NCBI GenBank assembly: GCA_030611885.1 | Contig: JAUWOY010000007.1 | Span: 19,750-83,749, forward strand | Length of the DNA: 64,000 bases | Reading direction: 5' to 3' | Source of the DNA: Chloroflexota bacterium | Lineage (GTDB): Bacteria > Chloroflexota > Anaerolineae > VGOG01 | Shown here: positions 1 through 64,000 of the stretch, piece by piece | How the letters are laid out: every line of letters starts with the position of its first letter | Position numbering within the stretch: the stretch's first letter is position 1 | Notes under the pieces: generated by a model | Told to the model about the DNA's origin: nothing | Databases searched by the model: none | Seen by the model: only the letters and a program-made list of their open reading frames with translations | Program-made: the position numbers and the translations under genes

Positions 1-759
1 TTCATCCTCTCGGATCGTGATACTTTCAAGCAGGTTGGTTTCGTTGAAAAACTCAACTGCAGGGAGTTCTGATGCAAAAGGTGGTAACCAGACAATGGCA
101 GCCGGCTGCTCTTCTAAGGAACCGAAAAATCCTGAGTATGCTTGAGTGAAATCCAAGAAACTGCTCTGGATAGCACTTCGCATACTCGCTCCTATCTGAA
201 GAGCACTACCAATCTGGTCCCAAGGCAGTTGGTGTAGTGAAGCCTGAGCCAATACCGACAGTTCCGATATTTGGGCTAGGTGAGAATTCAGTGCTAGATT
301 GGAATATTGAACAGTTTCAAGAACTGACCTTACTGGCTGTAATTGACTTTGCCATATTTCTGATACGGATGGTAGTTGAGCAAACGATTTTGCGATAACA
401 TTGGTCGTATCAAACAGATTGCTGATGGAAAGGTTCGCAGAATACAAAGCTTCATACGCAGGGGGACGAACGAGCCCACTAATATCTGGCAGAACCAGTT
501 GAGCATCAATGATCTTGGAGAAATCGGCAGCGACGGCTAGGGAATCTGCAATGTTCTTTGTGAGCATATCGTAAGCAGTAGCGGCCCTAGCTATCTCGGC
601 CATTAGGGATGCATTTTGCTCTCTGAACTGCCGCAGTGTGTCGGTTACAGCTTGGAAACCTCTGATCGAATCCTGAGAAACTGTAACTTCCAGAGCTTTG
701 GACAGATTGGCGTCTTCGCCTCGTCTACCATTCACTTGGCCTTCTTTTTGTTCATCCAT
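1..759 (-). CDS. hypothetical protein, truncated by the window edge (absent from ORF track)
   Basis: Manual minus-strand translation from ATG 759-757 (MDEQKEGQVNGRRGEDANLSKALEV...MAEIARAATAYDML...) stays open to position 1. Starts about 30 nt downstream of E115 copy A. AT-richer than flanks. Confidence 0.5.
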   Translation of the reverse strand, partial: MDEQKEGQVNGRRGEDANLSKALEVTVSQDSIRGFQAVTDTLRQFREQNASLMAEIARAATAYDMLTKNIADSLAVAADFSKIIDAQLVLPDISGLVRPPAYEALYSANLSISNLFDTTNVIAKSFAQLPSVSEIWQSQLQPVRSVLETVQYSNLALNSHLAQISELSVLAQASLHQLPWDQIGSALQIGASMRSAIQSSFLDFTQAYSGFFGSLEEQPAAIVWLPPFASELPAVEFFNETNLLESITIREDE

Positions 760-790
760 AGAATTCACTCGTTCTTGCACTCGGGAGTAG

Positions 791-905
791 CCGCCGTGGG
801 AGTAGGAACACCGGTTACCGGCATCCCCGCACAGATTCCGGCGTGCGGCTCCACGCACGATTCTGAATTGGCGGTGGTGTGGGCGACCACCTCACCGGCC
901 ATAAC
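791..905 (-). repeat. E115 element copy A (conserved ~115-nt hairpin-forming intergenic element)
   Basis: Aligns with 8403-8515, 9201-9315 and 10030-10142. Core TTCCACGCACGATTCTGAATTGGCGG. GC hairpin GGTGGT/ACCACC. Confidence 0.85.
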
Positions 906-926
906 TACGCGGCGTTCTCGTAAAGC

Positions 927-1718
927 TCATTGCTTTCGATAAGAACCGTCCGAGTAGCGCTGGAAAGTATCCCAAATTACTGCCGGAACAGTGGGCTTTC
1001 CAACTCGAACCAAACCGTCAAATGCCCAGTCATTAGATGGATCAGGTCCAAACCATACGTGACCGATCTCATTCCCACTTGGGCCGATAATCTGTACTGT
1101 CCAATCCTGTTTTCCCGCTAAATCTTTCAGTGCTACCGTGCTTCCGAGGGGGACCTCAGAGACCTGGAGAAGCAGTCTTTGCTGTATTTCTTCTCTAAGC
1201 TCGATCCATGGGATAAACTCATCACAAGCATTGATACAAATTCCCGCTTCTCGCCCGTCAACTGGTCCCCACCTTACTTCTTGGGGCTCAAGATCTAATG
1301 TTGGTTGAGTTGTTGTAGGCAAAGGAGTCATTGTTGGTGGGACTGCGGTTACTGTTGGCGGGGACGTCGGAGTAGGTGTACTCGTTGGAGCCAAAGGAGG
1401 CATTGTCGCTGGGACTGCGGTTGCTGTTGGCGGGGGCGTCGGAGTAGGCGTACTCACTGGAGCCAAAACAAACGTGGAAGTCGGAGCTGGAACCTCTCCC
1501 TGAGGAGGTACAAAGAATGGCAATATATACAATAGGATGCTTGCCAGTATCAAAACGATTCCTGCTCTTGCAAACAACTTTTGGCTCTCTGCGGGGATGT
1601 TTATGATAACCTTGGTGCTACCCACTCTACCAACAAGCGCGAGAAATAGAAAGGCAATCCCCCCTATGCCAAGAATGGTTGGCAACGGGCTCTTAACAAC
1701 TGCTTCTACCACTTCCAT
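927..1718 (-). CDS. membrane-anchored hypothetical protein with Pro/Thr-rich linker
   Basis: 263-aa ORF with an N-terminal hydrophobic helix, a PT-rich tandem linker and a ~110-aa C-terminal domain of unknown family. Confidence 0.6.
   Translation of the reverse strand: MEVVEAVVKSPLPTILGIGGIAFLFLALVGRVGSTKVIINIPAESQKLFARAGIVLILASILLYILPFFVPPQGEVPAPTSTFVLAPVSTPTPTPPPTATAVPATMPPLAPTSTPTPTSPPTVTAVPPTMTPLPTTTQPTLDLEPQEVRWGPVDGREAGICINACDEFIPWIELREEIQQRLLLQVSEVPLGSTVALKDLAGKQDWTVQIIGPSGNEIGHVWFGPDPSNDWAFDGLVRVGKPTVPAVIWDTFQRYSDGSYRKQ
1329..1472. repeat. 2 x 72-nt tandem duplication inside the PT-rich linker
   Basis: 1329-1400 and 1401-1472 are near-identical (cattgttggtgggactgcggttactgttggcgg... 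vs cattgtcgctgggactgcggttgctgttggcgg...). Confidence 0.85.
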
Positions 1719-2053
1719 TTCTGCTACTCCTCTTGGCGACGGACAGGCTTCTAGGCATACTACTACTTGCCAGACTTGTCGCCGCGGTTTGGCCGTGCCT
1801 CAATGGTTCCCCTCAAACCAGTCGGGGCTTTTCTTTGTTGTCTACGTATAGTATAACAGATTTCGCCTCGTTTGGCAACATCAAAAAAGCCACCAGTGCC
1901 GTTGACGCAGACGGCTTCTTGCTTATCGCTGCCGCCTTTGCCTCTTTGCAAAGTCTCAGGTATGATACAGACAGTAAGAGAGCGGTGCCCTGAGCGGCTC
2001 GACTGAGCTCGCCGAAGTCCTGCCGAAGGGCTGTACGGTGGCTAACCGCCAAA

Positions 2054-2081
2054 TTGACAATATGCCCCCCATGTGTACAAT
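2054..2081 (+). promoter_or_regulatory. sigma70-like promoter for the ABC exporter operon
   Basis: TTGACA (2054-2059), 16-nt spacer, TACAAT (2076-2081). GGAGG at 2090-2094 then GTG at 2103. The tracked ATG at 2073 lies inside this promoter. Confidence 0.5.
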
Positions 2082-3893
2082 ATAACCCCGGAGGCAATCA
2101 CCGTGAAGCATCTCGGACGCGCACTGGGTTATCTCAAACATTACTGGCTGCTGGCTGCAGGGGCATTTCTCGGCCTGCTCATCTCCTCCGCCACCCGCCT
2201 GGTGATTCCGCGCCTGACCCAGACGATCATTGACGACGGCATCGTTGCCGGGCAGATGCGGGTCGTCTTGCGGGCTGCGGCAGGCACAGTGGGCCTGGCC
2301 ATCGCTGGCTCGGTCTTCACCTTCCTGCAAGGCGTGCTCTCCGCCCGCACTGCCCAGGGCGTGGCCTACGACTTGCGCAATCAACTCTACGCCAGGATCC
2401 AATCCCTCTCCTTCAGCTACCACGACCGCGCCCAGACCGGGCAACTCCTCACCCGCGCCACGTCCGATGTGGAGATGGTGCATCATTTCGTGGGCATGGG
2501 CTTCATCTATCTGATCAGTTCTATCCTGATGATGGTCGGCAGCATCGCACTGCTGGTCGCCACCGACTGGCAACTGGCGCTCATCATGCTGGTGCTGGTG
2601 CCGCTCACTTTTGGGGTCTTCGCCTTTTTCGCCAGCAAAGCCCGGCCACTGTTTATGCTGATTCAGCAGCGGCTGGCCGATCTCAACACCGTGCTGCAGG
2701 AAAACCTGGCCGGCGTGCGGGTCGTCAAGGCCTTCGCCCGCGAGCCCTACGAGGCGCAGCGCTACACCCAGGCCAACCAAAACCTGTTCGACCTGAACCT
2801 GGTCGTGGGACGGCTGTTTGCGACGGCGATGCCGCTCATTTTTCTGATCGCCAATCTGTCGCTCTTGTCTGTCTACTGGATCGGCGGCTACCAGGCCATC
2901 GCCGGTGGCCTCAGCGTGGGGCGGCTGGTCGCCTTCGCCAACTACATGATGATGGCCTTTTTCCCCATGCTGATGCTGGGTATGATCATGGCCATGATCT
3001 CGCAGGCCGGGGCTTCGGCCGAGCGCGTTTTCGAGATTCTCGATGCCCAGTCGGAAGTGGCCGAGAAGCCGGACGCGGTCGAGCTCCCTGCCATTGAGGG
3101 CCGGGTGGTTTTCGAGCAGGTCAGTTTCCGCTACTTCGGTGGGGGCGAGCTGGTTCTCAAGGAAGTCAGTTTCACCGCCGAGCCGGGCCAGACGGTGGCC
3201 CTGCTCGGCGCGACCGGCTCCGGCAAGTCCACCATCATCAACCTCATCCCCCGCTTCTACGACGTGACCGAGGGGCGGGTGACGGTGGATAGCTACGACG
3301 TGCGCGACGTGACGCTGGACTCCCTGCGCCAGCAGGTGGGCATCGTGCTCCAGGAGACGACGCTGTTCTCAGGCACCATCCGCGAGAACATCGCCTTCGG
3401 CCGACCTGAAGCTCAGCTCGAAGAGATCATCGCCGCTGCCAAAGCTGCCGAGGCCCACGACTTCATCATGGGTTTCGCAGACGGGTATGAATCGCCAGTG
3501 GGGGAGCGCGGGGTCACGCTCTCAGGGGGAGAGAAGCAGCGCATCGCCATCGCTCGCGCGCTGCTCCTGGACCCGCGCATCCTCATCCTGGACGACGCCA
3601 CCTCCAGCGTGGACTACGAGACGGAGTTCCGCATCCAGCAAGCGCTGGAGCGGCTGATGGAGGGCCGCACCAGCTTCGTCATCGCCCAGCGCATCGCCAC
3701 GGTGCTCAACGCCGATCAGATTCTGGTGCTGGAGCGGGGCGAGGTCGTGGCCCGGGGCACGCACGAGGAACTGTTGGACGAGAGCCCCATTTATGCGGAG
3801 ATTTACTACTCGCAGTTGGAGGGGGGAATTGGCGAAGCGCAAGAAACCAGGTTTTTTGGAAAAAACCTGGTTTCTTCCCAGGAGGAGCCATGA
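2073..3893 (+). CDS. ABC transporter, fused permease/ATP-binding subunit (type 1 exporter); likely true start GTG 2103
   Basis: Six-TM N-terminal half. Walker A GATGSGKST, signature LSGGEKQR, Walker B ILILDDATS. Confidence 0.9.
   Translation: MYNITPEAITVKHLGRALGYLKHYWLLAAGAFLGLLISSATRLVIPRLTQTIIDDGIVAGQMRVVLRAAAGTVGLAIAGSVFTFLQGVLSARTAQGVAYDLRNQLYARIQSLSFSYHDRAQTGQLLTRATSDVEMVHHFVGMGFIYLISSILMMVGSIALLVATDWQLALIMLVLVPLTFGVFAFFASKARPLFMLIQQRLADLNTVLQENLAGVRVVKAFAREPYEAQRYTQANQNLFDLNLVVGRLFATAMPLIFLIANLSLLSVYWIGGYQAIAGGLSVGRLVAFANYMMMAFFPMLMLGMIMAMISQAGASAERVFEILDAQSEVAEKPDAVELPAIEGRVVFEQVSFRYFGGGELVLKEVSFTAEPGQTVALLGATGSGKSTIINLIPRFYDVTEGRVTVDSYDVRDVTLDSLRQQVGIVLQETTLFSGTIRENIAFGRPEAQLEEIIAAAKAAEAHDFIMGFADGYESPVGERGVTLSGGEKQRIAIARALLLDPRILILDDATSSVDYETEFRIQQALERLMEGRTSFVIAQRIATVLNADQILVLERGEVVARGTHEELLDESPIYAEIYYSQLEGGIGEAQETRFFGKNLVSSQEEP
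3842..3875. repeat. 34-nt palindrome inside the 3' end of the first ABC gene
   Basis: AGAAACCAGGTTTTTT-GG-AAAAAACCTGGTTTCT, translated in frame as ETRFFGKNLVS, just upstream of the AGGAGG of the next cistron. Related half-site at about 35318-35335. Confidence 0.85.
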
Positions 3894-5740
3894 TGTTCAG
3901 AGGTAGACACATGCGCGGTCTCGCCCAGGAGACCGCCAAACCCACGGAGACAGGCAAGACGCTGCGCCGTCTGCTGAGATATTTCCGCCCGTTTCGTGTC
4001 CTGTTGCTGGCGGTGGCTGCCCTGATTCTCATCAGCACGGCGCTGCGGCTGGCTGCCCCCTACCTGATCGGCGTCGCCGTGGACCAGTTCATCTCACCCG
4101 GCGACCAGCCCGGCCCCGCCTGGCTGGCGCGGCTCTTGCCGCAGGACGTCAGCCGGGCCGGCGGTCTGACGGCGACCATGCTGCTGCTGCTCGGCAGCTA
4201 TCTGCTGAACTGGGCCGCCACCGCTGCTCAGTTCTACCTGATGACGGTAGCCGGACAGCGGGTGCTGCTCCACATGCGCACCCAGATTTTCGAACTCATT
4301 CAGACCCTCTCGCTCAAGTTCTTCGACCAGCACGAGGCGGGCGACCTGATGTCGCGCCTGGTCAACGACACCCAGGTCATCAACCAGGTTTTCAGCGGTG
4401 GGGTCGTGCGGCTGGCGAGTATGAGCCTCTCCATCGTCGGCATCATCTTCTCCATGCTCGGCCTCAACTGGCGGCTGGCGTTGGTCAGTTTCACCGTCCT
4501 GCCGGTGATGTTCCTGACCACCACCGTCTTCTCCCGGCGGGCGCGGGCCGCCTTCCGTCGCACTCGCCAGACCATCGGCAAAGTGAGCGCTGAGCTGCAG
4601 GAGAACATCGCCGCTGTGCGCGAGGTGCAGGCTTTCGCTCGCGAGGACGCAAACGTGGCCGAGTTCAAGGCCATCAACGCCGCCAACCGCGACGCCAACG
4701 TCCAGGCCCAGTCCGTCCTCTCCGCCTTCTCCCCCACCCTGGACGTGCTCAGCACCATCGCGCTGGCCATCGTGGCCGGCTACGGCGGCTACCTCGCGCT
4801 GGCCTTCGACCCGCCGCTGGTCAGCGTGGGCATCATCGTCTCCTTCCTGATTTACGTGCGCCGCTTCTACGAGCCCATCCGCGGCCTCGCCACCCTGTAC
4901 GCCCAACTCCAGTCGGCGGTGGCCGGGGCCGAACGCATCTTCGAGCTACTCGACACCCAGCCCGAGATCACCGACGCTCCCGACGCTGTGCCCTTGCCAC
5001 TCGTTCAAGGCCGCGTCGAGTTCGACCACGTCAGCTTCGCTTACAAAGAAGAGGAGCCGGTGCTGCAGGAAATCTGCCTGACAGCACAGCCGGGGCAAAC
5101 GGTGGCCCTGGTGGGTCCGACCGGCGTGGGCAAGACGACGCTGGTCAGCCTGCTGACCCGTTTCTACGACGTAGATGAGGGGGCGATACGGATAGACGGC
5201 CACGACCTGCGGCAGGTGACCCGCGAGAGCCTGCGGCAGCAGATGGGGATGGTCTTGCAGGACACCTTTCTCTTCTCCGGCACGGCGATGGAGAACATCC
5301 GCTACGGGCGGTTGGAGGCGGACGATGAGGAGGTCACGGCGGCGGCACAACTGGCCAACGCCGACCAGTTCATCACGCGGCTGCCAGAGGGCTACCAGAC
5401 TCAACTGGGTGAGCGCGGCCACAATCTGAGCCAGGGGCAGCGGCAACTGATCGCCATCGCCCGTGCGGTGCTGGCCGATCCGCGCATCCTGATCCTCGAC
5501 GAGGCCACCTCCAGCGTGGACACGCGCACCGAGCGGCTGATTCAGCGGGCCTTGGACGGGCTGCTCAAGGGGCGCACCTCATTCGTCATCGCCCATCGGC
5601 TGAGCACCATCCGCAACGCCGATCAGGTGATCGTACTAGAGGAAGGCCGCATCGTCGAGCAAGGCACGCACGAGGAATTGCTGGCCGCGCGGGGTCTGTA
5701 CCACGAGCTCTACAATAGTCAGTTTCGGCGACAGGTGTAA
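3890..5740 (+). CDS. ABC transporter, fused permease/ATP-binding subunit (partner of upstream gene)
   Basis: Walker A GPTGVGKTT, signature LSQGQRQL, Walker B ILILDEATS. ATGA start/stop overlap with the upstream cistron. Confidence 0.9.
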   Translation: MMFRGRHMRGLAQETAKPTETGKTLRRLLRYFRPFRVLLLAVAALILISTALRLAAPYLIGVAVDQFISPGDQPGPAWLARLLPQDVSRAGGLTATMLLLLGSYLLNWAATAAQFYLMTVAGQRVLLHMRTQIFELIQTLSLKFFDQHEAGDLMSRLVNDTQVINQVFSGGVVRLASMSLSIVGIIFSMLGLNWRLALVSFTVLPVMFLTTTVFSRRARAAFRRTRQTIGKVSAELQENIAAVREVQAFAREDANVAEFKAINAANRDANVQAQSVLSAFSPTLDVLSTIALAIVAGYGGYLALAFDPPLVSVGIIVSFLIYVRRFYEPIRGLATLYAQLQSAVAGAERIFELLDTQPEITDAPDAVPLPLVQGRVEFDHVSFAYKEEEPVLQEICLTAQPGQTVALVGPTGVGKTTLVSLLTRFYDVDEGAIRIDGHDLRQVTRESLRQQMGMVLQDTFLFSGTAMENIRYGRLEADDEEVTAAAQLANADQFITRLPEGYQTQLGERGHNLSQGQRQLIAIARAVLADPRILILDEATSSVDTRTERLIQRALDGLLKGRTSFVIAHRLSTIRNADQVIVLEEGRIVEQGTHEELLAARGLYHELYNSQFRRQV

Positions 5741-5756
5741 CCCTCCCTAAACCGAC

Positions 5757-5791
5757 GAGACTTCCGAAGTCTGCCAGACTTCGGAAGTCTC
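5757..5791. repeat. perfect 15-bp-stem palindrome downstream of the ABC operon
   Basis: GAGACTTCCGAAGTC-tgcca-GACTTCGGAAGTCTC, with no T-run after it. Confidence 0.8.
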
Positions 5792-5814
5792 AAGACCTGA
5801 ATACCCAATACCAA

Positions 5815-5846
5815 AGAGAGGCCCTCCTCAACGGCAGGGCCTCTCT
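5815..5846. terminator. putative bidirectional intrinsic terminator between convergent ABC and glnS genes
   Basis: AGAGAGGCCCT-cctcaacggc-AGGGCCTCTCT followed by a T-rich run on plus (tctttcttcc) and CTTTGGTATT on minus. Confidence 0.5.
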
Positions 5847-5853
5847 TCTTTCT

Positions 5854-5888
5854 TCCAATCTCTAACCTCCAACCTCTAACTTCTATCT
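5854..5888. repeat. heptanucleotide tandem tract (TCYAAYC x5)
   Basis: tccaatc tctaacc tccaacc tctaact tctatct; overlaps the glnS stop codon. Confidence 0.85.
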
Positions 5889-7583
5889 CCCACTTCCCCG
5901 CTTTTTCTCGATCTTGGCCCAGGTATCACGCAGCGCCACCGTCCGATTGAATACCAGCTTTTCAGCGGACGAATCGGGATCCACGCAGAAGTAGCCCTGC
6001 CTCATGAACTGGCATATGCTTCCCGGTGCTGCACCCGCCAGACTGGGCTCAACGCGGCACGAGGTCAACGTCTCCAGCGAGTTCGGATTCAGATTAGCCG
6101 TGAAATCTTCACCCTCCTCCACATCGAGAGGATTGGCTGTCAAGAAGAGACGATCGTACAGGCGCACCTCGGCTTCCAGCGAGTGGTCGGCCGAAACCCA
6201 GTGCAGCGTTCCCTTGACCCTGCGTCCGTCCGGAGCCGATCCGCCGCGTGTCTCTGGATCGTAGGTGCAGTGCAGCTCAACCACCTCGCCGCTTTGCTCG
6301 TCTTTAACCATCCCCACACATTTGACGAAATACGCGTGCATCAGCCGCACCTCGCGCCCGGGGGCCAGACGCCAGAACTTCTTCGGCGGCTCTTCGCGAA
6401 AATCATCCCGTTCGATGTACAGCTCGCGGGAAAAAGGCACCTGCCGCGTCCCCATGCTGTCATCCTCCGGATTGTTGATACATTCCATTTCCTCTACCAG
6501 GTCTTCCGGATAGTTGACGATGACCACCTTGAGGGGTCGCAGCACCCCGAACACCCTCGGCGCGCGCTTGTTCAAATCCTCGCGGATGCAGTGCTCCAGC
6601 AGGGCGACGTCAACGATACTATCAGTCTTGGCCACACCGATGCGGTCGCAAAAGTCGCGGATGGCTTCTGGAGTGTAGCCGCGTCGCCGCAAGCCCGCCA
6701 GGGTGGGCATCCGCGGATCGTCCCAGCCGTTGACGCGCCCTTCTTCGACCAATCGCATAAGGTATCGCTTGCTCATCGCGGTGTAGCTGAGAAAAAGGCG
6801 AGCGAACTCCATCTGCCGTGGATGATAGATCCCCAACTGATCAAGGAACCAATCGTATAGAGGGCGATGGTCTTCGTATTCCAGCGAACAGAGAGAATGG
6901 GTGATCCCTTCGATGGAATCCGATTGGCCGTGGGCCCAGTCGTACATCGGATAGAGACACCACTCGTCGCCCGTCCGATGATGGGTGGCATGGAGGATGC
7001 GGTACATGACCGGATCGCGCAGATTCATGTTACCAGAGGTCATGTCAATTTTGGCTCGAAGCACGTGGGCGCCGTCCTCGAACTCGCCGGCCCGCATGCG
7101 CTGGAACAGGTCCAGGTTCTCTTCCACCGAACGGTCTCGATACGGACTGTCCTTGCCCGGCTTGCCAAAGGCGCCACGGTACTCCTTGATCTCCTCCGCG
7201 CTCAAACTGTCCACGTAGGCCTTGCCATCTTTGATCAACTGCACCGCCCACTGATAGAGCTGCTCAAAGTAGTCCGAGGCGTAGAACAGCCGATCCTCCC
7301 AATCGAAGCCCAGCCATCGAATGTCCTCCATGATCGCGTCCACGTATTCCTCTTCTTCTTTGACGGGATTGGTGTCATCGAAGCGCAGATTGTAGAGCCC
7401 CCCGAACTCCTCGGCGATACCGAAAGTAATGCAGATGGCCTTGGCGTGTCCGATGTGCAGATACCCGTTCGGCTCCGGTGGGAATCGAGTATGCACTCGC
7501 CCGCCGAACCTGTTTGTCCTCAGGTCTTCTTTGATGGCATCTCGGATGAAGTCGGAGGGGCGTTCGGAATTGGGTGTGGTCAT
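5883..7583 (-). CDS. glnS: glutamine--tRNA ligase
   Basis: 566 aa. Class I HIGH motif ([14 protein letters not shown]), KMSKS-like AMSKRY, and a GlnRS-type C-terminal anticodon-binding region. Confidence 0.93.
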
Positions 7584-7654
7584 ATTTGCAGCTCCCTTCT
7601 CGGTTTTTGTTTCAGTTGTTGCATGGCTTTTGCTACTTGAGTTTGGCTGCCTCT

Positions 7655-8380
7655 CTATGGTTTCAATGACCGGGAATCAACTATTTTCAGAAGATGACTC
7701 GCTAGCATTATCATTTCGACAGCTTCGGTTGCATCTATTACTACATTGCGATGACTGTGTGGGTTCTTGTACAGGCCTATTGCGCCTGCGAACAAGTGAG
7801 CGAGGGACTCCCTTTCACCGGGAGGAAGAGTAAGGTCAGTCAATGGGCCCTTAGCTGAATCAAAAGCTTTGCGCATCAAGGGCATACCAATATCCCCTGC
7901 ATCAAATCCACCAGCATCGCGGACTTTGACTTCGACCTCCTTGAAGGCTTGAAAAACGGCAGTGTCGTAATCACCTCGGAGGAAGGTCGCCCAGACTTTT
8001 TGAGCAATTACTGGATGAAGCATCCGCCTAGGAAGCATATCGGCTTTGCGGTATGTTTCCAAATCCACAGCGCTTTTTATAGCCTGCCCTCTTCTGGTGA
8101 CGAAAACCCACTCTCCTTGGGAACCTGGTTTGGGAGCAATGAGCCCCTCTCGTTCCAGCCATACCCAAGCCTCCATAAGAGCTTGGCTAATTCTTTTTCT
8201 ATACTGAGCTGGATACTCTTGTACAGTGTGCGGTAAGCTGAAGTTGTATCGATTCAAATTACCTATTTCAGAGGGAGAAAGCGAGTTGAGGTATTCTAGG
8301 ACTGCACCTGCGAGTTCCTCAGGTTCGAGGGAAAGCAGGGATTCCGGATCTGGGATGATTGAGAATATCAATTTGCTCAT
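7655..8380 (-). CDS. TIGR02391 / Hypoth_Ymh family protein
   Basis: C-terminal half ([14 protein letters not shown]...[26 protein letters not shown]) matches my recollection of the Ymh/TIGR02391 signature. AGGAG Shine-Dalgarno before the ATG. Confidence 0.7.
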
Positions 8381-8402
8381 TTGAAGCTCCTATATTTGAC
8401 AG

Positions 8403-8515
8403 CCATCGCGGTAGGACTACCAGCTATCCAACGGCCCCCCGCACAGATCCCGACGTGCAGTTTCACGCACGGTTCTGAATTGGCGGTGGGGCGCGACCGC
8501 TCCGCCGACCGTAAT
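8403..8515 (-). repeat. E115 element copy B
   Basis: Core TTTCACGCACGGTTCTGAATTGGCGG. Hairpin GGCGG/CCGCC. Confidence 0.85.
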
Positions 8516-8546
8516 TGGGCGGCGGCTGATTCCTCGCAACCAACTA

Positions 8547-9155
8547 TCAGTTCCAGAGACTGTATGTGATAAAAAGCAACAAGATGCCCACAATGGCAAG
8601 AAATACATCCAGTACCTGGATTAGTGTAATCGTCTTCTCCATTGAAGACCAACTGCGAATCTTCGGGAGAGGATCAAGTAGGAGATGTTTCAACTCTTCG
8701 ATGTCAGGATACGGGTAAAATACGCATCCCGGGTTATTCCTAGAGAACTCCCTCCACTCATGTTCTAAATTCGCGATATTGATTCTGTCGAGGCCGACAA
8801 CCTTTTCAATGACTGCAATGGGTATCCACCGGAGATTCAAGTATCGCCGCCCAGCTTGCGTCAGTACCTTCCAATAGCCAGAGAGGACCAACGAGAAAAG
8901 GCCGGTTAAGAAAGCCAATACGCCTAGGATGCACAGGCCGATATGAAACTCATGAGAGTTGATTATGAGAGGCTCAATATCAGCAAGCGGCTTTGCTACA
9001 GCCCCAACAATTGCGATTAGGGCTGCATGGACGGCTAAGAAAAGGGTCATCCTGCTTTGGCCTAGATCGTCCTCGTGGCTATACTGCTTCCATGCCTCAA
9101 TGTACATTATTTTGAGCCATTCCTCATCCTTGTATAAATCTCCAAGTTTACTCAC
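8547..9155 (-). CDS. three-TM membrane protein, unknown function
   Basis: 202-aa ORF with a GTG start after AAAGGAG. Three hydrophobic helices and a charged N-terminal helix. Confidence 0.6.
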   Translation of the reverse strand: MSKLGDLYKDEEWLKIMYIEAWKQYSHEDDLGQSRMTLFLAVHAALIAIVGAVAKPLADIEPLIINSHEFHIGLCILGVLAFLTGLFSLVLSGYWKVLTQAGRRYLNLRWIPIAVIEKVVGLDRINIANLEHEWREFSRNNPGCVFYPYPDIEELKHLLLDPLPKIRSWSSMEKTITLIQVLDVFLAIVGILLLFITYSLWN

Positions 9156-9200
9156 CGCTCAATCTCCTTTCTTGAACAAATACTCTCGACGTAGGCACCA

Positions 9201-9315
9201 CCATCGCGGTAGGACTGCCGGTTACTCAGCAGCCCCCCGCACACGTCCCAGCGCGCGGTTTCACACACGGTTCTGAATTGACGGTGGGGCGGGTGCCTGC
9301 CCCACCAACTATAAC
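9201..9315 (-). repeat. E115 element copy C
   Basis: Core TTTCACACACGGTTCTGAATTGACGG. Hairpin GGTGGGGC/GCCCCACC. The element end GTTATAG contains the last codons and the stop of the upstream gene. Confidence 0.85.
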
Positions 9316-10003
9316 TTAGTCGGGCTCCTCCCGAGATGCTCTGCCCGAGTTGTGATGGGTCGTGCTGTTTCGTGCCGTGAAGCTGCCGCCTGTGCCTCCT
9401 TGAATGGCAGCAGGTGGACAAGCTTTTTGAAACGCTGCTCGGCAATCTCTGCTTTGCCCTTGTCAGAGAACACGTCTATGAGAAATCTATCTACTCCCTT
9501 GAGAAAGGCTTCAGCGAGAGCTCGAATGGATACTATAACCAGATCCGTTGAAACCGCAGGGTTATAGGAAACCTCGGGAACTGACTGATCCACATACCCC
9601 ACTTGCCGACACTTTCCCTCACGACTCAAACGTGAAGCAATGCTGTAGCTATACCTGTTAAGGTTGAAAACCGATGTTTTTTGACCTAACGGTAGCAACA
9701 AAAACGTCAGTTTCTATCCTTAACGAGTATATGTAGCATTCCACACCGAGCACCATATAAATCGAGACCAGTAAGCTGTTCCGTACAGGGAAAGCGAATG
9801 TACTTCTCAGCCCACTCGATGAAGTTCTCTCGCTTTACATCCTCCTGATTGACTGGCATGTTTAGGTATGCCATTGTGTCGATACCTGAATAGATGAGAA
9901 TCACTGCGGCGGCGTAACACTCATTCTCCAGAGCAATTCGTATGCCCCTTTTTATGCCCTTGTAAACAACGTTTATGATTGGATCTCTGCTCAAGTCTAT
10001 CAT
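9309..10003 (-). pseudogene. hypothetical gene split by a 68-nt palindromic insertion (tracked ORFs 9707..10003 + 9309..9701)
   Basis: Removing 9657-9724 joins codon 93 of the first ORF (CTC, 9727-9725) in frame to codon 16 of the second (AGG, 9656-9654). This gives one ~208-aa ORF reading ...LYGARCGMLHIL|RYSYSIASRLSREGKC... Confidence 0.6.
9657..9724. mobile_element. 68-nt MITE-like palindromic element with 7-bp terminal inverted repeats
   Basis: Minus sense: GTTAAGG...GAAACTGACGTTTTTG...CAAAAAACATCGGTTTTC...CCTTAAC. The length is not a multiple of 3, which accounts for the frame change between the flanking half-ORFs. Confidence 0.6.
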
Positions 10004-10029
10004 GTGATAAATGCTTTCGCAGCGTGCCG

Positions 10030-10142
10030 GTCGTCAGGGTAGAAACGCTGGTTGCCCGATGCCCCCCACAGATTCCGATGTGCGGGTTCACGCACGGTTC
10101 TGAATTGGCGGCGGGGTGGGCGACCGCCCCGCCGACCATAAC
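10030..10142 (-). repeat. E115 element copy D
   Basis: Core GTTCACGCACGGTTCTGAATTGGCGG. Hairpin GGCGGGG/CCCCGCC. Starts immediately after the TAA stop of 10143..10832. Confidence 0.85.
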
Positions 10143-10832
10143 TTAGGCGACCGCCGATTCCATCTCCTCTACGTCAAGAAATACGTGAAGAACGTATTCG
10201 GAAAGCCTGTGCTGCTTCCGGATTCCGAGAAACGACTCCAAGAGTTTGATCGCAGCCTCCCATTCCGATTGGGTACTAGGGCCATTCATCTCCTTGTCGT
10301 TGATGAAGTAGAGGAAAAGCAGGTATGCCGGAAGGTCATTAAGCTCACGGAGCAAGTAAAGGTGAGCAAGCCGGTTTGTGTACTGATAGAAACAGGTGGC
10401 CCAATCAGCGTCCGAATGTGAGCCAAGAAACCGCTTGGTTGCATTTAGACTCTCACGAATCTTGGTAAGCGATGGCTCGCTTGCTCCCGTGGGATCAGTA
10501 ACCATCTCTGGAACGTGTGCCTTTGCCTCTACAAGTATGACATCCCCTCGATCTGTCTTCGCAAGCGCGTCCCAGGCCGGGCCAAACCTGGGCCAGAACG
10601 ATGCCAGTGGCATCCTTTCTAACGTAATGCCAAGCCTGGTTATGAATTCCTGATCCCTGTACTCGGCGTAGTCATCATCCCTCAGGGGTGACAACCAGTG
10701 TACACGTTCTTCCTGAGCAAGTCCGAGTGTGGTAACAAGAACTCGATCTATCAACTCGGGATGCTCGTTCACCAATACCTGAAGCCATTTCTGACTGCCC
10801 CGCAATGCACGGTTTTGCTCCCTCCGCGACAT
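10143..10832 (-). CDS. hypothetical protein, possible PD-(D/E)xK nuclease fold
   Basis: 229 aa. ...GPAWDALAKTDRGDVILVEAKAH... resembles a D...ExK motif. No other recognisable family signature. Confidence 0.55.
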   Translation of the reverse strand: MSRREQNRALRGSQKWLQVLVNEHPELIDRVLVTTLGLAQEERVHWLSPLRDDDYAEYRDQEFITRLGITLERMPLASFWPRFGPAWDALAKTDRGDVILVEAKAHVPEMVTDPTGASEPSLTKIRESLNATKRFLGSHSDADWATCFYQYTNRLAHLYLLRELNDLPAYLLFLYFINDKEMNGPSTQSEWEAAIKLLESFLGIRKQHRLSEYVLHVFLDVEEMESAVA

Positions 10833-10865
10833 GACTATATTCCTTTCTTCCCAGTTGTTGCCCTA

Positions 10866-10894
10866 ATTATACTATGCCATCCCAGTTTCGTCAA
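10866..10894 (-). promoter_or_regulatory. near-consensus sigma70 promoter driving the accessory island
   Basis: Minus strand: TTGACG (10894-10889), 17-nt spacer, TATAAT (10871-10866), about 30 nt upstream of the ATG at 10832. Confidence 0.55.
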
Positions 10895-10969
10895 AGTGGA
10901 AACAAAAACTCCCCGCCGGAACCTAACAAGGCCAGCAGGGAGACGCCCACCAGAGCAGATGATGGATCA

Positions 10970-12037
10970 CTACTCGCCCGCCAAGCTCAGGGGAAAGGTG
11001 TGCACGTTGTCGTACTTCTGCCCCATGGTCACGTTGACGTCGCCGGTGCTCATCCCGTAAACGACCGACCATTGGGTGCTCTCCTGGGACACGTCGGCCA
11101 GGAGGTGCATGGCGTCCTGCGCGGTAAGCTGCCCTTCGGCTTCGGTGAGTCGCTGGCTGAGCTTGTCGTACCGCCAGCATTCCCCTTCGGCAGATTCGCC
11201 GGCCGAGGCGCGCAGGAAATTGGTCGCCTGATGCCAGGGCGTCTCATTGGGAATGATCACCATCTCACCCTGGTAGAACTCCACCAGCACTGACCGCCCC
11301 GACGTGTCAGCGATCAGGTAATGGATGGAGGGACCACCCTCGAAATCAATGTTGTAGCTTTGCATGATGGCGAGGGCCTGGTCCACGTTGCTGGTGTGAT
11401 CGAGCATCTGGCGGATCACCGTCAACGAGCCGATGGTCTGTTTGTTGGGATCGGGGCGCACGTTCCCCGGCGGGACGGCGGCCATGCCAACGGCCAGACC
11501 GCGCTCGTTCAGGCCGTCGAACGGCCAGAACGGGGTGTGTAAAAGCGCTCGGCGCTCGCTGAGAGGCAAGTCGGTCACGGTGCCCGCCGTGGTTTCCCCG
11601 AACCCAAAATAGGCAATGTCCACCATCGAAACCGAAGCGTACCCATCCGGCGGGTCGGTGAACAGGAGCACGGCCGGGCTGTATTCCCAGTCGAAGTTGC
11701 GGCCATAGAGCTTATGGTCCGCATCGCCGAGAGCCGCGAAGAGCGAACAGGCCCACGCCGGCAGCGATGCCGTCTCAGCGGAAGACGTCCTCTGCTCGTA
11801 TGCGCCGTAGTAGCGCATGGTGTAGAGCGGGTAGTCGTCCACCTGCTCCAGGCTGCTGAGCGTCGCGGCTTCTTCGTGCGACAGGCCATCGGCGCGAGGC
11901 TCGGCTGTTTGCGTGGTGGTCGGGGTTGAGGTCGGTGGGACGAGCGTAGGCGCAACCACAGGAGCGCTGCATCCAACCAATAGCCCCAGGATCAATGCTA
12001 GGCCAATTATCTTGTGTAGCAACTTCTGGATGTTCAT
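10970..12037 (-). CDS. choloylglycine hydrolase / linear amide C-N hydrolase family lipoprotein
   Basis: Lipobox LLVGC. Ntn-type nucleophile context AWACSLFAA and the GRNFDW motif. Confidence 0.75.
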   Translation of the reverse strand: MNIQKLLHKIIGLALILGLLVGCSAPVVAPTLVPPTSTPTTTQTAEPRADGLSHEEAATLSSLEQVDDYPLYTMRYYGAYEQRTSSAETASLPAWACSLFAALGDADHKLYGRNFDWEYSPAVLLFTDPPDGYASVSMVDIAYFGFGETTAGTVTDLPLSERRALLHTPFWPFDGLNERGLAVGMAAVPPGNVRPDPNKQTIGSLTVIRQMLDHTSNVDQALAIMQSYNIDFEGGPSIHYLIADTSGRSVLVEFYQGEMVIIPNETPWHQATNFLRASAGESAEGECWRYDKLSQRLTEAEGQLTAQDAMHLLADVSQESTQWSVVYGMSTGDVNVTMGQKYDNVHTFPLSLAGE

Positions 12038-12125
12038 CTTCTCCTTTCGCCCCCAACGTATTCCATCCGCGCAAACTTCACCTCGAAGAAGGGCGACAGT
12101 GCATTCGGGCTAGGACAGGCGTATT

Positions 12126-12584
12126 TCACGCAGGAATAGAAAAAGACTGCATCTTAGCCCTCAAGAAGCAGACCAAGCCCTCAACATCATCTGTACCGAC
12201 CCGAACGGTTTTCTTCCCCACCTGTATTCTCACGCAGTCGAAGCCCCATAGATTGTAGATCATGCCTCGGCCCAGTATCCAATGTATTCCCCATCCGTCC
12301 AGGGCGTCGGAACGCGCGGCCTCGACTTCCGTGATCGTAGAGTACGCGATCTTTGTCCGGAACACGGGAAGAGGGCCAAACCTGACGGCCAACCACTGTC
12401 CCTCATCGCGTACCGTCAGGCTCCCAAAACAAAGCCCCGCCCCTAAAAACGTGATGCCGACACCTGCAAAAATCAGAGCTGGCAAAGTTTGGCGCGAGAC
12501 AGACCACGTGAGGGTTAGGATCAATGCGCCAAGTGTGGGAAGCACCCAGAACCAAGGGGACCTTTGCGTGTGCTCATAATCCAT
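12126..12584 (-). CDS. small membrane protein, unknown function
   Basis: 152 aa with two N-terminal TM helices followed by a soluble domain. Confidence 0.55.
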   Translation of the reverse strand: MDYEHTQRSPWFWVLPTLGALILTLTWSVSRQTLPALIFAGVGITFLGAGLCFGSLTVRDEGQWLAVRFGPLPVFRTKIAYSTITEVEAARSDALDGWGIHWILGRGMIYNLWGFDCVRIQVGKKTVRVGTDDVEGLVCFLRAKMQSFSIPA

Positions 12585-12764
12585 AGTACACCTTTCCTGC
12601 TGGAGTCTGGCGAATTTCTGATGACTCTAAATATGAAGTTCGTAGTAGCGACTTTAGTCGCTTGGGCCCAATGCCGTTAAGTAAGGGGACCGCCTCAGTT
12701 ACACAGGACACTTTTCGGCGTAAATGCGCTCCTGATCAGGTCGAATCTAGCTCTAAAATTGAGT

Positions 12765-13871
12765 TTAGTCCAGCTCACCCTCCATCAACCCCAGCGGCAG
12801 GGGGGCTGGTCTTGAGCAACGGCTGGTTATCTCGATGTGCCGGCCGCTTTCCGACGATTCCTCAAAGGCGTGCATGACGTCGAGCACGTGATACGCCAGC
12901 TCGCCGCTTGCCCGGTGGGGCCGGCCGTGGGCGATGGCGTAGGCCATGTCCGCCACGCCGATTCCCCGGCCCACCTGGGAGCTGTGGGTGAGCGGCATCT
13001 CGCTCCATTCCCCGGCGCCAGCCCGACGGATCAGGACGCGACCACCAAATAAGCTGGGGTCGTGCGCACTGAGCGTGCCCTCCGAGCCATAGACCTCGAG
13101 GTGAGGCAGGTTGGCGGCCCAGATGTCGAAACTGGTGATTATCGTCGCAATCGGCCCACTGACAAAGTCGAGCGCTCCGGTAACGTGCGTGGGAACTTCG
13201 ACCGGTATTCTCCGCCCGCGATGCAGCTCGCTGGTGGCGATGCGTTCGGGGAAAGAGATGCGGGCCAGGCCGGCCACCCGCTTGACTGGCCCCAAAAGGT
13301 TGATCAGTGCAGTGATGTAATACGGCCCCACGTCGAGCATAGGGCCTGCCCCCACCTGGTAGAAAAAGTCTGGATTGGGGTGCCAGGACTCAGGGCCGTG
13401 TCCGTGACCGGGCAAAAACGCCACCGCCGCCACCGGCTCGCCGATCCAGCCGTCGTCAATCAGTTTGCGGCACGTCTGCTGACCACCGCCCAGGAAGGTG
13501 TCTGGCGCGCAGCCGACCCGCACCCCCTTTTCCTGGGCAGCGGCCAGCACCTTTTGCCCGTCTCGGCGGGTCACGGCCAGGGGCTTCTCAGAATAGACGT
13601 GCTTGCCAGCGTTGATGACCGCCAGGCTGACTTCGGCGTGGGCTTTGGGCACGGTGAGGTTGACGACGATCTGTATCTCTGGATCGGCCAACAGGTCCTC
13701 GACGGAGCAAACACGGGCGATGTCGAACTCCTCGGCCTTGGCCTCCGCTTTGCGGCGGTCAAGGTCGGCACAGGCTGCGATTTCGAGGATGTCAAAGGCG
13801 CGGCACCCCCTGACGTAGGCCTCAAAAATATCCCCCGTGCCGATGATGCCGATCTTAACTTTTGTTTCCAC
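12765..13871 (-). CDS. Gfo/Idh/MocA family oxidoreductase
   Basis: N-terminal Rossmann motif KIGIIGTGDI, EKP motif (YSEKPLA), typical length. Confidence 0.88.
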   Translation of the reverse strand: METKVKIGIIGTGDIFEAYVRGCRAFDILEIAACADLDRRKAEAKAEEFDIARVCSVEDLLADPEIQIVVNLTVPKAHAEVSLAVINAGKHVYSEKPLAVTRRDGQKVLAAAQEKGVRVGCAPDTFLGGGQQTCRKLIDDGWIGEPVAAVAFLPGHGHGPESWHPNPDFFYQVGAGPMLDVGPYYITALINLLGPVKRVAGLARISFPERIATSELHRGRRIPVEVPTHVTGALDFVSGPIATIITSFDIWAANLPHLEVYGSEGTLSAHDPSLFGGRVLIRRAGAGEWSEMPLTHSSQVGRGIGVADMAYAIAHGRPHRASGELAYHVLDVMHAFEESSESGRHIEITSRCSRPAPLPLGLMEGELD

Positions 13872-14616
13872 GGGCTAAGCCTCCTGCTACAAGGTATTGA
13901 TAGCTTTTCTCGACAGCTTCCATCATATCGGTGGCGCAGCGGTCCAGTTCCACGATCAGCCATTCCGCTGCACCCTCGGCGGCCTGGACGATGCTGGGGA
14001 AATCCAGCACGCCATCGCCGACGGCCACTTGCGGTTCGCCTTTGACGGCCGGCCCGTCCTTGATATGCAGCAAGGGAGCGCGCGGCCCAAGTTCCTTCAC
14101 CACTTGGGCGGGGTCTACGCCGACCGTCTTGACCCAGTACGTGTCAACCTCGAAAAATACGTCTGGATCCAGGTGTTCCAGCATCACCTGGTAGACGTAG
14201 CGGCCTTCGACCTGGAGAAACTCCCACCAGTGATTGTGAATCCCAAACGCCAGCCCATTTTGGGCTGCGACGGCCTGGGCCTGGTTGAACAGATCGCAGG
14301 TCTGCTTGATGAGGTGCATCGTCTCAAAGCTGTCGGGTCCTTTCCCGGAGACGATGCGCTGGCAGCCCATCGTGGCCATGAAGTCCAGCACCCTGTTGGC
14401 GTCTTCCCCGACCGGCAGGGGCGTGTGAGCGCTCGGCACCTCGAGTCCCAGCTCCCGGAAGAGCCTGGCGGCTTCTGCGGTCGTCGTCCCAGGAAGATCG
14501 AAGATGGGTTCTACACCGACGTAGCCAATGTCAGCGATCTTCTTCAACACTCCTGCAAAATCCTTGACCAGGGCTTCCCGGACGGTGTACAGTTGAAGAG
14601 CAATTGGAACAGTCAT
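13855..14616 (-). CDS. sugar phosphate isomerase/epimerase (xylose isomerase-like TIM barrel)
   Basis: Family-typical MTVPIALQLYTVRE... start. ATG 14616 is preceded by GAGGAGG, and the tracked upstream extension is unlikely. Confidence 0.82.
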   Translation of the reverse strand: MTVPIALQLYTVREALVKDFAGVLKKIADIGYVGVEPIFDLPGTTTAEAARLFRELGLEVPSAHTPLPVGEDANRVLDFMATMGCQRIVSGKGPDSFETMHLIKQTCDLFNQAQAVAAQNGLAFGIHNHWWEFLQVEGRYVYQVMLEHLDPDVFFEVDTYWVKTVGVDPAQVVKELGPRAPLLHIKDGPAVKGEPQVAVGDGVLDFPSIVQAAEGAAEWLIVELDRCATDMMEAVEKSYQYLVAGGLARGNKS

Positions 14617-14828
14617 GAGCATCCTCCTCATTATGATTTTGGCCGAGGTTCGAATCCCCGTCCACAAGCCTCAGTAGATCCAAGATTTCCAGCAGAGGCG
14701 GCTCCCATGCCGCCGGGTCGCGGGCGTGGGAGCCCGCTCTGCTCAGAATTTGGATCCACTGAGCCTTTAGAGCAAAGCCCAGCGGAAAAGGCATCCACCG
14801 GGCCCCGCTATTTGTAAAAAAGCTCCAG

Positions 14829-15425
14829 CTACTCAGCCGCCGCTCGCTGGTCGTAAAGGTGCAGTTCGGTGAGGTTGCGGACGAAGATCACCCCCACTCC
14901 GCCGACGCCCAGCGCCACCGCTTCTGGCGATGCGTGGCCGAAGTTGCCCAATAGCCAGAAGACCGGCGCCATCAGCATGGCCATGAGCATCACCGCCCGC
15001 GGGCTGTCGCGCAGCAGGAGGTAGCCTAGCCCCCACAGAGCCACGGCGATGGGCACCGCCAGCGGCTGCTGCCAGAGGAGCAGTCCCCCTAGCGTGCTCA
15101 GCCCCATCCCCCCGGCGAATCCGGCGTAGGCCGACCAGCAGTGGCCGGCCACGGCTCCCATGCCCGCTGCCGGCAGCGCCCACGAGGTCCCTGTCAACCT
15201 CACCGCCAACCAGGCGGCCAGCACACCCTTGCCCACGTCTACCAGCATGGTGACCACACCCCAGGCGATGCCAGCCAAGCGGTAGACGTTGCTCCCGCCG
15301 GTGTGACCACTGCCGTTGAAGCGCACGTCCGGCTTCCCCAACAGCCGGGTCACCAGCACGCCGGTGGGGAAAGAGCCGACGATGTAACCGAGCGCGGCAG
15401 CGATGAGCAGACGACCTATCAACAT
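14829..15425 (-). CDS. plsY: glycerol-3-phosphate acyltransferase PlsY
   Basis: GSFPTG...DVRFNGSGHTGGSNVYR...DVGKG motifs in a multi-TM ~198-aa protein. Confidence 0.85.
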   Translation of the reverse strand: MLIGRLLIAAALGYIVGSFPTGVLVTRLLGKPDVRFNGSGHTGGSNVYRLAGIAWGVVTMLVDVGKGVLAAWLAVRLTGTSWALPAAGMGAVAGHCWSAYAGFAGGMGLSTLGGLLLWQQPLAVPIAVALWGLGYLLLRDSPRAVMLMAMLMAPVFWLLGNFGHASPEAVALGVGGVGVIFVRNLTELHLYDQRAAAE

Positions 15426-15435
15426 TCTTCACTCC

Positions 15436-16371
15436 TTAACACACCACCCGTAAACGGCGCGGCAGCGCGCTCACCTCCAGCCGATGGGCGTCGGTGCGCA
15501 TGATCTCCCCATCCACGTGCACCGGCAAATCCTGCTCCGAGGCGACGACGATGTGCGCCGTCCGACCCACCGTCACCATTGGCTGCGTGGCGTGGGTGCC
15601 GCGGATGAAGTGGGGGAGCAGGCGAAAGATGCCCAGGCGGCTCACCTGACGGGCCAGCGATAGGTCCAGCAGGCCGTCGTCCTGCACCGCCTGCGGGGCG
15701 ATCATGAACATGCCTCCCGTGCGGCGGCCATTGGCCACCGAGGCCATCAGCAATGGTAACTCCTTCTCCTGCCCGTTGTAACGCACCGTGACCAGGGGCG
15801 CTTTGTAGTACAGGAAGATGGTCTTCAGCACCGCCACCAGGAAGACCAGGGACCCGCGCAGGTAGCGCAGTTTGTAGCTTTCCACCGTGGTCGCGGCGTC
15901 GAAGCCTGCGCCGAAGTTGTTGCAGAAGTAGCGCACGTTCCCCAGCTCATCTTCCACGCGGCCGACGTCCACCACCCGCGTCTTCCCGGCGGCCAGCACG
16001 CGGCAGGCAGCGGCCACGTCGCCGATGGGCACGCCCAGGCACCAGGCGAAGTCGTTGCCTGTGCCAATGGGTACGAAGCCCAGGGCCCCGGCAGCGGGCT
16101 CTCCAGCCTCCCAGGCCGGTGTGCCCAGGCTGGCTTCGATGATGCCGTTGAGCACCTCGTTGGCCGAGCCATCGCCGCCCACAGCGGCAATGATATCCCA
16201 TCCCTCCCGCACTGCCTGCGCGGCCTGGGCCACAGCCGAGCGTTGTTCCGTCGTCTCGACGATCTCGAAAGTTGCTTTCGCTTCCGTCAGCGAATGGCGG
16301 ACGACCTCCGCCGTCCGCTGGCCAGCTCCCCGCCCTGAGACGGGGTTGAGAATGACTTTGATGGTGGGCAT
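15436..16371 (-). CDS. diacylglycerol kinase family lipid kinase (YegS/BmrU-like)
   Basis: NPVSGRGAG and GGDGSANEV motifs. ATG 16371 is preceded by AGGAGG. Confidence 0.85.
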   Translation of the reverse strand: MPTIKVILNPVSGRGAGQRTAEVVRHSLTEAKATFEIVETTEQRSAVAQAAQAVREGWDIIAAVGGDGSANEVLNGIIEASLGTPAWEAGEPAAGALGFVPIGTGNDFAWCLGVPIGDVAAACRVLAAGKTRVVDVGRVEDELGNVRYFCNNFGAGFDAATTVESYKLRYLRGSLVFLVAVLKTIFLYYKAPLVTVRYNGQEKELPLLMASVANGRRTGGMFMIAPQAVQDDGLLDLSLARQVSRLGIFRLLPHFIRGTHATQPMVTVGRTAHIVVASEQDLPVHVDGEIMRTDAHRLEVSALPRRLRVVC

Positions 16372-16449
16372 TGCCCCCTCCTGATGTGCGGTGTTGCTAC
16401 AAGTATGACAACACCACAGAGTGCCTGGAGTTGCTGAGTAGAGTCGAAA

Positions 16450-16531
16450 CACTACAACGGATTTAGAAAGAGGCGGAAAACTTGTACTGAGCTCGTCGAA
16501 GTATCCGTTCCTTTCTCAATCCGTTGTAGTG
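16450..16531. repeat. ACGGATT-type palindromic element (family P1)
   Basis: CACTACAACGGATTTAGAAAGAGGCGGA ... TCCGTTCCTTTCTCAATCCGTTGTAGTG. About 28-nt arms with a few mismatches. Confidence 0.8.
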
Positions 16532-16548
16532 TCGTGGTAAATCCGCTT

Positions 16549-19182
16549 TCAACCACTCCCCACCTCCCGCTGCAACTCATACAGCTTGTTGAGCGCCTCC
16601 AGCGGGGTCATGGACTCCAGGTCTAGCTTCTTCAGCTCCTCGATGATGGGGCTGGCCTCGGGGAAGAGGGCGAGTTGACGGATTTCGGCGATGCGGCGGG
16701 GTCTGATGGGCGCTCGGTGGGAATCGCGCTCCAGATCCTCCAGTATCTCCTCGGCGCGGTGGATGACGGTCCTGGGCAGGCCCGCCAACTGCGCCACGTG
16801 GATGCCATAGCTGCGGTCGGCGCCGCCGGGGACGATCTTGTGCAGGAAGATCACTTTGTCGCCCTCCTCGACCACGGCCACGTTGTAGTTGCGCACCCTG
16901 GGCAGGACGCTGGCCAGCTCGGTCAACTCGTGGTAGTGGGTGGCGTAGAGGGTCTTGGCTCTGAGACGCGGGTGGTTGTGAATGTGCTCCACCACCGCCC
17001 AGGCGATGGACATGCCGTCGTAGGTGCTGGTCCCCCGCCCGATCTCGTCCAATATGAGCAGGCTGCGGTTGGTGGCATGGTGGAGGATGTTGGCCATCTC
17101 GATCATCTCTACCATGAAGGTTGACTGGCCAGCCCAGATCTCGTCTTGAGCACCGATGCGGGTGAAGATGCGGTCCACCAGCCCCATCCGGGCCTCGTCG
17201 GCGGGGACGAAGGAGCCAATCTGGGCCATGAGGACGATGAGGGCTACCTGGCGAAGATAAGTACTTTTGCCGCTCATGTTCGGGCCGGTGATGATCAGAA
17301 TCCCCTCCTCCTGGGAGAACCGGGCATCGTTGGGCACGAAGGGTTCTTCCCGCCGGGTGAGTTCCACCACTGGATGGCGGCCAGCGATGATCTCGATCTC
17401 GTCGCCATCGGTCAGGATGGGGCGGACGTAGTTGTTGCGGATGGCTACCTCGGCCAGAGCGGCGTAGGCGTCCAGGTGGGCCAGTGCCCGGGCGGTGGAA
17501 AGCAGCCGTCCGGCCGCAGCGGCCACCTGATCGTTGACCTCGCGGAAGAGGCGGGTCTCAACGTCGAGGATGCGCTCCTGGGCGTTCAGGATCAGCGATT
17601 CGTACTCCTTGAGCTCCGGGGTGATAAAACGCTCGGCGTTTACCAGGGTCTGCTTGCGGATATACTCCTCAGGCACGGCATCCAGGTTGGCTTTGGTCAC
17701 CTCGATGTAGTAGCCAAAGACCTTGTTGTAGCCCACTTTGAGGGATTTGATGCCCGTGCGTTTTCGCTCGGTCCGCTCTAAGTTGGCTACCCAGTTTTTG
17801 GCGTCTCTGGAGGCAGTGGCGACGCTATCCAGTTCCGCTGAGAAGCCGGCCTTGATCACCCCCCCGCTGGCCAGCGTGGCTGGCGGGTCGTCCACGATGG
17901 CCTCTCCGATGAGGGAGGCTATCTCTTCACAGGGATCAAGTTGGGAGAGCAAGGTCTGCAAGGGATGATCACCTTCAGCCCCGCCCCCCCGTTCCCCCCA
18001 GTTTTGGGGGGCCAGGGGGGCGAGCTGCGATAGCGCTTCTCGAATCCGCGGCACCTTCTCCAGGCTCTGACGAATTCCCACCAGGTCCCTTGGTACCGCA
18101 ATGCGTTGCACTGCTCGGCTGGTTAACCTCTCCAGATCGGCCAGTTGTTTGAGAAGGGCCATCACCTGGGTTCGGGTCGGCGTATCCTGATAGAGGGCTT
18201 CCACGGCGTCGAGCCGCTGCTCCAGTTTGTCCACATCCAGCAACGGCTGGTTGAGCCACTGGCGTAGCAGGCGTCCGCCCATGGCCGTGACCGTGGCGTC
18301 CAGCACGCCCAGCAGCGATCCCTTGACCGAGCCGGTGCGGATGGTGCGGCTCAGTTCCAGATTTCGCCGGGTGGATGCATCGAGGGTCATGAACTCGCTG
18401 GTGGAATAGGTCCGCAGATCGCTCAGTTGCACCAAAGCTGCTTTCTGTGTCTCCCGCAGGTACTGGACGATGACCCCCGCAGCGCGCACGGCCAGGGGCA
18501 ACCCTTCGCAGCCGTAGCCAGCCAGCGAGGCTACCTCGAAGTGATCGAGGAGAGCCTGGCGGGCGTTGCCCAACTCGAAGCGCCAACTCTCGTATTTTGA
18601 GATTTGAAGTTTAAAGTTTAAAGTTTGAAGTTTGAAGTTCGAAGTGTCCTGGATCAGGCACTCGGCTGGCCGCAGCCTCTCCAGCTCCTCCACCACCGCC
18701 TGTTCGACGTCGTCGCCCGACAGTTGCGTGGTAGCGAATTCGCCCGTGGTTATGTCGGCGTAGGCAATGCCTGCTCTTTTGTCTTCTATTACCAGGGCGG
18801 CCAGGTAGTTGTTGCTCTTTTCTTCCAGCAACGTCGGTTCCATTATGGTGCCCGGGGTGATCACCCGTATCACCTCGCGGGGCATCAATCCGCGCACGGG
18901 CTGGGCGCCCACCTGCTCCACGATGGCCACCTTGTGCCCCGCCTTGATGAGCTTGGCGAGGTAGCCCTCGACGGCGTGATAGGGCACCCCGGCCAATGGC
19001 ACCCGTTGGCCCTTCCCCACCGGCCGCGAGGTGAGGACGATGTCGCAGGCCTGGGCGACGACCTTCGCGTCCTCGTCGAAGCTCTCGTAAAAATCCCCCA
19101 GGCGGAAGAGGACGATGGTGTCAGGGTATTGCTTCTTGATCTGCAAGTATTGGTGGCGCATGGGGGTCAATTCCTTGGCCAT
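16549..19182 (-). CDS. mutS: DNA mismatch repair protein MutS
   Basis: 877 aa. N-terminal mismatch-binding GDFYE, Walker A GPNMSGKST, DEIGRGTST, C-terminal dimerisation region. Confidence 0.95.
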   Translation of the reverse strand: MAKELTPMRHQYLQIKKQYPDTIVLFRLGDFYESFDEDAKVVAQACDIVLTSRPVGKGQRVPLAGVPYHAVEGYLAKLIKAGHKVAIVEQVGAQPVRGLMPREVIRVITPGTIMEPTLLEEKSNNYLAALVIEDKRAGIAYADITTGEFATTQLSGDDVEQAVVEELERLRPAECLIQDTSNFKLQTLNFKLQISKYESWRFELGNARQALLDHFEVASLAGYGCEGLPLAVRAAGVIVQYLRETQKAALVQLSDLRTYSTSEFMTLDASTRRNLELSRTIRTGSVKGSLLGVLDATVTAMGGRLLRQWLNQPLLDVDKLEQRLDAVEALYQDTPTRTQVMALLKQLADLERLTSRAVQRIAVPRDLVGIRQSLEKVPRIREALSQLAPLAPQNWGERGGGAEGDHPLQTLLSQLDPCEEIASLIGEAIVDDPPATLASGGVIKAGFSAELDSVATASRDAKNWVANLERTERKRTGIKSLKVGYNKVFGYYIEVTKANLDAVPEEYIRKQTLVNAERFITPELKEYESLILNAQERILDVETRLFREVNDQVAAAAGRLLSTARALAHLDAYAALAEVAIRNNYVRPILTDGDEIEIIAGRHPVVELTRREEPFVPNDARFSQEEGILIITGPNMSGKSTYLRQVALIVLMAQIGSFVPADEARMGLVDRIFTRIGAQDEIWAGQSTFMVEMIEMANILHHATNRSLLILDEIGRGTSTYDGMSIAWAVVEHIHNHPRLRAKTLYATHYHELTELASVLPRVRNYNVAVVEEGDKVIFLHKIVPGGADRSYGIHVAQLAGLPRTVIHRAEEILEDLERDSHRAPIRPRRIAEIRQLALFPEASPIIEELKKLDLESMTPLEALNKLYELQREVGSG
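18596..18644. repeat. heptanucleotide tract (TTTRAAG x7) inside mutS
   Basis: tttgaga tttgaag tttaaag tttaaag tttgaag tttgaag ttcgaag; encodes SNFKLQTLNFKLQISKY. Confidence 0.9.
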
Positions 19183-19193
19183 TGCTTACTCCT

Positions 19194-19904
19194 CTACCTC
19201 GACAGGGCTTTACTTTGCAGCTCCAGGAGCTCCTGGATGCCTCTCTCTGCCAAATCCAGCAGCTCGTGCACGACTGCGCGGGCGAAGGGCTGGCCCTCAG
19301 CGGTGCCCTGCACTTCCACGTATTCTCCCCCGGCGGTCATGACCACGTTGAAGTCCACTTCAGCCACAGAGTCCTCATCGTAGCAGGGATCGAGCACCGC
19401 TTGACCGTTCACCACTCCAACACTGACGGCGGCCACAGGCGTTCTCAGGACATCGGGGGGAAGCAGGCCGCCCCGGATGAGCTTGTCCAGGGCGATGGAC
19501 AAGGCCACGTAACCGCCCGTAACCGAAGCTGCGCGGGTGCCTCCGTCGGCCTGGATGACGTCACAATCCACGATCAGGGTACGCCAGCCCAACTTCTCCA
19601 GGTTGACGGCAGCTCGCAAGCTACGGCCAATGAAACGGCGGATCTCCTGGGTGCGCCCCCTGAGCCCCCTGGTCTCGCGAGGAGTGCGCGTGTGGGTGGA
19701 GCGGGGCAGCAGGGCGTATTCGGCCGTGACCCAACCCTGGTCGCGACTCTGCAGCCAACCTGGCACTCTTTCCTCCACGGTCACGTTGCAGATGACCCGC
19801 GTGACGCCCATCTCGATCAAGACTGAGCCTTCGGGGTACTGCACATAGTCCGGTGTGATGATCACCGGCCTGAGCTCGTCGTTGTTCCGCCCGTCAACCC
19901 TCAT
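19194..19904 (-). CDS. rph: ribonuclease PH
   Basis: MRVDGR..ELRPV.. start, GRTQEI motif, 236 aa. Confidence 0.93.
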   Translation of the reverse strand: MRVDGRNNDELRPVIITPDYVQYPEGSVLIEMGVTRVICNVTVEERVPGWLQSRDQGWVTAEYALLPRSTHTRTPRETRGLRGRTQEIRRFIGRSLRAAVNLEKLGWRTLIVDCDVIQADGGTRAASVTGGYVALSIALDKLIRGGLLPPDVLRTPVAAVSVGVVNGQAVLDPCYDEDSVAEVDFNVVMTAGGEYVEVQGTAEGQPFARAVVHELLDLAERGIQELLELQSKALSR

Positions 19905-19913
19905 AGTTACTCC

Positions 19914-21239
19914 TCAATTCGTATAACTGTTTGGACAGTGGGGATCACTGTCGGCGAAGTCGCCGCCGAAGGCCATGACCACCGCCCGACAACCCTTGCA
20001 AAGCTCAAGGTAAGGGCAGGCACGGCAGGCCCCCCGCATCGTATCCTCCTGAGCCCGGAAGCGGGCGAAGACCTCCGACTCCCACCAGGCGCGCATGAAT
20101 TCGCCCTCCCCCACGTCGGACCAGCGCACGTGGCTGCACGGGAGCACCGCGCCGTCCTGGGTGATAGTGATGAACTTGCGCGCCGCCGAGCAGCCCCAGG
20201 CACCGGCCCGGTAGAGTTGCTCAGGGGAACGGTCGGTGAGCAAAAAGGTCAGGGAGGCATCCACGGTGATGCGGGTATCGGGTTGCAGGTTGCAGGTTGC
20301 AGGTTTCAGGTCACAGATCACAGGCTGTGGCTTGCGACGTGCACTTAGCGTTTCCTGTACCTGACGATACCCTGCGGCATCCAGCGACTCCCGCTCCAGC
20401 CAGTCGCTTTCGGTGGTGGGCGGCTTGGGGCGCAGGATGTTGACCGAGGCCGCACCCAGGCGCTGCCCCAGCTCTATCACCGGCCCCAGCTCGGCCAGGT
20501 TGTTGCGGGTCACCAGGAAGTTGGGACCCCAGGGCAAGTCGGCTTCGCGACAGGCTTCGATGGCGGCCATCGTGGCCTGGAAGTTGGGCCGGGTCTTCTG
20601 GTTGGTGTCCTCAGTGGCCCCGTTGAGCGAGATCTGCACCTGGCCCAGGCCCGCTTCTTTGAGGGCGGCAGCCACGTCACGGGTAAGGCGATTGCCGTTG
20701 GTGGTCAGGTTGGGCACGATGCCGTGCTGGCGAGCCAGGCGCACCATCTCCACGATGCGGGGATGCAGCAGGGGCTCGCCGCCGCCCAGGGCCATCTGAA
20801 AAACCCCGACCCTCCCCGCCTCGGCCACGACCTTCTCGAACAGGGAAAATGGGGCATCGGCCGCCTCGACATCGGAGCCGGGCCGGGCGGAGTAGAAGCA
20901 GCCGGCGCAGGCCTGATCGCAGCGGCCGGTGACCGAGAAGTGGATGGTCTCTGGCGCGGCCAGGGAACGAGGCGGGGCGGTGGTAGCCGGGGCAGCGTCG
21001 CGCACCGCTTCTACCCTCCCCAACGCATCATCATCGGATGGGCTGCGAACGACGAACCCCTTCTCCAGCAGGTAGCCGACGAAGAAGACGGGATAGTCGC
21101 GCAGTTCGCCCTTCAGCAGGAAGTAGAGAGCGTCCAGCCCCTCCATATCCAGCAGGGCCGTCTCCGCCGTATCCTGCTGGAACATCAGCGCGCCGTGGGG
21201 TTCGGGCCGCAGCACGGTAGCGGGTGAAAGAGTGAACAT
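19914..21239 (-). CDS. radical SAM/SPASM-domain protein with PqqD-like N-terminal extension
   Basis: CDQACAGC (CxxxCxxC) cluster motif. Cys-rich C-terminal SPASM-like region (CSAARKF...PCSH...CRACPYLELCKGC). The ~70-aa N-terminal region resembles a RiPP recognition element. Confidence 0.8.
   Translation of the reverse strand: MFTLSPATVLRPEPHGALMFQQDTAETALLDMEGLDALYFLLKGELRDYPVFFVGYLLEKGFVVRSPSDDDALGRVEAVRDAAPATTAPPRSLAAPETIHFSVTGRCDQACAGCFYSARPGSDVEAADAPFSLFEKVVAEAGRVGVFQMALGGGEPLLHPRIVEMVRLARQHGIVPNLTTNGNRLTRDVAAALKEAGLGQVQISLNGATEDTNQKTRPNFQATMAAIEACREADLPWGPNFLVTRNNLAELGPVIELGQRLGAASVNILRPKPPTTESDWLERESLDAAGYRQVQETLSARRKPQPVICDLKPATCNLQPDTRITVDASLTFLLTDRSPEQLYRAGAWGCSAARKFITITQDGAVLPCSHVRWSDVGEGEFMRAWWESEVFARFRAQEDTMRGACRACPYLELCKGCRAVVMAFGGDFADSDPHCPNSYTN
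20281..20322. repeat. heptanucleotide tract (GGTTGCA-type x6) inside the radical SAM gene
   Basis: ggttgca ggttgca ggttgca ggtttca ggtcaca gatcaca. Confidence 0.9.
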
Positions 21240-21242
21240 CGC

Positions 21243-22058
21243 TCAGTAGACCATGTGCAGGTCAACCTTGGCCCCCGCCTTCTTGGCCGCCTGTTCCAGG
21301 AGGAAGGTGTAGTAGTCGCACAGGAACTGGCCGTCCTCCATCCAGCGGCCGGTGACAGAGAAAGTGGCGTCGGGGTTGAGGCGCACCCGCAGGGAGACGT
21401 TCATGGAGCGCTCCAGGTCTTCCCGCAGCATGTCGCCCCAGCTTTCTCCCCCGAAGGAGGAACCGCCGAACTCCTCCATCTGCTTCCCGGCCCCGCGGGC
21501 GATGCGAAGGGCCTGTTTCTGCTCCTGGGATGAGAGCTTGCTGGCCTTCTCGAAGTTACAGCCCAGGAAGAGGATCACGCCGTCCATGGGAATCTCGTCT
21601 TCGGAGTAGAAAACGGTCTCGTCCACCTTTTCCCCTGGGGTGAACTCGTAGTCGTAGTCGGCGTACATTGCTTTTTGCTCTTCGTGGAGTTCGAAGTGGA
21701 AGGTGCCGGCCTCGGAGAGTGCCTGGCGATGCTCGCCCACATAGTTGAGAAGGACCTGGATGGCTCGCACGCCGACGCGCGGGGCGCGGTAGCTCTCAGG
21801 ATCGAACTTGGCGATCTGCTTGTCCAGGTACTCCAGGGCCTTGGCCCCCAGCTTGTCCTCCTCGTGGCCCTGCTCGACGACGAACTGGCGCAAGCGCTCT
21901 AGCGGCTTCTTGAACAGCAGGTAGTAGGAGCGGACGAAGTAGCCTGAGGTCAGGAACTCCCTGAGCAAAGTTCCCAGTTCCTCCGGCTGCTTCACCTTCA
22001 CTTCGTAGGCGGCCTCCGAGGAGTCAATCTCGTAGCCGCTCCAATGTGCTTTCAACAT
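21243..22058 (-). CDS. hypothetical protein (271 aa), no recognised family
   Basis: Long ORF tightly packed between the aminotransferase and the radical SAM gene (4-nt and 17-nt gaps). Confidence 0.6.
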   Translation of the reverse strand: MLKAHWSGYEIDSSEAAYEVKVKQPEELGTLLREFLTSGYFVRSYYLLFKKPLERLRQFVVEQGHEEDKLGAKALEYLDKQIAKFDPESYRAPRVGVRAIQVLLNYVGEHRQALSEAGTFHFELHEEQKAMYADYDYEFTPGEKVDETVFYSEDEIPMDGVILFLGCNFEKASKLSSQEQKQALRIARGAGKQMEEFGGSSFGGESWGDMLREDLERSMNVSLRVRLNPDATFSVTGRWMEDGQFLCDYYTFLLEQAAKKAGAKVDLHMVY

Positions 22059-22074
22059 CTGTTGGCCTCCTTTT

Positions 22075-23307
22075 TTAAGCTTTGAACTTTGAACTTTGGA
22101 TTTTGAGCTTTGCTCGTATCACCTCTGCCAACGTTCTCACTCCCTCGGCCATCTGGGCTTCAGAGAGGAAGCTGAAGGGGAGGCGGAGGTTGCGCCGGCC
22201 GCCTCCCTCCGACGCCTGGGCGAAGAAGCGCGCACCTGGCGTGAAGATCACTCCCCGCTCTGTGGCCACGGCCAGCACCGCCTCGGCCTCCAGCGGCTCG
22301 GGCAGGGTCAGCCAGACGAAGAAACCGCCGGACGGGCGCGTCCAGCGCACGCCGTCGGGCATCTCCCGCCCCAGTGCCGCCAGCAGCGCGTCCCGCCGGG
22401 TCCGGTAGTGAGCTACCAGCCGGGCGATGTGCGGCTCCAGCCATCCCTCCTGGCAGAAGGCGGCCACCACGTGGGCCACGAAGGGATTGGCTCCCCCCTC
22501 GTTTCCCTTCAGCCCGCAATTGACGATGCGCTGTATCACCTCCGGCTCGGCGACGATCCAGCCCAGCCGCAGCCCGGCGGCCAGGATTTTGGAAAAGCTC
22601 CCCAGCCGGATCACCCCTCGCCCTCCGGCCAACTCAAATAGAGAGGGAGGTACTCGCCCCTCGAAGCAGATGTCCCGATAGACGTCGTCCTCCACCAGGA
22701 GCAGCCCCCGCTCGGCGGCCAGTTCCACCAGCGCTTCCCTGCGTTCCGCCGCCAGGGTGATCCCGGCCGGGTTCTGGAAAGTGGGGATGATGTAGAGGAA
22801 GGCCATCCGCCGCCCGATCAGGCTCAGCGCCTCCAGCCGCTTGGCCAGGGCCTCGACCACCAGCCCCTGGCCGTCAATCGGCACCTGTCTCAGCTCCACG
22901 GGGTGATCGCGCAGGGTGGCGATGGCCTCGTGGTAGCTGGGGGCCTCCACCAGCACCACGTCGCCGGGGCGGGTGAAGAGGCGGGCCGCGGTGTCCAGTC
23001 CCTGGGCCGCTCCAGCGCAGAGCATGATGTTGGCCCGGGCGATGCGTAGCCCCTCGTCCCGCTCGACCTTGCCGATCAGGTAGTCGAGCAAGGGGCCGTA
23101 CCCCTGTTCGGGGCCATATTGCAGTGCCAGCCGGCCCCGCGTCCGCAGCGCACGCTCGGTGGCAGCAATGATCTTCTCCACCGGGAGGAGGTCGGGGTCA
23201 GGATGGCCGTAGACGAAGGGGATCGCCCCAGCCGGCCCACCGGCCTGGACTCCTTCCAGAGGGTCGAACGGTGGGGATAGTTGGGGAACAGAGGCGTTGT
23301 CGGGCAT
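22075..23307 (-). CDS. PLP-dependent aminotransferase, class I/II
   Basis: SFSKILAAGLRLGW PLP-lysine motif, 410 aa, fold-type I pattern. Confidence 0.85.
   Translation of the reverse strand: MPDNASVPQLSPPFDPLEGVQAGGPAGAIPFVYGHPDPDLLPVEKIIAATERALRTRGRLALQYGPEQGYGPLLDYLIGKVERDEGLRIARANIMLCAGAAQGLDTAARLFTRPGDVVLVEAPSYHEAIATLRDHPVELRQVPIDGQGLVVEALAKRLEALSLIGRRMAFLYIIPTFQNPAGITLAAERREALVELAAERGLLLVEDDVYRDICFEGRVPPSLFELAGGRGVIRLGSFSKILAAGLRLGWIVAEPEVIQRIVNCGLKGNEGGANPFVAHVVAAFCQEGWLEPHIARLVAHYRTRRDALLAALGREMPDGVRWTRPSGGFFVWLTLPEPLEAEAVLAVATERGVIFTPGARFFAQASEGGGRRNLRLPFSFLSEAQMAEGVRTLAEVIRAKLKIQSSKFKA
22080..22114. repeat. heptanucleotide tract (RCTTTGA-type x5) forming the aminotransferase C-terminus
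   Basis: gctttga actttga actttgg attttga gctttgc; encodes the terminal KLKIQSSKFKA. Confidence 0.9.
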
Positions 23308-23316
23308 GTTTTGTCT

Positions 23317-23597
23317 CTATGATTCACCGGGAAAAGGAGCAGAGTCGGAGAAGACCATAGCCGCCAGCTTGGCACCGGTTTCTCCTATGCTGATCTCCTC
23401 TGGTATCCGCTGATACCCCTGGATGTAGGCTTCATCCATCTCCTGCTCGCGGAGTTCCGCCAGATAGCGTTCCAGGGCACGGCGGATGAAGGCCGCGCGG
23501 CTCTCCTTCTGCGCCTTGGCGTAGTGCATCACCGCCTCCAGCAGGGGTTGGGCATGGGTACCTGAATAACCTTGACCATTCTAGTTTCTGTAGACAC
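23317..23597 (-). pseudogene. ribbon-helix-helix (CopG/VapB-like) antitoxin gene with an apparent 1-nt frameshift
   Basis: GGAGGTG then GTG 23597 opens VSTETRMVKVIQVPMPNP. After the C-run near 23545-23548 the reading continues in another frame as LLEAVMHYAKAQKESRAAFIRRALERYL... No toxin gene is adjacent. Confidence 0.45.
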
Positions 23598-23632
23598 GTT
23601 AACCACCTCCGCCACACAATTCAGTGATTTGC

Positions 23633-25073
<1,441 letters not shown>

Positions 25074-25075
<2 letters not shown>

Positions 25076-26264
25076 AATGGCGCACACCTAGAAGTTCGAC
25101 AGCTAGACGGGCATAGACCCGGGCGGCGGCCACCACATCGGCCAGGCGGATCTGGTCGTCCACGGTGTGGGCGAAGCGCTCTTCGCCGGGGCCGAAACCC
25201 ACGGTGGGGATGTTGGCTTTCCCCATGGTGTAGACCCCATCGGTGGAGAAGGCCCACTGGCCAATCTTGGGCCGGTAGCCCAGCGTCTCCCGGATGGCTC
25301 TGGCCGTAGCTTTCACCAGCGGGTGATCCTGGTCCAGGGCCCAGGGGGGATAGAACTCCCTGGCCCGGCACTCGTAGCCAGTGTAGCTGGTCGCTTGATA
25401 CTCGGTGACTTTCACCCTGGCCTGAACCCCCTCCCGGGCGATTATCCCCTGGATCTCCGCCAGGGCCTTGGCCTCGGTCTCACCCAGCGTGAGGCGGCGG
25501 TCAATGTAGAAGGTGCAGGTGTCGGGGATGGCGTTGCGGCTGGCGGCGGAGCTCTCAATCTGGGTGACGGCAATGCTCCCCTGTCCCAGGAAAGCGTCGT
25601 CAGCCAGCCGGGGGGCCAGAAGCTCTATGCCGAAGATCAGCCGCGCGGCGTCGTAGATGGCGTTCCTGCCTCGCTCGGGAGTGGCGGCATGACAGGACCT
25701 GCCTCGGACAGAGACTTTCATCTCCACGCGACCCCGATGGCCTCGTTTGATCTGCAAATTCGTGGGCTCGCCCAGGACGACGAAGTCGGGCCTGATCCCC
25801 TCTTGCTCGATCAGCACTTGCATCGCCAGACCCTCGCAGGGCTCCTCCTGGACGATGCCCACCACACAGAGCTCGCCAGCCAGTTGGATGCCCGCGTCAA
25901 CGAGAGCCTTCGCTCCGTAGACCATAGCCGCCAACGCGCCCTTCATGTCACAGGCGCCCAGGCCATACAGCACCCCACCCTCGATCTGGGCTCCGTAAGG
26001 ATCGCGCGCCCAGGAATCGGGGTCGCTGACGCCCACGGTGTCCATGTGGCCATCGTAAATGAGCCTGGGACCAGCGCCGGCGCCAACACAGCCGATCACG
26101 TTTCCGATGCGGTCGCGCCTCACATTGGGGAAACCCACCCGCCGCATCTCCTCCGCCAGCCGCTCGGCTAGCGCCTTCTCCTGAGTCGAGAGACTGGGGA
26201 TGCGGATCAAGTCCTGAAGGAACGCAACTAAGTCGTTTCGGTCTTGGGAAGAGAGAGCAAACAT
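25074..26264 (-). CDS. M20 family metallohydrolase (ArgE/DapE/YgeY-like)
   Basis: GHMDTVG and GACDMKG motifs. Probable start MFALSSQDRN at 26264, because the tracked N-terminal extension lies in a heptamer tract. Confidence 0.82.
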
Positions 26265-26273
26265 AGTCCCATC

Positions 26274-26339
26274 TCCAAATCCCAATGACCAAACTCCAAA
26301 TCCCAATTGGCTCATTGGTCATTGGCTCATTGGTCATTG
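26274..26339. repeat. intergenic heptanucleotide tract (CCAAATC / TTGGTCA types)
   Basis: tccaaat cccaatg accaaac tccaaat cccaatt ggctcat tggtcat tggctca ttggtca. The two halves are inverted relative to each other. Confidence 0.9.
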
Positions 26340-26340
26340 A

Positions 26341-27768
26341 CTAATATGCGCCTTTGCCAGCCAGGACGGCGGGGATGGTCTTCAGGGCGATTTTGAGATC
26401 CAAGAGAGGCGACCAATTCTCCAGGTAGTAGATATCCAGCAGGCACATCTCATCGAAGGTGAGCTGGCTGCGGCCACTGACCTGCCAGAGGCCGGTGATG
26501 CCCGGCGGGATCTCCAGCCGCCTGCGGTGCCACTCCTGGTACTGCTCCACCTCCGAAGGGATGGCCGGGCGCGGGCCGACCAGGCTCATCTCCCCCCGCA
26601 AGACGTTATAAAACTGAGGAAGCTCGTCCAGGCTGGTGCGACGCAGGAACCTGCCCACTCGAGTACAGCGTGGGTCGTGCCGGATCTTGAAAGTGGCGCC
26701 CATGACTTCATCCCGGTCTGCCAGTTGAGGGCGTTCCCCCTCTGCCCCCTGGCGCATGGAGCGAAACTTGTGGAACACGAACCTTCGCCCCCCTTTGCCC
26801 ACCCGAACCTGTTTGAAAAGGATGGGGCCAGGGGAATCCAGTTTAATGGCCGCGGAGATGAGAAGCATCAGGGGGGAGAGCAAAATCAATGCTGCCAAAG
26901 AGAGGACGATGTCGCTGGCCCGCTTGAAGGCCAGGTTCCAGCCGGTGATGGATATTTCCTTGACCCCGATGATGGGAATCCCGCCCAGATCCTCGATGTC
27001 CACCCGGCTGAGGGCCAACTGAAACAGGTCGGGTACGATGCGAGCCCGAACCCGCTCCCGCTCACACTGACGCATGATCCCTAGAATCTTACGATGATGC
27101 ATCCAGGGCAGGGTGACAATGACCTCGTCAATGGCCTCCTTCTGAATGACGCGGGGCAGGTTATCAATCCCCCCCAGGGCCTTGAAGCGGCCGATATCGG
27201 TACTATTCTTCTCAGGGTCATCGTCAACGAAGCCAATGACCTGATAGCCCAACTCGGGCTGAGCCACGATGTTGCGCATCAGCCTGCGGCCCACTTCGCC
27301 GGCCCCGACTATGAGCACGCGATCCACCCCCAGGCCTCGCCGCATGCGGCTTTCCCAGACCCAACGCTTGATCAAGCGGCTGAGCGAGAGCAGAGCGACG
27401 ATTATCCCCCCCGCCCAGATGAACATCAAGCGGGAATAGACCTGAGGGCGAAACCAGAAGGTTATGGCCGTTACGATGACGATGCCGGTGGTGGTGCCGC
27501 CGACCAGGGCGTAGACCTCATCAAGCCAGGAGGCGCCGCGAGGCTGATCGTAGACTCCCCCCAGCTTGTAGGCGAGCATCAACAGAACCGTCAACACCAA
27601 AGCGAAAGGTATGTACATCTGAAAGGGAGCATAGTTAGCAGGATCCACGGTGCGAAACCACTGCAAGTCATAGCGCACCCAATAAGCGGCGGCGAAGGCC
27701 AGGTTAATAAGCACCACATCCGTCAGGGCCATTATTAGAGAAACCCATCGCCGGTATCGCTCAAACAT
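26341..27768 (-). CDS. polyprenyl-phosphate glycosyl-1-phosphate transferase (bacterial sugar transferase, EPS priming enzyme)
   Basis: N-terminal TM bundle, Rossmann-like middle domain, C-terminal KFRSM...DELPQ...GEMSLVGPRP motifs. Confidence 0.9.
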   Translation of the reverse strand: MFERYRRWVSLIMALTDVVLINLAFAAAYWVRYDLQWFRTVDPANYAPFQMYIPFALVLTVLLMLAYKLGGVYDQPRGASWLDEVYALVGGTTTGIVIVTAITFWFRPQVYSRLMFIWAGGIIVALLSLSRLIKRWVWESRMRRGLGVDRVLIVGAGEVGRRLMRNIVAQPELGYQVIGFVDDDPEKNSTDIGRFKALGGIDNLPRVIQKEAIDEVIVTLPWMHHRKILGIMRQCERERVRARIVPDLFQLALSRVDIEDLGGIPIIGVKEISITGWNLAFKRASDIVLSLAALILLSPLMLLISAAIKLDSPGPILFKQVRVGKGGRRFVFHKFRSMRQGAEGERPQLADRDEVMGATFKIRHDPRCTRVGRFLRRTSLDELPQFYNVLRGEMSLVGPRPAIPSEVEQYQEWHRRRLEIPPGITGLWQVSGRSQLTFDEMCLLDIYYLENWSPLLDLKIALKTIPAVLAGKGAY

Positions 27769-28927
27769 CTTCGCACTCCATCGCTCGTCGGTAGACCTGC
27801 ACCGTCTCCTGAGCCGTTTTCGTCCAGGAGAAACCTTTGGCCCTTTGCAAGCCCCGCTTCCTCATCTCCTGCCGGAGAGCTTCGTCGTCCAAAACCCGCC
27901 TCATGGCCTCCGCCAGCCCCTCGACGTCCAACGGATCAACAGTCAGCCCCGCCTCGCCCACCACCTCCGGCAGCGACGACGTGTTGGCCGTGACCACCGG
28001 CGTCCCACAGGCCATAGCCTCCAGCGGGGGCAGCCCGAAGCCTTCGTAGAGAGAGGGGTAAACGAAGAGCTCCGCCGCGTTGTACCACAGAGGCAACTCG
28101 CTGACGGGGATGTAGCCGGGAAACATCACTTGGCCCTCCAGGCCCAACTCCTCCACGCGGGCGAAAACGTCCTCGTAAAACCAACCCTTAGCCCCACCGA
28201 TGACCAAATGCAGATTTTCGATTTCCGATTTCCGATTTCCGATTTCCTGATCCCTCACATCTCGCCTGAACACAGCATACGCCTCTAGGAGCGTCGTTAG
28301 GTTCTTGCGCGGCTCGATGGTGCCCACGAAGAGAATGAAACGCTCCGGCAGGCCCCGCTTCGACCGAAAAGCTGCCACCTGATCCTCGGCCAGGGGACGG
28401 AAGGCCTCGTCTATCCCGCAGTAGATCACCTCCACTTTCTCAGGCGGAACCCCCAGCAGGCGGACCACGTCGCGTTTGGTACTCTTCGAGATGGCGATGA
28501 TGCGCCTGGCCCTCCTCGCCGAGAGGCGGGTGAAAAGGCCAAGATAGAAGCGCTTGAAACGCTTGAAACTCTCAGGATAGAGGAGAAAACTGAGATCATA
28601 GATAGTAACCACCGCTGGACAAGGCGAGAGCAACGGGGTGACAAAAGCCAGGGCGTGAAGCAAGTCCACCCTCTCTTTTTGTAAGGCGAAAGGTTGCACC
28701 ACCTGTTCCCAGAAGATCCTGACCACGGGCCTGGAAGTAGGCAGCCGCGAAAGCTTCAGTGCCAGCCCCGAACTGGTGAACCGCCCATCGCCGATGAAAG
28801 CCGTATAGCGGTTATCGCGGTCCACGCGCGGCAGATGGGTGAGCAAGTTGTGGATGTACCAGTTGATGCCCGCGCCCCGGTAGGTCTCTTCCAGGGCCAG
28901 GAGATGGGCGTTCAGGCCGATGTGCAT
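27761..28927 (-). CDS. glycosyltransferase family 4 (GT-B)
   Basis: EGFGLPPLEAMACGTPVV motif, 388 aa. Confidence 0.88.
   Translation of the reverse strand: MHIGLNAHLLALEETYRGAGINWYIHNLLTHLPRVDRDNRYTAFIGDGRFTSSGLALKLSRLPTSRPVVRIFWEQVVQPFALQKERVDLLHALAFVTPLLSPCPAVVTIYDLSFLLYPESFKRFKRFYLGLFTRLSARRARRIIAISKSTKRDVVRLLGVPPEKVEVIYCGIDEAFRPLAEDQVAAFRSKRGLPERFILFVGTIEPRKNLTTLLEAYAVFRRDVRDQEIGNRKSEIENLHLVIGGAKGWFYEDVFARVEELGLEGQVMFPGYIPVSELPLWYNAAELFVYPSLYEGFGLPPLEAMACGTPVVTANTSSLPEVVGEAGLTVDPLDVEGLAEAMRRVLDDEALRQEMRKRGLQRAKGFSWTKTAQETVQVYRRAMECEDV
28215..28249. repeat. heptanucleotide tract (TTTCCGA x5) inside the GT4 gene
   Basis: ttttcga tttccga tttccga tttccga tttcctg; encodes QEIGNRKSEIENL. Confidence 0.9.
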
Positions 28928-29291
28928 TTCTTCTCTCGTTTGGCGGGCAGGGTGATCACCCCTCGTTGCCGGATTTGGATGGTGCTGGCTTCCATAAGGC
29001 GTCTCCTGGGCAAGAGCTGGATTTGCGGAATATCAGCATTTCAGCTACATTATAGCATCATTAATCATCAGGGGCAAACCGCGACTCCCTCCTGAGTGTT
29101 GTTGGTTTGAGGGCACCTAAATATGACATCGAATTTCGAGGATTTAACGAATTTAATGCCGCCGATTCGATAAATCCTTTCTGTTCGTTGTCATATTTGG
29201 CAAACCATCACTCAGCAACACTTTACAGGGAGACCCCAAATCGCTTCACTCACGAAAAATCTCTTAGCACGTCAAAGCAGAGGGATAAGCG

Positions 29292-29404
29292 GAACTGTCA
29301 ACGGATTCGGGGAGCGGATTGAACGGATTGGGGCTCCGTGCGCGGCATCTTCCGTTCAATCCGTTCCAAAAATCCGCTGACAGTGTTCTGCATCTTCTAT
29401 CCCC
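29292..29404. repeat. ACGGATT-type palindromic element (family P1), left copy of an inverted pair
   Basis: GAACTGTCAACGGATTCGGGGAGCGGATTGAACGGA...TCCGTTCAATCCGTTCCAAAAATCCGCTGACAGTGTTC. Near-identical reverse complement at 35396-35509. Confidence 0.88.
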
Positions 29405-29419
29405 TTGCTTATGAATCGT

Positions 29420-30541
29420 CTATGCCCCGCCCAACAACTCGCAGTACACCTGATACGTCTTCGCCGCCACCTGGGCCTGGGTGTAGTGGGCCAACACTCG
29501 TTCTCGGCCTCTTCGGGCCAGTTCATCTCGCAAAGCTGGATCAGCCATCAGTTGGGACAGCCTGGCCCGCAGAGCTCGCTCGTCGCCCTCGGCGAACACC
29601 AGACCTGCCTCGCCGATGACGTTCGGAATCTCCCCTGAGTCCGAGCCCACCACAGGCACCCCACAGGCCATGGCCTCGATCAACACCCGTCCGAACTGCT
29701 CCTTCCAGTTGGGTCTGGTCAGGGAGGGCAGGGCCAAGGCGTCCAGTTGGTTGTAATAGCCAGGCATCTGGGTGGAAGGGATGGGGTCCTCAAACCTCAC
29801 CCGCTCGGCGATGTCCAACTCCGCTGCCAGCCTTTCCAGGTGGCCCCTCTGCGGCCCGCTCCCCAGGATGCGCAACTGCCACTTACCCCTCAAACCAACC
29901 ATCGCCCGCAGCAAGATGTGCACCCCCTTCTCCTCCACCAATCTCCCTACGTAACCGATAGTGAATTGCGAATTGCGAATTGCGAATTGCGAATTTGAAA
30001 CTTTGAACTTTGAGCTTTGAGCTTTGAACTTATCGGGGTCCACACCAAACTGCGGAATCACCCTGACAGGCCCTCGATAGCCTTTCGCTTTCAGCACCCC
30101 CACTGCCTCAGAGTTCCCAGCGATAGCATAATCAGCGTTTCGCAAGTTATAGCTCTCGACGAGGCTGAAGGGGGGCGGATAGCGGCGGTGGATGTTCTGC
30201 CAGGTGAAGAAGATGGCCTTGGCTCCATGAATTTTGGCCAGGCGCATCGCTTGCCAGGTAGCCACGTTGTAGGGCTCCTCGTCAATGTGGACGATGTGGG
30301 GCTTTATTCTCCTGAAATGCTTGGCCAGGCCAGGGTAGAAGTGCAGGTGGAAGTGGCCATTGAGGGCCATCCTCTCCACAACCAGCTCATACCCCTGAGT
30401 GTGCTCCCGCTCCAGGCGCATCACCCCTCGCTCGTCGCGCCAGTAGGGCGGCACGACGACGGTGAGCTCCGCGTCGGGGAACCTGGCGATTTCCTCTAGC
30501 TTTTTCTGATAGGCCCCGACGATACAGGCCTTGGAGATCAT
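29420..30541 (-). CDS. glycosyltransferase family 4 (GT-B)
   Basis: EQFGRVLIEAMACGVPVVGSDSGEIP motif. Probable start MISKACIVG at 30541. Confidence 0.88.
   Translation of the reverse strand: MISKACIVGAYQKKLEEIARFPDAELTVVVPPYWRDERGVMRLEREHTQGYELVVERMALNGHFHLHFYPGLAKHFRRIKPHIVHIDEEPYNVATWQAMRLAKIHGAKAIFFTWQNIHRRYPPPFSLVESYNLRNADYAIAGNSEAVGVLKAKGYRGPVRVIPQFGVDPDKFKAQSSKFKVSNSQFAIRNSQFTIGYVGRLVEEKGVHILLRAMVGLRGKWQLRILGSGPQRGHLERLAAELDIAERVRFEDPIPSTQMPGYYNQLDALALPSLTRPNWKEQFGRVLIEAMACGVPVVGSDSGEIPNVIGEAGLVFAEGDERALRARLSQLMADPALRDELARRGRERVLAHYTQAQVAAKTYQVYCELLGGA
29961..30030. repeat. compound heptanucleotide tract (GCGAATT x5 + TTGARCT x5) inside the GT4 gene
   Basis: gtgaatt gcgaatt x4, then tgaaact ttgaact ttgagct ttgagct ttgaact; encodes KAQSSKFKVSNSQFAIRNSQFTI. 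Confidence 0.9.
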
Positions 30542-30944
30542 CAAGATGCGCAAATCGCTGCTCCTCTCGGTGAAGACAAGCTTAACAGTCCAGTCAGGTA
30601 CATTATAGCCTACCAATGGACAAAAAGCAAAGAGCCTGCCGGCGGAAACCCTATAAGCAATCTCACTTATGCTGCCCGTAACCACTCTACCTCAGGAGCA
30701 CCAGCTTTGTCCAGAATCTGTCCCATCACCTGGTAACGATGTCTTGGCGCACACAGGTTTAAGCTTGACATGGGGTGCGGCAAGGGCTTGATAAAGACGG
30801 TGGTATCGCGGAGTTCATGCAAAAAGGGGATGATTGTCTCATCCTTCATCCCCTTTCGTCCTACATCAAAACCGATTGCCAACAAGTCGCGTGCATTTCG
30901 GAATGGCATGACCGCAAACGCTGTAGTGTTTGCAGCCGTTTATC

Positions 30945-31334
30945 TTACCATGTCGCCACTTTCAGACTTTCGATTTCGTTGAAGTGTGCGTCACGTGTAA
31001 CCAGTGTCAAATCATGCCGAAGCGCAATCGCCGCAATCCAAATGTCGTTCTCGGGTATAGGACGCCCTTTCATGCGTAGTGTGTTCTTGATTTCACCATA
31101 TCGGCGTGCAGTATCACTATTACATCCCAACACCACGCTACTCGCGGCAAACTCATCAATGCGCGTGAGATTCTCCTGCACCCGCACCGATTTCCGCGCC
31201 CCGTAACACATTTCACCAATCGCGATGCTGGGAACAAATGTTTCCTCTGCCCCTGCAAGATTCTCCTTGACCGCCGTATCATCTGCGAACAGGGCGATAA
31301 TAATGTTGGTATCCAGCAGATATCTACCACTCAT
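30945..31334 (-). CDS. vapC: PIN-domain toxin, VapC family
   Basis: MSGRYLLDTNIIIALF... N-terminal acidic motif, LVTRDAHF C-terminal motif, about 129 aa from ATG 31334. Confidence 0.85.
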   Translation of the reverse strand: MSGRYLLDTNIIIALFADDTAVKENLAGAEETFVPSIAIGEMCYGARKSVRVQENLTRIDEFAASSVVLGCNSDTARRYGEIKNTLRMKGRPIPENDIWIAAIALRHDLTLVTRDAHFNEIESLKVATW

Positions 31335-31551
31335 TGGTGTCAACCCGTTCGCAACCTTGTTCGATGGCAAGGCGCATAAGTTGTAGGTCGTCTAGCGGTA
31401 TCACACCAGCAAAGCGCAGAAGTTGTTGACCAGGGACGCCATGTGGAACCGAGGCAGCGAGCGCATGTGTAAACTCAAGTACTCGCCACTGCAATTCGTA
31501 TGGCAGAACTTCGAGTTGTTCAACTACCCTATCCATGATAAGTGTGTTCAT
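31324..31551 (-). CDS. putative antitoxin partner of VapC
   Basis: 75-aa ORF from MNTLIMDRVVEQLEVLP... Its end overlaps the vapC start by 11 nt. AT-richer region. Confidence 0.6.
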   Translation of the reverse strand: MNTLIMDRVVEQLEVLPYELQWRVLEFTHALAASVPHGVPGQQLLRFAGVIPLDDLQLMRLAIEQGCERVDTNEW

Positions 31552-31689
31552 TTTGCCCTCCTGTTCGCTATCATACCAGTTGCCCTTGAGAAAACCAAGG
31601 TGGATGCCCCATGCCACTGACAGCCATATTCTACCACATCGGGCAGTTCTGCGCAACCCAAACGAAACGCTGGTTGACATTTCCATGCC

Positions 31690-33822
31690 TTGTGCTATAA
31701 TCTACACCTGTGGGCGAATCGGGGGAAGGGTTGGCAGAGCTTGGAGAGACCAGTTAGAAGTTGGAAATGGGTGCCTTTGCTATTGGTGATAACCATGGCA
31801 ACGGCGCTGCGCTTCTGGGCTCTCGGAACCATACCGCCCGGCCTCTATCACGACGAAGCTTTCAACGGCCTGGATGCCCTTAGCGTTTTGGAAGGCGAAA
31901 GGCCGGTTTTCTTTGAGGCTAACAACGGCCGCGAGCCGCTGTTTATCTACCTGGTAGCCCTGTCCGTGGCTGTCCTGGGCCGGAGCCCGGGGGCGATACG
32001 GATCGTGGCTACCTTGCTGGGCACTTTGACAATTCCCGCCACCTATCTCATGGCCAAAGCCATGTTCAACCGGCGCATCGGGCTGCTGGCCGCCGCCATC
32101 ACGGGCCTGACCCTGTGGCACGTCAACCTGAGCCGCATCGGCTTCCGCGCGGTGGCTATGCCCCTCCTGGTGGCCCTGGCCCTTTGGCAACTGTGGCTCG
32201 GTCTCAAGAATGGCCACAAACGCCATTTCCTGGCGGGGGGTTTGCTTTACGGGCTAACCTTCTATACTTATCTGGCGGCACGATTTACCATCGTGGCTTT
32301 GGCCGCTTTCGGTCTGTATCTGATCGTTGGAAGTTGGAGGTTGGGGATTGGAAGTTGGAAGTTGGAGGTTAGAGGTTGGATACGTAGCGCTTTGATCTTT
32401 GTATTGGCCGCGCTGGTGGTTTTGGCTCCGCTGATGGTCTACGTGGCTGCGCACGGGGATGCCTTCCTGGGCCGCGTGGGACAGGTTTCCATATTCAATC
32501 CCGCGATCAACGGAGGCGACTTCTGGGGGACACTCCTTCGGCACGTGGGCAAGACGCTGCTGATGTTCACCAACCGAGGCGATTTCATCCCCCGCCACAA
32601 CGTGCCTCTGCGGCCCGTGTTCGATCCGATCCTGAGCGCCTTCTTCCTGCTGGGATTGGTCCTTTGTCTCATCCGATTTCGCCAGAGACCTGAGCACGCC
32701 TTGGTCCTCATCTGGCTGGCGGTCATGATTCTGCCTACCATACTGGCTGAGGACGCGCCGCACTTCCTGCGAAGCGTGGGCGTTCTGCCTGTGGCCTTTG
32801 TCGTGCCCGCCATAGGGCTCGATTACCTATGGCGGTTCTTAGAAAATAGAATCACGTTCGAAGCTCAAACTGTTGCTGTTGGTGCGGTGGCGCTAGTCCT
32901 AACCTTTGGCCTGGGCGACACGGCTGTTGATTACTTCGGACGTCACGCCGCCAGCCAGGATTTGAGCTATAATTTTGAAACGGCAGCGGTGCACCTGGCA
33001 ACTCAGGCCAATCGGTTCCTGGGCACCGGGTGGGATGGGGCAGGACTTGGGGCCAGGGGGCACCCGCTACCGCCTGATCGTCATCTCTACATCGTTGACC
33101 GCCTCTGGCAGGATTGGGCGTCGGTGCGCTTTCTGGTGCCACCTTCGCCGAACTTGACTATCCTGGCAGAAAGTGTTAAACTTCCCCAGATTTCCTCGGA
33201 CCTTGGGTTGAGTAGCCGAAGGTGTACCGAAACCGAGGTCATGCTCATTCTCTGGCCTTACGAGGGTTATAGCCGGTATCTGTCCCTTTTGCCCGTAGGC
33301 TCGACCATCGCCGCCCAAGAGGGATCTCTGGAGCGAGGGGACCTCGAAAAAGAGGCCCGTTTACTGTACATTACCTTCACGGCCACTCCCGCGACCATCC
33401 CTTCCGGAGAGCCAGAGGCGCGCTTCGAGGAGGGTTTGACTTTGGTGGGCCATCGGCTGGCCGCTGTCTCGCCGCAGGAACTGCGGTTGAGCCTCCTCTG
33501 GCGAGCCGAGGCGGAGATCGAGGCAGATTACACCGTCTTCGTCCATCTCATGCGAGATGGTTTCGATACGCCTTCGGCTACTCAACCCAAGGATGCCATT
33601 CTGGCCCAGGACGATTCGCCTCCCGCTGGTGGCTATTATCCCACCAGCTTGTGGCGCGTGGGAGACATCGTCAGCGATGAGCACACCCTGGCCTTGCCCG
33701 AGCCGTACGATCCGAGCAAGCACAAACTAATAGTTGGCTTCTATCAATTGGAGACTCTGCACCGACTACAAGTCCTTGATGAAGCTGGCAAACCAGTAAA
33801 TGACCACGTGATCGTTGAATGA
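31690..33822 (+). CDS. GT39/ArnT-PMT-like polytopic membrane glycosyltransferase with C-terminal soluble domain (start uncertain)
   Basis: GLYHDEAFNG first-loop motif and more than 10 TM helices. Carries an in-frame heptamer tract and a half P2 element (DGFDTPSATQP). Confidence 0.75.
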   Translation: MCYNLHLWANRGKGWQSLERPVRSWKWVPLLLVITMATALRFWALGTIPPGLYHDEAFNGLDALSVLEGERPVFFEANNGREPLFIYLVALSVAVLGRSPGAIRIVATLLGTLTIPATYLMAKAMFNRRIGLLAAAITGLTLWHVNLSRIGFRAVAMPLLVALALWQLWLGLKNGHKRHFLAGGLLYGLTFYTYLAARFTIVALAAFGLYLIVGSWRLGIGSWKLEVRGWIRSALIFVLAALVVLAPLMVYVAAHGDAFLGRVGQVSIFNPAINGGDFWGTLLRHVGKTLLMFTNRGDFIPRHNVPLRPVFDPILSAFFLLGLVLCLIRFRQRPEHALVLIWLAVMILPTILAEDAPHFLRSVGVLPVAFVVPAIGLDYLWRFLENRITFEAQTVAVGAVALVLTFGLGDTAVDYFGRHAASQDLSYNFETAAVHLATQANRFLGTGWDGAGLGARGHPLPPDRHLYIVDRLWQDWASVRFLVPPSPNLTILAESVKLPQISSDLGLSSRRCTETEVMLILWPYEGYSRYLSLLPVGSTIAAQEGSLERGDLEKEARLLYITFTATPATIPSGEPEARFEEGLTLVGHRLAAVSPQELRLSLLWRAEAEIEADYTVFVHLMRDGFDTPSATQPKDAILAQDDSPPAGGYYPTSLWRVGDIVSDEHTLALPEPYDPSKHKLIVGFYQLETLHRLQVLDEAGKPVNDHVIVE
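32326..32381. repeat. heptanucleotide tract (GTTGGAR x8) inside the GT39-like gene
   Basis: gttggaa gttggag gttgggg attggaa gttggaa gttggag gttagag gttggat; encodes GSWRLGIGSWKLEVRGW. Confidence 0.9.
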
Positions 33823-33882
33823 CCCCGCCTCTGTCGCCACAAACCCTGCGGCAGAGGCTAAAAATCCATAGGAGGAAAACGA

Positions 33883-35259
33883 ATGCGATTCTGTCGCCTT
33901 GTAACAACTCTGTTAGTAACGTTATTGATCCTTGTGCCCTTGGGAGCCTCGGCTGCTCCGCCCGCCCAAGGGGGCAACCTGTTGAAGAACGCTGGCTTCG
34001 AGGAAGGCTTCAGCGAGCGAGGCGCGGGTGAGGTAACCATAGCCAACGGGTGGGAAGCATGGTGGATTCAGGGCTCCGAAGACCAGACCAGCAACGGCTA
34101 CCTCAAGCGGCCCGAATACAAGTCAGAGGACGCTTGGGTCTTCACCATGCGGCGTGTTCATTCAGGTCGCTTCTCCCAAAAGTACTTTAACACCTACTCC
34201 ACTCACATCGCGGGCATCTATCAACAGGTGGCCGTTGCCAGGGGCAGCAAGGTCACTTTCTCCATTTGGGCACAGGTCTGGAGCAGTACCGACGTTGACG
34301 CAGACAAATGCGATGGCTTTGGCAACTACGCGGTTTCGGCGGGCATTGATCCTCACGGCGGCAACGATGGGAACTCCGGCAATATCGTCTGGACAGATTT
34401 AGTGATGTCGTGCAATGAGTGGGTTCACCTCAGTGTTTCCACCGTAGCCCAGACCGATAGAGTCACCGTCTTCACCAGAGGCGCACCAGATTTCCGAGTG
34501 CGTTTCAACGATTCCTACTGGGATGAAGCTGTCTTGACCGCCGTCGCCCCCACTCCCACACCACGGCCGCCAACGAGCACCCCAAAGCCAACCAACACGC
34601 CAGTGCCAACCGACACTCCCCTGCCGACCAACACACCCCGTCCAACGGCGACCTATACCCCTATCCCTACCTCTACCCCAACCCCGACGCTAGCGGATAC
34701 CCCCACGCCGACCATAACCCCGACCCCAACGGACACCCCCACGCCAACCCGGACGCCAACTCCCACCGCAACTCCGACGCCAGTCAGCGGGGCTATCTGC
34801 GTGCTGGCGTATCACGACCGCAACGGCAACGAGATGCGCGACCCGGACGAGGAGCTCCTGCCTGGGGCGATGTTCACGGCCTCCGATGGCCGGCAGACGG
34901 TAGCCAGTTACATCACCGACGGCATCAATGAACCCTACTGTTTCACGGATTTGAGGCCAGGCAACTACTTCATCTACGAGGAAAACCCACCCGACTACAA
35001 TTCTACCACCCGCGATGATTGGGGGGTGGTCATCGCTGGCGGCTCTATCATCCAGATCGAATTCGGCGACAACCTGCAGCCCACCCCCGTACCGACGTCC
35101 ACACCGGCGCCCACGTTTACGCCCGTTCCCATCTCAACTCCCACCCCAGAGCCTCTAATCTCCAGGCTGAGTGCGAATCTGTATCAGGTGAGCGGCGTCG
35201 TAATAATCGTCCTCGCGGCGGCGATAGCGCTGGTGTTTAATATCTTGAGGAGGAGATAG
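33883..35259 (+). CDS. secreted/anchored protein: CBM4/9-like module, PT-rich linker, SdrD-B-like fold, C-terminal TM
   Basis: Signal peptide. [12 protein letters not shown]...GWEAWW start typical of CBM_4_9. Long TPTP linker and a C-terminal hydrophobic anchor. Confidence 0.7.
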
Positions 35260-35395
35260 CGACTTCACTTGCAACGGGACCGCTTTTTGGGACTTTGGAC
35301 AAACTCGGAGAAGTGGTTAGAAACCAGGTTTTTGAACCCTTTGCACCTATAAAATGTGCGCAGCCGCTGACATTTTCCTTAGCACCCCAAAGCAG

Positions 35396-35509
35396 GGGAA
35401 TAGAAGACGCAGGACACTGTCAGCGGATTTCTGGAACGGATTGAACGGAAGATGCCGTGCACGGAGCCCCAATCCGTTCAATCCGCTCCCCGAATCCGTT
35501 GACAGTTCC
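35396..35509. repeat. ACGGATT-type palindromic element (family P1), right inverted copy
   Basis: Reverse complement of 29292-29404 with few mismatches. The asymmetric loop (ttggggctccgtgc[g/a]cggcatc) fixes the relative orientation. Confidence 0.88.
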
Positions 35510-35767
35510 ACTCCTGGCCCAAGACGATCCTTCAGCGCCTGCCCTTTTGGCTGGCCCCATCTTCTTGGGCCTTTTTGTTTACCTCAGAGCCCGGCGTTAT
35601 CAATGCCCTTTCACGCAACAGACCTTGACTTTTGTCTTGCTCATAGCTCCCGTCCCCGGGGGCGTCTGGGCGGGAACAACATTGGGTATAGCACGTGTTA
35701 GTCGCCCCGAGGACGGGGCTCAGAGCGATGAAAAAAGTCCAGGTTAGATATGTGAAACAGCACTAAC

Positions 35768-38700
35768 ATGCTCTCAAACATTGCAGAGATGAAAAAGAAG
35801 GTCACAGGATTGCTCCTGGCCCTATCCCTGAGCCTCATCGCCTGCCTGCCTCTGCTGATGGGTGGTGGCCCCATAAACACGCGCGGGGGAGGCGATAGCC
35901 CCTTCCTGCTGGTGCGCCTCCACCAACTGGTTTCCAACTTGAGTGCTGGCGTCTTCCCCGCCCGCTGGATGCCCGACGCCGCCTATGGCCTGGGCTACCC
36001 CTTCTTCAACTTCTACGCTTCTCTGCCCTACTACATCGCCGCCTTGTTCAAGTTCTGGGGCTTCGGCTTCATCTGGGCCATCAAGCTGACCCAGTTGTTG
36101 GGTTTCGTCGCTGCCGCAGCCTCGATGTATCTTTTGGCCAAACGCCTGTTTCACCGAGAAGCCAGTGTCATACTGGCCGCCCTGGCTTACACCTACGCTC
36201 CCTACCACCTGGTCAACGTCTACGTGCGGGGCGACGCCCTATCGGAGTTCTACGCCTTCATCTTCTACCCTCTCATCCTCTGGGCACTGCTGCGCCTGCG
36301 GGACTCGCTTTTGAACGACCAGTTTTTGCCACGAATTACACGAATTTCACCAATTTATTCTTCGGTTGGCAACATCACCCTGGTCGCCCTCGCTTACGGC
36401 GGACTGATCCTGACCCACAACGTCTCAGCCCTAATCTTCACCGCTTTCATTGGTCTATGGCTCATAGCTTGTAGCTTATCGTCCACGAGCAACAGGAGAA
36501 CTGCGGGCTCTTTGGGATTTCGCAGGGTCACAGTATCGGAGTCCCCAACTCGTTGGGGGTGCGGCGCGGCAAACCCCAACAAGTTGGGGACTCCAGCCCG
36601 CTACTCATGCCAATTCTCAAAGACCCGAACTGCGATAAGCTATATGCTATATGCCATCAGCGGCCTGGGCCTGGGCCTGGCCATAAGCGCCTGGTTCTGG
36701 CTGCCGGCCCTGCTGGAGGGGAAGTACGCGCAATTGGAGCATCAGACCACCGGCTACTTGAATTACAGCAATCACTTTCGCGGCCTGGATCTGGTGCAAC
36801 CCTCGCTTCTCTTCGACTACGCCATCGAGGCGGGGCAGACGCCCTTTGCCATGGGACTAGCCCAGGCCGTGCTCGCCCTCCTGGGCACGATAGTGATCGT
36901 CGGCTGGTGGATCAAACGCCGCCGCCCTGAGGCCCAGAGCGCGTTCCTCATCGCTGGCCTGGCCCTGGCTACTTTTCTCATCACCCCGCTCTCGCGCCCT
37001 CTGTGGGACAACGTGCCGCTGCTACCCTTTGTCCAGTTTCCCTGGCGCTTTCTGTCGGTGCAAGCCTTTTTCGCCAGCCTGGTCATCGGCTACCTGGGGA
37101 CATGTCGGGGTGTTGGAGTCCCCAACTTGTTGGGGGTACGGGGCAATAAACCCGAACAAGGTTTCGACAGGCTCAACCCGACGGTTCGGGACTCCAACGC
37201 ACTAACTTGCTGGCTGGCCTGCGTCGCGGGAACGGTGCTGCTAGTGACTGCCATGCTGGGCCTCAAGCCTGAGTACCTGCCCATCGGCGAGGCGGACATC
37301 ACCGTGGAGCGCCTGATGCTCTACGAATACTTCACCGCCAACGTCGGCACCACCATCCGCCACGAGTACCTGCCCTGCTGGGTGGTGCCCCGCCCCTACA
37401 CCTCCGAGGTGTTGCTGCGCAGCGGTGAGAAACCGCCGCCGCTGGCGATGGGCGGAGAGGTTAAAACGGCTGAACTGCTTTGGCGCAAGCCAGCAGCCGA
37501 GGGATGGGTCCTGGACGTGACCTCACCTCAAGCGTCTTTGGCCTTCCACACCTACTACTTCCCCGGCTGGCGGGCCTACGTGGACGGCCAAGCCAGGGAG
37601 GTGCGGCCCGTCGAGAATCTGGGCTACATCGGCCTCGATCTCGACCAGGGAGAGCACCAGGTCGTCCTGCGCCTGGAGCGCACGCCCCTGCGGGCTTTGG
37701 CTGAGGGGCTATCGCTAGTTGCTGTTGTGGCTGTCATCGGATTCCTAGCTGCAAGCTCGAAGCTCAAAGCTCAAAGCTCAAAGCTCAAATTCCTCGCCAT
37801 GACAATTCTGCTGATAGGCGTTAACGGATTGCGGACTTCGGACCAACATATAGCTGACCACCCGACCACCCGACCACCTGACCAAGGACCATCAGACCAA
37901 ACCATGGACTTTGACCGCCTGCCTTATCTGCACCACAATTCCCAAGGGGTGAACTTTGGCGGGGTGGCACGGCTGGAGAGTTACCAGCTTTCGGCGGACG
38001 AGGTGGAAGCTGGGGAAACCGTAGAGGTGGTTCTCCACTGGGATGAGGTCAAGAGCGAGGGCCTGGAAGCCAGCGTGCGCCTGACTTCTCCTGCTGAGTA
38101 CCTCTTCCACACCAGCGCTGACCTGGCCGAGGATAGTGTCAAGATCGTCCAGTTTTCTCGAGAGCGCCGGCTGAGTAGGCTCATAGCACAGCGGAGAGCT
38201 GTATCGAAGCCAAGCGGGTCTTCTGGGCAAACCCGCTCGCTTGGTTTCGATACGCCTGCGGCTACTCAACCGGCGTTCGCTTTGCTCTCAGGCCGAGAAC
38301 TGAATAGCCTTGAGGATAGCGCCCTCTTGCGGGCTGGGACGACGCGCCACCGTTTGAAAGTCCCCGCGGAAGCCGTTCGCGGCCTCTACCTGATCAGCGT
38401 AAGGTTAAGAGACGAGGAGGGCGAGATCAAGCCCATCACCGAGAGGGGCGAGACTCTGGGCACCACCTACCTGCGCCCCCTGCGCGTTCGCAGCCAACGC
38501 TGGGCCACGGGCGACGAGCCGACCCTGGCGACTTTCGGGCCGGGCATCGTCCTGAGCCAGGTGGAGACCGAACAGAAAACGCCCGAATCATTGGAGACCA
38601 GGCTGACCTGGCGAGTCGTTGAATCAGTGGCTGCCAACTACGGCCTGGCCCTGCGCCTGCGAGACTGGGATGGACAAACCCTTGCCGCGCTGGACACCCA

Positions 38701-39715
38701 ACCTCACTACGGCCTGTACCCCACCAGCATGTGGCTAGAGGGGGAGTTGGTCAGCGGCCGCTACGTCCTGCTCTTACCTGAGGGCGCCCCGCCCGGTGCA
38801 GACTATTCGCTGGAGGTCATTCTCTACGAGGTGGCCTCGCTGGCCCCCATCGGCACGGCGCAGGTATCCAATGTGACTCTGACGGAGCCAACCATCAAAG
38901 CCACCTATCCCGTGCTCCAGGAGTTTGATCAGTTGGCCCTGGTCGAATTGAGTCCGGTGACGGCGCAGATAGAGCAGGGGCAACCCTTGCTCGTGCAGGC
39001 CAAATGGGCCGCCACCGAGCACCCCACCCGCGATTACGCCTGCCGCCTATCTCTGAGAGATAAAAGTGGGACGACCATCCAGTCGCAGACCGCACCGATA
39101 GCCAGGAGCTACGCCACCTCCTTCTGGCCGGCCAACGCCATCGTGGCCAGCCGCTATCAGATGATGCTCGATCCCCTGCTGCCTCCGGGGCGCTACGATC
39201 TAGTCATAGCTGTGGACGACGCTCAGACGGACGAAGGCTGCGGGGAATTCGTTCTCCCGCTGGGCATTGAGATCAAGGGGAGAGAGCGCAGCTACGATAT
39301 ACCCGCCATGCAGGCTAGGCTGGACGTGAGCTTCGGCAGCCAGATGCGCCTTCTGGGCTATGATCTAAGTCGTGAGGAGGGGGAGCTGCGGCTGGGGCTG
39401 CACTGGCAAGCGCTGCAGCAAATGGAGGAAGATTACAGAGTCTTCGTCCACCTTTTCGATCCTGCTACAGAGGTGATCGTGGCCCAGGACGACGCCATGC
39501 CTCGTCAGAACCAGTATCCCACTTCCTGGTGGGCTGAGGGCGAGGTAGTCAGCGATGTGGTCATCATCTCCCTGAAGGACGTGCCCCCAGGCCGCTATCG
39601 CCTGGCCCTGGGCGTCTACAATCCGCGAACGATGGATCGCCTGGCGGCCGTCGGCCCTGAAGGCATCCCTGTCGCCGACAACCGAGTCATCTTGGATGAG
39701 GAGGTGCAAAATTGA
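35768..39715 (+). CDS. PTPS-related / YfhO-like polytopic membrane protein with large extracytoplasmic C-terminal region
   Basis: GGGDSPFLLVRLHQL...ARWMPDAAYGLGYPFFNFYASLPYY matches my recollection of the PF10131-type membrane domain. 1315 aa, open through at least five repeat insertions. Confidence 0.75.
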   Translation: MLSNIAEMKKKVTGLLLALSLSLIACLPLLMGGGPINTRGGGDSPFLLVRLHQLVSNLSAGVFPARWMPDAAYGLGYPFFNFYASLPYYIAALFKFWGFGFIWAIKLTQLLGFVAAAASMYLLAKRLFHREASVILAALAYTYAPYHLVNVYVRGDALSEFYAFIFYPLILWALLRLRDSLLNDQFLPRITRISPIYSSVGNITLVALAYGGLILTHNVSALIFTAFIGLWLIACSLSSTSNRRTAGSLGFRRVTVSESPTRWGCGAANPNKLGTPARYSCQFSKTRTAISYMLYAISGLGLGLAISAWFWLPALLEGKYAQLEHQTTGYLNYSNHFRGLDLVQPSLLFDYAIEAGQTPFAMGLAQAVLALLGTIVIVGWWIKRRRPEAQSAFLIAGLALATFLITPLSRPLWDNVPLLPFVQFPWRFLSVQAFFASLVIGYLGTCRGVGVPNLLGVRGNKPEQGFDRLNPTVRDSNALTCWLACVAGTVLLVTAMLGLKPEYLPIGEADITVERLMLYEYFTANVGTTIRHEYLPCWVVPRPYTSEVLLRSGEKPPPLAMGGEVKTAELLWRKPAAEGWVLDVTSPQASLAFHTYYFPGWRAYVDGQAREVRPVENLGYIGLDLDQGEHQVVLRLERTPLRALAEGLSLVAVVAVIGFLAASSKLKAQSSKLKFLAMTILLIGVNGLRTSDQHIADHPTTRPPDQGPSDQTMDFDRLPYLHHNSQGVNFGGVARLESYQLSADEVEAGETVEVVLHWDEVKSEGLEASVRLTSPAEYLFHTSADLAEDSVKIVQFSRERRLSRLIAQRRAVSKPSGSSGQTRSLGFDTPAATQPAFALLSGRELNSLEDSALLRAGTTRHRLKVPAEAVRGLYLISVRLRDEEGEIKPITERGETLGTTYLRPLRVRSQRWATGDEPTLATFGPGIVLSQVETEQKTPESLETRLTWRVVESVAANYGLALRLRDWDGQTLAALDTQPHYGLYPTSMWLEGELVSGRYVLLLPEGAPPGADYSLEVILYEVASLAPIGTAQVSNVTLTEPTIKATYPVLQEFDQLALVELSPVTAQIEQGQPLLVQAKWAATEHPTRDYACRLSLRDKSGTTIQSQTAPIARSYATSFWPANAIVASRYQMMLDPLLPPGRYDLVIAVDDAQTDEGCGEFVLPLGIEIKGRERSYDIPAMQARLDVSFGSQMRLLGYDLSREEGELRLGLHWQALQQMEEDYRVFVHLFDPATEVIVAQDDAMPRQNQYPTSWWAEGEVVSDVVIISLKDVPPGRYRLALGVYNPRTMDRLAAVGPEGIPVADNRVILDEEVQN
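36538..36594. repeat. intragenic palindromic element (family P3), 57 nt
   Basis: GGAGTCCCCAACTCGTTGGGGGTGCGGCGCGGCAAACCCCAACAAGTTGGGGACTCC. Length is 19 codons. Confidence 0.88.
37115..37195. repeat. intragenic palindromic element (family P3/P2 hybrid), 81 nt
   Basis: GGAGTCCCCAACTTGTTGGGGG...GTTTCGACAGGCTCAACCCGACGGTTCGGGACTCC. Length is 27 codons. Confidence 0.85.
37747..37788. repeat. heptanucleotide tract (AGCTCAA x6) inside the membrane protein gene
   Basis: agctgca agctcga agctcaa x4; 42 nt, encodes SSKLKAQSSKLKF. A second CGACCAC-type tract follows at about 37854-37905. Confidence 0.9.
38165..38275. repeat. intragenic palindromic element (family P2), 111 nt
   Basis: CGCCGGCTGAGTAGGC...AAGCGGGTcttctgggcaAACCCGCT...GGTTTCGATACGCCTGCGGCTACTCAACCGGCG. 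Length is 37 codons, translated as ...SLGFDTPAATQPAF. Confidence 0.88.
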
Positions 39716-42700
39716 GACCCCTGCGATTCCTGATCATATTGGCGATGATAACGGCAGTGTTAGCGATAGTTCCTACTCTTTCGTCTGCGGTCGAACCGGG
39801 AGACGTGTTGATAAATGAAGTGGCGTTCAAAGAATCGAACGATTGGATCGAATTCTATGTGCTGCAAACTGCCAACTACGAGGACTTCAGGATCTACGAA
39901 GGAACCAAGTTGGTAAAAGAGTTTCCCAAGATCACGGCTTCAGCCGGCGACTACATCGTCTTGCACTTCAACGATTCGACGAGCGATGAGAGTGATGCTA
40001 CTGGTGGCAAAGGCGCAAATGGCTATTGGGATATCTACACTGACGACCCAAGGCTAACGGGGACGGATAATGTAGTGAGAATCCAGAGGGCGGGAACCGA
40101 ATCCGTCCACGATACCATTGATGCCGTCATCTGGTCAAACAACAATGGTAATTTTACAGCCAACAAAAAGGTGGCCAACGACCTTGTTGCCGCCGGGCAT
40201 TGGAATACAGAAGCAGACTTTTCGAGCACTCGCGACAGCGATGCCTGGACGGACAGCGGCGACGTCAAGGCAGGCAAGTCAATAGGCCGGGATGCATCTT
40301 CCACTGACATTAACAGCAAGGCCGACTGGCATCTGTTCACCAGTCAAACTCCAGGCGCGGCCAATCCGACTATGGGTACCCCTGGGGATGTGCTGATCAA
40401 TGAGGCGGCGCCCAATGAGGACGAGGATTGTATCGAGTTCGTCAACGCCTCGGAGGAGAGCATCAACATCCAGTACTGGCTGGTGAGGAAACGGAGCACA
40501 GAAGTGAAAGTCTTCCCCGCCTATACGATAGCTCCGGACGAGTACATCGTCCTGCACTTCGATGGCGATCCAGCCGATGACGAGACCACGGTGGATACCA
40601 ACAGCAACGGTTATCGCGATTTCTATGCCGCTTACATCGGTTTAACATCCACGGATGACGTGATCATCCTGGAGGATGGGGCGAATACCATGATTGATAC
40701 TCTGGTCTTCGCCAATAACGACGGGACGTGGGCGAATCCCCAACAAAATGCATTTAACAGCATAGTGGACGCAGGTTATTGGGAGGGCACGCCTGACGGT
40801 GGGGCAACAATAAACGAGGCCGAAAGCGCCGATTGGAGCGAGGGAGGTGAAGGCAAGTCCCTGGGCAGAGACAGTTCCTCCACCGACACCAATGCCAAAG
40901 CCGACTGGCATGTGTTCACCAGTCACACCCCTGGAGAAGCCAATCCTGTCCTGGGCAACCCCGGCGATGTCCTGATCAATGAAGTGGCGCCCAGCGATGC
41001 CGAGGACTGGATCGAGTTCCGCAATATGTCAGGCGAGGGCCTAAACATCCAGTACTGGCTCGTGAGGGAACGAAGCACGGTGGTGAAGACTTTTCCAGCT
41101 TACATTGCAGATCCTGGGGAGTATTTTGTCCTCAACTTCGACGGCGATCCAGCCGACGACGAAATCGCAGGGGATTCCAACGGCAACGGCTATCGTGACT
41201 TCTACACTGCCGACAGCGGCCTCACGGGCACGGACAATGTGATCATCCTGGAGGATGGGGCCAGCACCATGATTGACGCCCTGGCGTATGCCAACAATAA
41301 TGGGACGTGGGCGGGCGCGCAGCAGACGGCCTTTAACAACGTAGTCGAAGCCGGCCACTGGGAAGGCACAGTGGATGGGGGAGCAACGGTAAACGAGCCT
41401 GAGTGCGCTGATTGGAGCAATGGGGCCAAAGGTAAGTCTTTGGGTAGAGGTGCGAGGTCTAAAGATGCGGGCCGTAAGAACGACTGGTATCTGGCACTCT
41501 CAACCAAAGGCAAGGTCAATCCAGGCTGGCCCCACTCCGTGACCGTGACGGCGGAGCCCGCCAGCATCCCTGCGGGCGGCATCTCCGTCTCTACCATCAG
41601 CGCTGAAGTCACGGATGTTAGCAACAAGCCCGTGGCCGATGGGACGACGGTCGTTTTTGCTACCGACCTGGGCACTCTGAGCAATATCACTGCCGAGATC
41701 GTTGATGGAATAGCCGCGGTGATGCTGAGGGCCGGCACTGTACCGGGAAAAGCCACGGTGACGGCCACGTCCCTCAGAAGAGTCTCCGGCCAGGTCAGTG
41801 TCCAGTTCACTTTCATACCCACCCAAATCGGTGCCCGCATCCCGTTGCCCGCTGTTGATAACGAGCGCGGCTGGGAGACCCTGATCCAGGTGCAGAACGC
41901 GGGTGATGAAAGCACCGGGGCGATCGTGTTCTTCTGGGGGGAGTACTCAGGCCAGTGCCCGGACAACGATCCAGGCCCGGCAGGAGTTGCTTGTATGATG
42001 ATCCCTAAGAACGCTGTCTGCACCCTGAGGTCTCAGATCCCCGACCTGGCAAGGTCAGCGATAGTCTACTCGGTGAATAAGGACCGCTTTGACAGGGCCT
42101 GTAAAAAAGCTGCTCGTGCTGTGGACAATAGCAGCAAGTGGAAGAAATGGGAGGATGATTATGAGGACACTGGCCAGCCGGTGGCGGTGATAGTCCAGCG
42201 CCACGGGCCTAACGACTATGACACCGTGGTTTCGAGTGCCTACGCTGGCATCGCCGAAGACATGGAAGGGAGCGAGCCTCCCTATCAATATTTTGCGCCC
42301 TACGCCATGAGGCGGTATTACAACCTGGATACAGAGGTGATTATCCAAAACTCCGGCCAGAGGTGCACCTCGGTGTGGCTCCACTATCAAAAGCAAGGAG
42401 GGGGTTGCAGCTTCAGCCATGCGGAGCACATCGAGCAGTTGGCGCCAGGGGAATCCGTGCGGAAAAGGGTGCCGGAGGCGCTGGGTGTCGGCTGGCTGGG
42501 TTCGGTCTACGTCACGGCCAACGAGCCTCTGGCCATCATCGTGGATCAGGCCAGCTTCCCGCCGTCGGTGGATCGGGGCGTGCTGCTGACCTACGAAGCC
42601 CGGCCCTACAAGCTCACCACGGACACGCTCTTCTATGCCGACCTGGTCTTCCGCGAGCTGAGCGGCTGGGAAGCCAGCATCCAGGTGCAGAACCTGACCC

Positions 42701-43392
42701 AGGAATCCCTGCCCGCTTTCGTGACCGTCGAATTCTTCGACCAGAGCGGCGATTCTATCCTTTTCCTGGGCGACTGGGTATGTCCTGCTGGAGGGGCTAC
42801 TTTCTACCTGCCGGCCATCGCCGGCCTGGGGGTCGAATACGCTGGGGCAGCGGTGATCCAATCGCACCGCCAGGTGGGCTATCCCAGCGGTGAGGAGACC
42901 GACGGCCAGCCCATCTTCGCGGTGGTTGATCTCAAGAAAGCACTCCAGGATCGGGAGGACGCCCAGGGAGGCAGCTACAATGCTCACGCCGAGAGCGAGA
43001 ACATGGGAGCCAGCGCTATCATGCTTCCCTTTTTGGCCAGGGATCATCAAGGCGTGACCTCTCTGATCGCCGTCCGCAACAGTTCCAACTGCAACGACGT
43101 AAAGCTCAAGCTAGAGATCAGAGACGAGACGGGGGCCGTCGTTAGCTTGGTGGGCCACTTCTGGCTGCGCGCTGGGCACGTCAAGCTCATAGACCTGGCC
43201 AACGTGGGCAGCATTGTGCCTGGCTTCGTTGGCGCGGGGATAGCAGAGGTCACCGACGTGCAACAACTGTGCGACACGGACGGCGATGGAGATGTGGATC
43301 AGTCACCAACCATGCCTTCTGTGGTGGTGGTGAACGAGGGTGCTGGCCCTGGTGACGTCACCTCGGTATACGAGGGCATTCCCATGAGGTAG
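39712..43392 (+). CDS. secreted giant protein: 3 x lamin-tail-domain repeats, Big-like Ig domain, C-terminal four-module domain
   Basis: TTG start overlapping the upstream stop; signal peptide. Three PGDVLINE[VA]AP...DWIEF LTD signatures and a Big_1-like segment (VTVTAEPASIPAGG...). C-terminal ~520 aa is paralogous to 47706..53210 and 53443..55038. Confidence 0.85.
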   Translation: MRPLRFLIILAMITAVLAIVPTLSSAVEPGDVLINEVAFKESNDWIEFYVLQTANYEDFRIYEGTKLVKEFPKITASAGDYIVLHFNDSTSDESDATGGKGANGYWDIYTDDPRLTGTDNVVRIQRAGTESVHDTIDAVIWSNNNGNFTANKKVANDLVAAGHWNTEADFSSTRDSDAWTDSGDVKAGKSIGRDASSTDINSKADWHLFTSQTPGAANPTMGTPGDVLINEAAPNEDEDCIEFVNASEESINIQYWLVRKRSTEVKVFPAYTIAPDEYIVLHFDGDPADDETTVDTNSNGYRDFYAAYIGLTSTDDVIILEDGANTMIDTLVFANNDGTWANPQQNAFNSIVDAGYWEGTPDGGATINEAESADWSEGGEGKSLGRDSSSTDTNAKADWHVFTSHTPGEANPVLGNPGDVLINEVAPSDAEDWIEFRNMSGEGLNIQYWLVRERSTVVKTFPAYIADPGEYFVLNFDGDPADDEIAGDSNGNGYRDFYTADSGLTGTDNVIILEDGASTMIDALAYANNNGTWAGAQQTAFNNVVEAGHWEGTVDGGATVNEPECADWSNGAKGKSLGRGARSKDAGRKNDWYLALSTKGKVNPGWPHSVTVTAEPASIPAGGISVSTISAEVTDVSNKPVADGTTVVFATDLGTLSNITAEIVDGIAAVMLRAGTVPGKATVTATSLRRVSGQVSVQFTFIPTQIGARIPLPAVDNERGWETLIQVQNAGDESTGAIVFFWGEYSGQCPDNDPGPAGVACMMIPKNAVCTLRSQIPDLARSAIVYSVNKDRFDRACKKAARAVDNSSKWKKWEDDYEDTGQPVAVIVQRHGPNDYDTVVSSAYAGIAEDMEGSEPPYQYFAPYAMRRYYNLDTEVIIQNSGQRCTSVWLHYQKQGGGCSFSHAEHIEQLAPGESVRKRVPEALGVGWLGSVYVTANEPLAIIVDQASFPPSVDRGVLLTYEARPYKLTTDTLFYADLVFRELSGWEASIQVQNLTQESLPAFVTVEFFDQSGDSILFLGDWVCPAGGATFYLPAIAGLGVEYAGAAVIQSHRQVGYPSGEETDGQPIFAVVDLKKALQDREDAQGGSYNAHAESENMGASAIMLPFLARDHQGVTSLIAVRNSSNCNDVKLKLEIRDETGAVVSLVGHFWLRAGHVKLIDLANVGSIVPGFVGAGIAEVTDVQQLCDTDGDGDVDQSPTMPSVVVVNEGAGPGDVTSVYEGIPMR

Positions 43393-43704
43393 TAGCCCGT
43401 CGCATCCCGCGTTGAACGTCTCAGAATTTCATTCGCAGTCCAGCAGAGCGGAAGAGAGCTCTGAACCGCCCACCCCTGGCGGGCATTGGACATAAGAAAC
43501 CTTAAAATATTCAAAACTGGTGCTGGCAGGCCGTATCTAAAACGGACTTTTTACGTTATAATAGGTAGAGTTGGTCGCAAAGTACCTCTGTGTCGCTTGC
43601 CGGGGGGGAGCGAGCGAGATGCCCCATAACTGCCTCTACTCAAGCTTTGCAATATCTATAACGGACCACGCAACTACGCGGCGGCCGTTTTTTCCTGTCT
43701 GCTT

Positions 43705-43753
43705 GACGCCGGTTCGTGAGGGGTGAAGGATTCACCCTGGGAACCGGCGTTTT
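43705..43753 (+). terminator. candidate intrinsic terminator / structured element in the long intergenic region
   Basis: ACGCCGGTTC...(inner GGGTGAAggaTTCACCC)...GAACCGGCGT followed by TTTTA. Confidence 0.4.
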
Positions 43754-43966
43754 ACGTGGACCCTGACTCGCTGGCGGCCAGGAACCATACTCGGAGCGGG
43801 CATCTGCGGCCAAGGCCGGTCCCCCCCGAACGGCCTTGGCCTGCATCCCCCCGATGTGCCGTTCTGAGCACGCATGAAGGGGGGAGATCAGTGCCGTAAA
43901 TAAGTGACCATTCTGTTACTCTGTTAGCTCTGGGTAGCAGGATTGGACTGCACAAGGAGGTTCTCA

Positions 43967-45841
43967 ATGAGTCAGATTATGCGCCACAATCGTTGGATGC
44001 TCGTCCTGGTTGCGGTTCTTTTCGCTGGCTTCCTGTCAGCCGTGCTGATAGGTCCCCTTGGCACTCTTCAGCCCGCCCCGGTCGGGGCTCAGACCTCTCG
44101 CATGTCCTCCTCTCCGGAGAACGTCACCGGAGACGATGCGGTCAACGCAGCGGGCTTGAACGCAGCACCCACATTTAACTGCGAGAACACCAACTTCGAC
44201 TTTAAGGGGGGCGTCTACGGCGACACGATCCTCAATCCGGGGGACGATGGCGCGAACGCAGCGTTCCGGCTACCTGAGGGCATTGATACCTCCTCCGTCA
44301 TTGACTTTCAGCCGATGATCACCCTCATGGATGGATGGCAGTTCTTTGGCTCATGGCAACTGCTCGGCACACAGGCTCGCCACGCGGATATAGCTGGAAT
44401 GTGGTACCTCATCTCGCCCCGCATCAATCTCTTTGACGTCTCACAACCCATCACGCTCACCTTTGAATACGACCTGGACCAGGACGCTATTCGAGGCTGG
44501 GTTGAGATTTCTATCAATGGGAGCGGCTGGGTTGATCTGTATCCTGGCCCAGGCCAGTCATTGGAGAAGGGCAGTGGGAAGAAGGCAGAAGTCAGTTTGT
44601 CTGACTATGCCTTTTCGATCATCCAGCTCCGGTGGGGGCTGGAGACCACTTGTCAGTGCGGGGATTCGAAAGTTTGTGGTGACTGCACCAATCATTTTGT
44701 GGTTAAGAACGTGGAGATCAAAGGAGGCATCGGTGCCGAGGATGGCATGGGGATGGAGGAACTGGAGCACCGCCTGTACATCGCCGATACGGGCAACCAT
44801 CGTGTCCAGATCTTCGAGTATGAGTCCGATGGGTCTACGCTGACATTCAAGGGATTCACGTTGACACCCGATGACAAGCCCGGATCCTACGGGGACGGCG
44901 ACGGCGAATTCCACCTGCCCGAAGACGTAGTCGTGGGACCCGACGCCGTGGTCTACGTGGCCGACACCGGCAACCACCGCATTGAGTACTTCGACGCGGA
45001 TGGCAACTTCCTGGGACAGTTTGGAAGCTACGGCGACGTGATCCTTAGTCAGGGAGACCCTGCCGAGGACGCGGAGTTCAACTCGCCCAGCGGCGTGGCC
45101 GCCAGCGCCTGGCACCTCATCTCGTCATTCGAAAATGGACCCGATGCGGACTACTTCTTCCTGTACGTGGCCGACACGGGTAATCACCGCGTTCAGAGGT
45201 TTAAGATCGAGAAAAATGGTGGGACGCCTAAGTATGATGGTGAGTGGGGCTACTATGGGGATGCAGACGGCGAGTTCAACTCGCCGGAAGGCATTGACAT
45301 AGACCCCATTGAGACCCCTGAGGATCTCGGCTTGGGGGCCCCTATCCCCTGCGAGCTCGAGAACTGGGAGGCCCGCGTCTACGTGGCAGATACCAACAAT
45401 CACCGGGTGCAGTCCTTCAGCCTGCAGGGCGACTTCAAGGCCAAAATTGGCAGCTACGGTGATGCCATCCCATCGCAGGGGGCTACAACGGGAGTCGAGT
45501 TCAACTCGCCCCAGGACGTCGGTGTTGGCATCCGTCTGGAGGGCATGCTGGGCTTCGTCCAGGGATGTGCTTCCCGGCTGGTTGACCTCCATGTCGCCGA
45601 TACCGGGAATCATCGCATCATGTACCTGCTCCGGCAAGAAGACGCGGATGATCATGAGTTCCAAAACCAGTTTGGTCGCTATGGCGACGAAGACGGACAG
45701 TTCAACTCTCTAGCCGGCATCGCCGCTGATCGTCTCCACCCGGATGACGTCGGTCTGGAAAGCGATATCTTCACCACCGACACGTGGAATCACCGCTACC
45801 AGCGCTCCAGTCGCCAGGTCGGTGGCGGGATGCTTCCTTAG
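43967..45841 (+). CDS. NHL-repeat beta-propeller protein with N-terminal signal/anchor and a jelly-roll-like domain
   Basis: Six ADTGNHR[VI]Q-type NHL blades. AAGGAGG precedes ATG 43967, and the tracked TTG at 43943 is less likely. Confidence 0.85.
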   Translation: MSQIMRHNRWMLVLVAVLFAGFLSAVLIGPLGTLQPAPVGAQTSRMSSSPENVTGDDAVNAAGLNAAPTFNCENTNFDFKGGVYGDTILNPGDDGANAAFRLPEGIDTSSVIDFQPMITLMDGWQFFGSWQLLGTQARHADIAGMWYLISPRINLFDVSQPITLTFEYDLDQDAIRGWVEISINGSGWVDLYPGPGQSLEKGSGKKAEVSLSDYAFSIIQLRWGLETTCQCGDSKVCGDCTNHFVVKNVEIKGGIGAEDGMGMEELEHRLYIADTGNHRVQIFEYESDGSTLTFKGFTLTPDDKPGSYGDGDGEFHLPEDVVVGPDAVVYVADTGNHRIEYFDADGNFLGQFGSYGDVILSQGDPAEDAEFNSPSGVAASAWHLISSFENGPDADYFFLYVADTGNHRVQRFKIEKNGGTPKYDGEWGYYGDADGEFNSPEGIDIDPIETPEDLGLGAPIPCELENWEARVYVADTNNHRVQSFSLQGDFKAKIGSYGDAIPSQGATTGVEFNSPQDVGVGIRLEGMLGFVQGCASRLVDLHVADTGNHRIMYLLRQEDADDHEFQNQFGRYGDEDGQFNSLAGIAADRLHPDDVGLESDIFTTDTWNHRYQRSSRQVGGGMLP

Positions 45842-45849
45842 CAACTTGA

Positions 45850-47658
45850 ATGGACAGGAAAATGAAACATAAACGCAACTACAACAAGGCCCGGTTGGGC
45901 CACACTTGCGCCAAAGGATTGTATCTGTTTCTTCTCGCTGCGCTGATGGCCGGGTTGGTGCTGAGCGGGGGGCCGGGGTCGGTGCCAGTAGCCTATGCGG
46001 CCGGCTTTCTGGTCAACAACTACGGCGACGATGTTGACTGTAACCCGGGCGACGGCATATGCGAGACTGTGCCATTTAATGGCCAATGCACGCTGCGGGC
46101 GGCCATTATGGAGGCTAACGTCTGGCCCGGTTCCGACGCCATCGATCTCCCGCCCGGCACCTACCTTCTGACCCGTGCCGGTGCTGGCGAGGATCAAGCC
46201 GATACCGGCGATCTGGACATCACCGACGGTCTGACCATCACCGGCGCGGGCGCAGCTGCCACAATTGTTGACGGTGTCACCCTCGACCGGGTTTTTGACA
46301 TCTTGCTTGGTGCTACCTTGAATATCTCCGGTGTGACGATCCAGAACGGGGATACTACAGGGGATATCACCGTAGTGGGGGGCGGTATCAAGGGCATCGG
46401 CGGCGGCATCAGAAATCAAGGTGCGCTGACTCTGACTAACGTCAACGTTCAAAACAACACGGCCACCTTCGATGCCGGTGGTGGCATTGCCAATCAAGGC
46501 ACTCTTGTGGTGATTGGCGGCACCATGAGCGGCAACTCGGCGCGTGACGCTGGCGGCGGTATCTTCAATCTCGGCACGGCAACGTTGAACAATGTCACCG
46601 TCAGTGACAACACTGTGGAACGCCGGGGCGGCGGCATCGCCACCCTCGGCTCACTGACGCTGACTGGCAGCACCGTCAGCGGCAACACCGCCAATCGGCA
46701 AGGTGGCGGCATCTTCAGCGAGGGCATACTGGTGATCAACACCAGTACCATAAACGACAACACTATCAATGTGCCAGGTTCCTTCGGTGGCGGCATCTAT
46801 AACGTCGGTCTGTTGACCATGGACCAGAGCACCATCCGCGATAACACAGCCCGCAAGGGCGGCGGCGGGCTCCTCCATTCCAGCACTGCTAACGCCACGC
46901 TGACCGACAGCACCATCAGCGGCAACATCGTCTCCCTGCAAGGCATGGGCGGCGGTGGCATCTACAACCGCGGGCCTATGTCGCTCACCAACGTCACCAT
47001 CAGTGGTAATGAAGCCTCCGCCGGGTACGGAGCGGCCATCCGCAACAATGCCGGCTCCAACCTGGAGGTAACCTTCACCACTATCTATACCAATACTGGT
47101 ATTAACAGCATCCACAACCTGGGTACTGCCACATTCAAGAACACGATCGTTGCGGGGGGCACCGGCGTAAGTGAGAAGGTCGTCGTCACCTCCGAGGGCT
47201 ACAACCTGGAAAGCGCCAATAGCTGTGGCTTCACGAAGCCGGGCGACCTGATCAACATTACCGATCCGCGCCTTGGCTCGCTGGCTGATAACGGAGGTCC
47301 TACCCTGACCCACGGCTTGTACTCCGACAGCCCGGCCCTTGACCAGATTCCGGCGGGGACCAACGGTTGTGGCACCACAGTAACCAATGACCAGCGCGGT
47401 GTGGTCCGCCCCAAAAATCTATTGTGTGACATCGGAGCCTTTGAAGATCCCATAACTGCCGTCCTGGAGACGGGATGTTATGATTTCGATGGAGATGGGG
47501 AGGTAGGCGTCGCCGACATCATGCTGGTAGCCAGCCGCTGGAACAGCTCGGTGGGCGATGACAACTACGAGCCTCACTTTGACGTGGACGAGGACGGGCG
47601 CATCACCGTAGTGGATATCATGCAGGTGGCTGCTCAGTGGGGCCAGCTCTGCCCCTGA
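45850..47658 (+). CDS. CSLREA-domain right-handed beta-helix protein with choice-of-anchor-Q-like region and C-terminal dockerin-like repeats
   Basis: CTLRAAIMEAN motif; repeated GGGI.N.G.L.. PMP-like turns; DNGGPTLTH...DQRG...CDIGAFE. Two D.DGDG/D.DEDG calcium-loop repeats at the C-terminus. Confidence 0.82.
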   Translation: MDRKMKHKRNYNKARLGHTCAKGLYLFLLAALMAGLVLSGGPGSVPVAYAAGFLVNNYGDDVDCNPGDGICETVPFNGQCTLRAAIMEANVWPGSDAIDLPPGTYLLTRAGAGEDQADTGDLDITDGLTITGAGAAATIVDGVTLDRVFDILLGATLNISGVTIQNGDTTGDITVVGGGIKGIGGGIRNQGALTLTNVNVQNNTATFDAGGGIANQGTLVVIGGTMSGNSARDAGGGIFNLGTATLNNVTVSDNTVERRGGGIATLGSLTLTGSTVSGNTANRQGGGIFSEGILVINTSTINDNTINVPGSFGGGIYNVGLLTMDQSTIRDNTARKGGGGLLHSSTANATLTDSTISGNIVSLQGMGGGGIYNRGPMSLTNVTISGNEASAGYGAAIRNNAGSNLEVTFTTIYTNTGINSIHNLGTATFKNTIVAGGTGVSEKVVVTSEGYNLESANSCGFTKPGDLINITDPRLGSLADNGGPTLTHGLYSDSPALDQIPAGTNGCGTTVTNDQRGVVRPKNLLCDIGAFEDPITAVLETGCYDFDGDGEVGVADIMLVASRWNSSVGDDNYEPHFDVDEDGRITVVDIMQVAAQWGQLCP

Positions 47659-47705
47659 TAGAGGTCTGCCACCCTCAAAGCTAATAGCAAAAGGAGGTTA
47701 GCTAG

Positions 47706-50700
47706 ATGAACATTCATATCAATAGCGATCATGGAGGCCTAAGCTCTCATCTGGTACGTCGCGTGCTACCCGCTGACCGAGCCCGACCCAGATTCGTGAT
47801 CTTAATCGCGGTGCTCGCCGCCCTGCTCATCGTGGCGCTGGTCATCGGGTCGTTGGTGGTTTTTGCCGCCGGCGATCTGGTGGTGACGTTCTCATCGGCG
47901 CCATCACCGGCTCCGTTCAGAGCGGGTACCAGCCACTCGTTCCAGGTCACGGTGCACAACGGAGAACCGGACCCACCCGCCGAGGCCGTGGAGTTTCAAT
48001 ATCGGGCACCGGCCGGGGTGGTGATCACGTCCATCGTTTCTTCTGTCGGCCCCTGCGAGGTCGGCACCGAGGGCGACCCCAGTGACCCGTCCATCTGCTC
48101 CTTGGGGAACATGGGATCAACCGATGTCACCGTCGACATTACCGTGTACGTGCTCCCGGACGTCCCGCACGGCACGTTGCTAGACCACGACGTGCGGGCC
48201 TGGCAGACGTGGACTGAGGAGAACCCATTCGACAACGAGAACCACGCCTTCGTCACAGTAGAAGCCGAGGCCGACCTCTCTGTGTCAAAGATAGCCGAGG
48301 GCGACGTGGTCACCGGCTATGACGACAACACCTTCGAGGACATCCTCACGCCCACCCCAAATGTGGTGACGGCCGGCGAGTTGATCAAGTACACCGCCAC
48401 CATCACCAACGCTGGCCCGTCGGATGCCCAGAACGTGGTGGTCAGCGATACCCTGCCGGCCAAGTTCGATTTCATAGAGAGTGTGCCTGCCGGCTGTTGG
48501 GCCAACGCCGCCAACCCGCTGCTGGTTACCTGCCTGCTGGACACCATGCCGGCCACCACCACCCAGCAGTTGGAGCTGGTGGTTCGCACCCGGCCGGACG
48601 CGGCCATTGACGACCCCGATGACGGCGACAACGAGCGCACCGCGACCAACAACGTTGAGGTGTCGAGCGACACCGCTGAACCAACGTCTGACCCAACGCC
48701 GAACACATTCGCCCTACCAGTGACCGTGAACGCGCGCGCTAACCTGCAGATCACCAAGACCGACATCCCCGACCCGGTGCTGGCCGGCGAGGAAGTGAAA
48801 TACATCATCACAGCCAAGAACCTCGGCCCATCCAAGTCCCGCGCCGTCGTCATCACCGATACGCTGCCAAGTGGCCTGGTCTTCGTCCGCTGTGAGCCGG
48901 TTGATCCGGATGAAGTACCTGTGTGCAGCTACGACCAGGCTGCCAACACCGTCACCCTCACGGACTTCCGCATTGAGGGTCTGCTTCGGGACGACCTGAT
49001 GCCAGACGAGGTGCGAGCCTTCCGCATCGTGGCCTACGCCCGCAGCAACCTGGTCAAAGAGCCCGATCTCTATAATGAACCGGATGCGGTGGGCAACCTG
49101 GTGACCATCACCGACACGGTCTTCATCACGGATGTACTCGACATCACCGACTGGTACGCAGCCAACAATACCGACCGCGAGCTGACCGGTGTCACCAGCG
49201 AGGCCGATCTGGCGGTGCGCAAGACGGACACGCCCAACCCCACACCCGATGATGGCTACCTGATCTACGACCCCGTCACCAACAGCTTCATCTACACCTA
49301 CACGATCACCGTCGAGAACCTGGGGCCGTCGGACGCCGGCCGGGTGATCCTGACCGACACGCTGCCGATCTATGCCAGCCTGGACATGGTGGGCGGCGAT
49401 CCGATGACGGCCATTGATGCGCCGACCGCCCGGGACGTGCGCTTCCGCGACGATGGGGTGGTCATCGTAGACTGGGGCCAAATCGCCGGCAACGATGACC
49501 GGCGCGATGACCTGGATCTGACTAATCCCCTCAATCCGAGCCTGCCCACGACGCGCACCCTCACCATCCGCGTGCGGGTGGACGCCGACGTGGCGCCGGA
49601 CATCGGCTTCCTGGAGAACCGGGTGGAGGTGACCACTGTGCCCGGTGACGTCTGTCCGACCCAGCTCGGCACCCCAGTCTGCCCGGACCCGTGGCCCCAC
49701 GGCTACACCCCGACGCCGGATCCGGACCTGAGCAACAACGTGTACATCGAGTACACAGCGCTGGTGGCGCCGGAGGTCAAGGTGGACAAGAAGGTCTACG
49801 TCCGCAAAAGCCTGGCCAGAGACATTGACGTCACCACGGACGGCCTGACGGAGGTGGAGCGCTGTGAGACCTACGCCACCGACGACATCCTGACCTTACC
49901 GGGTGACGAGGTGACCTACTGCTACCTCATCACCAATGAGGGCGACTCCTGGCTCCACTCGATCACGCTGGAGGACCTGTCCGACCCGCTCATCTACCGC
50001 GCGCCGACCACCGACTTCACTGTTGTGGACCCGAGCCCGGCGCCAGCGCGGTGGGACCCTCCACCCTATGTGAGCGGCGCGGGCGAAGCCCAGACCATCA
50101 CCATCAAGACGACATATGCCGAGGTGGCTGTTCTGTCGCCGAAAGGCGTGCCGGATCCGGATGGCTACGACCACATCCTGATCATCCGCAGCTTCACGGT
50201 GGACTTCCCAGAGCTTGGCTCCATCGCTGGGGTTGTCTGGGAGGACAAAAACGAGAACCACGTGGTTGACTTGGGCGAGCCACTCTTGGCAGGCATGGAA
50301 GTAGATCTGTTTTACGAGTCGGGCTTCCCCCTGGCCTTGGACACCAGGACCACTGGTGCTGACGGGCGATATGCGTTTCACGGTGTGGCGCCAGGAAAGT
50401 ATAAGGTGCGGGTTCGCGATCCGGGTCCCCCATCCGTGCTTCTCGGCGTCTTACCTGTGATCGAATTCGACCCGCCGAAAGGGTACTCGATAGCCAACCT
50501 CGACGTACTCACCGGTGAGTGGTATATCGAGAGTGAGGAGTATAGCGAGCCCATATTCCGGATGTTGGGCACCAACACGGCGCGGGTGGACACGATACCG
50601 AGCACCAAGTATAGCACCCCCCTGCCGGGCATCGAGCCCTCCGGCGATTGCGTTGATCCCAATCTCGTCTGCGACACGGACCTGCTCCACGACACCCTGG

Positions 50701-53210
50701 CCCTGCCGGTGCTGGAGGATACTACCAAGGAGTGGGCCATCTACGAGGACAACGGGGACGACCTGCCCAGCCCGAACGACGTCATCGAGTACACGGTGGA
50801 TATCCCCAACACGGGCATCATTGAGGCCACGGAGGTGGAGTTCTACGACGGGCTGTACAACTGGATCAATGACGACGCGGATGACTTGAAAGTGCCAGGT
50901 TGGCTGATCAACGGCAGCGTGTCTGCCGCCATCCACGTCTACGGCCGTGAGCCCGACACCGGGCGCGTCATTGACGCCGACCTGCAACCGCCAGACCTGG
51001 CCTTCGGCGAGGACCTCCTGCTCCGCACTTACGCGCCAGCGATTGGCGGCGGCTATCTTGAGCTCACCTATCCCTCTGCCATCGTGCTGGACAGCGAGAT
51101 CCTCAAGGGCAACACCTCCGGCGACGACGAGGTCCAGGTGGCTACGCGGCTGGCGATCCCGCCCGTGGGCTACCTGCTGCGCTTCGACGGCGTCACCTAC
51201 GACCCGCCCATCCCGGTCACCTTCTCCCTGCGCATCAAGTACCGGGTGCTCATCAAGGAGACGAAGTACGTGAGGCTGGGTACCATCGTCCTTAGCCACG
51301 GCTGGGTGACCTACAACGAGATTGGCCTCTTCGACGACCGATTCCCGGACTTCGACCCGACGGATCCGGGTCTGGATGCCTATACAGCGGACAACAAGGT
51401 GGCCAACTACCACGCTGGCACACCGGGTCAGGACTGGGATAGCCCTGAGTTCCCCGGCTGGCCGGAGATTCCGCCGGATGTTGAGCCCACGAACTACCTG
51501 GGCGATCGCTTCGACGACTACGCGCTGCCTGGCGCGCCCATCCGTAACGACGACGACCCGACCTGGTTCAAGCTGGTGCGCGAGCCGCGTCGCATCCAGT
51601 TGCCCGCCATTGATCACGAGGATGGTTGGGAAACCCAGATCCAGGTGCAGAACGGCGGTGATGACAACACCGGAGTGATCGTGTTCTTCTGGGGCGAGTA
51701 CTCAGGCATGTGCCCCTACAGCGATCCGGGCCCAATTGGCTATGCTTGCAAGTGGGTCGCTGAGAACGGTCTCTGGTCGCTAGAGGATCAGATCATCCCC
51801 AGCACGGCGAAGTCAGCGATAGTCTACTCGGTGGACGAGAACCTCTTTGACGAGGCCTGCGCAGATGCTGCTGGTACTGTGAACGACAGTATCCCCTCTT
51901 TGAAGTGGAGGGCCTGGGAGGATGATTATGAGGGCACCGGTGAGCCGATAGCAGTGATAGTCCAGCGCGCAGGGCCTAACGACTTTGGTACCATGGTTTC
52001 GAGCGCCTACCCTGGCATCTCGGAGAACAGTGCGGGGGGTGGACCTGAGTATCAGTACTTTGCGCCCTACGCCATGAGGCAGTATCACAACCTGGATACG
52101 GAGATGATCATCCATAACTCCGGTCAGAGGTGCACTGAAGTGTGGCTCGAGTATCAAAAGCAAGGAGATGACGGTTTCAGCTACGAGGAGCGCGTCACGC
52201 AGTTGGCGCCGGGAGAATCCATACGGAAGAGGGTGCCGGCGGTGTTGGGTGCCGAGTGGCTGGGTTCGATCTACGTCACGGCCAACGAGCCTCTAGGGAT
52301 CGTCGTGGATCAGACCAGCTTCCTGCCGTCGGATGATCGGGGGACGCTGCTGACCTATGAAGCCCGGCCCTACAAGCTCACCACGGACACACTCTTTTAT
52401 GCCGACCTGGTCTGGCGCGAGCTGAGCGGCTGGGAAGCCAGCATTCAGGTGCAGAACCTGACCCAGCACTCCCTGCCCACCTTCGTGACGGTGGAGTTCT
52501 TCGACGCCAGTGGCGATTCCATCCTCTTCCTGGGCGACTGGGTCCCTCGTGCTGGAGGTACCACCTTCTACCTGCCGGCCGTCACTGACCTGGGTATGGG
52601 ATACGCCGGCGCAGCGGTAATCCAGTCTCACCAGCAGGTGGACTATCCCGGTCAGCATCACCCGAATGGTGAGCCCATCTTCGCCGTGGTTGACCTGAAG
52701 AAGACCAAGATGTACGATGAGGCCCTGCATCGCTGGAGACACACCATCGCTGGTGAGATCCAAGGTGGGGCCTACAACGCTCTTGCGGAGGGCGAAAAGA
52801 AAGAAGCCAGCGCCGTCATGCTTCCCTTCTTGGCCAAGGCCAAGAATGACCAGGGCGTGACCTCTCTGATGGCCATCCGCAACAACTCCAACTGCAACCA
52901 GATAGAGCTCAAGCTGGAGGTCAGAAAAGGGACCGGGACCGTCGTTAGCTATGTGCACATCTTCAACCTACCCCCTGGGCATATCAAGCTCATAGACTTG
53001 GCCAACGTGGGCAGCGTGAATCCTGGCTTCGTTGGCGCAGGGGCAGTAAGGATCCTACACGTGAATCAGTTGTGCGACGTGGACAACGATGGGTATATGG
53101 ATGAGACACCAACCATGCTTTCTGTGGTAGTGGTGAACAAGGGTGCTGGCTCTGGTGACATCACCTCGGTATACGAGGGCATCCCCGTGGCTTATTGGGG
53201 TTTCCCGTGA
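47706..53210 (+). CDS. 1834-aa surface protein: DUF11 (TIGR01451) repeats, SdrD-B-like domain, C-terminal four-module domain
   Basis: N-terminal anchor helix. Repeats such as GELIKYTATITNAGPSDAQNVVVSDTLP. GVVWEDKNENHVVD...GRYAFHGVAPGKYKV. The last ~540 aa is paralogous to 39712..43392. Confidence 0.85.
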   Translation: MNIHINSDHGGLSSHLVRRVLPADRARPRFVILIAVLAALLIVALVIGSLVVFAAGDLVVTFSSAPSPAPFRAGTSHSFQVTVHNGEPDPPAEAVEFQYRAPAGVVITSIVSSVGPCEVGTEGDPSDPSICSLGNMGSTDVTVDITVYVLPDVPHGTLLDHDVRAWQTWTEENPFDNENHAFVTVEAEADLSVSKIAEGDVVTGYDDNTFEDILTPTPNVVTAGELIKYTATITNAGPSDAQNVVVSDTLPAKFDFIESVPAGCWANAANPLLVTCLLDTMPATTTQQLELVVRTRPDAAIDDPDDGDNERTATNNVEVSSDTAEPTSDPTPNTFALPVTVNARANLQITKTDIPDPVLAGEEVKYIITAKNLGPSKSRAVVITDTLPSGLVFVRCEPVDPDEVPVCSYDQAANTVTLTDFRIEGLLRDDLMPDEVRAFRIVAYARSNLVKEPDLYNEPDAVGNLVTITDTVFITDVLDITDWYAANNTDRELTGVTSEADLAVRKTDTPNPTPDDGYLIYDPVTNSFIYTYTITVENLGPSDAGRVILTDTLPIYASLDMVGGDPMTAIDAPTARDVRFRDDGVVIVDWGQIAGNDDRRDDLDLTNPLNPSLPTTRTLTIRVRVDADVAPDIGFLENRVEVTTVPGDVCPTQLGTPVCPDPWPHGYTPTPDPDLSNNVYIEYTALVAPEVKVDKKVYVRKSLARDIDVTTDGLTEVERCETYATDDILTLPGDEVTYCYLITNEGDSWLHSITLEDLSDPLIYRAPTTDFTVVDPSPAPARWDPPPYVSGAGEAQTITIKTTYAEVAVLSPKGVPDPDGYDHILIIRSFTVDFPELGSIAGVVWEDKNENHVVDLGEPLLAGMEVDLFYESGFPLALDTRTTGADGRYAFHGVAPGKYKVRVRDPGPPSVLLGVLPVIEFDPPKGYSIANLDVLTGEWYIESEEYSEPIFRMLGTNTARVDTIPSTKYSTPLPGIEPSGDCVDPNLVCDTDLLHDTLALPVLEDTTKEWAIYEDNGDDLPSPNDVIEYTVDIPNTGIIEATEVEFYDGLYNWINDDADDLKVPGWLINGSVSAAIHVYGREPDTGRVIDADLQPPDLAFGEDLLLRTYAPAIGGGYLELTYPSAIVLDSEILKGNTSGDDEVQVATRLAIPPVGYLLRFDGVTYDPPIPVTFSLRIKYRVLIKETKYVRLGTIVLSHGWVTYNEIGLFDDRFPDFDPTDPGLDAYTADNKVANYHAGTPGQDWDSPEFPGWPEIPPDVEPTNYLGDRFDDYALPGAPIRNDDDPTWFKLVREPRRIQLPAIDHEDGWETQIQVQNGGDDNTGVIVFFWGEYSGMCPYSDPGPIGYACKWVAENGLWSLEDQIIPSTAKSAIVYSVDENLFDEACADAAGTVNDSIPSLKWRAWEDDYEGTGEPIAVIVQRAGPNDFGTMVSSAYPGISENSAGGGPEYQYFAPYAMRQYHNLDTEMIIHNSGQRCTEVWLEYQKQGDDGFSYEERVTQLAPGESIRKRVPAVLGAEWLGSIYVTANEPLGIVVDQTSFLPSDDRGTLLTYEARPYKLTTDTLFYADLVWRELSGWEASIQVQNLTQHSLPTFVTVEFFDASGDSILFLGDWVPRAGGTTFYLPAVTDLGMGYAGAAVIQSHQQVDYPGQHHPNGEPIFAVVDLKKTKMYDEALHRWRHTIAGEIQGGAYNALAEGEKKEASAVMLPFLAKAKNDQGVTSLMAIRNNSNCNQIELKLEVRKGTGTVVSYVHIFNLPPGHIKLIDLANVGSVNPGFVGAGAVRILHVNQLCDVDNDGYMDETPTMLSVVVVNKGAGSGDITSVYEGIPVAYWGFP

Positions 53211-53245
53211 GGTAGGCCCGTCCGCATCCCGTTGACAGCCAACAG

Positions 53246-53278
53246 AAAAAGCCACCAGGATTACCCTGGTGGCTTTTT
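53246..53278. terminator. bidirectional intrinsic terminator between convergent genes
   Basis: AAAAA-GCCACCAGG-attac-CCTGGTGGC-TTTTT. Confidence 0.85.
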
Positions 53279-53442
53279 CGTGTTCATCCGGCTCTCGGTT
53301 CGTGAACCATGCCCTGGCACTACAATGTGATTTTAACGTAACATGCGCCCTGAGGCCTGTCCCCGGGCCGACTCTGGTGCGAAATACGTCCAAAAACGGC
53401 CCGATGACGGGTCTTGGAGTTTATATCAAAATTCCAGGACCG

Positions 53443-55038
53443 CTATTCGATCACCGAGATGCCCTCGTAGATCGCCGTGATGTCGCCGGGGCCGGTGCCC
53501 TGCTGCACCACCACGGCTGAGGGCCTGACCCCAGTCAAGCCATCATTGCCCACCACCTTCACCCTGCCCGCACCGACGAAGCCGGGAATCAGGCTGCCTA
53601 TGTTGGCCAGATCAATGGTCTTCAGGTGGCGGGGCGGGAGCCAGAAGATGGGAATCCTGGTAACTACACTCCCGGTTCCATCGCTGATCTCTACCGTGAG
53701 CTTTATCCCGTTGTTATCAGAGTTATTGCGGATGGTGATCAGTGAGGTCACGCCCTGGTACTCTCTGACCAAGGAGGGGAGTGCAATGTCCGTCACCGTT
53801 TCCTGCTCGTTCTTCGCATGGGCGTTGTAGCTGCCCCCCTGCCTCGTGGCAGGATGTTTCAGGTCAACCACAGCGAAGATAGGCTCACTGCGGGAATGGA
53901 TCACGGCTGCCCCCACGTAGTTCATCCCCAGGTCAATGATAGACGGCAGGTAGAAGGTGGCAGAGCCATTGGCACAGACCCAGTCGCTGAGGGAAAAGAG
54001 GTGATCGCCGCTGTTATCCATGAATTCCACCGTGACGAAGGTGGGCTGGGAGTGTTGGGTCAGGTTCTGCACTTGGATGCCCACGTCCCAACCACTCCAC
54101 TCCCGGTAGATGAGGTCGGCATAGAAGACCGTGTCTTCAGAATCCTTATAGGGATGAGCCAGGTAGGTCAACAGCATATCCTGGCCCGTCGAGAGGGGCT
54201 CGAAGCTCGTCTGATCTACAATGATGCCCAAAGGCTGGCTGGCGGTGATGTAGGCCGAACCCAGCCAGGCGTCGTCGCCGCCCAGCTCTGGCACGCGGGG
54301 CACCCTCACTCGCACCGCCTCGCCCGGCGCCAGTTGCTGGATATGCTGGGCGTAGCTCAACTTGCAGCTCTCCTGTTCCCGATAATAGATCCAAACGGAG
54401 ACACAGTACCGGCCAGAGTTCTGGATGGTCATCTCGGTATCCAGGTCATGGTAGCCTTTCATGAGATAGGGCGCGAAGTAGCCGTAGGGAGGCCTACTCC
54501 CTTCCATCGTCTCGTCTATCCCCACGTAGGTGCTGGAGACAGTGGCGCCAAAGTCGTCGGGGCCAACTCGGTTGATGGTCACTGCCAAAGGCTGGCCGGT
54601 GCCCTCGTAGTCCTCCTTCCAGACATTCCAGTCCGCCGTGGTGGTGAGATCAGCGTCGGCGCAGGCGTCTTGGAAGTCACTGTCGTCAACCGAGTAGATG
54701 ATGGCCGAGCAGGCATCGGTCGGGATCTGGCCGCGCAGGGTCCAGACCCCATTCTCAGGGATGCTCATGCAGGCGTGACCCATAGGCCCAGGATCGTTGG
54801 AGGGACATAGGCCTGAATAGGCTCCCCAGAAGAACGCTACCGCCCCTGTCCTCTCATCCCCCACGTTCTGCACCTGGATCCGGGTGCTCCAGCCACCCTT
54901 CTTGTCAATGCGGGGGATCTGAACCCTTCTGCCAGGTTCAGCAGCCGATGCGGTGATGGCGGTCGGGAGCTGCAGCGCGCACACCAGTCCCACGACCGAT
55001 ACTAAAGCCAGGATAAAATACCGCTTTTTCATCAGCAA
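53443..55038 (-). CDS. secreted stand-alone copy of the four-module domain
   Basis: Signal peptide (MLMKKRYFILALVSVVGLVCALQLPTAITASA), then the same module order as the C-termini of the two giants (GWSTRIQVQN..., LDTEMTIQNSG..., GWDVGIQVQNLT..., GVTSLITIRNNS...). Confidence 0.8.
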   Translation of the reverse strand: MLMKKRYFILALVSVVGLVCALQLPTAITASAAEPGRRVQIPRIDKKGGWSTRIQVQNVGDERTGAVAFFWGAYSGLCPSNDPGPMGHACMSIPENGVWTLRGQIPTDACSAIIYSVDDSDFQDACADADLTTTADWNVWKEDYEGTGQPLAVTINRVGPDDFGATVSSTYVGIDETMEGSRPPYGYFAPYLMKGYHDLDTEMTIQNSGRYCVSVWIYYREQESCKLSYAQHIQQLAPGEAVRVRVPRVPELGGDDAWLGSAYITASQPLGIIVDQTSFEPLSTGQDMLLTYLAHPYKDSEDTVFYADLIYREWSGWDVGIQVQNLTQHSQPTFVTVEFMDNSGDHLFSLSDWVCANGSATFYLPSIIDLGMNYVGAAVIHSRSEPIFAVVDLKHPATRQGGSYNAHAKNEQETVTDIALPSLVREYQGVTSLITIRNNSDNNGIKLTVEISDGTGSVVTRIPIFWLPPRHLKTIDLANIGSLIPGFVGAGRVKVVGNDGLTGVRPSAVVVQQGTGPGDITAIYEGISVIE

Positions 55039-55160
55039 CGCTCCTTATCATGTAAATGAGCGTGATCAAAGGGTCTGTAAAGAAATAAGTTCCCCAATCG
55101 GTGTCATTGCGAGCTGCTCCATAGCGCGGTCGCGCTACTCATTGTGTAAGAAACCCGTCA

Positions 55161-55281
55161 GCGCCGGCCGAGTAGGAGCGACTTGGGTTGAGCCTGTCGA
55201 AACCAGCGACGTATCGAGGCCAAGCGGGTTGTCGGTAGAGCCGCTCACTTGGTTTCGATACGCTCCGCTACTCAACCGGCG
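55161..55281. repeat. P2-family palindromic element, left copy flanking the S8 protease gene
   Basis: GCGCCGGCCGAGTAGGAGCG...GTATCGAGGCCAAGCGGGTTGTCGGTAGAGCCGCT...GGTTTCGATACGCTCCGCTACTCAACCGGCG. Further palindromes sit at about 55085-55140 and 55325-55400. Confidence 0.85.
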
Positions 55282-55439
55282 TTCGCTCCCCGGGTTTTGC
55301 ACACGACGGTTTGTTTCTTAGTAGGAGCGTTTTTTGCGACGAAGCAATCTCCTTGCTGAACAAAGGTGGGGATTGCTTCGCAAAAAGCGCTCGCAATGAC
55401 ATCGTGTCGGGAAGTTATTCTTTAACGAACCCAAAGGTC

Positions 55440-58400
55440 TCACGGCGCGGGAAGCTGTACACTGAATTCCCACGTATGCATAAGGAAGGGCAAGAAGAGC
55501 CTATACTCCCCGCCTCCCGTCGTCACCCGCTTCTCGATCACGTTGCCCGCCCCGTCGTCGAGGAGCACGCTGTTGGTGATGGGCCCCTGCCCTGTAGCCT
55601 GCACTGCGAAGCGGACAGTGGCCATGCCGTTGACCGGCACACGCCCGCTCCAGGTGAGGCGGTGGGTGGAGGTATCGTAGACGGCTGGCCCGCCGCTGCC
55701 CGCCCAGGCCGAGCCGGGGACGTAGACGACCTCGGTGGGAAGGGTGTCGGTCAGAGTGACCATCGCCGGGCCGCTGCCCCCGTTTTTCACCAGGATGGTA
55801 TAGGTCAGCACCTGGCCGGGACTCTCCGCCCCCCCTTCCCCGGGGCTGCTGCTAACCCGCTTCTCCGAGGGGCTCAGATCCGGGGCCGCTATCGTCGTGG
55901 TGGCCGTGCGGGTGAAAGGCGAGTGCACACCGTCGTCAATGGTGGCTGTGTTGACGACGACCGTGCCATCTGGCAAGGGGAGCACGGTTCTCACGGCGAA
56001 GGAGAAGGAGGCTTGGCTGCCGCTGGGCACAGCGCCGCTCCACATGATACGGTTGGCGATATCATCGTAGATCGCCCCGCCAGTCGCGCTGCCCGGCTGG
56101 TAGACGGCGTGGGGAGGGATGGGGTCAACGACAGCCACCTCCGCCGCGTCGGCGATCCCCGCGTTGTGCAGGGTCAGGGTGTAGGTCAGCACCTCGCCGG
56201 GGATGGCCACGCTCTTATCCGCCTTCTTGGTCGAACCCTCCAGCTCGATGGTGTTGACCCGTGTCGTCGCCCGACGCTCGTAGGTCGTGCCCCGCCCATT
56301 GTCAATAATCGCCGTGTTGGTGATGATCGTCTCCGTCGGCAGCGGGTCGGCGATTTTCACCTGGAAGGCGATGGCGTGCGGCGGGGAAGGAGGTGAGATC
56401 AGAATAGCTAACCCGTCGCGCACGTAGGCTTCGTTGTAAACAACGGTCAGACCCTGGGCGCCGTCGGCGTTCTGAACACCGATGGTGGCCTCGTCCAGGC
56501 GATCAATCATGGACTGGTATTGATAGGTGATGGAGCCATCGGCTCGCAGGATGACCTGGAAAGTGTAGGGGCCACCGCTGCTGAAGTGGGGCGCCCCTAC
56601 ATAGGAGACCACCAGAGCGTCCTGGTTGTTGCTCCAATAGTAGCCCTCCCCGCTGCTGGAGAAGCTAAGATCATCCCAGAAGGGAGCCAGCAGGTTGCCC
56701 GGAGCTGTGGGATCGGGCAGAGCCGAGTTGCCAAAGTTGGAGCCGGAGATGGGCGACAGGCTCAGGAAGCCGTTGCTGCTGAGGTAGAACTGGGTGAATC
56801 CCTCGTTGTAAAAGGGGAAAGAAAAGCCGATGGGGAAGGGGCCGACGTTGGTGTCGTCGCCCAGGTCGGTGATGGGCGTGCCGATGCCGCTGATGTCCAC
56901 CCACTTGTAGACCGGGCCGCTGGGCTGATCGCTGTCGGTCCAGGCGTAGTCCTGTTCTATTACTGGCACAGCTCCCGTCCACTCGATCTGGTTCAGGGCT
57001 GCGTTGTAGATCGCCCCGCCGGTGACACTGCCGGATACGTAGGCCGTGTTCTGGGGGATGGGATCCACCAGGTTGACGTTGGGCGCCTCGATGGAGCCTG
57101 AGTTAATCAGAGAGATGGTGTAAGTCAACACGTCGCCAGCCGGGGCCACTGCCTTGTCCACCGTCTTGGTCGAGCCTGTCAGATTGGGGGCCAGCACCGT
57201 CGTGATTGCGCTGGCCTGGAGGGTGTGGCCTTGCCCGCTGTCCAGGATGGCCGTGTTGGTGATGGCCGTCCCTCCGGCCAGGGCCTCCTCGACGACCGCC
57301 TGGAAGGTGAAAGTGATCTTGGTCATGGCCGTCAGGGTGCCACTCCACTGAATGTGGTCAAAATCTGGATCGTAGACCGCGCCGCCGGTAGCGCTATCCG
57401 TGACGTAGGTCGTGTGCTCCGGGATCGGGTCGGTCAGGCTGATCTCGGGCAGGTCGGTGGCGCCGATGTTGTTCAGGGTCAGGGTGTAGGTCAGCGCCTC
57501 GCCCGGAACGACCGCCTCCTTGTCCACCGTCTTGGTCAGGGAGGGCAGGGTGAGCCAGGTGATGGATCGGGCTACCGTCTGGGCCAGCGCATCGCGGGGG
57601 CCTACGCTCTCCAGGCCGAATCCGAAGTAGATCACGCGGTAGGGGGGCGATTCGGCCTTGAGCCCCCGGATGCCCCCATCGGGATGGGCCAGGATGGGCC
57701 AGGCGGCATCGTCGGCAGGCCCGATCTCATCGGGATAGAAACAACCGAAGAGGGTGCAGAAACCCGTGTCCTTGTAGGCGTAGGTGTCGTTGAGGGTGAG
57801 GGTCAATCCCGCCAGGATGTCGGCCCCGATCAACTCGTCCAGGATCTCCGGCTCCCCGAGGAAGCTGGCGTGCAGGTAGTTGGTGTAGAAGGACGGGGCG
57901 TAGTTTTGGTAGTCGTCCCAATAGCCGATGTCCTGTCCGACGATGAGGAGCTGCCCCCCGCTGTCCAGGTAATCCATCAGGGCCTGGTCGGCGCCGATGT
58001 AGCCCGGCGACTGCCAGGGGTTGGCCCAGATGACGACGTCGTAGGCCCCCAGCTCCTCGGCGGTGGGAATATGGGCCGTGTCGGTGATGAGGCGCGTGTC
58101 GTAAAGGAAGCCAGCCTCGTCCAGAGCGTGCTGATAGTAAAGAGTGACGTTCTCCCCCATCCAGGTATCGGCGTCCACCAGCAGGAGGGAGGGGGCCGGG
58201 GACAGGGCGAAGTCCTGGCTGGTCACCTCCCCCTCGGCGATGCTAACCTCCGCCCACTGGATCTGATGGCCCGACAGGCTGGCCTCTACGGTGTAACTGC
58301 CCACAGGCAGGGTCAGGCTGTAGAACCCGTCGGCGTCCGCCGTCGCCGAGGCCGGGGTGTTCAAGGCACGGATCGTGGCCGCCAGCGGCTCCCCCGTCCT

Positions 58401-60221
58401 CCCCCTCGTCACCCGACCGCTGAGGGTTCCCGTTGGGGCCGGCTTCAGAGCCAGGTCGCGCATGGACATGTAGCCCGTGATCACCTCCACCCCCTGCGCC
58501 GTGGCCGAGAGGTAGCCGAACGCGCTGGCCGTGACGTCGTAGAAGCCCCCCGGCACGCTCACGGCGTAGGTCCCCGTGGCATCGGTGGTAGCGATGAACT
58601 TGTCACCGGCCTGGCTGACCCCACTGACTGTCGCTTCAGGAATCGGAGCGTCTTTGAACTTTGAACTTTGAACTTTGAGCTTTGAACTTGTTACCTGGCC
58701 GTAGAGCTTCCCCGCCCCCAGGGCCCAGCGGACGGCATCGTAGGCGTCAATCCGCCCCGCGCCGAAGGCGTTGTCGGGGCCGGTCTCGCCCAGACTTGTA
58801 CTGAGCCCCGTCGAAGTATCGGCGGCAGTATACTTCATGAAGTTCTCCAGGTCGTCGGCGGTCAGGGTGGGGGCGGCCTCCAGCAGCAGGGCCGTCAGTC
58901 CCACCGCGTGGGGAGTAGCCATGGAGGTGCCACTCCAGCCGCTCTCGTAACTACCGCCGGGAACACTGGAGCGGATGTCCACGCCGGGCGCGCTGACCTC
59001 AGGCTTGGTTTCTTCCCAGAAGGAGGGACCCAGGCTGCTGAAGGAGGCGATGGCGTCCTCGGAGTTGGTGGCGCCCACGGCCACGGCGTGGGGGAAGCTG
59101 CCCGGTGAGTGCACGGACCCACTGCCCATCTCCCCGTCGTTGCCGGCGGCGAAGACGGGGAAGATGCCCGCTGCTCGCCAGGCTGCCACGTCGGGCCAGA
59201 AGGCGGGATTGGCCCCGTTCGCGTCGCCCCAGGAGTTGTTGACCACGTCGGGGGCTTGGCTGGGATCCGGGTTCTCCCCGTCGAGGTCGGTGGGGGCCAG
59301 GATCCACTGGAAGCCCTGGTGGATCTTCACGTCATCGGTGACGCCGGAATCATCGAAGATCTTGACGGCGATCCAGCGAGCGCCGGGGGCCACACCGATT
59401 TGATTTGCACTCCCGTCGTCCCCCACGATGGTGCCCATGGTGTGGGTGCCGTGGCCGTGGCCATCGTCGGGTGCATCGGGGTAGGTGGCCGTGGGATCGA
59501 ACCAATTATACTCGTGATCCCCAGCGGCGCCACGATATTGGCCTTGCAGAGCGGGGTGGGTGCAGTCCACGCCGGTGTCCACGTTGGCCACCACTACCCC
59601 GCGCCCGGTGATGCCGAAATCGCTCCACACCTGATCGGCCCGCACCTGGGCGATGTTCCACTCCACTTGTTGGATATTGGGTATTGGGTATTGGATATTG
59701 GGTATTGGAGGTTGGAAGTTTGAAGTTTGAAGTTTGGATTTGGGATTTGGCAGTTGATGCCTGTGATTGGCGCGGATTCTCTCCACCTCTGGTCGGGCGG
59801 CCAGGGCCAGGAGGGTCTCCAGGTCGCCGGTCACGGCCAGGCCATTGAAGACCCAGAAGGGGACGTATTCCTCGACGCGGCCTGAGGCCTGCTGTCCATC
59901 CAGATAAGCCCGGATGCCTCGCTGGCTCCGCTCGGCCACGGCCTGCAGGGATGAGACCACCACCTGGCGGCGGGTCAACTTCCCCTGGATCTGCCGCGCC
60001 GGGGCCAGGTCGGCCTGCTGGGCCAGGTGGACGATGTAGGTGATCTTCTCCCCGGAGGCCAGCTCCTTCAGAACCTGAGGCTCGATCTTGATCCGCAGGG
60101 CCAGGGGGATCTTCTGGAGAGAGAGCGGGTCGGGCGAGGGATCCGCCATGATGAGGGAGGGGATCAGCACCAGGGATAGTACAGCTATGAGAACAAGGCC
60201 GAACCATTTGCGCCAAGTCAT
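55440..60221 (-). CDS. subtilisin-like S8 serine protease, 1593 aa, with propeptide, carboxypeptidase-regulatory-like and DUF11 repeat domains
   Basis: Catalytic triad contexts VANVDTGVD, HGHGTHTMG, GTSMATPHAVG. N-terminal signal/anchor. C-terminal repeats with GE.LTYT..L.N.G signatures. Confidence 0.9.
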   Translation of the reverse strand: MTWRKWFGLVLIAVLSLVLIPSLIMADPSPDPLSLQKIPLALRIKIEPQVLKELASGEKITYIVHLAQQADLAPARQIQGKLTRRQVVVSSLQAVAERSQRGIRAYLDGQQASGRVEEYVPFWVFNGLAVTGDLETLLALAARPEVERIRANHRHQLPNPKSKLQTSNFQPPIPNIQYPIPNIQQVEWNIAQVRADQVWSDFGITGRGVVVANVDTGVDCTHPALQGQYRGAAGDHEYNWFDPTATYPDAPDDGHGHGTHTMGTIVGDDGSANQIGVAPGARWIAVKIFDDSGVTDDVKIHQGFQWILAPTDLDGENPDPSQAPDVVNNSWGDANGANPAFWPDVAAWRAAGIFPVFAAGNDGEMGSGSVHSPGSFPHAVAVGATNSEDAIASFSSLGPSFWEETKPEVSAPGVDIRSSVPGGSYESGWSGTSMATPHAVGLTALLLEAAPTLTADDLENFMKYTAADTSTGLSTSLGETGPDNAFGAGRIDAYDAVRWALGAGKLYGQVTSSKLKVQSSKFKDAPIPEATVSGVSQAGDKFIATTDATGTYAVSVPGGFYDVTASAFGYLSATAQGVEVITGYMSMRDLALKPAPTGTLSGRVTRGRTGEPLAATIRALNTPASATADADGFYSLTLPVGSYTVEASLSGHQIQWAEVSIAEGEVTSQDFALSPAPSLLLVDADTWMGENVTLYYQHALDEAGFLYDTRLITDTAHIPTAEELGAYDVVIWANPWQSPGYIGADQALMDYLDSGGQLLIVGQDIGYWDDYQNYAPSFYTNYLHASFLGEPEILDELIGADILAGLTLTLNDTYAYKDTGFCTLFGCFYPDEIGPADDAAWPILAHPDGGIRGLKAESPPYRVIYFGFGLESVGPRDALAQTVARSITWLTLPSLTKTVDKEAVVPGEALTYTLTLNNIGATDLPEISLTDPIPEHTTYVTDSATGGAVYDPDFDHIQWSGTLTAMTKITFTFQAVVEEALAGGTAITNTAILDSGQGHTLQASAITTVLAPNLTGSTKTVDKAVAPAGDVLTYTISLINSGSIEAPNVNLVDPIPQNTAYVSGSVTGGAIYNAALNQIEWTGAVPVIEQDYAWTDSDQPSGPVYKWVDISGIGTPITDLGDDTNVGPFPIGFSFPFYNEGFTQFYLSSNGFLSLSPISGSNFGNSALPDPTAPGNLLAPFWDDLSFSSSGEGYYWSNNQDALVVSYVGAPHFSSGGPYTFQVILRADGSITYQYQSMIDRLDEATIGVQNADGAQGLTVVYNEAYVRDGLAILISPPSPPHAIAFQVKIADPLPTETIITNTAIIDNGRGTTYERRATTRVNTIELEGSTKKADKSVAIPGEVLTYTLTLHNAGIADAAEVAVVDPIPPHAVYQPGSATGGAIYDDIANRIMWSGAVPSGSQASFSFAVRTVLPLPDGTVVVNTATIDDGVHSPFTRTATTTIAAPDLSPSEKRVSSSPGEGGAESPGQVLTYTILVKNGGSGPAMVTLTDTLPTEVVYVPGSAWAGSGGPAVYDTSTHRLTWSGRVPVNGMATVRFAVQATGQGPITNSVLLDDGAGNVIEKRVTTGGGEYRLFLPFLMHTWEFSVQLPAP
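58652..58686. repeat. heptanucleotide tract (CTTTGAA x5) inside the protease gene
   Basis: ctttgaa x3, ctttgag, ctttgaa; encodes SSKLKVQSSKFK. Confidence 0.9.
59669..59759. repeat. 13-unit compound heptanucleotide tract inside the protease gene
   Basis: gttggat attgggt attgggt attggat attgggt attggag gttggaa gtttgaa gtttgaa gtttgga tttggga tttggca; encodes NPKSKLQTSNFQPPIPNIQYPIPNIQ. Confidence 0.9.
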
Positions 60222-60338
60222 GGAAGTTTTCTCCTTTGGGGTTTATGGGGGGTGGCTCAGGAGCACGGCAACCATACGCCAGACGGTATCTTCTCAATAT
60301 TTGGAGGAAGAGGGGTGCATGTGGGCATAGTGAGCATC

Positions 60339-60468
60339 CGCCGGTTGAGTAGACCTTCAGGTCGTATCGAAACCCAGGATGCGAGCGGGTCTACCGACAA
60401 CCCGCTTGGCCTCGATACGTCGCTTGTTTCGACAAGCTCAACACAAGTCGCTCCTACTCGGCCGGCGC
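60339..60468. repeat. P2-family palindromic element, right inverted copy flanking the S8 protease gene
   Basis: Its reverse complement aligns with 55161-55281 along the whole length with few mismatches. Confidence 0.85.
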
Positions 60469-60668
60469 TGGATTTGTCCTCCCTTGACTTTTTGAGAAGA
60501 TACGCCAGACGGATATTGGAGCTTATAGTTGTGAGCTCCCTCGGAAAGTGCTCTTGCAGCTCGACTTCGCCAGCGACGCCCCCGGGGACGGGGGCTGGGA
60601 GCGGTGTTGGAGCTTATAGTTGTGTGAAAGGGGGCAAAACAACGCCCCCTTTCACACGATCACTATAG

Positions 60669-60739
60669 CTCGGGGACCAGGATTCGAACCTGGACTTTAG
60701 GATTCAAAGTCCCGCGTCCTACCATTAGACCATCCCCGA
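60669..60739 (-). tRNA. tRNA-Gln (anticodon UUG)
   Basis: Manual fold: acceptor UCGGGGA/UCCCCGA (U1-A72), anticodon loop CUUUGAA, T-arm CAGGTTCGAATCCTG, discriminator G. No encoded CCA. Confidence 0.85.
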
Positions 60740-60774
60740 TCGTTCCCTTCGTGGTTTGCACCATGGGTGGAAGG

Positions 60775-60847
60775 CAGCGAGGGTGGGCTTCGAACCCACA
60801 ACCTTCCGGTTAACAGCCGGATACTCTACCGGTTGAGCTACCTCGCT
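60775..60847 (-). tRNA. tRNA-Asn (anticodon GUU)
   Basis: Acceptor AGCGAGG/CCTCGCT, D-arm GCTC/GAGT, anticodon stem TCCGG/CCGGA with loop CTGTTAA, T-arm GTGGG-TTCGAAG-CCCAC. Confidence 0.88.
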
Positions 60848-60866
60848 GCGCTTTGGTTATCTCCAG

Positions 60867-60938
60867 TGAGCCGCGTGGGGCTCGAACCCACAACTCTCGG
60901 CTTAAAAGGCCGATACTCTTCCATTGAGTTAGCGGCTC
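60867..60938 (-). tRNA. tRNA-Lys (anticodon UUU)
   Basis: Acceptor GAGCCGC/GCGGCTC, anticodon stem TCGGC/GCCGA with loop CTTTTAA, T-arm GTGGG-TTCGAGC-CCCAC, discriminator A. Confidence 0.88.
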
Positions 60939-60967
60939 CAGCTCTGCAAACCAGTTTTTCCCCTAGC

Positions 60968-61363
60968 TCACTCAACGCCATAGTTAAGCGATCTGGCCGA
61001 TAACAGCCAGCACATCAGGAACAAGACCCCCGGCGCTGCTACGAGCGCAAAGTACGGGCCACGCGGAAACCGGCCATCCATGACCCGCAACACCGCATAG
61101 AAAGCCAGCAGGCTGCCGACCGTAATGCCTCCACCCAGCCCCTCCCGACGCCAGGCCACGATCATCCCCAGGCTAACCCCGAAGGGGAAGAAGAACAGAC
61201 CAACCCAATCACAGGACGTAAACTGCGCCAGGTTGAAGCCCTCCGCCAGGCCGCTTCCGATGAACATCAGCAGGATAAACCCTACGCTCGCGATGCTCCA
61301 GGCCCTTGCCATCCATCGGATGATGAGAGTCGCGATACTGGGTTTACCTGTCGGGTCGTCCAT
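60968..61363 (-). CDS. small multi-TM membrane protein, unknown function
   Basis: ATG 61363 is preceded by GGAAGGAGGAG. Four predicted hydrophobic helices. Confidence 0.6.
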   Translation of the reverse strand: MDDPTGKPSIATLIIRWMARAWSIASVGFILLMFIGSGLAEGFNLAQFTSCDWVGLFFFPFGVSLGMIVAWRREGLGGGITVGSLLAFYAVLRVMDGRFPRGPYFALVAAPGVLFLMCWLLSARSLNYGVE

Positions 61364-61597
61364 GCGATCTCCTCCTTCCGCCAATGAAGCGCCGCTTCGA
61401 CTGCTGCAGCACTTAACTTGGATTATACTGTACTTCTTAGAAGTTGTCAAAGATTCCAATGGTCACTTAAAGCCCGAAACGGCCCCTCTTCCAGAGATAG
61501 CTGAAGAGCTTACGCCTTTTTGACACCCTACTTGAGCTGGGCTATAATAATCCTCAGGAGATGATCAACGTTTCCGCAGGCAACAAAGGAGGCACAA

Positions 61598-62290
61598 ATG
61601 CCTAACCTCAAAATTCTGAAGGTCAACGCTGAGCGCCGCCGTGAGATGCGTCCGGCGGCCGAGCGACTTTATCGCCAACACCAGGATCAGGTTCCCCGGT
61701 TGATCCGCCAGTTAGCCGGGCCTACCCAGGCCGAGCATGACCGCGCTTTCGAGTTGTTGACCCAGATGGGCGAGATGGTCGCCTCTGAGCTGCTCGACGC
61801 CCTGGCCGATCCAACGCTGGACGTCATCGCCGCCGATGAAGTGGTCTCGCTCCTGGGCTTGACGGGCGACGAGCGCGCCCGCGAGCCGCTGTGGCAATTC
61901 TTCCAGGCTCAGGATGACCTGGAGCGCGCCTCTTCTGCCGCCCTCAGCCTGAGCGGGCTGGGCGACGACCGCGTTCTTCCCTTCCTGCGCCGGACCCTCG
62001 ACTCCGACGACGAAGAGCTCGTCTCCAATGCCGTGGCAGCGATGATCACCGTCGGCACCATGGAAGACATCCCCCTCCTGCGCAAAATCCACCGCCAACA
62101 CTCGACCAACTGGGAGATTCGCTTCGGGATCGCCAACGTCATACTGACCATCGTGGGCGAGGCCGACCAGCGCACTTTCAACCGCACGCTGGACGACATT
62201 CAGGCCCGCTTCGCCGACCGCCACCTGTGGGACGACATTTGGACCATTCTGGACAGTGAGTTCGGGTCGAAGGACGTCACGTGGCACTGA
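61598..62290 (+). CDS. HEAT-repeat protein
   Basis: AAAGGAGG before the ATG. Repeated helical LLDALADP / LRRTLDSDDEELV-type HEAT/PBS-lyase-like units. Confidence 0.65.
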   Translation: MPNLKILKVNAERRREMRPAAERLYRQHQDQVPRLIRQLAGPTQAEHDRAFELLTQMGEMVASELLDALADPTLDVIAADEVVSLLGLTGDERAREPLWQFFQAQDDLERASSAALSLSGLGDDRVLPFLRRTLDSDDEELVSNAVAAMITVGTMEDIPLLRKIHRQHSTNWEIRFGIANVILTIVGEADQRTFNRTLDDIQARFADRHLWDDIWTILDSEFGSKDVTWH

Positions 62291-64000
62291 GGCCGCTTTG
62301 CTTACATGTCAACGTCTCCATCGGCACCGCTGCCGTGTTGGGCCTGGCCGACATCGTCATGGACGCCGCACCCACCACCGCCTACTTGATGCTGGGGGGG
62401 CGTTGCGTTTTGGATTGCGGCTTCTGCGCCCAGGCGCGCTCCAGCCAGGCCAGCGCGCTGAAGCTCTCCCGCGTCACCTGGCCGGAGTTCGACCAGGCAC
62501 GGACCCTGGCGCTGCTGGCCCAAGCCGTCGAGCGGGGGGACATCAGGCGCTGCTGCCTCCAGGTGACAGTGGCCGAGGGTTACTTCCAGCGCACGCTGGA
62601 GGTGATCCGAGCCGTGCGAGCAACCTGCGACGTTCCTGTTGACGCCGCCATCCTGCCCAGAGACATGGCCCAGGTTGAGGAGTTGCTGGCAGCAGGAGTG
62701 GATCACATCGGCTTCGGGCTGGACGCCGCTTGCGAGCGGGTCTTCCAGCGAGTCAAAGGCGGGAGCTGGGCGCGGAGCCTCTCCCTCATCGAAGAAACAG
62801 CGCGGCGGTTCCCCGGTCGTGGAGCGGTGCATCTCATCGTCGGCCTGGGTGAGACAGAACAGGAGATGGCCGAGACGATCCAGCGGATGCACGACCTGGG
62901 CCTCATCGTGGGGCTCTTTGCCTTCACCCCTGTCCGAGGCACCCGCCTGGAAGACGCTTCCCCACCTCCCCTCTCCACCTATCGTCGAATGCAGGTCGCT
63001 CAATATCTAATAACCAATAACCTGGCTCGAATCGGGAATTTCACCTTTTCCGCCACAGGTCAACTTTCCAGTTTTAACCTTCCCCGCTTGTCAGAAATCC
63101 TGGCTGACGGCGTTGCCTTCCAGACCTCTGGCTGCCCCGATTGCAATCGTCCCTTTTACAACGAGCGCCCTGGCGGGACGATGTACAATTATCCCAAGCC
63201 ATTGACGCCGAAACAGACAAAGGCTGCTGTCGAAGAGCTAGAAGTTGATGAAACTAACCGTGAAACGTCAAACGTCATAAACGGTTCGACTATCTACCCT
63301 GCTGCTGAGTGGCGGCTGTTGGAAACTGGGCTGGCGGATGGTGCTACCAACATGGCCATTGACGAAGCCATCCTGTGGGCTGTGGCTGAGGGGGAATCCC
63401 GGCCCACGCTTCGTTTCTACGGCTGGCAGCCGCCTTGCCTGTCCATCGGCTACAGCCAATCAATGGAGGGCGAGGTGGATGTAGACAGGTGTCGAGAGGC
63501 CGGCATCGGCTTCGTGCGGCGGCCAACGGGCGGGCGATCCATCCTCCACGCCGACGAGCTGACCTACAGCGTCGTCGCCCGCCAGGCGGAGCCTCGCGTG
63601 GCCGGGGGCGTGATCGAGTCCTACCGTCGTCTGAGCGCGGGATTAGTGGCGGGGCTGCGGGCACTGGGGGTAGACGCTAGTCAAGCCCTCTCCCCTTCCT
63701 CCCCAGCGCAGTCAGCTGCCTGTTTCGACGCTCCATCCAGCTACGAGATCACCGTGGACGGCAAGAAGCTGGTGGGCAGCGCTCAGGTGCGCAAGAAGAG
63801 GGTAGTGCTCCAGCACGGCTCCCTGCCCCTGGAAGGCGACATCGCCCGTATCTTCGACTTCTTGAGAGTGTCATCGGAGGAGAGGCGGGAGGAGTTGAAG
63901 CAAGAACTGCGGGCCTGTGCAACTTCGCTGGAGTTGGCGCTGGGATACGGCGTCCCTTTCGACGAAGTGGCCCGACATCTAGCGGCCGGCTTCGCCCAGG
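62281..64000 (+). CDS. fused radical SAM (BioB/LipS-like) + lipoate/octanoyl-protein ligase family protein; 3' end beyond window; start uncertain (GTG 62281 or ATG 62359); absent from ORF track
   Basis: Manual translation in the frame of 62308 is open from 62260 to 64000. It reads LMLGGRCVLDCGFCAQA (CxxxCxxC), ...HLIVGLGETEQEM..., then EWRLLETG...NMAIDEAIL...RFYGWQPPCLSIGY...VRRPTGGRSILHADELTYSV (LplA/LipM-type). Confidence 0.7.
   Translation, partial: MALRPLCLHVNVSIGTAAVLGLADIVMDAAPTTAYLMLGGRCVLDCGFCAQARSSQASALKLSRVTWPEFDQARTLALLAQAVERGDIRRCCLQVTVAEGYFQRTLEVIRAVRATCDVPVDAAILPRDMAQVEELLAAGVDHIGFGLDAACERVFQRVKGGSWARSLSLIEETARRFPGRGAVHLIVGLGETEQEMAETIQRMHDLGLIVGLFAFTPVRGTRLEDASPPPLSTYRRMQVAQYLITNNLARIGNFTFSATGQLSSFNLPRLSEILADGVAFQTSGCPDCNRPFYNERPGGTMYNYPKPLTPKQTKAAVEELEVDETNRETSNVINGSTIYPAAEWRLLETGLADGATNMAIDEAILWAVAEGESRPTLRFYGWQPPCLSIGYSQSMEGEVDVDRCREAGIGFVRRPTGGRSILHADELTYSVVARQAEPRVAGGVIESYRRLSAGLVAGLRALGVDASQALSPSSPAQSAACFDAPSSYEITVDGKKLVGSAQVRKKRVVLQHGSLPLEGDIARIFDFLRVSSEERREELKQELRACATSLELALGYGVPFDEVARHLAAGFAQ

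Follow-up and report, generated by a model that had tools for sequence, protein, structure and literature searches.

The window analyzed here, a 64,000-nt stretch of DNA from an uncultured Anaerolineae bacterium, contains two arrays of minus-strand accessory genes that are punctuated by four copies (A to D) of a conserved intergenic repeat, hereafter called the separator. Copies B to D belong to array 1 and copy A is part of array 2. The two arrays are divided by the gene for glutaminyl-tRNA synthetase (GlnRS) and two plus-strand ABC transporter genes, and the single array of four copies proposed in a preliminary description of this DNA is thus not what is present. Array 2 runs past window position 1 into another copy, as seen in the related locus L014, which completes the pP_pnuc_1 gene and continues into a further R copy; this fifth separator begins just past the left edge of the window. 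Each separator consists of two modules, R and Lf, and the arrays are preceded by the promoter modules P (array 1) and P2 (array 2), the latter followed by a leader, Q. The features are as follows.

1-759, minus strand: 5' part of a pP_pnuc_1 (pPIWI-associated nuclease-like) gene, 419 aa in full
784-912, minus strand: separator copy A (covariance model, 117 bits; nhmmer R and Lf profiles), with Lf at 795-850 (gene sense, minus) and R at 852-911 (intron sense, plus)
927-1718, minus strand: array 2 gene, 263 aa, no family match, contains a 72-nt tandem repeat
1729-1920, minus strand: module P2 (∼1843-1920) and leader Q (1729-1842) of array 2
5883-7583, minus strand: GlnRS, a conserved core gene and the distal anchor of array 1
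7655-8380, minus strand: last gene of array 1, 241 aa, Hypoth_Ymh/TIGR02391 with weak HEPN-like defence matches, no R after it
8393-8522, minus strand: separator copy B (covariance model, 135 bits; nhmmer), with Lf at 8404-8463 and R at 8464-8520
8547-9155, minus strand: 8xMP gene (membrane protein of 202 aa, matching 8xMP weakly), carried by the unit that is also present in L001 and L013
9191-9322, minus strand: separator copy C (covariance model, 125 bits; nhmmer), with Lf at 9202-9261 and R at 9262-9321
9309-9701 and 9707-10003, minus strand: two small ORFs between copies D and C (130 aa and 98 aa), no family match
10021-10149, minus strand: separator copy D (covariance model, 118 bits; nhmmer), with Lf at 10032-10088 and R at 10089-10147
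10143-10832, minus strand: first gene of array 1, 229 aa, no family match
10855-10957, minus strand: module P, a terminator-like hairpin (10931-10911) and then the promoter driving array 1 (10894-10866)
10970-12037, minus strand: C45/choloylglycine-hydrolase family peptidase, a conserved core gene and the proximal anchor

Each array has a single strong promoter upstream and no terminator-like site between its genes, which agrees with the earlier placement of the copies inside operons. The near-consensus promoter described before array 1 is also present; it reads TTGACG-17-TATAAT on the minus strand, with 11 of 12 matches. Module P2 is built in the same way from a terminator-like hairpin and a promoter (1878-1850, TTGCCA-17-TATACT), and is followed by Q, a conserved leader of ∼115 nt. 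The P block recurs before other genes in relatives. Array 1 holds n genes and n-1 separators, such that its first gene lacks an Lf and its last gene lacks an R. The flanked genes are AT-richer than their surroundings, as had been claimed, with a GC content of ∼49% in the 8-10 kb and 0-2 kb stretches versus 56-65% in most other 2-kb bins. In relatives, the stretch that follows the peptidase gene downstream varies and carries HigB, DNA methyltransferases, and RE_XcyI. Modules R and Lf, together with the portable modules P and P2 and the leader Q, frame low-GC accessory genes, several of them defence-like, in a variable island between core genes. No recombinase, integrase (Phage_integrase), transposase, or reverse transcriptase domain was found among the ORFs of the 64-kb window. 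A phage or plasmid origin was considered and dropped, since neither of two scans of viral contigs returned a match. Exact-protein look-ups with the cassette proteins of the window returned only collinear fragments from the same population.

A covariance model was built from 12 full separator copies and used to search the window with filters off. This returned exactly four co-oriented matches of 117-135 bits, all on the gene-sense (minus) strand, and the next-best matches (<18 bits) arise from the opposite-strand reading of the palindromic hairpin. The four co-oriented copies of the preliminary description are thus real, and so is their nearly invariant core: CACRCACGRTTCTGAATTGRCGG occurs four times on the plus strand of the window (at 852, 8464, 9262, and 10089) against an expectation of 0 from 100 shuffles. 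The alignment of the copies over ∼115 nt also stands, but the length was underestimated, as conservation extends ∼10-20 nt further on each side and gives a separator of about 130-150 nt. Indels shift the reading frame between copies, in line with the view that the conservation is not protein-coding. As regards a generic dispersed repeat, raised earlier, the four copies in 64 kb are clustered and co-oriented; elsewhere the count is of exact cores, of which each MAG of three species representatives has one, and the core is also carried by 10 metagenome contigs. The comparisons as a whole drew on this one window and ∼40 short loci.

The position of the separators with respect to genes is close. 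Copy A sits between the gene at 927-1718 and the gene starting at 759, the R module of copy C contains the stop codon of the ORF at 9309-9701, and the conserved flank directly past the intron 3' end (see below) in copy D holds the TAA stop of the gene at 10143-10832. The separators thus supply stop codons to unrelated genes. A distance of 22-45 nt to the next start codon, previously given for every copy, does not apply to copy B, where only ∼13-24 nt intervene. A second small repeat (CCTGTCCYGAG..GTCGARGG) is inserted in or adjoins some separator copies. R-only and Lf-only copies are present in other loci, and each repeat is accordingly a composite intergenic separator of two modules, each of which is also found alone elsewhere.

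Judged by its sequence, the R half of each separator is the leftover 3' end of a group II intron, lying antisense to the genes. R is composed of the invariant core, a GC hairpin, and a terminal ...CCGACCATAAC, which correspond to the 3' strand of domain V, the J5/6 linker, domain VI with its bulged branch-point A, and the 3' splice site, the whole being 5'-truncated. The bulged A is retained, 7 nt from the 3' end, and R is followed by ∼11-20 nt of a single conserved 3' exon (TTAGGCGGCGG...). The assignment is anchored in intact relatives. RF00029 scores 52 bits on L008 (3678-3755), where the core is the domain V 3' strand and the GC hairpin is domain VI, and where a 549-aa RVT_N/RVT_1/GIIM ORF lies immediately upstream of domain V; the intact relatives L030 and L032 score 51.5 and 45.9 bits, respectively. 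Likewise, an R profile built with cassette copies alone as input matches seven intact intron ends with E values of 1e-14 to 5e-19. The intact introns are only ∼74% identical overall, yet the core is common to them. The parent intron family encodes a protein of 549-560 aa with RVT_N and RVT_1 domains and GIIM, with HNH domains in relatives. The statement that the element belongs to no named RNA family consequently no longer holds, because its core and GC hairpin are homologous to group II domains V and VI. An Rfam match, which the preliminary description had taken to speak against its own reading, was obtained through these intact homologues (45.9-52 bits) but not for the window copies themselves, none of which reaches threshold; the highest-scoring, copy B, gives a weak RF00029-like match of 17 bits on its gene strand. 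Copies A, C, and D and the L020 copy have no RF00029 match on either strand.

The remainder of the intron is missing from the window. The intron 5' RNA is absent, with neither domains I-IV nor a 5' GUGYG end found, and tblastn with the L008 intron protein returned nothing at E < 3. The sequence that pairs with the core is CAGATCCCG..., and the AGC triad is missing from the domain V 5' strand. Without domains I-IV, an AGC triad partner, and a reverse transcriptase, R is not a ribozyme. The GC hairpin with compensatory changes that had been noted earlier is confirmed in 18 distinct copies, where 91% of the cells of the domain VI helix are paired and both sides have changed in 5 of 14 pairs; its strand signal is weak, with 24 G.U cells on the intron strand versus 16 on the gene strand. 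An intercistronic structured RNA had been named earlier as one possible role. As the intron homology lies on the strand opposite the mRNA, the T:A to C:G compensation is most simply inherited from domain VI and does not speak for a new RNA of that kind, and covariation in the repeat, which may come from the parent RNA on the other strand, is no proof of a new structured RNA.

The Lf half has a different character. It is a gene-sense leader that consists of a G.U-rich 10-bp stem (H3) with a GUAA loop plus CCUACCGCGAUGG, and is located 15-45 nt before start codons. In most copies, four of the 10 H3 pairs are G.U or U.G, so that H3 folds on the gene strand only. The second hairpin of the preliminary description (CCGCAC/GTGCGG) is present and 85% paired. 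Covariation in Lf does not exceed that of shuffles. Gene-sense folding of copies A to C is more stable than that of shuffles (z -2.0 to -2.9, versus -0.4 to -1.5 for the opposite strand), whereas copy D behaves in the reverse manner, its opposite strand being the more stable. An intrinsic terminator is ruled out by the missing U tract: H1 is followed by CCGCCAATTCAGAACC, and a scan found no terminator-like site at any copy. An RNA-level role for the Lf half would be plausible.

Could the separator as a whole be a functional RNA, either a group II intron or ribozyme in split or miniature form on the plus strand, or a new RNA with a cis-regulatory or processing role on the gene strand? RNA function alone would then account for the conservation, and the retained bulged A, the gene-strand specificity of the G.U-rich H3 helix, and the weak match on the gene strand of copy B are consistent with this. 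We regard it as improbable, given that the copies have no domains I-IV and no AGC triad on the 5' strand opposite the domain V remnant, that copies A, C, and D and the L020 copy give no RF00029 match on either strand, that Lf covariation is not above shuffles, and that R and Lf are found separately.

An imperfect palindrome, H2, lies exactly at the R|Lf border (CAGAACCGTGCG-TGAAAC-CGCACGCCGGGATCTG), and the two separator arms are weakly similar when one is inverted, with 33 of 2000 shuffles attaining the observed alignment score. A reading of the separator as two inverted intron tails (an rcDVI-DV-DVI pseudo-palindrome) was entertained because the layout is suggestive. With the similarity this marginal, and with Rfam detecting no domain V or VI on the gene strand of the L020 copy, it is kept as an idea only.

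The separators mark the points at which gene units have been swapped between related strains. The unit consisting of Lf, the 8xMP gene, and R is ∼99% identical in the window, L001, and L013, while its neighbours differ, and in the same three genomes identity is only 86-89% for the GlnRS and peptidase genes. At the GlnRS anchor, homology with L001 resumes at 7644. The borders of the 8xMP unit fall inside separators, and identity collapses there. This demonstrates recent exchange of a unit with borders inside the repeat, and supports the earlier suggestion of a boundary site in a non-integron cassette-like arrangement. Distant 8xMP homologues in other taxa have no R or Lf nearby. Patchy replacement within a separator copy also occurs between near-identical strains: the window and strain L017 differ at 19 positions, of which 15 lie in the 131 nt that make up copy B and 4 in the 1346 nt outside. 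Transitions between shared and unshared sequence were located at alignment columns 35/36, 15-43, and 65/66, and half-copies end at column 63/64. No single crossover point accounts for all transitions plus the half-copy ends. At the P|Lf junction in L013, GAA is the only shared sequence, and this junction is therefore not a homologous event.

A dedicated non-integron cassette system, in which a recombinase encoded elsewhere recognizes the R|Lf palindrome and circular Lf-gene-R units are excised and inserted, with module P carrying the primary site, would fit several of these observations. Units do travel as Lf-gene-R, the H2 loop is the end point of R-only and Lf-only copies, a core-like CAACAACCG in P adjoins the junction in L013, and the copies are all co-oriented in a low-copy, clustered element. 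Leaving the half-copies aside, the transitions are even compatible with a single site at columns 36-42. Once the half-copies are included, different crossovers are needed for the unit transitions, which in two pairs lie no later than column 43, and for the half-copy ends (63/64). Moreover, no recombinase was found in the 64 kb or in fetched loci adjoining elements, the n genes of array 1 are accompanied by n-1 separators with no Lf on the first gene and no R on the last, and conservation of the core is already explained by intron origin, because the intact introns share it despite their overall divergence. We consider such a system rather unlikely. An equally doubtful formulation is that some Anaerolineae possess non-integron plug-and-play cassettes, in which portable promoters (P, P2), leaders (Q, Lf), and trailers (R) surround accessory and defence genes, the trailer, an exapted intron tail, meets the leader at the palindrome, and either a recombinase encoded in trans or the intron's own machinery excises and inserts the units.

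In size and layout, the arrays invite comparison with integrons. As with attC/VCR sites, similar co-oriented repeats of ∼120 nt lie between small promoterless accessory genes behind one strong promoter, and units are exchanged between strains. The S.ma.I2 intron offers a close precedent, being a IIC-attC intron located antisense between a cassette gene and attC (PMC3001079); R is likewise antisense, directly after a gene, and before the next boundary sequence. In contrast to that layout, the intron here lies outside class C and survives only as a remnant, neither an attC nor an integron integrase accompanies it, and intact members of the parent family were not found in the arrays. Class C introns have a small En-minus protein and insert after terminator or attC stem-loops, and the parent intron has neither property: its protein is 549-560 aa with RVT_N, and HNH in relatives, and it homes by EBS/IBS pairing to varied sites. 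An integron-type array without an integrase (CALIN), with Lf as attC and R as the remnant of a class IIC-attC intron, would explain the gene, antisense intron, attC geometry and the co-oriented, promoterless cassettes behind a strong upstream promoter. The motifs do not agree with it. On either strand the separator ends read GTT...AAC (GTTAYGG...GGTAAC), which is the reverse of the R''/R' order (RYYYAAC, then GTTRRRY). Furthermore, an attC border lies at the G|TT of the 3' R', whereas the switches observed here occur at columns 35-66, upstream of the sole GTTRRRY-like motif (GTTGGGT in H3, ∼97-103). As no IntI is encoded in the 64-kb window and array 1 has n-1 repeats per n genes, we find a CALIN very unlikely, and the attC reading itself was rejected on motif order, border position, and the missing integrase.

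R starts at the identical point of domain V in every cassette copy and carries an identical piece of 3' exon, which points to one founding event followed by spread. A separate abortive retrotransposition for each copy was rejected, as all cassette copies, including R-only ones, share the 3' exon stub (TTAGGCGGCGG/TGGGCGGCG) and the intact introns have no stub. The exons of the intact introns are unrelated to the separator flanks. CCACGTnnTTCTCT is common to five insertion sites of one intron and pairs with positions 366-379 of that intron, and no stem-loop rule is apparent. Lf was also discarded as an intron homing site: the seven intact copies lie in unrelated exons with no Lf near any of them, and the EBS/IBS (CCACGT..TTCTCT; TGCTG for L008) mismatches the Lf end. 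In L010, a group II D1-D4 fragment adjoins P2; the window has no counterpart.

Elements such as ERIC/IRU, Correia (nemis), BOX, RUP, and REP/BIME are imperfect palindromes of ∼100-150 nt that are modular, occur within operons, and likely form hairpins in mRNA. The separators resemble them in size, build, operon location, and likely hairpins. A miniature non-autonomous mobile element of this kind, with the separator or its modules inserted between genes by a transposase or intron ribonucleoprotein in trans, would make the cassette appearance secondary. The ∼130-nt size with three hairpins, the weak inverted similarity of the arms, the provision of stop codons to unrelated genes, and the CCTGTCCYGAG..GTCGARGG repeat in or beside some copies favor this possibility. 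However, no target-site duplication, cognate transposase, or empty/filled site pair was found at the separators. The separator also appears low-copy (four copies in 64 kb and a single exact core per MAG in the three species representatives), clustered in accessory-gene arrays, strictly oriented relative to genes, and intron-derived, unlike those repeats. The flanks of the element have no relationship to intact-intron exons, and Lf shows no EBS/IBS pairing. On balance we think a miniature element unlikely, somewhat more so than a dedicated recombinase.

Our current hypothesis, to which we assign a probability of roughly one half, is that the separators are intron-derived sequences that provide short homology for recombination or gene conversion and form hairpins in the operon mRNA. 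The near-invariant 25-30 nt, conserved because they are the most constrained part of the intron, would be the longest identical runs between diverged genomes, and could serve as portable homology for RecA-type recombination and gene conversion. In this way, any stretch bounded by two separators, or by one separator and a core-gene anchor, might be exchanged, lost, or gained with no need for a dedicated recombinase. Identity over 25-30 bases makes for inefficient homologous recombination, and such recombination is not known from this phylum. In the polycistronic mRNA, the separator would form three hairpins, with H1 following the stop codon, H2 at the R|Lf border, and H3 ahead of the next ribosome-binding site. 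Their probable role is to insulate or stabilize individual cistrons, and this would account for the fixed orientation and position. It should be noted that a site-specific recombinase would likewise be compatible with the strict co-orientation and with the H2 palindrome where R meets Lf.

Most bacterial group II intron copies are truncated or inactivated (PMC4424553), and intergenic intron remnants have been linked to rearrangements (PMC4181065). The separators relate to such remnants in that R is homologous to the domain V/VI 3' end of intact introns from the same kind of samples. They are distinguished by keeping ∼63 nt with one cut point in domain V and one 3' exon stub, and by the fusion of R to an unrelated leader module and its reuse behind many unrelated genes. 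Whereas RmInt1 fragments usually lose the 3' end (PMC4181065), the separators retain the 3' end only.

If our hypothesis is correct, a dead fragment of a selfish retroelement now serves as the standard connector joining accessory genes in an uncultured Anaerolineae bacterium, a member of a poorly known and uncultured phylum. The most constrained 25-30 bases of the intron would let diverged strains swap defence and accessory genes with fixed borders and without an integrase. This bears on the old idea that group II introns had a role in cassette formation, and would add to integrons a simple additional route to cassette-like modularity.

The window contains four occurrences of the 23-nt core CACRCACGRTTCTGAATTGRCGG (852, 8464, 9262, and 10089), all on the + strand, where chance predicts none. 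A repeat search groups the same four copies into one family, and a covariance model derived from 12 full copies and run unfiltered on the entire window returns exactly four matches of 117-135 bits, the rest of the window scoring ≤18 bits. The four repeats of the preliminary description are thereby confirmed; they align over ∼130-150 nt with a mean column identity of 76-80%. They had been placed in a single array, which does not hold: copy A is separated from copies B-D by the glutaminyl-tRNA synthetase (GlnRS) gene and two ABC transporter genes on the + strand, so there are two arrays. The relevant features, with the genes of both arrays on the minus strand, are:

784-912, core on +: separator copy A
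1729-1842, minus: leader Q, ∼115 nt, between promoter and start codons
1878-1850: promoter TTGCCA-17-TATACT, at the head of the copy-A array
∼1843-1920: block P2, a second terminator-hairpin/promoter block
5883-7583: GlnRS gene, between copy A and copies B-D
8393-8522, core on +: separator copy B
9191-9322, core on +: separator copy C
10021-10149, core on +: separator copy D
10894-10866, minus: promoter TTGACG-17-TATAAT
10855-10957: block P, a terminator hairpin plus near-consensus promoter

A Logan contig (L014) matches the left window end exactly and extends the array past copy A. It completes the next gene (419 aa, pP_pnuc_1 nuclease-like), after which a fifth separator copy lies just beyond the window edge.

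A scan for the core in public genomes and metagenomes gave 13 loci, all Anaerolineae MAGs or environmental contigs, and revealed that the separator consists of two modules. Full copies carry both R (core plus GC hairpin) and Lf, the module before start codons (AAACCGCACGCCGGGATCTGTGCGGGGGGCTGTTGGGTAACYGGCAGTCCTACCGCGATGG). R occurs alone in six contexts, and profile searches found Lf alone in several related loci: directly after block P in L013, ahead of a GH25 lysozyme gene and one further gene in L010, and ahead of a 149-aa gene in L021-L024. A small repeat, CCTGTCCYGAG(N)GTCGARGG, adjoins or interrupts several separator copies (L002 310-331, with three tandem copies in this locus; L012 1831-1852; L005 ∼1397-1420; L010 ∼5555-5573; L020 17136-17158).

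The separator had not been recognized as a named RNA family. None of the window copies reaches any Rfam threshold, but their relatives reveal that the R half is a group II intron homologue. In locus L008, RF00029 (group II intron, domains V and VI) matches 3678-3755 at 52 bits, and L030 and L032 score 51.5 and 45.9 bits, all exceeding the gathering score of 40. In the L008 match, the 3′ strand of domain V corresponds to the invariant core CACGCACGGTTCTG and domain VI to TTGGCGG...CCGCCG-A-CCATAAC, whose bulged A precedes the 3′ splice site by 7 nt. A 549-aa ORF with RVT_N, RVT_1, and GIIM domains ends just upstream of domain V in L008; some relatives additionally contain HNH domains, and the intact introns start with GTGCGA(C/A)CCGTT. 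A profile made solely from cassette copies matches the 3′ ends of these intact introns with E values of 1e-14 to 5e-19, which identifies the GC hairpin as domain VI. The compensatory changes claimed for this hairpin are real (91% of cells paired in 18 distinct copies, 5 of 14 pairs changed on both sides), but they are explained by membership of R, on the strand opposite the genes, in a named RNA family.

The window copies lack the domain V 5′ strand with its AGC triad and domains I-IV, and neither the 5′ part of the intron RNA nor a reverse transcriptase was found in the window. Judged from these sequence features, R is an inactive, 5′-truncated group II intron remnant, antisense to the genes; a functional ribozyme is excluded because domains are missing. 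Bacterial group II intron copies are likewise mostly truncated (PMC4424553), although RmInt1 fragments usually lose the 3′ end (PMC4181065), the part that R retains. Every R copy in a cassette carries the initial 11-20 nt of a common 3′ exon, TTAGGCGGCGG(CTGATTCC), which read in gene sense often provides the gene stop codon; the exons of intact introns are different and unrelated to this stub. Assignment of the family to class C was rejected, as homing is by EBS/IBS pairing into varied sites, and the resemblance to class IIC-attC introns (PMC3001079) is limited to geometry. In L010, a fragment at 6488-6619 matches Rfam group-II-D1D4-4 in gene orientation (45 bits, just below the gathering score). 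It immediately precedes a P2 block, with an Lf-only copy 210 nt downstream, and has no counterpart in the window.

In the gene-sense RNA, the main Lf helix is H3, which has 10 bp capped by a GUAA loop and is 89% paired. Because most copies have G.U or U.G at four of these pairs, H3 can form on the gene strand only; its covariation is not above shuffles. Gene-sense folds of copies A-C exceed shuffles in stability, with z scores of -2.0 to -2.9, versus -0.4 to -1.5 for the opposite strand, and copy D reverses this preference. At the R/Lf junction, hairpin H2 forms between the beginning of Lf and the complement of the domain V 3′ strand, and the previously described second hairpin, CCGCAC/GTGCGG, was found as a competitor of H2. 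The layout of Lf mirrors that of R on the opposite strand with marginal sequence similarity (33 of 2000 shuffles reach the score). Of the proposed RNA-structure role, what stands is that the separators may form RNA hairpins; the covariation is most simply inherited from the intron family, on the other strand.

The suggested boundary role in a non-integron, cassette-like arrangement was borne out by a segment of ∼800 nt, running from copy C Lf through a 202-aa 8xMP-like gene to the copy B core. The window, L001, and L013 share this unit at ∼99% identity with different neighbors in each, and identity collapses within the separators:

Window: P-g229-S-g98/g130-S-8xMP-S-Ymh-GlnRS
L001: P-g283-g511-S-8xMP-S-methyltransferase-g221-GlnRS
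L013: P-Lf-8xMP-S-...
(S, separator)

Since adjacent core genes are less similar (GlnRS, 86% versus L001; peptidase, 89% versus L009), the 8xMP unit has been exchanged recently. In other relatives, the same peptidase gene is followed 3′ by HigB/HTH, by an esterase, or by a P-driven methyltransferase and RE_XcyI and then a separator. Among the window cargo are a Hypoth_Ymh/TIGR02391 protein, which has weak HEPN-like defense matches, and a nuclease-like protein weakly matching an Argonaute-associated nuclease model (Aga_Nuclease). An inverted repeat at 9652-9729, with symmetric weak miRNA-precursor matches on both strands, lies where ORFs 9309-9701 and 9707-10003 meet; these may not both be real genes. 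Gene 927-1718 (263 aa) contains a 72-nt tandem repeat (1312-1467, 2.2 copies, 88% match).

The promoter predicted ahead of the first gene is present, and no terminator-like sites between array genes were found in the window scan. Array GC is ∼49%, versus 56-65% for most other 2-kb window bins. Block P and leader Q are reused ahead of unrelated genes. P, conserved at 88-92%, recurs at L020 12533-12625, L001 6887-6991, L013 1636-1728, L009 2068-2173, and L005 122-214, and P2 recurs in L010 and L021-L024. Q recurs at L009 2178-2284 and L005 221-330, and the three genes behind it have no detectable protein similarity; it has no Rfam match and looks like a portable 5′ UTR module. By eye, its 3′ half is also in the L020 methyltransferase gene leader. 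Elsewhere, the window holds many heptanucleotide tandem arrays of 4-8 copies (TTTGAAG, CTTTGAA, GTTGGAG, GAATTGC, and others; 18603-18645, 22080-22112, 29963-30031, 32326-32380, 37753-37789, 58652-58689, 59670-59756, and others), a ∼1.5-kb duplication (41836-43334 versus 51591-53137, 76-86% identity) whose copies lie in two neighboring, very large ORFs (39712-43392 and 47706-53210), and a three-tRNA gene cluster (60669-60938, minus strand).

The point at which shared sequence gives way to unshared varies between comparisons: alignment column 35/36 for copy C versus L001, columns 15-43 for copy B versus L001, and column 65/66 for copy B versus L013, with half-copies (R-only, Lf-only) ending at column 63/64. 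In copy C and L001, the rare variants T43 and T60 go with the downstream side, which contradicts a crossover fixed in the H2 loop; the half-copy ends contradict one fixed at columns 36-42. No single fixed crossover fits all switch points, and no recombinase, transposase, or reverse transcriptase domains occur in window ORFs or beside the elements in examined loci. A dedicated system for site-specific recombination at the H2 palindrome is a less probable alternative. The invariant stretch is equally invariant in intact introns only ∼74% identical overall, so core conservation needs no recombinase-binding explanation. Less likely than such a dedicated system is a MITE-like mobile separator, since the element is low-copy, clustered, and co-oriented and no duplications were seen. 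An integron reading fails on motif order, border position, and integrase absence.

Strains L017 and L018 are otherwise near-identical to the window (99.7% over ∼1.3 kb), with 4/3 differences in flanks of 1.3 kb/0.9 kb versus 15/11 inside copy B (8426-8501). The changes include replacement of domain VI and a re-paired alternative hairpin, which in L017 is CGCCCGCCGGGATATATCCGGGGGCG in place of CTGCAC...GTGCGG. On sequence comparison, such a distribution of differences is typical of gene conversion between copies. The best-supported candidate mechanism for the swapping of units is homologous recombination, together with gene conversion, at the core derived from the intron. The P/Lf junction in L013, where only GAA is shared, is not a homologous event. 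Hairpin formation in the operon mRNA would likely account for the fixed orientation and position of the separators. In kind, the separators belong with intron remnants and transcribed intergenic repeats; discovery of a dedicated mechanism would make their cassette-like behavior highly interesting.

Follow-up and report, generated by a model that had tools for sequence, protein, structure and literature searches.

The window, a 64-kb stretch of DNA analysed here at its full length, comes from an uncultured Anaerolineae bacterium (Chloroflexota) of a cold-seep metagenome from marine sediment. Its genes encode, among others, MutS, a radical SAM/SPASM enzyme, a class I/II aminotransferase, an M20 peptidase, two GT4 glycosyltransferases (GT4a and GT4b), a PMT_2-family membrane glycosyltransferase, a PF10131/YfhO-like membrane protein and an S8 protease. 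Within and between these genes lie at least 13 dispersed loci of head-to-tail 7-nt units (Table 1), detected by TRF and read directly in the sequence. The period-7 arrays called by TRF start at 5854, 18603, 20281, 22080, 24966, 26306, 28213, 29963, 29994, 32326, 37753, 58652, 59670 and 59705. Each holds 3.4-8 unit copies with 80-100% matches (mostly 80-96%), some with four to five perfect units, and the tracts are AT-rich (26-52% GC, versus 59.7% for the window).

Table 1. Heptamer arrays and an associated palindrome in the window
Position	Strand	Feature	Host or location	Basis
5854-5888	-	degenerate array TCCAACC/TCTAACC, ~5 units		TRF, sequence
17975-18022	-	G/C-rich in-frame palindrome CCCCCCTGGCCCCCCAAAACTGGGGGGAACGGGGGGG, residues ~388-403	mutS, second loop	fold and loop alignment
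18596-18645	-	7 units TTTGAAG/TTTAAAG (+ strand), coding ACTTCAA	mutS	TRF
20281-20322	-	(GGTTGCA) x4.4 plus two decayed units	radical SAM/SPASM	TRF
22080-22114	-	(CTTTGAA) x4.7	aminotransferase	TRF
24963-25075	-	inverted array pair GTAGATTCGGGATTC ... CGAATCTACGA, periods 7, 8, 15	intergenic	TRF, sequence
26274-26339	-	inverted pair CCAAATC/CCAATGA ... ATTGGCTC/ATTGGTC		TRF, sequence
28213-28249	-	(GATTTCC) x5	GT4a	TRF
29961-30031	-	abutting arrays (GAATTGC) x4.7 and (TTTGAAC) x5.3	GT4b	TRF
32326-32381	+	(GTTGGAG/GTTGGAA) x8	PMT_2-family glycosyltransferase	TRF
37747-37789	+	(AAGCTCA) x5-6	YfhO-like membrane protein	TRF
58652-58689	-	(CTTTGAA) x5.4, residues 511-524	S8 protease	TRF
59669-59759	-	compound array, 13 units, residues 155-185	S8 protease	TRF, sequence

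Period 7 is specifically and massively over-represented. A strict lag-7 detector recovered ten period-7 arrays in the 64 kb, against 0.00 expected (the mean of 100 third-order Markov simulations), and at most two arrays for any other period from 4 to 15. The window together with 160 related loci (161 sequences, 1.9 Mb) holds 86 period-7 arrays, compared with 4-31 for each other period, and the GC content of the arrays is 0.449 versus 0.587 for the host sequence. Similar arrays are present in many related MAGs. The heptanucleotide tracts described in a previous sequence-only reading are thus real, the peptides that it quoted are correct translations, and most of its list stands. Two entries do not: 37854-37905 is a period-8/15 stretch by TRF (GACCACCC), rejected as a heptamer tract because its peptide persists in orthologues with as little as 57% identity, and 63259-63283 is unconvincing, with a TRF score of 31 and no more than 2.7 copies.

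The tracts are not products of misassembly. Short-read contigs do break at arrays (the X2 contigs and a contig end in P0084, where MutS is truncated by the end of the contig and not by a frameshift), but independent Logan contigs of the source run reproduce the tracts exactly, with 0 differences across 17012-20073, 27000-29320 and 29375-33000. Moreover, the same protein sites are occupied, always in frame, in dozens of MAGs and metagenomes from unrelated projects, and a reading of the tracts as assembly or chimera artefacts is effectively refuted.

In mutS (16549-19182), the array encodes residues 180-196 (TSNFKLQTLNFKLQISK) of a domain II loop. An AlphaFold2 model shows residues 179-193 as coil, and its pLDDT falls below 50 at 186-189. 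Heptamer-coded peptides occupy the orthologous loop in many Anaerolineae. This tract is not a net insertion, since the loop has 24-26 residues in repeat-free relatives versus 27 here and E. coli MutS aligns collinearly; the array fills a pre-existing variable loop of about equal length. Five genomes share a loop of 87 nt, with ACTTCAA, ACCTCCA, ATATCCA or ATTTCTA as inner units, whereas that of L006 reaches 108 nt and 10 units, against seven in the window. In a set of 44 MutS proteins with identities of 84% or more, the loop has 27 residues in 25 and 34 in four. Register and length are constant among orthologous arrays, which differ in their inner units alone, and the peptides of close relatives vary freely (SNFKLQ, SNLQPP, SNIQYP, DLPIYQ). 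L162 (91.8% nucleotide identity) has 10 CTCCAAC units, whereas the more distant L161 (86.4%) has seven ACTTCAA units, as in the window. A second variable loop of the same protein holds the palindrome at 17975-18022, which inserts 12 residues into a loop whose baseline in relatives is 19 residues; its 93-nt stretch folds at -52 kcal/mol, and pLDDT is below 50 at 390-404. This palindrome is not a heptamer array, yet it is the same phenomenon.

In four other hosts, the tracts are true additions. The radical SAM/SPASM gene (19914-21239) carries a 42-nt (14-codon) insertion at residues 306-320, in the linker joining its two domains, which is missing in two orthologues of 89% identity (L001 and L006). 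GT4a (27761-28927) has gained 11-12 residues at 227-239, where a loop connects a helix to a strand in the C-terminal Rossmann domain; the insert is missing in an 87%-identical orthologue (L084), and at this loop a paralogue in L124/L126 holds a heptamer-coded insert of independent origin. In GT4b (29420-30685), the abutting arrays, the first of which (29963-29995) comprises 4.7 perfect units, form residues 219-242 in the linker of the two GT-B domains. This linker has about nine residues in distant orthologues, while close relatives bear two arrays with genome-specific units and a total length of 96-135 nt, all multiples of 3. The PMT_2 tract (gene 31690-33822) encodes residues 213-231, a loop following a transmembrane segment; this stretch of the protein has fewer residues in L116 and more in L084 and L086. 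Lineage-specific insertion into loops, as previously proposed for the tracts, is therefore corroborated by orthologue alignment for the radical SAM, GT4a, GT4b and PMT_2 proteins, but not for mutS. At the aminotransferase gene (22075-23307), the array encodes the last 12 residues (AKLKIQSSKFKA) and reaches the stop codon; the L006 orthologue has a related tail, and those of L001 and L007 end differently.

The YfhO-like protein (35768-39715, 1315 residues) bears its tract at residues 660-674 (AASSKLKAQSSKLKF), a short loop with a hydrophobic segment on each side. The loop peptide SSKLKAQ also occurs in orthologues down to 57% identity; one orthologue (P0218) has seven more residues (three units), and others hold a different heptamer family (QRGNEAT) at that loop. 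Further in-frame palindromic inserts lie at 36512-36616, 37100-37210 and 38147-38326, the last of 180 nt with a fold of -83.9 kcal/mol. In the S8 protease gene (55440-60221), the 58652-58689 tract separates the Peptidase_S8 domain (206-489) from the first CarboxypepD_reg domain (599-674). The compound array at 59669-59759, upstream of the catalytic domain and unstructured as RNA (z = -1.8), grades from ATTGGGT through ATTGGAG, GTTGGAA and GTTTGAA to TTTGGGA. The several sequence families of the sequence-only reading are instead a mutational continuum, as units grade within this single tract.

Three further loci lie at gene ends or between genes. The 5854-5888 array sits between convergent genes for an ABC transporter (3890-5740, plus strand) and a class I Glu/Gln-tRNA synthetase (5883-7583, minus strand), both assigned by Pfam; it overlaps the synthetase stop codon and shows no RNA structure (z = +0.5). 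The other two, previously listed as tracts between ORFs or at their ends, are heptamer arrays arranged as inverted pairs that form hairpins, an architecture that had been overlooked together with the wider set of in-frame palindromic inserts in the array-bearing genes. The pair at 24963-25075 (I8 in the inverted-repeat list) lies immediately past the M20 peptidase stop codon, upstream of purA (23633-24931), and forms a long hairpin (-42.9 kcal/mol, z = -4.6, a fold matched by none of 200 shuffles). No U-run follows it, and it is therefore not a classic intrinsic terminator. The pair at 26274-26339 (-31.3 kcal/mol, z = -4.2) is flanked by a sugar-transferase stop codon (26341) and the ATG (26264-26262) at which the M20 peptidase probably begins. 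The tract apparently encoding the N-terminus of this peptidase probably belongs to the 5' untranslated region, as alignment with orthologues sets in only at residue 15. By analogy with REP hairpins, intergenic inverted pairs past stop codons in co-directional gene strings may act on mRNA.

Hairpins are not confined to intergenic DNA. The ten intragenic arrays of the window lack RNA structure (z near 0; -0.3 for GT4b), but hairpins of -26 to -59 kcal/mol (z -4 to -8.6) occur within the mutS and GT4b coding sequences of relatives, including GT4b of L084 and L085. In five of 19 adjacent array pairs, the arms are complementary with at most one mismatch per unit, versus ~0.2 expected, and three further pairs have two mismatches per unit. 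Many arrays of the related sequences are such inverted pairs with strong hairpins. In relatives, complementary arms consist of genome-specific units, and complementarity has been lost in some lineages.

The reading frame is respected throughout. Across the 161 sequences, 73 of the 86 arrays lie within long ORFs whose third-position GC is high, none of which is broken, and for 25 arrays the coding-strand orientation is the only stop-free one. All ten strong window arrays lie within real genes that stay open, as had been noted for most tracts, and translate with a 7-residue period; as oriented, the intragenic arrays of the window are stop-free in all three frames and have a net length divisible by 3. 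Of the 27 arrays located outside the two query genes, 17 (~63%) are intragenic versus 60% expected from the share of sequence, and coding sequence is therefore not depleted of arrays. Unrelated genes carry in-frame insertions in surface loops, and the intragenic sites are exclusively variable loops, interdomain linkers or termini, as judged from domain boundaries for the S8 protease and also from AlphaFold2 for the mutS loop. Orthologues differ by multiples of 3 nt, typically 21 nt (three units, seven residues), and their units are homogenised to a different variant in each genome. The tracts are probably translated as low-complexity surface loops that are near-neutral.

The tracts are best explained, with a probability of about 0.6, as lineage-specific STRR-like heptanucleotide long simple-sequence repeats, with slippage or conversion as the source of turnover and with reading frame, stop codons and loop position as filters. 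As far as assembled contigs indicate, arrays would be born and turned over through replication slippage, unequal exchange or gene conversion, in line with the slippage proposed for heptanucleotide repeats in PMC4679880 (which summarises Mrazek et al. 2007) and PMC4692102. The graded units inside 59669-59759 are consistent with this reading, and AT-biased mutation together with homogenisation would drive the units AT-rich. MutS-type mismatch repair of E. coli corrects 7-nt loops poorly. Purifying selection would then remove variants that shift the frame, create stops or hit structured protein, and surviving arrays would be translated as near-neutral passengers, a few of which, such as the Lys-rich loop of the YfhO-like protein, have perhaps been co-opted.

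Several observations are at odds with this slippage model. The CTTTGAA/AGCTCAA unit family recurs at six loci within the 64 kb, and word depth at array sequences is in 5- to 12-fold excess in the source metagenome; that of the PMT_2 array is 210 versus 18, and its sequence is therefore present at many other loci. Independent local slippage predicts neither, and a sequence-specific process or the spread of copies among loci is suggested. Complementary arms built of genome-specific units call for a mechanism that couples the arms or for selection on pairing, and conservation of the SSKLKAQ loop to 57% identity is contrary to a purely neutral, fast-turnover array.

A rival reading is that of mobile or copy-pasted palindromic elements similar to Rickettsia palindromic elements (RPEs), MITEs or REPINs, inserted into permissive sites, protein loops among them, as inverted pairs whose decayed halves would be the single arrays. 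Such an origin, unlikely on balance, would account for the excess of complementary pairs (including the three with two mismatches), the strong hairpins inside mutS and GT4b of relatives, the two-array GT4b linker in all close relatives, the recurrence of one unit at several loci, the metagenomic depth spikes at the arrays, the presence or absence of insertions among 87-89% identical orthologues and the additional palindromic inserts in the same genes, and RPEs offer a documented precedent for in-frame insertion (PMC10969869). However, no flanks, terminal inverted repeats or target-site duplications are common to the six CTTTGAA-family tracts; the window contains no transposase or RAYT-like (IS200/IS605-like) gene; and its ten intragenic arrays are unstructured. 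In addition, the constant register and length of orthologous arrays with changed inner units argue for evolution in place, not re-insertion. It is also rather doubtful that the hairpins represent a distinct, self-propagating or enzymatically generated Anaerolineae element. In that case, a dedicated process (candidates would be hairpin-directed copying, arm-to-arm or ectopic conversion, or templated repeat synthesis at breaks) would make the inverted pairs, keep their arms complementary, spread unit variants between loci and preferentially seed permissive loops, including two in MutS, by a mechanism possibly common with cyanobacterial STRRs.

Selection for a function, either as useful flexible or charged linker peptides or as protein-binding regulatory hairpins and repeats in RNA or DNA, is improbable as a general explanation. 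The recurrent occupation of the same loops across clades of 57-65% identity, the conserved SSKLKAQ loop between hydrophobic segments, the hairpins directly 3' of stop codons and the regulatory proposals for Nostoc and Beggiatoaceae heptamers (bioRxiv 10.1101/2022.06.06.494920; PMC4679880) point in that direction. On the contrary, peptides at one site differ freely among close relatives, inserts are wholly missing in close orthologues, hairpin complementarity has disappeared in some lineages and the hosts share no common function. Still less probable are contingency loci, where gain or loss of a single unit would reversibly frameshift surface or envelope genes and, in mutS, switch the mutator state. 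The arithmetic behind this previously raised idea is sound (7 is coprime to 3), envelope or surface hosts do occur (the two GT4 enzymes, the PMT_2 and YfhO-like proteins, the S8 protease), some arrays contain four to five perfect units, and Haemophilus influenzae has intragenic heptanucleotide repeats with frameshifts (PMC2651432). Nevertheless, the switch itself is unsupported: 0 of the 73 intragenic arrays is out of frame in the 161 independent sequences, and orthologues differ by in-frame steps. The arrays are also short and mostly imperfect compared with the 13-38 units of Haemophilus, lie mid-gene in loops instead of near the 5' end, and reside as well in housekeeping genes (mutS, the radical SAM enzyme, the aminotransferase).

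Under the preferred reading as STRR-like simple-sequence repeats, a known kind of repeat is extended to a new lineage and, unusually, to sites that are mostly coding. Heptanucleotide repeats were recognised in bacteria decades ago and are usually described as intergenic. In this lineage, arrays are as frequent within genes as outside, the same loops of conserved proteins are reoccupied, and the sequence and number of units evolve faster than the surrounding gene. They offer a natural experiment in the birth, homogenisation and translational filtering of simple repeats, and they chart which loops of MutS, GT-B glycosyltransferases and GT-C-like membrane enzymes tolerate insertions. They are also a warning for Chloroflexota MAGs, whose contigs break at arrays and where spurious small ORFs are called over them. 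A dedicated mechanism that couples the arms of hairpin arrays, if there is one, would make these a new type of bacterial repeat element.

Cyanobacterial STRRs belong to heterocystous cyanobacteria and are described as mainly intergenic or promoter-proximal; Mazel and colleagues reportedly described the heptamers CCCCAGT, TTGGTCA and CAACAGT in 1990. Like them, the arrays studied here consist of tandem 7-nt units, fall into several unit families per genome and are short, numerous and dispersed. The resemblance to STRRs noted from sequence alone is borne out by the arm at 26306-26339, with ATTGGTC/TTGGTCA units (reverse complement GACCAAT), which contains the STRR2 unit TTGGTCA and is the only array of this type here. 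They are not STRRs in the strict sense, as they differ in host, unit and intergenic location: the host belongs to the Anaerolineae, and the arrays are mostly in-frame and intragenic (10 of 10 strong window arrays; ~63% of unselected ones in relatives). Among the heptamer repeats of Nostoc are (TTTTGAA)3 and (GACYAAT)8 (bioRxiv 10.1101/2022.06.06.494920), and the dominant CTTTGAA family is one base away from TTTTGAA.

More generally, heptanucleotides are reported as the commonest class of long repeats in many bacteria (Mrazek et al. 2007, as cited in PMC4679880 and PMC4692102), with GGGNATC in Xanthomonas and Nostoc and TAACTGA in Beggiatoaceae as examples. The preference for period 7 and the dispersed arrays of 2-26 units are common to such long repeats, and stop codons constrain intragenic orientation, an argument also made for TAACTGA (PMC4679880). 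In contrast, the Anaerolineae arrays show many unit variants, no depletion in coding sequence and inverted-pair hairpins within ORFs, the latter undescribed in the accounts cited.

RPEs, in-frame palindromic insertions in protein-coding genes (PMC10969869), are similar in being translated within unrelated housekeeping genes, where repeats of both kinds are tolerated because they are placed in surface loops. A palindromic form is seen in some of them, namely the intergenic pairs of the window, the inverted-pair arrays of relatives and the 36512-36616 and 38147-38326 inserts, but not in the ten intragenic arrays of the window. Unlike RPEs, which are conserved family sequences of ~100-150 bp, the arrays have no conserved ends and share only the 7-nt periodicity, with units homogenised in place. 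Contingency loci, exemplified by the phase-variable heptanucleotide repeats of H. influenzae hmw (PMC2651432), likewise have units not divisible by 3 in or beside genes, where frameshifts are possible in principle. Those repeats are long (13-38 units), perfect, polymorphic among strains by single units and often out of frame, whereas the arrays described here have three to eight imperfect units, are always in frame and change in three-unit steps.

Tandem heptamers in the window are genuine and far above chance expectation. Tandem Repeats Finder placed period-7 arrays at the starts listed in the table, together with a weak one at 63259 in the 64-kb window, and direct reading of the tract sequences gave clean heptamer tandems of 3.4-13 units, with a GC content of 26-52% against 59.7% for the window. 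A strict lag-7 detector requiring at least three units found 10 arrays, compared to none in any of 100 third-order Markov simulations of the window (mean 0.00, maximum 0), and the other periods from 4 to 15 yielded at most two strict arrays each. The sequence-only reading was thus right about the tandem tracts and about the open reading frames around them, as a real ORF spans each of the ten strict arrays. Two of the tracts it listed fall away, however: that at 37854-37905 has a period of 8/15 (GACCACCC), with its peptide ADHPTTRPPDQGPSDQT kept in orthologues down to 57% identity, and that at 63259-63283 holds only 2.7 copies. The source run is a cold-seep metagenome containing 99% of the sampled words, and its Logan contigs rule out an artefact of the window's assembly, with 0 differences from the window over 17012-20073, 27000-29320, and 29375-33000. 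Absent from the earlier list, the membrane-protein gene also bears a weak heptamer array (TGCTATA x3.4, 36631-36654), whose periodicity may be incidental because orthologues conserve its peptide AISYMLYAIS, and a 9-nt repeat (CACGAATTT x3, 36330-36356).

The hosts are genuine genes, covered continuously by Pfam matches, in a neighbourhood of housekeeping, cell-envelope, and surface genes, and no transposase or reverse transcriptase was found among the genes of the 64-kb window. A MutS protein scan with one genome per species matched only Anaerolineae/Chloroflexota MAGs, the closest at 87-91% amino-acid identity. An Rfam search of the window returned three tRNAs only, and no known RNA family at the tracts. 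The ORF at 33883-35259, whose protein has an SdrD_B-like domain, holds Pro/Thr-rich repeats of 12, 18, and 36 nt (ACCCCCACGCCA and similar; 34569-34782) that encode a low-complexity linker and, unlike the heptamers, are an ordinary in-frame repeat class.

Host genes, period-7 arrays, and palindromic features of the window
Feature	Coordinates	Remarks
mutS	16549-19182	all five domains (Pfam)
Radical SAM/SPASM	19914-21239	Pfam
Class I/II aminotransferase	22075-23307	Pfam
M20 peptidase	25074-26315	Pfam
GT4 glycosyltransferase GT4a	27761-28927	Pfam
GT4 glycosyltransferase GT4b	29420-30685	Pfam
PMT_2 membrane glycosyltransferase	31690-33822	Pfam
PF10131/YfhO-like membrane protein	35768-39715	Pfam
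S8 protease	55440-60221	DUF11 and CarboxypepD_reg domains (Pfam)
Period-7 arrays (starts)	5854, 18603, 20281, 22080, 24966, 26306, 28213, 29963, 29994, 32326, 37753, 58652, 59670, 59705	Tandem Repeats Finder
Intergenic inverted pair of arrays	24963-25075	-42.9 kcal/mol, z = -4.6
Intergenic inverted pair of arrays	26274-26339	-31.3 kcal/mol, z = -4.2
~91-nt palindromic element	16449-16532, 29294-29384, 35416-35506	all intergenic
tRNA cluster	60668-60938	minus strand; tRNA-Gln(ttg), tRNA-Asn(gtt), tRNA-Lys(ttt)

The proposal that the tracts are lineage-specific insertions in loops holds for some hosts, but not for mutS. In the radical SAM protein, the tract inserts 42 nt (14 codons) into the linker that joins the radical SAM and SPASM domains, and 89%-identical orthologues lack it. 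In GT4a, the tract lengthens a helix-to-strand loop by 11-12 residues and is missing from an 87%-identical orthologue, and an independent heptamer-coded insert is found at the same place in a paralogue elsewhere. The GT4b tract lies between the two GT-B domains, in a linker that measures ~9 residues in about 60 distant orthologues and contains two abutting arrays in close relatives. The PMT_2 tract comes after a transmembrane segment and is shorter or longer in orthologues, the S8 protease holds one tract before and one after its catalytic domain, and the aminotransferase tract codes for the C-terminal tail. The seemingly N-terminal tract of the M20 peptidase is probably 5' untranslated, since orthologues align from residue 15 only.

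The mutS tract (residues 180-196), by contrast, adds no net length and occupies a pre-existing variable loop, of 24-26 residues in repeat-free close relatives versus 27 in the window, in a region that aligns collinearly with E. coli MutS. The AlphaFold2 model (mean pLDDT 70) places coil at 179-193, where pLDDT drops under 50 at 186-189, and predicts disorder in a second loop, 386-406, where pLDDT is under 50 at 390-404. The latter loop is a hot spot too: the window has an in-frame G/C-rich palindrome there (APLAPQNWGERGGG; 17975-18022), adding 12 residues to the 19-residue baseline of relatives, and other genomes (L005, L034, and L071) bear heptamer arrays or inverted pairs in it. Two MutS homologues, P0089 (1235 residues) and P0097 (1260 residues), contain the intein/LAGLIDADG-type Pfam domains PF14528 and PF14890, so inteins are likewise present in some mutS genes of Anaerolineae.

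The units themselves are subject to turnover. The mutS loop segment is exactly 87 nt long (7 units) in five genomes, which share the penultimate unit ACTTCAA but have homogenised the inner ones to different variants (ACTTCAA/ACTTTAA in the window, ACCTCCA in L001, ATATCCA in L005, and ATTTCTA in L009), and reaches 10 units (108 nt) in L006. Of the 44 MutS proteins at or above 84% identity, 25 have a 27-residue loop and four a 34-residue one, a difference of seven residues, or three units. L162, the closest relative with DNA compared (91.8% nucleotide identity), holds 10 CTCCAAC units, whereas the more distant L161 (86.4%) holds 7 ACTTCAA units, as in the window; the arrays therefore turn over faster than the gene and out of step with it. 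GT4b linkers measure 96, 99, 105, 117, 126, or 135 nt, each divisible by 3, and the membrane-protein loop is seven residues longer in the homologue P0218. Within the 13-unit array at 59669-59759, the units run in a gradient from ATTGGGT through ATTGGAG and GTTGGAA to GTTTGAA, and the separate sequence families distinguished earlier are consequently better described as steps on one mutational path. Mean GC is 45% for arrays and 59% for host sequences. Units within one mismatch of GTTGGAA account for 12 of 86, versus 2% expected; a single master unit ancestral to all arrays nevertheless finds no support, as most units lie 2-4 mismatches away.

Across the window and 160 related loci (1.9 Mb), strict arrays number 86 for period 7, 31 for period 4, 10 each for periods 5 and 6, 14 for period 8, and four for period 9, a picture with which Tandem Repeats Finder agrees. 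They are present in several Anaerolineae clades, including genomes with MutS only 60-65% identical, and none was found in the stretches examined from, e.g., Anaerolinea thermophila and Leptolinea; their density in the window is ~9 times that of the average related locus. With the two query genes left out, long ORFs of high third-position GC contain 17 of 27 arrays and represent 60% of that same sequence, so that coding DNA shows no depletion of arrays. The 42-residue tract peptide SSKLKAQ/SSKFKVQ gave 95 weak matches among 5.8 billion proteins, mostly hypothetical ORFs of 40-74 residues in varied taxa (Deltaproteobacteria, Serratia, Pseudomonas, and Arcicella among them); they probably represent genes called across intergenic arrays and carry little information on prevalence in large proteins.

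None of the 73 intragenic arrays (out of 86) disrupts its ORF. In 25 of them, the coding-strand orientation alone lacks stop codons in all three frames, and this accounts for the CTTTGAA family being read as TTCAAAG in every case. The frame and stop status argue for translation of the intragenic tracts, since spliced-out or bypassed tracts would be unconstrained in frame and stops, and most would break the ORF. The coding strand showed no significant bias toward the A+C-rich strand (42 vs 29, p = 0.15), and the one RNA-labelled run held 6% of words and no usable tract coverage. The frameshift switch implied by the sequence-only reading is arithmetically right, but finds no support: the tracts have 3-8 units, mostly imperfect, in contrast to the 13-38 units of Haemophilus contingency loci (PMC2651432), they lie mid-gene in hosts that include housekeeping as well as surface genes, and out-of-frame alleles number 0 among the 73. 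Two candidate alleles were discarded. In the GT4b orthologue of L086, an in-frame TAG (2775-2777) lies 25 codons past an 8-unit array and is unrelated to the repeat, while the truncation of the MutS protein P0084 is a contig end exactly at the heptamer loop (L163 1-3), indicating that short-read assemblies break at these arrays. Joints at arrays, such as 'goes back 55' at 32326-32380 in the Logan contigs of X3 and X6, involve short contigs mostly within dispersed arrays, unassignable to this locus.

Two intergenic regions of the window are inverted pairs of arrays with stable predicted folds, whereas its intragenic arrays are unstructured (z near 0). A role of the intergenic hairpins as intrinsic terminators is rejected, as no U-run follows them. 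Of 19 adjacent array pairs across the loci, five have arms complementary at no more than one mismatch per unit, versus ~0.2 expected, and three more at two mismatches. Several lie in frame within mutS or GT4b coding sequence (-26 to -59 kcal/mol, z -4 to -8.6), each with its own unit and matching arms (GGAGATT/CAATCTC, AGACGAA/CTTCGTC, AGGGTAG/CCCTCTA, and GGTTCCA/TGGAACC). The arms no longer pair in the window's GT4b linker, so pairing is not strictly maintained.

The window also holds palindromes of another kind. The ~91-nt element, with arms ACTGTCAACGGATT..GGATTGAACGGA / TCCGTTCAATCC..AATCCGTTGACAGT, folds at -55 kcal/mol (z = -8.2), and two of its copies (29290-29390 and 35414-35509) run in opposite orientations and share 98% identity; a word depth of 515 versus 15 in the source metagenome indicates a very abundant REP/MITE-like family. 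The membrane-protein ORF bears a 180-nt (60-residue) in-frame insertion at 38147-38326, present only in the window among 29 orthologues, with a hairpin of -83.9 kcal/mol and partial copies at 33558-33587 and 55241-55287, which looks like a MITE inserted in frame in the manner of Rickettsia palindromic elements. Two further in-frame palindromic inserts of this ORF share the core GGAGTCCCCAAC...GTTGGGGACTCC; that at 36512-36616 is window-only, whereas that at 37100-37210 is present in some orthologues and missing in others. Because of such inserts, the protein exceeds typical homologues by ~120 residues.

The best-supported reading is that the arrays are STRR-like heptanucleotide long simple repeats, which would arise and turn over via slippage, unequal exchange, or conversion, and would then be filtered by selection for frame, absence of stops, and loop location, leaving translated low-complexity loops that are presumably mostly near-neutral. 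E. coli MutS corrects loops only up to about 4 nt, a limit that may apply to these arrays as well. A copy-paste or otherwise dedicated mechanism, akin to that of Rickettsia palindromic elements, which likewise insert in frame (PMC10969869), is kept alive by what plain local slippage fails to explain, namely one unit at six loci in 64 kb, a 5- to 12-fold excess word depth of array sequences in the metagenome, the complementarity of hairpin arms, and the choice of period 7. Such a mechanism, however, is at odds with the lack of common flanks or ends among the arrays, and with units that change in place while register and length are kept.

A search of one literature library found no paper linking heptamer repeats with Chloroflexi, Chloroflexota, or Anaerolineae. 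The lineage is new, although the repeat type itself is already known: according to Mrazek et al. 2007, as cited in PMC4679880, heptanucleotide repeats are the commonest long-repeat class, and polymerase slippage has been proposed for them. It is also new that the same conserved-protein loops, two of them in MutS, are occupied repeatedly, that hairpin pairs occur in frame, and that coding DNA is not depleted of arrays. In this last respect the Anaerolineae arrays differ from the heptamers of Xanthomonas and Nostoc, reported to be under-represented in coding DNA (PMC4692102).

Follow-up and report, generated by a model that had tools for sequence, protein, structure and literature searches.

A four-module beta-sandwich unit shared by three secreted Anaerolineae proteins: a candidate glycan-binding relative of the ASRT/TM1070 fold

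What is the region of about 500 residues that three secreted proteins have in common in an uncultured Anaerolineae bacterium, and what might it do at the cell surface? To our knowledge, little is known about how proteins attach to the surfaces of Chloroflexota, those of uncultured Anaerolineae in particular. Because the shared module is the best-conserved part of the giant proteins that contain it, and occurs as up to ten paralogues per genome, it is a good candidate for surface attachment. The window analysed here is the whole stretch of 64,000 nucleotides in which the three genes lie.

Three paralogous tetrads in the window

Alignment with MAFFT of the proteins encoded at 39712..43392 (protein A), 47706..53210 (protein B) and 53443..55038 (the stand-alone protein) revealed collinear paralogues that are 57-68% identical, with protein A sharing 68% identity with protein B and 57% with the stand-alone protein, each over about 530 columns, and with 230 or more columns invariant among the three. 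The paralogy claimed in the earlier note is thus borne out, and all four motif blocks that it quoted are found in the translations and the alignment. Each shared unit consists of four modules (M1 to M4) and is referred to here as a tetrad.

Protein A, on the forward strand, has an N-terminal part (39712..41829) with a signal peptide, three LTD repeats and a Big_1/Invasin_D3 domain, followed by the tetrad at 41830..43389 (aa 707-1226; M1 41830-42300, M2 42301-42633, M3 42634-43026, M4 43027-43389). The N-terminal part of protein B (47706..51587), also on the forward strand, is not homologous to that of protein A and comprises a hydrophobic segment, four DUF11/'CLIPPER' repeats, SdrD_B and other beta-rich regions; its tetrad lies at 51588..53207 (aa 1295-1834; M1 51588-52067, M2 52068-52397, M3 52398-52823, M4 52824-53207). 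The stand-alone protein is a secreted, 53-kDa version of the unit, encoded by a 531-aa ORF with a signal peptide at aa ~1-33 and with modules M1 at 54469-54933, M2 at 54124-54468, M3 at 53779-54123 and M4 at 53446-53778. Codon 3, an ATG, is the probable start of translation, since the orthologues are 529 aa long. The gene is on the minus strand, a point that had been left open. Directly upstream on the same strand lies a giant S8 subtilase (55440..60221; S8, two CarboxypepD_reg, four DUF11 and DUF7927). The tetrad is acidic, with a pI of 4.7.

Regarding attachment, no other anchor was recognisable in the three tetrad proteins, whose C-termini have neither a sorting motif nor a transmembrane helix, and SLH, CWB2, LPXTG, PEP-CTERM and similar anchoring modules gave no Pfam or NCBIfam match in the window proteins. 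The shared region itself matched nothing in Pfam, NCBIfam or the PDB sequences at E<=10. A coupling of protein A to the 1315-aa GT-C-like membrane protein encoded upstream, with which it has a 4-nt overlap, was considered and dropped because no homologue of the 1315-aa protein was found in any of the loci compared, including those of protein A orthologues.

Internal repeat, predicted fold and conserved residues

Profile-profile self-comparison detected the four-fold internal repeat. Using 103-260 sequences per module (68 in a first pass) and about 100-118 columns each, hhalign gave 98.8% for M3-M4, 97.6% for M2-M3, 96.0% for M1-M3, 94.7% for M2-M4 and 94.3% for M1-M2, the weakest pair being M1-M4 (42.8%, P 2.5e-4). 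The AlphaFold2 model of the four modules (pLDDT 89.7, pTM 0.88) is one compact, all-beta unit in which the same eight-strand pattern is seen four times, that is, as four homologous eight-stranded beta-sandwiches, with a helical insertion (aa 119-144) in M1; module 3 modelled alone reached a pLDDT of 84.5. The repeat and the model together uphold the earlier view of four related beta-sandwich modules.

When module 3, the module searched singly, was compared with the PDB by Foldseek, the best matches were to TM1070 of T. maritima (1nc7_A: E 2.2e-5, probability 1.0, TM 0.73/0.74, rmsd 2.8 Å, 118 columns). Chains of ASRT, the Anabaena sensory rhodopsin transducer (2ii7-2iia), gave TM 0.53-0.76, and the remaining matches that Foldseek rated probable had TM <0.5. 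The full four-module model also matched 1nc7 with probability 1.0. Complement, alpha-2-macroglobulin, transglutaminase and reelin structures, which the whole unit also retrieved from the PDB, were rejected as homologues, being string-of-sandwich pseudo-matches with TM <0.2; the macroglobulin (MG) chains among them (complement C3/C5, alpha-2-macroglobulin) lead the E-value list of the full model with TM 0.05-0.18 and rmsd >20 Å, and MG domains are absent from the module-level structural matches. Eight-stranded sandwiches can converge.

On these models, it is well supported that each module is, at the level of the fold, a sandwich of the ASRT/TM1070 (ASRAH) type. Homology to ASRAH would rest mainly on structure, because the profile-profile link to ASRT/TM1070 is below significance, with a best probability of only 32-46% and P of 2e-4 to 5e-4. 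Against an ASRT profile that is shallow (Neff 2.7), hhalign gave P 2e-4 and 46% probability for the pooled modules and P 4.7e-4 for M2 alone, and both alignments are in register from the asparagine of strand 2 onward. None of the window copies significantly matched PF07100 (ASRT/DUF1362) in Pfam at E<=1.

The ASRAH superfamily was defined by De Souza, Iyer and Aravind (2009; PMC2739507), who predicted sugar binding computationally and described a near-invariant Asn that ends strand 2 and stabilises the turn to strand 3, a strand-2 signature of ASRT (SHEshChhN) and a conserved Trp behind a polar residue where strand 1 begins. In the tetrads, an Asn is the last residue of the second strand in every module (N58 in 68/68 sequences, N207 in 67/68, N325 in 67/68 and N438 in 68/68, for M1 to M4) and is followed by a small or Gly residue; along strand 2, conserved polar positions alternate with core-facing ones, and Gln/Gln/Arg are conserved on the face that forms the putative cleft side. 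In M1 and M3 the invariant Trp lies where strand 2 begins, 8 residues ahead of the Asn; in TM1070 this distance is 25 residues, and the conserved Trp of ASRT is on strand 1. Strand 1 of the tetrad modules has conserved residues of other kinds: Y187 of M2 and Y306 of M3, both aromatic, and a Pro in each of M1 and M4. An enzymatic reading, whether with a metal centre or with catalytic residues, was discounted as there is no conserved His, and the recurrence of conserved polar residues at equivalent positions of the modules argues for a structural or binding role rather than an enzyme.

Cysteines covary, with perfect or near-perfect co-occurrence of C225/C355, C442/C502, C460/C482 and C254 with a Cys of the insert, and C78, C90, C126 and C212 are conserved at 96-100%. 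This covariation supports the extracellular disulfides that had been suggested, and the pair C225-C355 would join M2 to M3.

Family distribution and candidate functions

Anaerolineae MAGs have 2-10 tetrad copies each, and the family comprises at least 279 clusters (50% identity) below E 1e-30, although it has no Pfam or NCBIfam model and its members are annotated as 'hypothetical'. Between paralogues with otherwise unrelated domains, the tetrads share 40-57% identity. The expectation of a secreted module that joins many partners and can also stand by itself agrees with the partner architectures of the relatives, which include S8 subtilases (6/35 relatives by Pfam), clostripain (C11), CHAP+LRR (CHAP in one relative), dockerins and adhesin-like repeats; these S8 fusions were seen by Pfam, while phmmer found no match between the S8 catalytic domain of the window and family members. 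The description as an appendage of adhesins needs correction, since among relatives the tetrad is not specifically C-terminal or adhesin-bound: it occurs at the N-terminus, followed by CarboxypepD_reg repeats, at the C-terminus, internally, as a tandem duplicate or alone. About 11% of family members have a separate C-terminal tag, [IV]YLP[LV][IV]xK, after a PT-rich linker; if the tag is what anchors these proteins, their tetrads are cargo and not anchors.

Gene neighbourhoods were not consistently glycan-related, and no general conserved operon partner was found. A subfamily of ~900 aa is preceded by an ECF sigma factor, a DUF5667 protein and a cluster of glycosyltransferases; other subfamilies are in unrelated housekeeping contexts.

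Of the roles expected in the earlier note (anchoring, self-assembly or ligand binding), binding or anchoring is supported as the likeliest. The reading that we prefer, and to which we would give an even chance, is that the tetrad is a pseudo-tetrameric, single-chain glycan-binding module that targets or tethers surface proteins. Four ASRAH-type modules would fold together into a rigid, disulfide-stapled globular unit, comparable within one chain to the homotetramers of free-standing ASRT and TM1070. The analogy with ASRAH makes a multivalent, lectin-like carbohydrate binder its most likely role, with clefts that would lie on the strand-2 face, where Gln/Gln/Arg are conserved; both the pseudo-tetramer geometry and the sugar binding are inferred from that analogy. 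Through the module, adhesin-like repeat proteins, subtilases and dockerin proteins could all be brought to a single shared glycan, for which an envelope polymer of the producing cell is the most plausible candidate; the stand-alone copy beside the S8 protease may play this part as a subunit of its own. It has been proposed that ASRT-like tetrads imitate the ASRT/TM1070 homotetramer (PMC2739507), and a high-confidence family model allows this to be tested. At 53 kDa, the stand-alone secreted tetrad is small enough for expression and ligand testing.

More tentatively, the tetrad could be a general non-covalent envelope-attachment device of the Anaerolineae lineage, in which four clefts recognise a wall glycan specific to that lineage, by way of which the filament surface would display adhesins, subtilases and dockerin scaffolds alike. 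We know of no experimentally established ligand for any ASRT-type domain, and such a device, if real, would be the first in which one could be determined directly.

It is unlikely that the tetrad is instead a head that binds outside the producing cell (to other cells, the biofilm matrix, or polysaccharides of plants or algae), comparable to a carbohydrate-binding module (CBM) or an adhesin tip, and that directs proteases and adhesins to substrates and not to the cell's own wall. The same structural evidence speaks for this head as for binding of an envelope glycan, tetrads joined to S8, C11 and CHAP hydrolases are reminiscent of enzymes that carry a CBM, a dockerin or a distinct tag that could be the anchor is present in some members, and the N-terminal hydrophobic segment may hold protein B, which would place its tetrad at the distal end. 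However, the level of identity within a genome and the near-invariance of the putative cleft residues fit one common ligand better than the diversification of an adhesin tip, and no glycoside hydrolase or polysaccharide-utilisation partner was found among 35 relatives.

That the tetrad self-assembles into a surface lattice or the sheath of a filament, with paralogues co-assembling and turning their variable parts outward, is improbable. Many paralogues per genome, stand-alone copies included, an acidic, compact and rigid unit, a parent fold that oligomerises and the existence of tandem double tetrads would all suit such an assembly, but the full model has no structural match to solved S-layer or sheath proteins, internal placement in giants and fusion to proteases are unusual for lattice subunits, and the single-chain tetrad already uses the oligomerisation interfaces within the chain.

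The S8-tetrad fusions, together with the position of the stand-alone tetrad directly downstream of the S8 giant, could point to a substrate-recruiting, inhibitory or maturation domain of fervidolysin-like/S8 subtilases that later spread elsewhere. This is very doubtful: neither a protease domain nor an adjacent protease is seen in most members, and the adjacency, although kept in 5 related MAGs, is kept among close relatives only, with S8 proteins 74-91% identical. Least probable is that the likeness to ASRT/TM1070 is convergent and the unit an array of beta-sandwiches particular to this lineage that serves only as a spacer or for structure, for, although the sequence-level links are below significance and beta-sandwiches are common among surface proteins, the very strong conservation, which includes the polar and presumably non-core strand-2 face, is unexpected for a spacer, the only high-TM structural matches are to the ASRT family, and the shared Asn, the tetrad organisation and the bridge formed by DUF5719 all agree against it.

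Comparison with known systems

The preferred reading, of a glycan-binding module, draws on what is known of ASRAH. TM1070 and ASRT are tetramers in which the dimer interface forms part of the cleft walls, and secreted ASRAH domains "always occur either as dyads or as tetrads" (PMC2739507). A sugar or small molecule is predicted to bind in a cleft lined by residues of strand 2. Experimental work has examined ASRT as a protein that binds rhodopsin and DNA (PMC8660804). The window modules share with ASRAH the eight-stranded sandwich, the Asn that closes strand 2 and the alternation of core and polar positions along that strand. They differ in that ASRT and TM1070 are homotetramers of free proteins whereas the window units have four modules per chain, in that the modules are secreted, predicted to be disulfide-bonded and larger, with the helical insert of M1, and in that the cleft His and Cys of ASRT are not conserved and Gln/Gln/Arg are present instead.

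Secreted ASRAH tetrads of Chloroflexia (Roseiflexus, Chloroflexus, Herpetosiphon) are fused to cell-wall amidases and were proposed to form a hetero-tetramer-like unit for cell-wall sugar binding (PMC2739507). Like the window units they are secreted Chloroflexi proteins with four tandem ASRAH-type modules; compared by description only, the window units are from the class Anaerolineae and have far more diverse partners, stand-alone copies and 2-10 paralogues per genome. N-acetylmuramoyl-L-alanine amidase was not found in the window proteins, in the 120 homologues listed or in 35 or more representatives.

DUF5719 (PF18986), which we take to be an actinobacterial secreted or lipoprotein family and the counterpart of the ASRAH 'dyad' family with links to WhiB and a glycosyltransferase, matched 2/35 relatives in Pfam, both divergent and both inside modules; the three window copies and the other 33 relatives gave no match. 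One relative (P0219) scored 54.7 bits, above the gathering cut-off of 26.2, and the other (P0154) 20.2 bits at aa 732-875, where profile positions 59-200 correspond to M2-M3 of its second tetrad. DUF5719 is a dyad, whereas the window arrangement is a tetrad. The earlier note had found the domain assignable to no named family, and this no longer holds given the ASRT/TM1070 fold, the strand-2 Asn, the tetrads described in 2009 (PMC2739507) and the DUF5719 matches, although the whole region has no significant match to a characterised family of known function and its link to ASRAH is structural with weak sequence support. Since the modules resemble the ASRT/TM1070 fold, already described in the form of Chloroflexi tetrads, the family seems to be a greatly expanded, unannotated branch of a superfamily already known rather than a new kind of domain. 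A family model placed alongside ASRT and DUF5719 would improve the annotation of many Chloroflexota MAGs.

The sole structural match found for the whole unit was the predicted structure of FirrV-1-C4 (UniProt Q6XLX4; 525 aa; E 1.2e-15, TM 0.50/0.50 over 555 columns) of Feldmannia irregularis virus a, a virus of a eukaryotic alga, at 9% identity and an rmsd of 8.7 Å; a scan of viral contigs gave no sequence relatives of the tetrad.

The SLH and CWB2 triplets of Firmicutes, for which binding of wall polymers has been demonstrated, are unrelated to the tetrad in fold and sequence and offer a functional analogy only. In these systems, as in the tetrad, tandem repeats build one pseudo-symmetric unit that stands at either end of unrelated surface proteins of a genome and is conserved far better than the remainder of each protein, and the tentative envelope-attachment device would be their functional counterpart in Anaerolineae.

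Tetrad-bearing proteins of the secreted-protein island

The window is chromosomal DNA from an uncultured Anaerolineae bacterium; its closest public contig is that of "Anaerolineae bacterium isolate M42_99", at 92% identity at protein level. Housekeeping genes, among them MutS, PurA and GlnS, share the left half with a glycosyltransferase cluster. Next comes an island of 29 kb that encodes large secreted proteins and in which three ORFs carry the tetrad, a unit of about 500 aa composed of four modules (M1 to M4). Protein A (39712..43392, plus strand) has a signal peptide, three LTD repeats and Big_1/Invasin_D3 ahead of the tetrad, protein B (47706..53210, plus strand) has four DUF11 repeats and SdrD_B in that position, and the stand-alone protein (53443..55038, minus strand) is an ORF of 531 aa that combines a signal peptide with the tetrad. 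The three regions are collinear paralogues, as the earlier note had proposed, with 57-68% identity and >230 invariant columns, and all of the strand motifs quoted there were found in them. The shared region matched nothing in Pfam or NCBIfam, nor in the PDB when all its sequences were searched with a profile.

Regarding other genes of the island, the 458-aa SdrD_B/SpaA-like secreted protein at 33883..35259 (plus strand) finishes with a PT-rich linker followed by a hydrophobic helix and then RRR, a type of C-terminal membrane anchor that differs from the tetrad and from the YLP tag described below; P0139, a member of the tetrad family, ends similarly. A type I dockerin is present at the C-terminus of the PMP-repeat protein 45850..47658 (plus strand). 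DUF11 is presumably one of the isopeptide-forming domains, in which case the DUF11 stalks in protein B and in the S8 protease giant (55440..60221, minus strand) are probably covalently rigidified. Newer Pfam annotation gives the DUF11 repeats of both proteins, noted together with locus L001, the label 'CLIPPER', and DUF11 and CLIPPER are treated together in a survey from 2025 on isopeptide bonds within single molecules (PMC12617251). Elsewhere in the window, G+C content falls to ~0.49-0.50 at 1-2000 and 8001-10000, compared with ~0.58-0.65 in the remainder; the latter interval, which coincides in part with small genes matching Hypoth_Ymh and 8xMP (7655..9155, minus strand), may be an acquired islet.

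Predicted fold, internal repeat and disulfides

The AlphaFold2 model of the stand-alone protein, generated from a 68-sequence alignment (mean pLDDT 89.7, pTM 0.88), is all-beta and repeats one eight-strand pattern four times over, with a helical insert in M1 (residues 119-144; numbering is that of the stand-alone protein). Because the pTM is high, the four modules are predicted to adopt one fixed arrangement rather than that of beads on a string. No global analogue of the whole tetrad model was found in the PDB (TM <= 0.18); complement, alpha-2-macroglobulin and transglutaminase, at the head of the list, are chains of sandwiches with rmsd >18 Å and were rejected, while the Thermotoga maritima protein TM1070 (1nc7) was also listed, matching one module with a probability of 1.0. 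When M3 was modelled singly (pLDDT 84.5) and the structure search repeated, the best matches were to 1nc7 (E 2e-5, TM 0.73/0.74, rmsd 2.8 Å, 118 columns). ASRT, the sensory rhodopsin transducer of Anabaena (2ii7-2iia), matched at TM 0.53-0.76, and the remaining matches rated probable by Foldseek had TM <0.5. We are fairly confident that the modules resemble TM1070 and ASRT in fold and are arranged as a compact tetrad. The sole structural analogue found for the whole unit is a predicted structure in BFVD, FirrV-1-C4 (Q6XLX4; E 1.2e-15, TM 0.50, 555 columns, 9% identity), a 525-aa protein of the phaeovirus Feldmannia irregularis virus a. A literature search on FirrV-1-C4 found nothing, and viral contigs yielded no sequence relative.

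The internal four-fold repeat, whose absence from profile-profile comparison the earlier note had named as a reason to give up its four-module description, was detected with hhalign. Profiles of 68 homologues linked M3 with M4, M2 with M3 and M1 with M3, and once each module was represented by 103-260 sequences, all pairs but one aligned at 94-99% probability over ~100-118 columns, the exception among the six being M1-M4, with P = 2.5e-4. The suggestion of extracellular disulfides gained support from cysteines that co-vary in pairs: both residues of the pair 225/355 are present in 58 sequences, only one in 3 and neither in 7, and the corresponding counts are 44, 0 and 24 for 442/502, 20, 0 and 48 for 460/482, and 22, 0 and 46 for C254 with the insert cysteine. 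In addition, C78, C90, C126 and C212 are 96-100% conserved. Co-variation in the alignment suggests that the 225-355 pair is a covalent staple joining M2 to M3.

Probable relationship to the ASRAH superfamily

The ASRAH superfamily, defined on ASRT and TM1070, has as its fold an eight-stranded sandwich with a nearly invariant Asn closing strand 2 (signature SHEshChhN) (De Souza, Iyer and Aravind, Biol Direct 2009, PMC2739507). Its members form homotetramers in which the dimer interface provides part of the ligand-cleft wall, sugar binding has been predicted for them, and tetrad versions were described in Roseiflexus, Chloroflexus and Herpetosiphon, all Chloroflexi (PMC2739507). The hallmark Asn is shared by the tetrad modules, in each of which it is the final residue of strand 2 (N58, N207, N325 and N438, in 68/68, 67/68, 67/68 and 68/68 sequences, respectively). 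Upstream of this Asn, even offsets of strand 2 are hydrophobic, consistent with facing the core, and odd offsets are conserved polar residues: position N-1 is Gln in M1-M3 but Arg in M4, and N-3 is Gln in M1 and M3. In ASRT, the cleft residues His and Cys occupy such odd offsets.

Regarding sequence similarity, a shallow family profile (Neff 2.7) was built from the recovered ASRT and TM1070 sequences. Comparison by hhalign gave P = 4.7e-4 for M2 (32% probability, 80 columns), P = 4.7e-3 for M3 and P = 2.1e-4 for a pooled-module profile (46% probability), all three alignments having one shared register from the strand-2 Asn on; at this level the sequence link is weak and not significant, though suggestive. 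Pfam DUF5719 (PF18986) matches two of 35 diverse relatives, P0219 (54.7 bits, cut-off 26.2) and P0154 (residues 732-875, which are M2-M3 of its second tetrad), and module HMMs place both matches within tetrad modules. We take DUF5719 to be the actinobacterial family called the dyad family in the 2009 ASRAH paper. The earlier note's statement that the domain could not be assigned to any named family was not upheld, given the ASRT/TM1070 fold match, the hallmark Asn and the DUF5719 matches in relatives.

Distribution, gene context and candidate function

A word-indexed search returned >300 relatives, and wherever an organism was named it was an Anaerolineae or Chloroflexi MAG. Searched exhaustively with HMMER, 1.84 billion cluster representatives gave 279 matches below 1e-30 and 1463 below 1e-3, the weaker of which may include matches to a CarboxypepD_reg tail present in the query profile. 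Species-representative genomes, scanned with a sequence pattern, contained 74 loci, in 13 Anaerolineae or Chloroflexi MAGs with 2-10 loci each and on one contig. The sole locus not labelled as Chloroflexi, L082 (QMXQ01000196.1), encodes a tetrad at 45% identity on a contig of 2.7 kb whose bin is labelled Candidatus Bathyarchaeota; given the contig size, it was most likely binned wrongly.

The earlier note's description of a domain appended to unrelated adhesin-like N-termini, or existing alone, holds for proteins A and B and the stand-alone protein but is too narrow for the relatives, in which the tetrad is found alone, C-terminal to 460-2000+ residues, N-terminal to three or four CarboxypepD_reg domains, internal, flanked by PT-rich linkers, or in tandem (P0154 has two complete tetrads and a dockerin). 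Partner domains among 35 representatives include CarboxypepD_reg (10), SdrD_B (9), DUF11 (7), S8 subtilase with a fervidolysin-type prodomain (6; in P0153 the order is prodomain, S8, SdrD_B, tetrad), dockerin (4; P0136, P0154 and P0169 are relatives of this kind) and clostripain (1). CHAP, LRR and dockerin domains occur together in another relative, and no amidase domain was seen among the 35 representatives.

On the minus strand, the 1593-aa S8/DUF11 protease gene (55440..60221) is followed, 402 bp downstream, by the stand-alone gene, and this pairing was seen again in five related MAGs, all close relatives; together with the S8-tetrad fusions, it gives a Rosetta-stone hint of a working relationship. 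A subfamily of ~900 aa (tetrad, then three CarboxypepD_reg domains; L002 7118-12715, L004 7447-12652, L003 and L005) is encoded next to and downstream of an ECF sigma factor and an anti-sigma-like DUF5667 protein of ~500-540 aa, with GT2/GT4, LPG_synthase_TM and radical-SAM/SPASM genes upstream, an arrangement kept in two MAGs. Other subfamilies have unrelated gene contexts. There is a 4-nt overlap between the TTG start of protein A and the stop of a multi-TM, GT-C-like protein of 1315 aa (35768..39715, plus strand) with weak YfhO, PTPS_related and Wzt_C matches. This overlap lacks a counterpart in the other MAGs, the GT-C-like protein having no homologue in any fetched locus, including those of protein A orthologues.

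A tag, [IV]YLP[LV][IV]xK, is found at the extreme C-terminus of 29 of 256 tetrad proteins (~11%), usually after a PT-rich linker and without a TM helix. Secreted proteins that are unrelated but come from these Anaerolineae MAGs also end in it in several cases. Among 1264 ORFs, 20 matches were seen, compared with ~0.4 expected by chance (a rough hand estimate from residue frequencies), and no NCBIfam model matched the tag. The relatives concerned are at loci L006, L007, L021, L044, L057 and L061-L078 and among proteins P0076-P0253. The tag resembles a signal for sorting or attachment that is specific to the lineage and, if it is an anchor, the tetrad in tagged tetrad proteins would be cargo. 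The S8 protease of the window has 'YRLFLPFLMH...' near its C-terminus.

In the best-supported reading, the tetrad would be a single-chain pseudo-tetramer of ASRAH-type sandwiches serving as a glycan-binding module common to many secreted proteins. Sugar binding is not known from experiment for ASRAH domains, and we put carbohydrate binding by the tetrad at about even odds; the cell's own wall as its ligand is less likely than not. As in SLH or CWB2 repeat blocks, the tetrad is strongly conserved across otherwise unrelated paralogues, indifferent to position and fused to enzymes, and no other anchor was found in proteins A and B or the stand-alone protein. These features favour one common ligand, most plausibly an envelope polymer.

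The tetrad is not a categorically new domain but of a kind already known, the ASRAH superfamily including its secreted Chloroflexi tetrads. Compared with these, what is new is a branch that escapes sequence detection by current family models, its occurrence in Anaerolineae with a marked expansion of paralogues, modules that are elaborated and predicted to be disulfide-bonded, a very wide range of partner domains as well as stand-alone forms, and a confident model of the entire tetrad.
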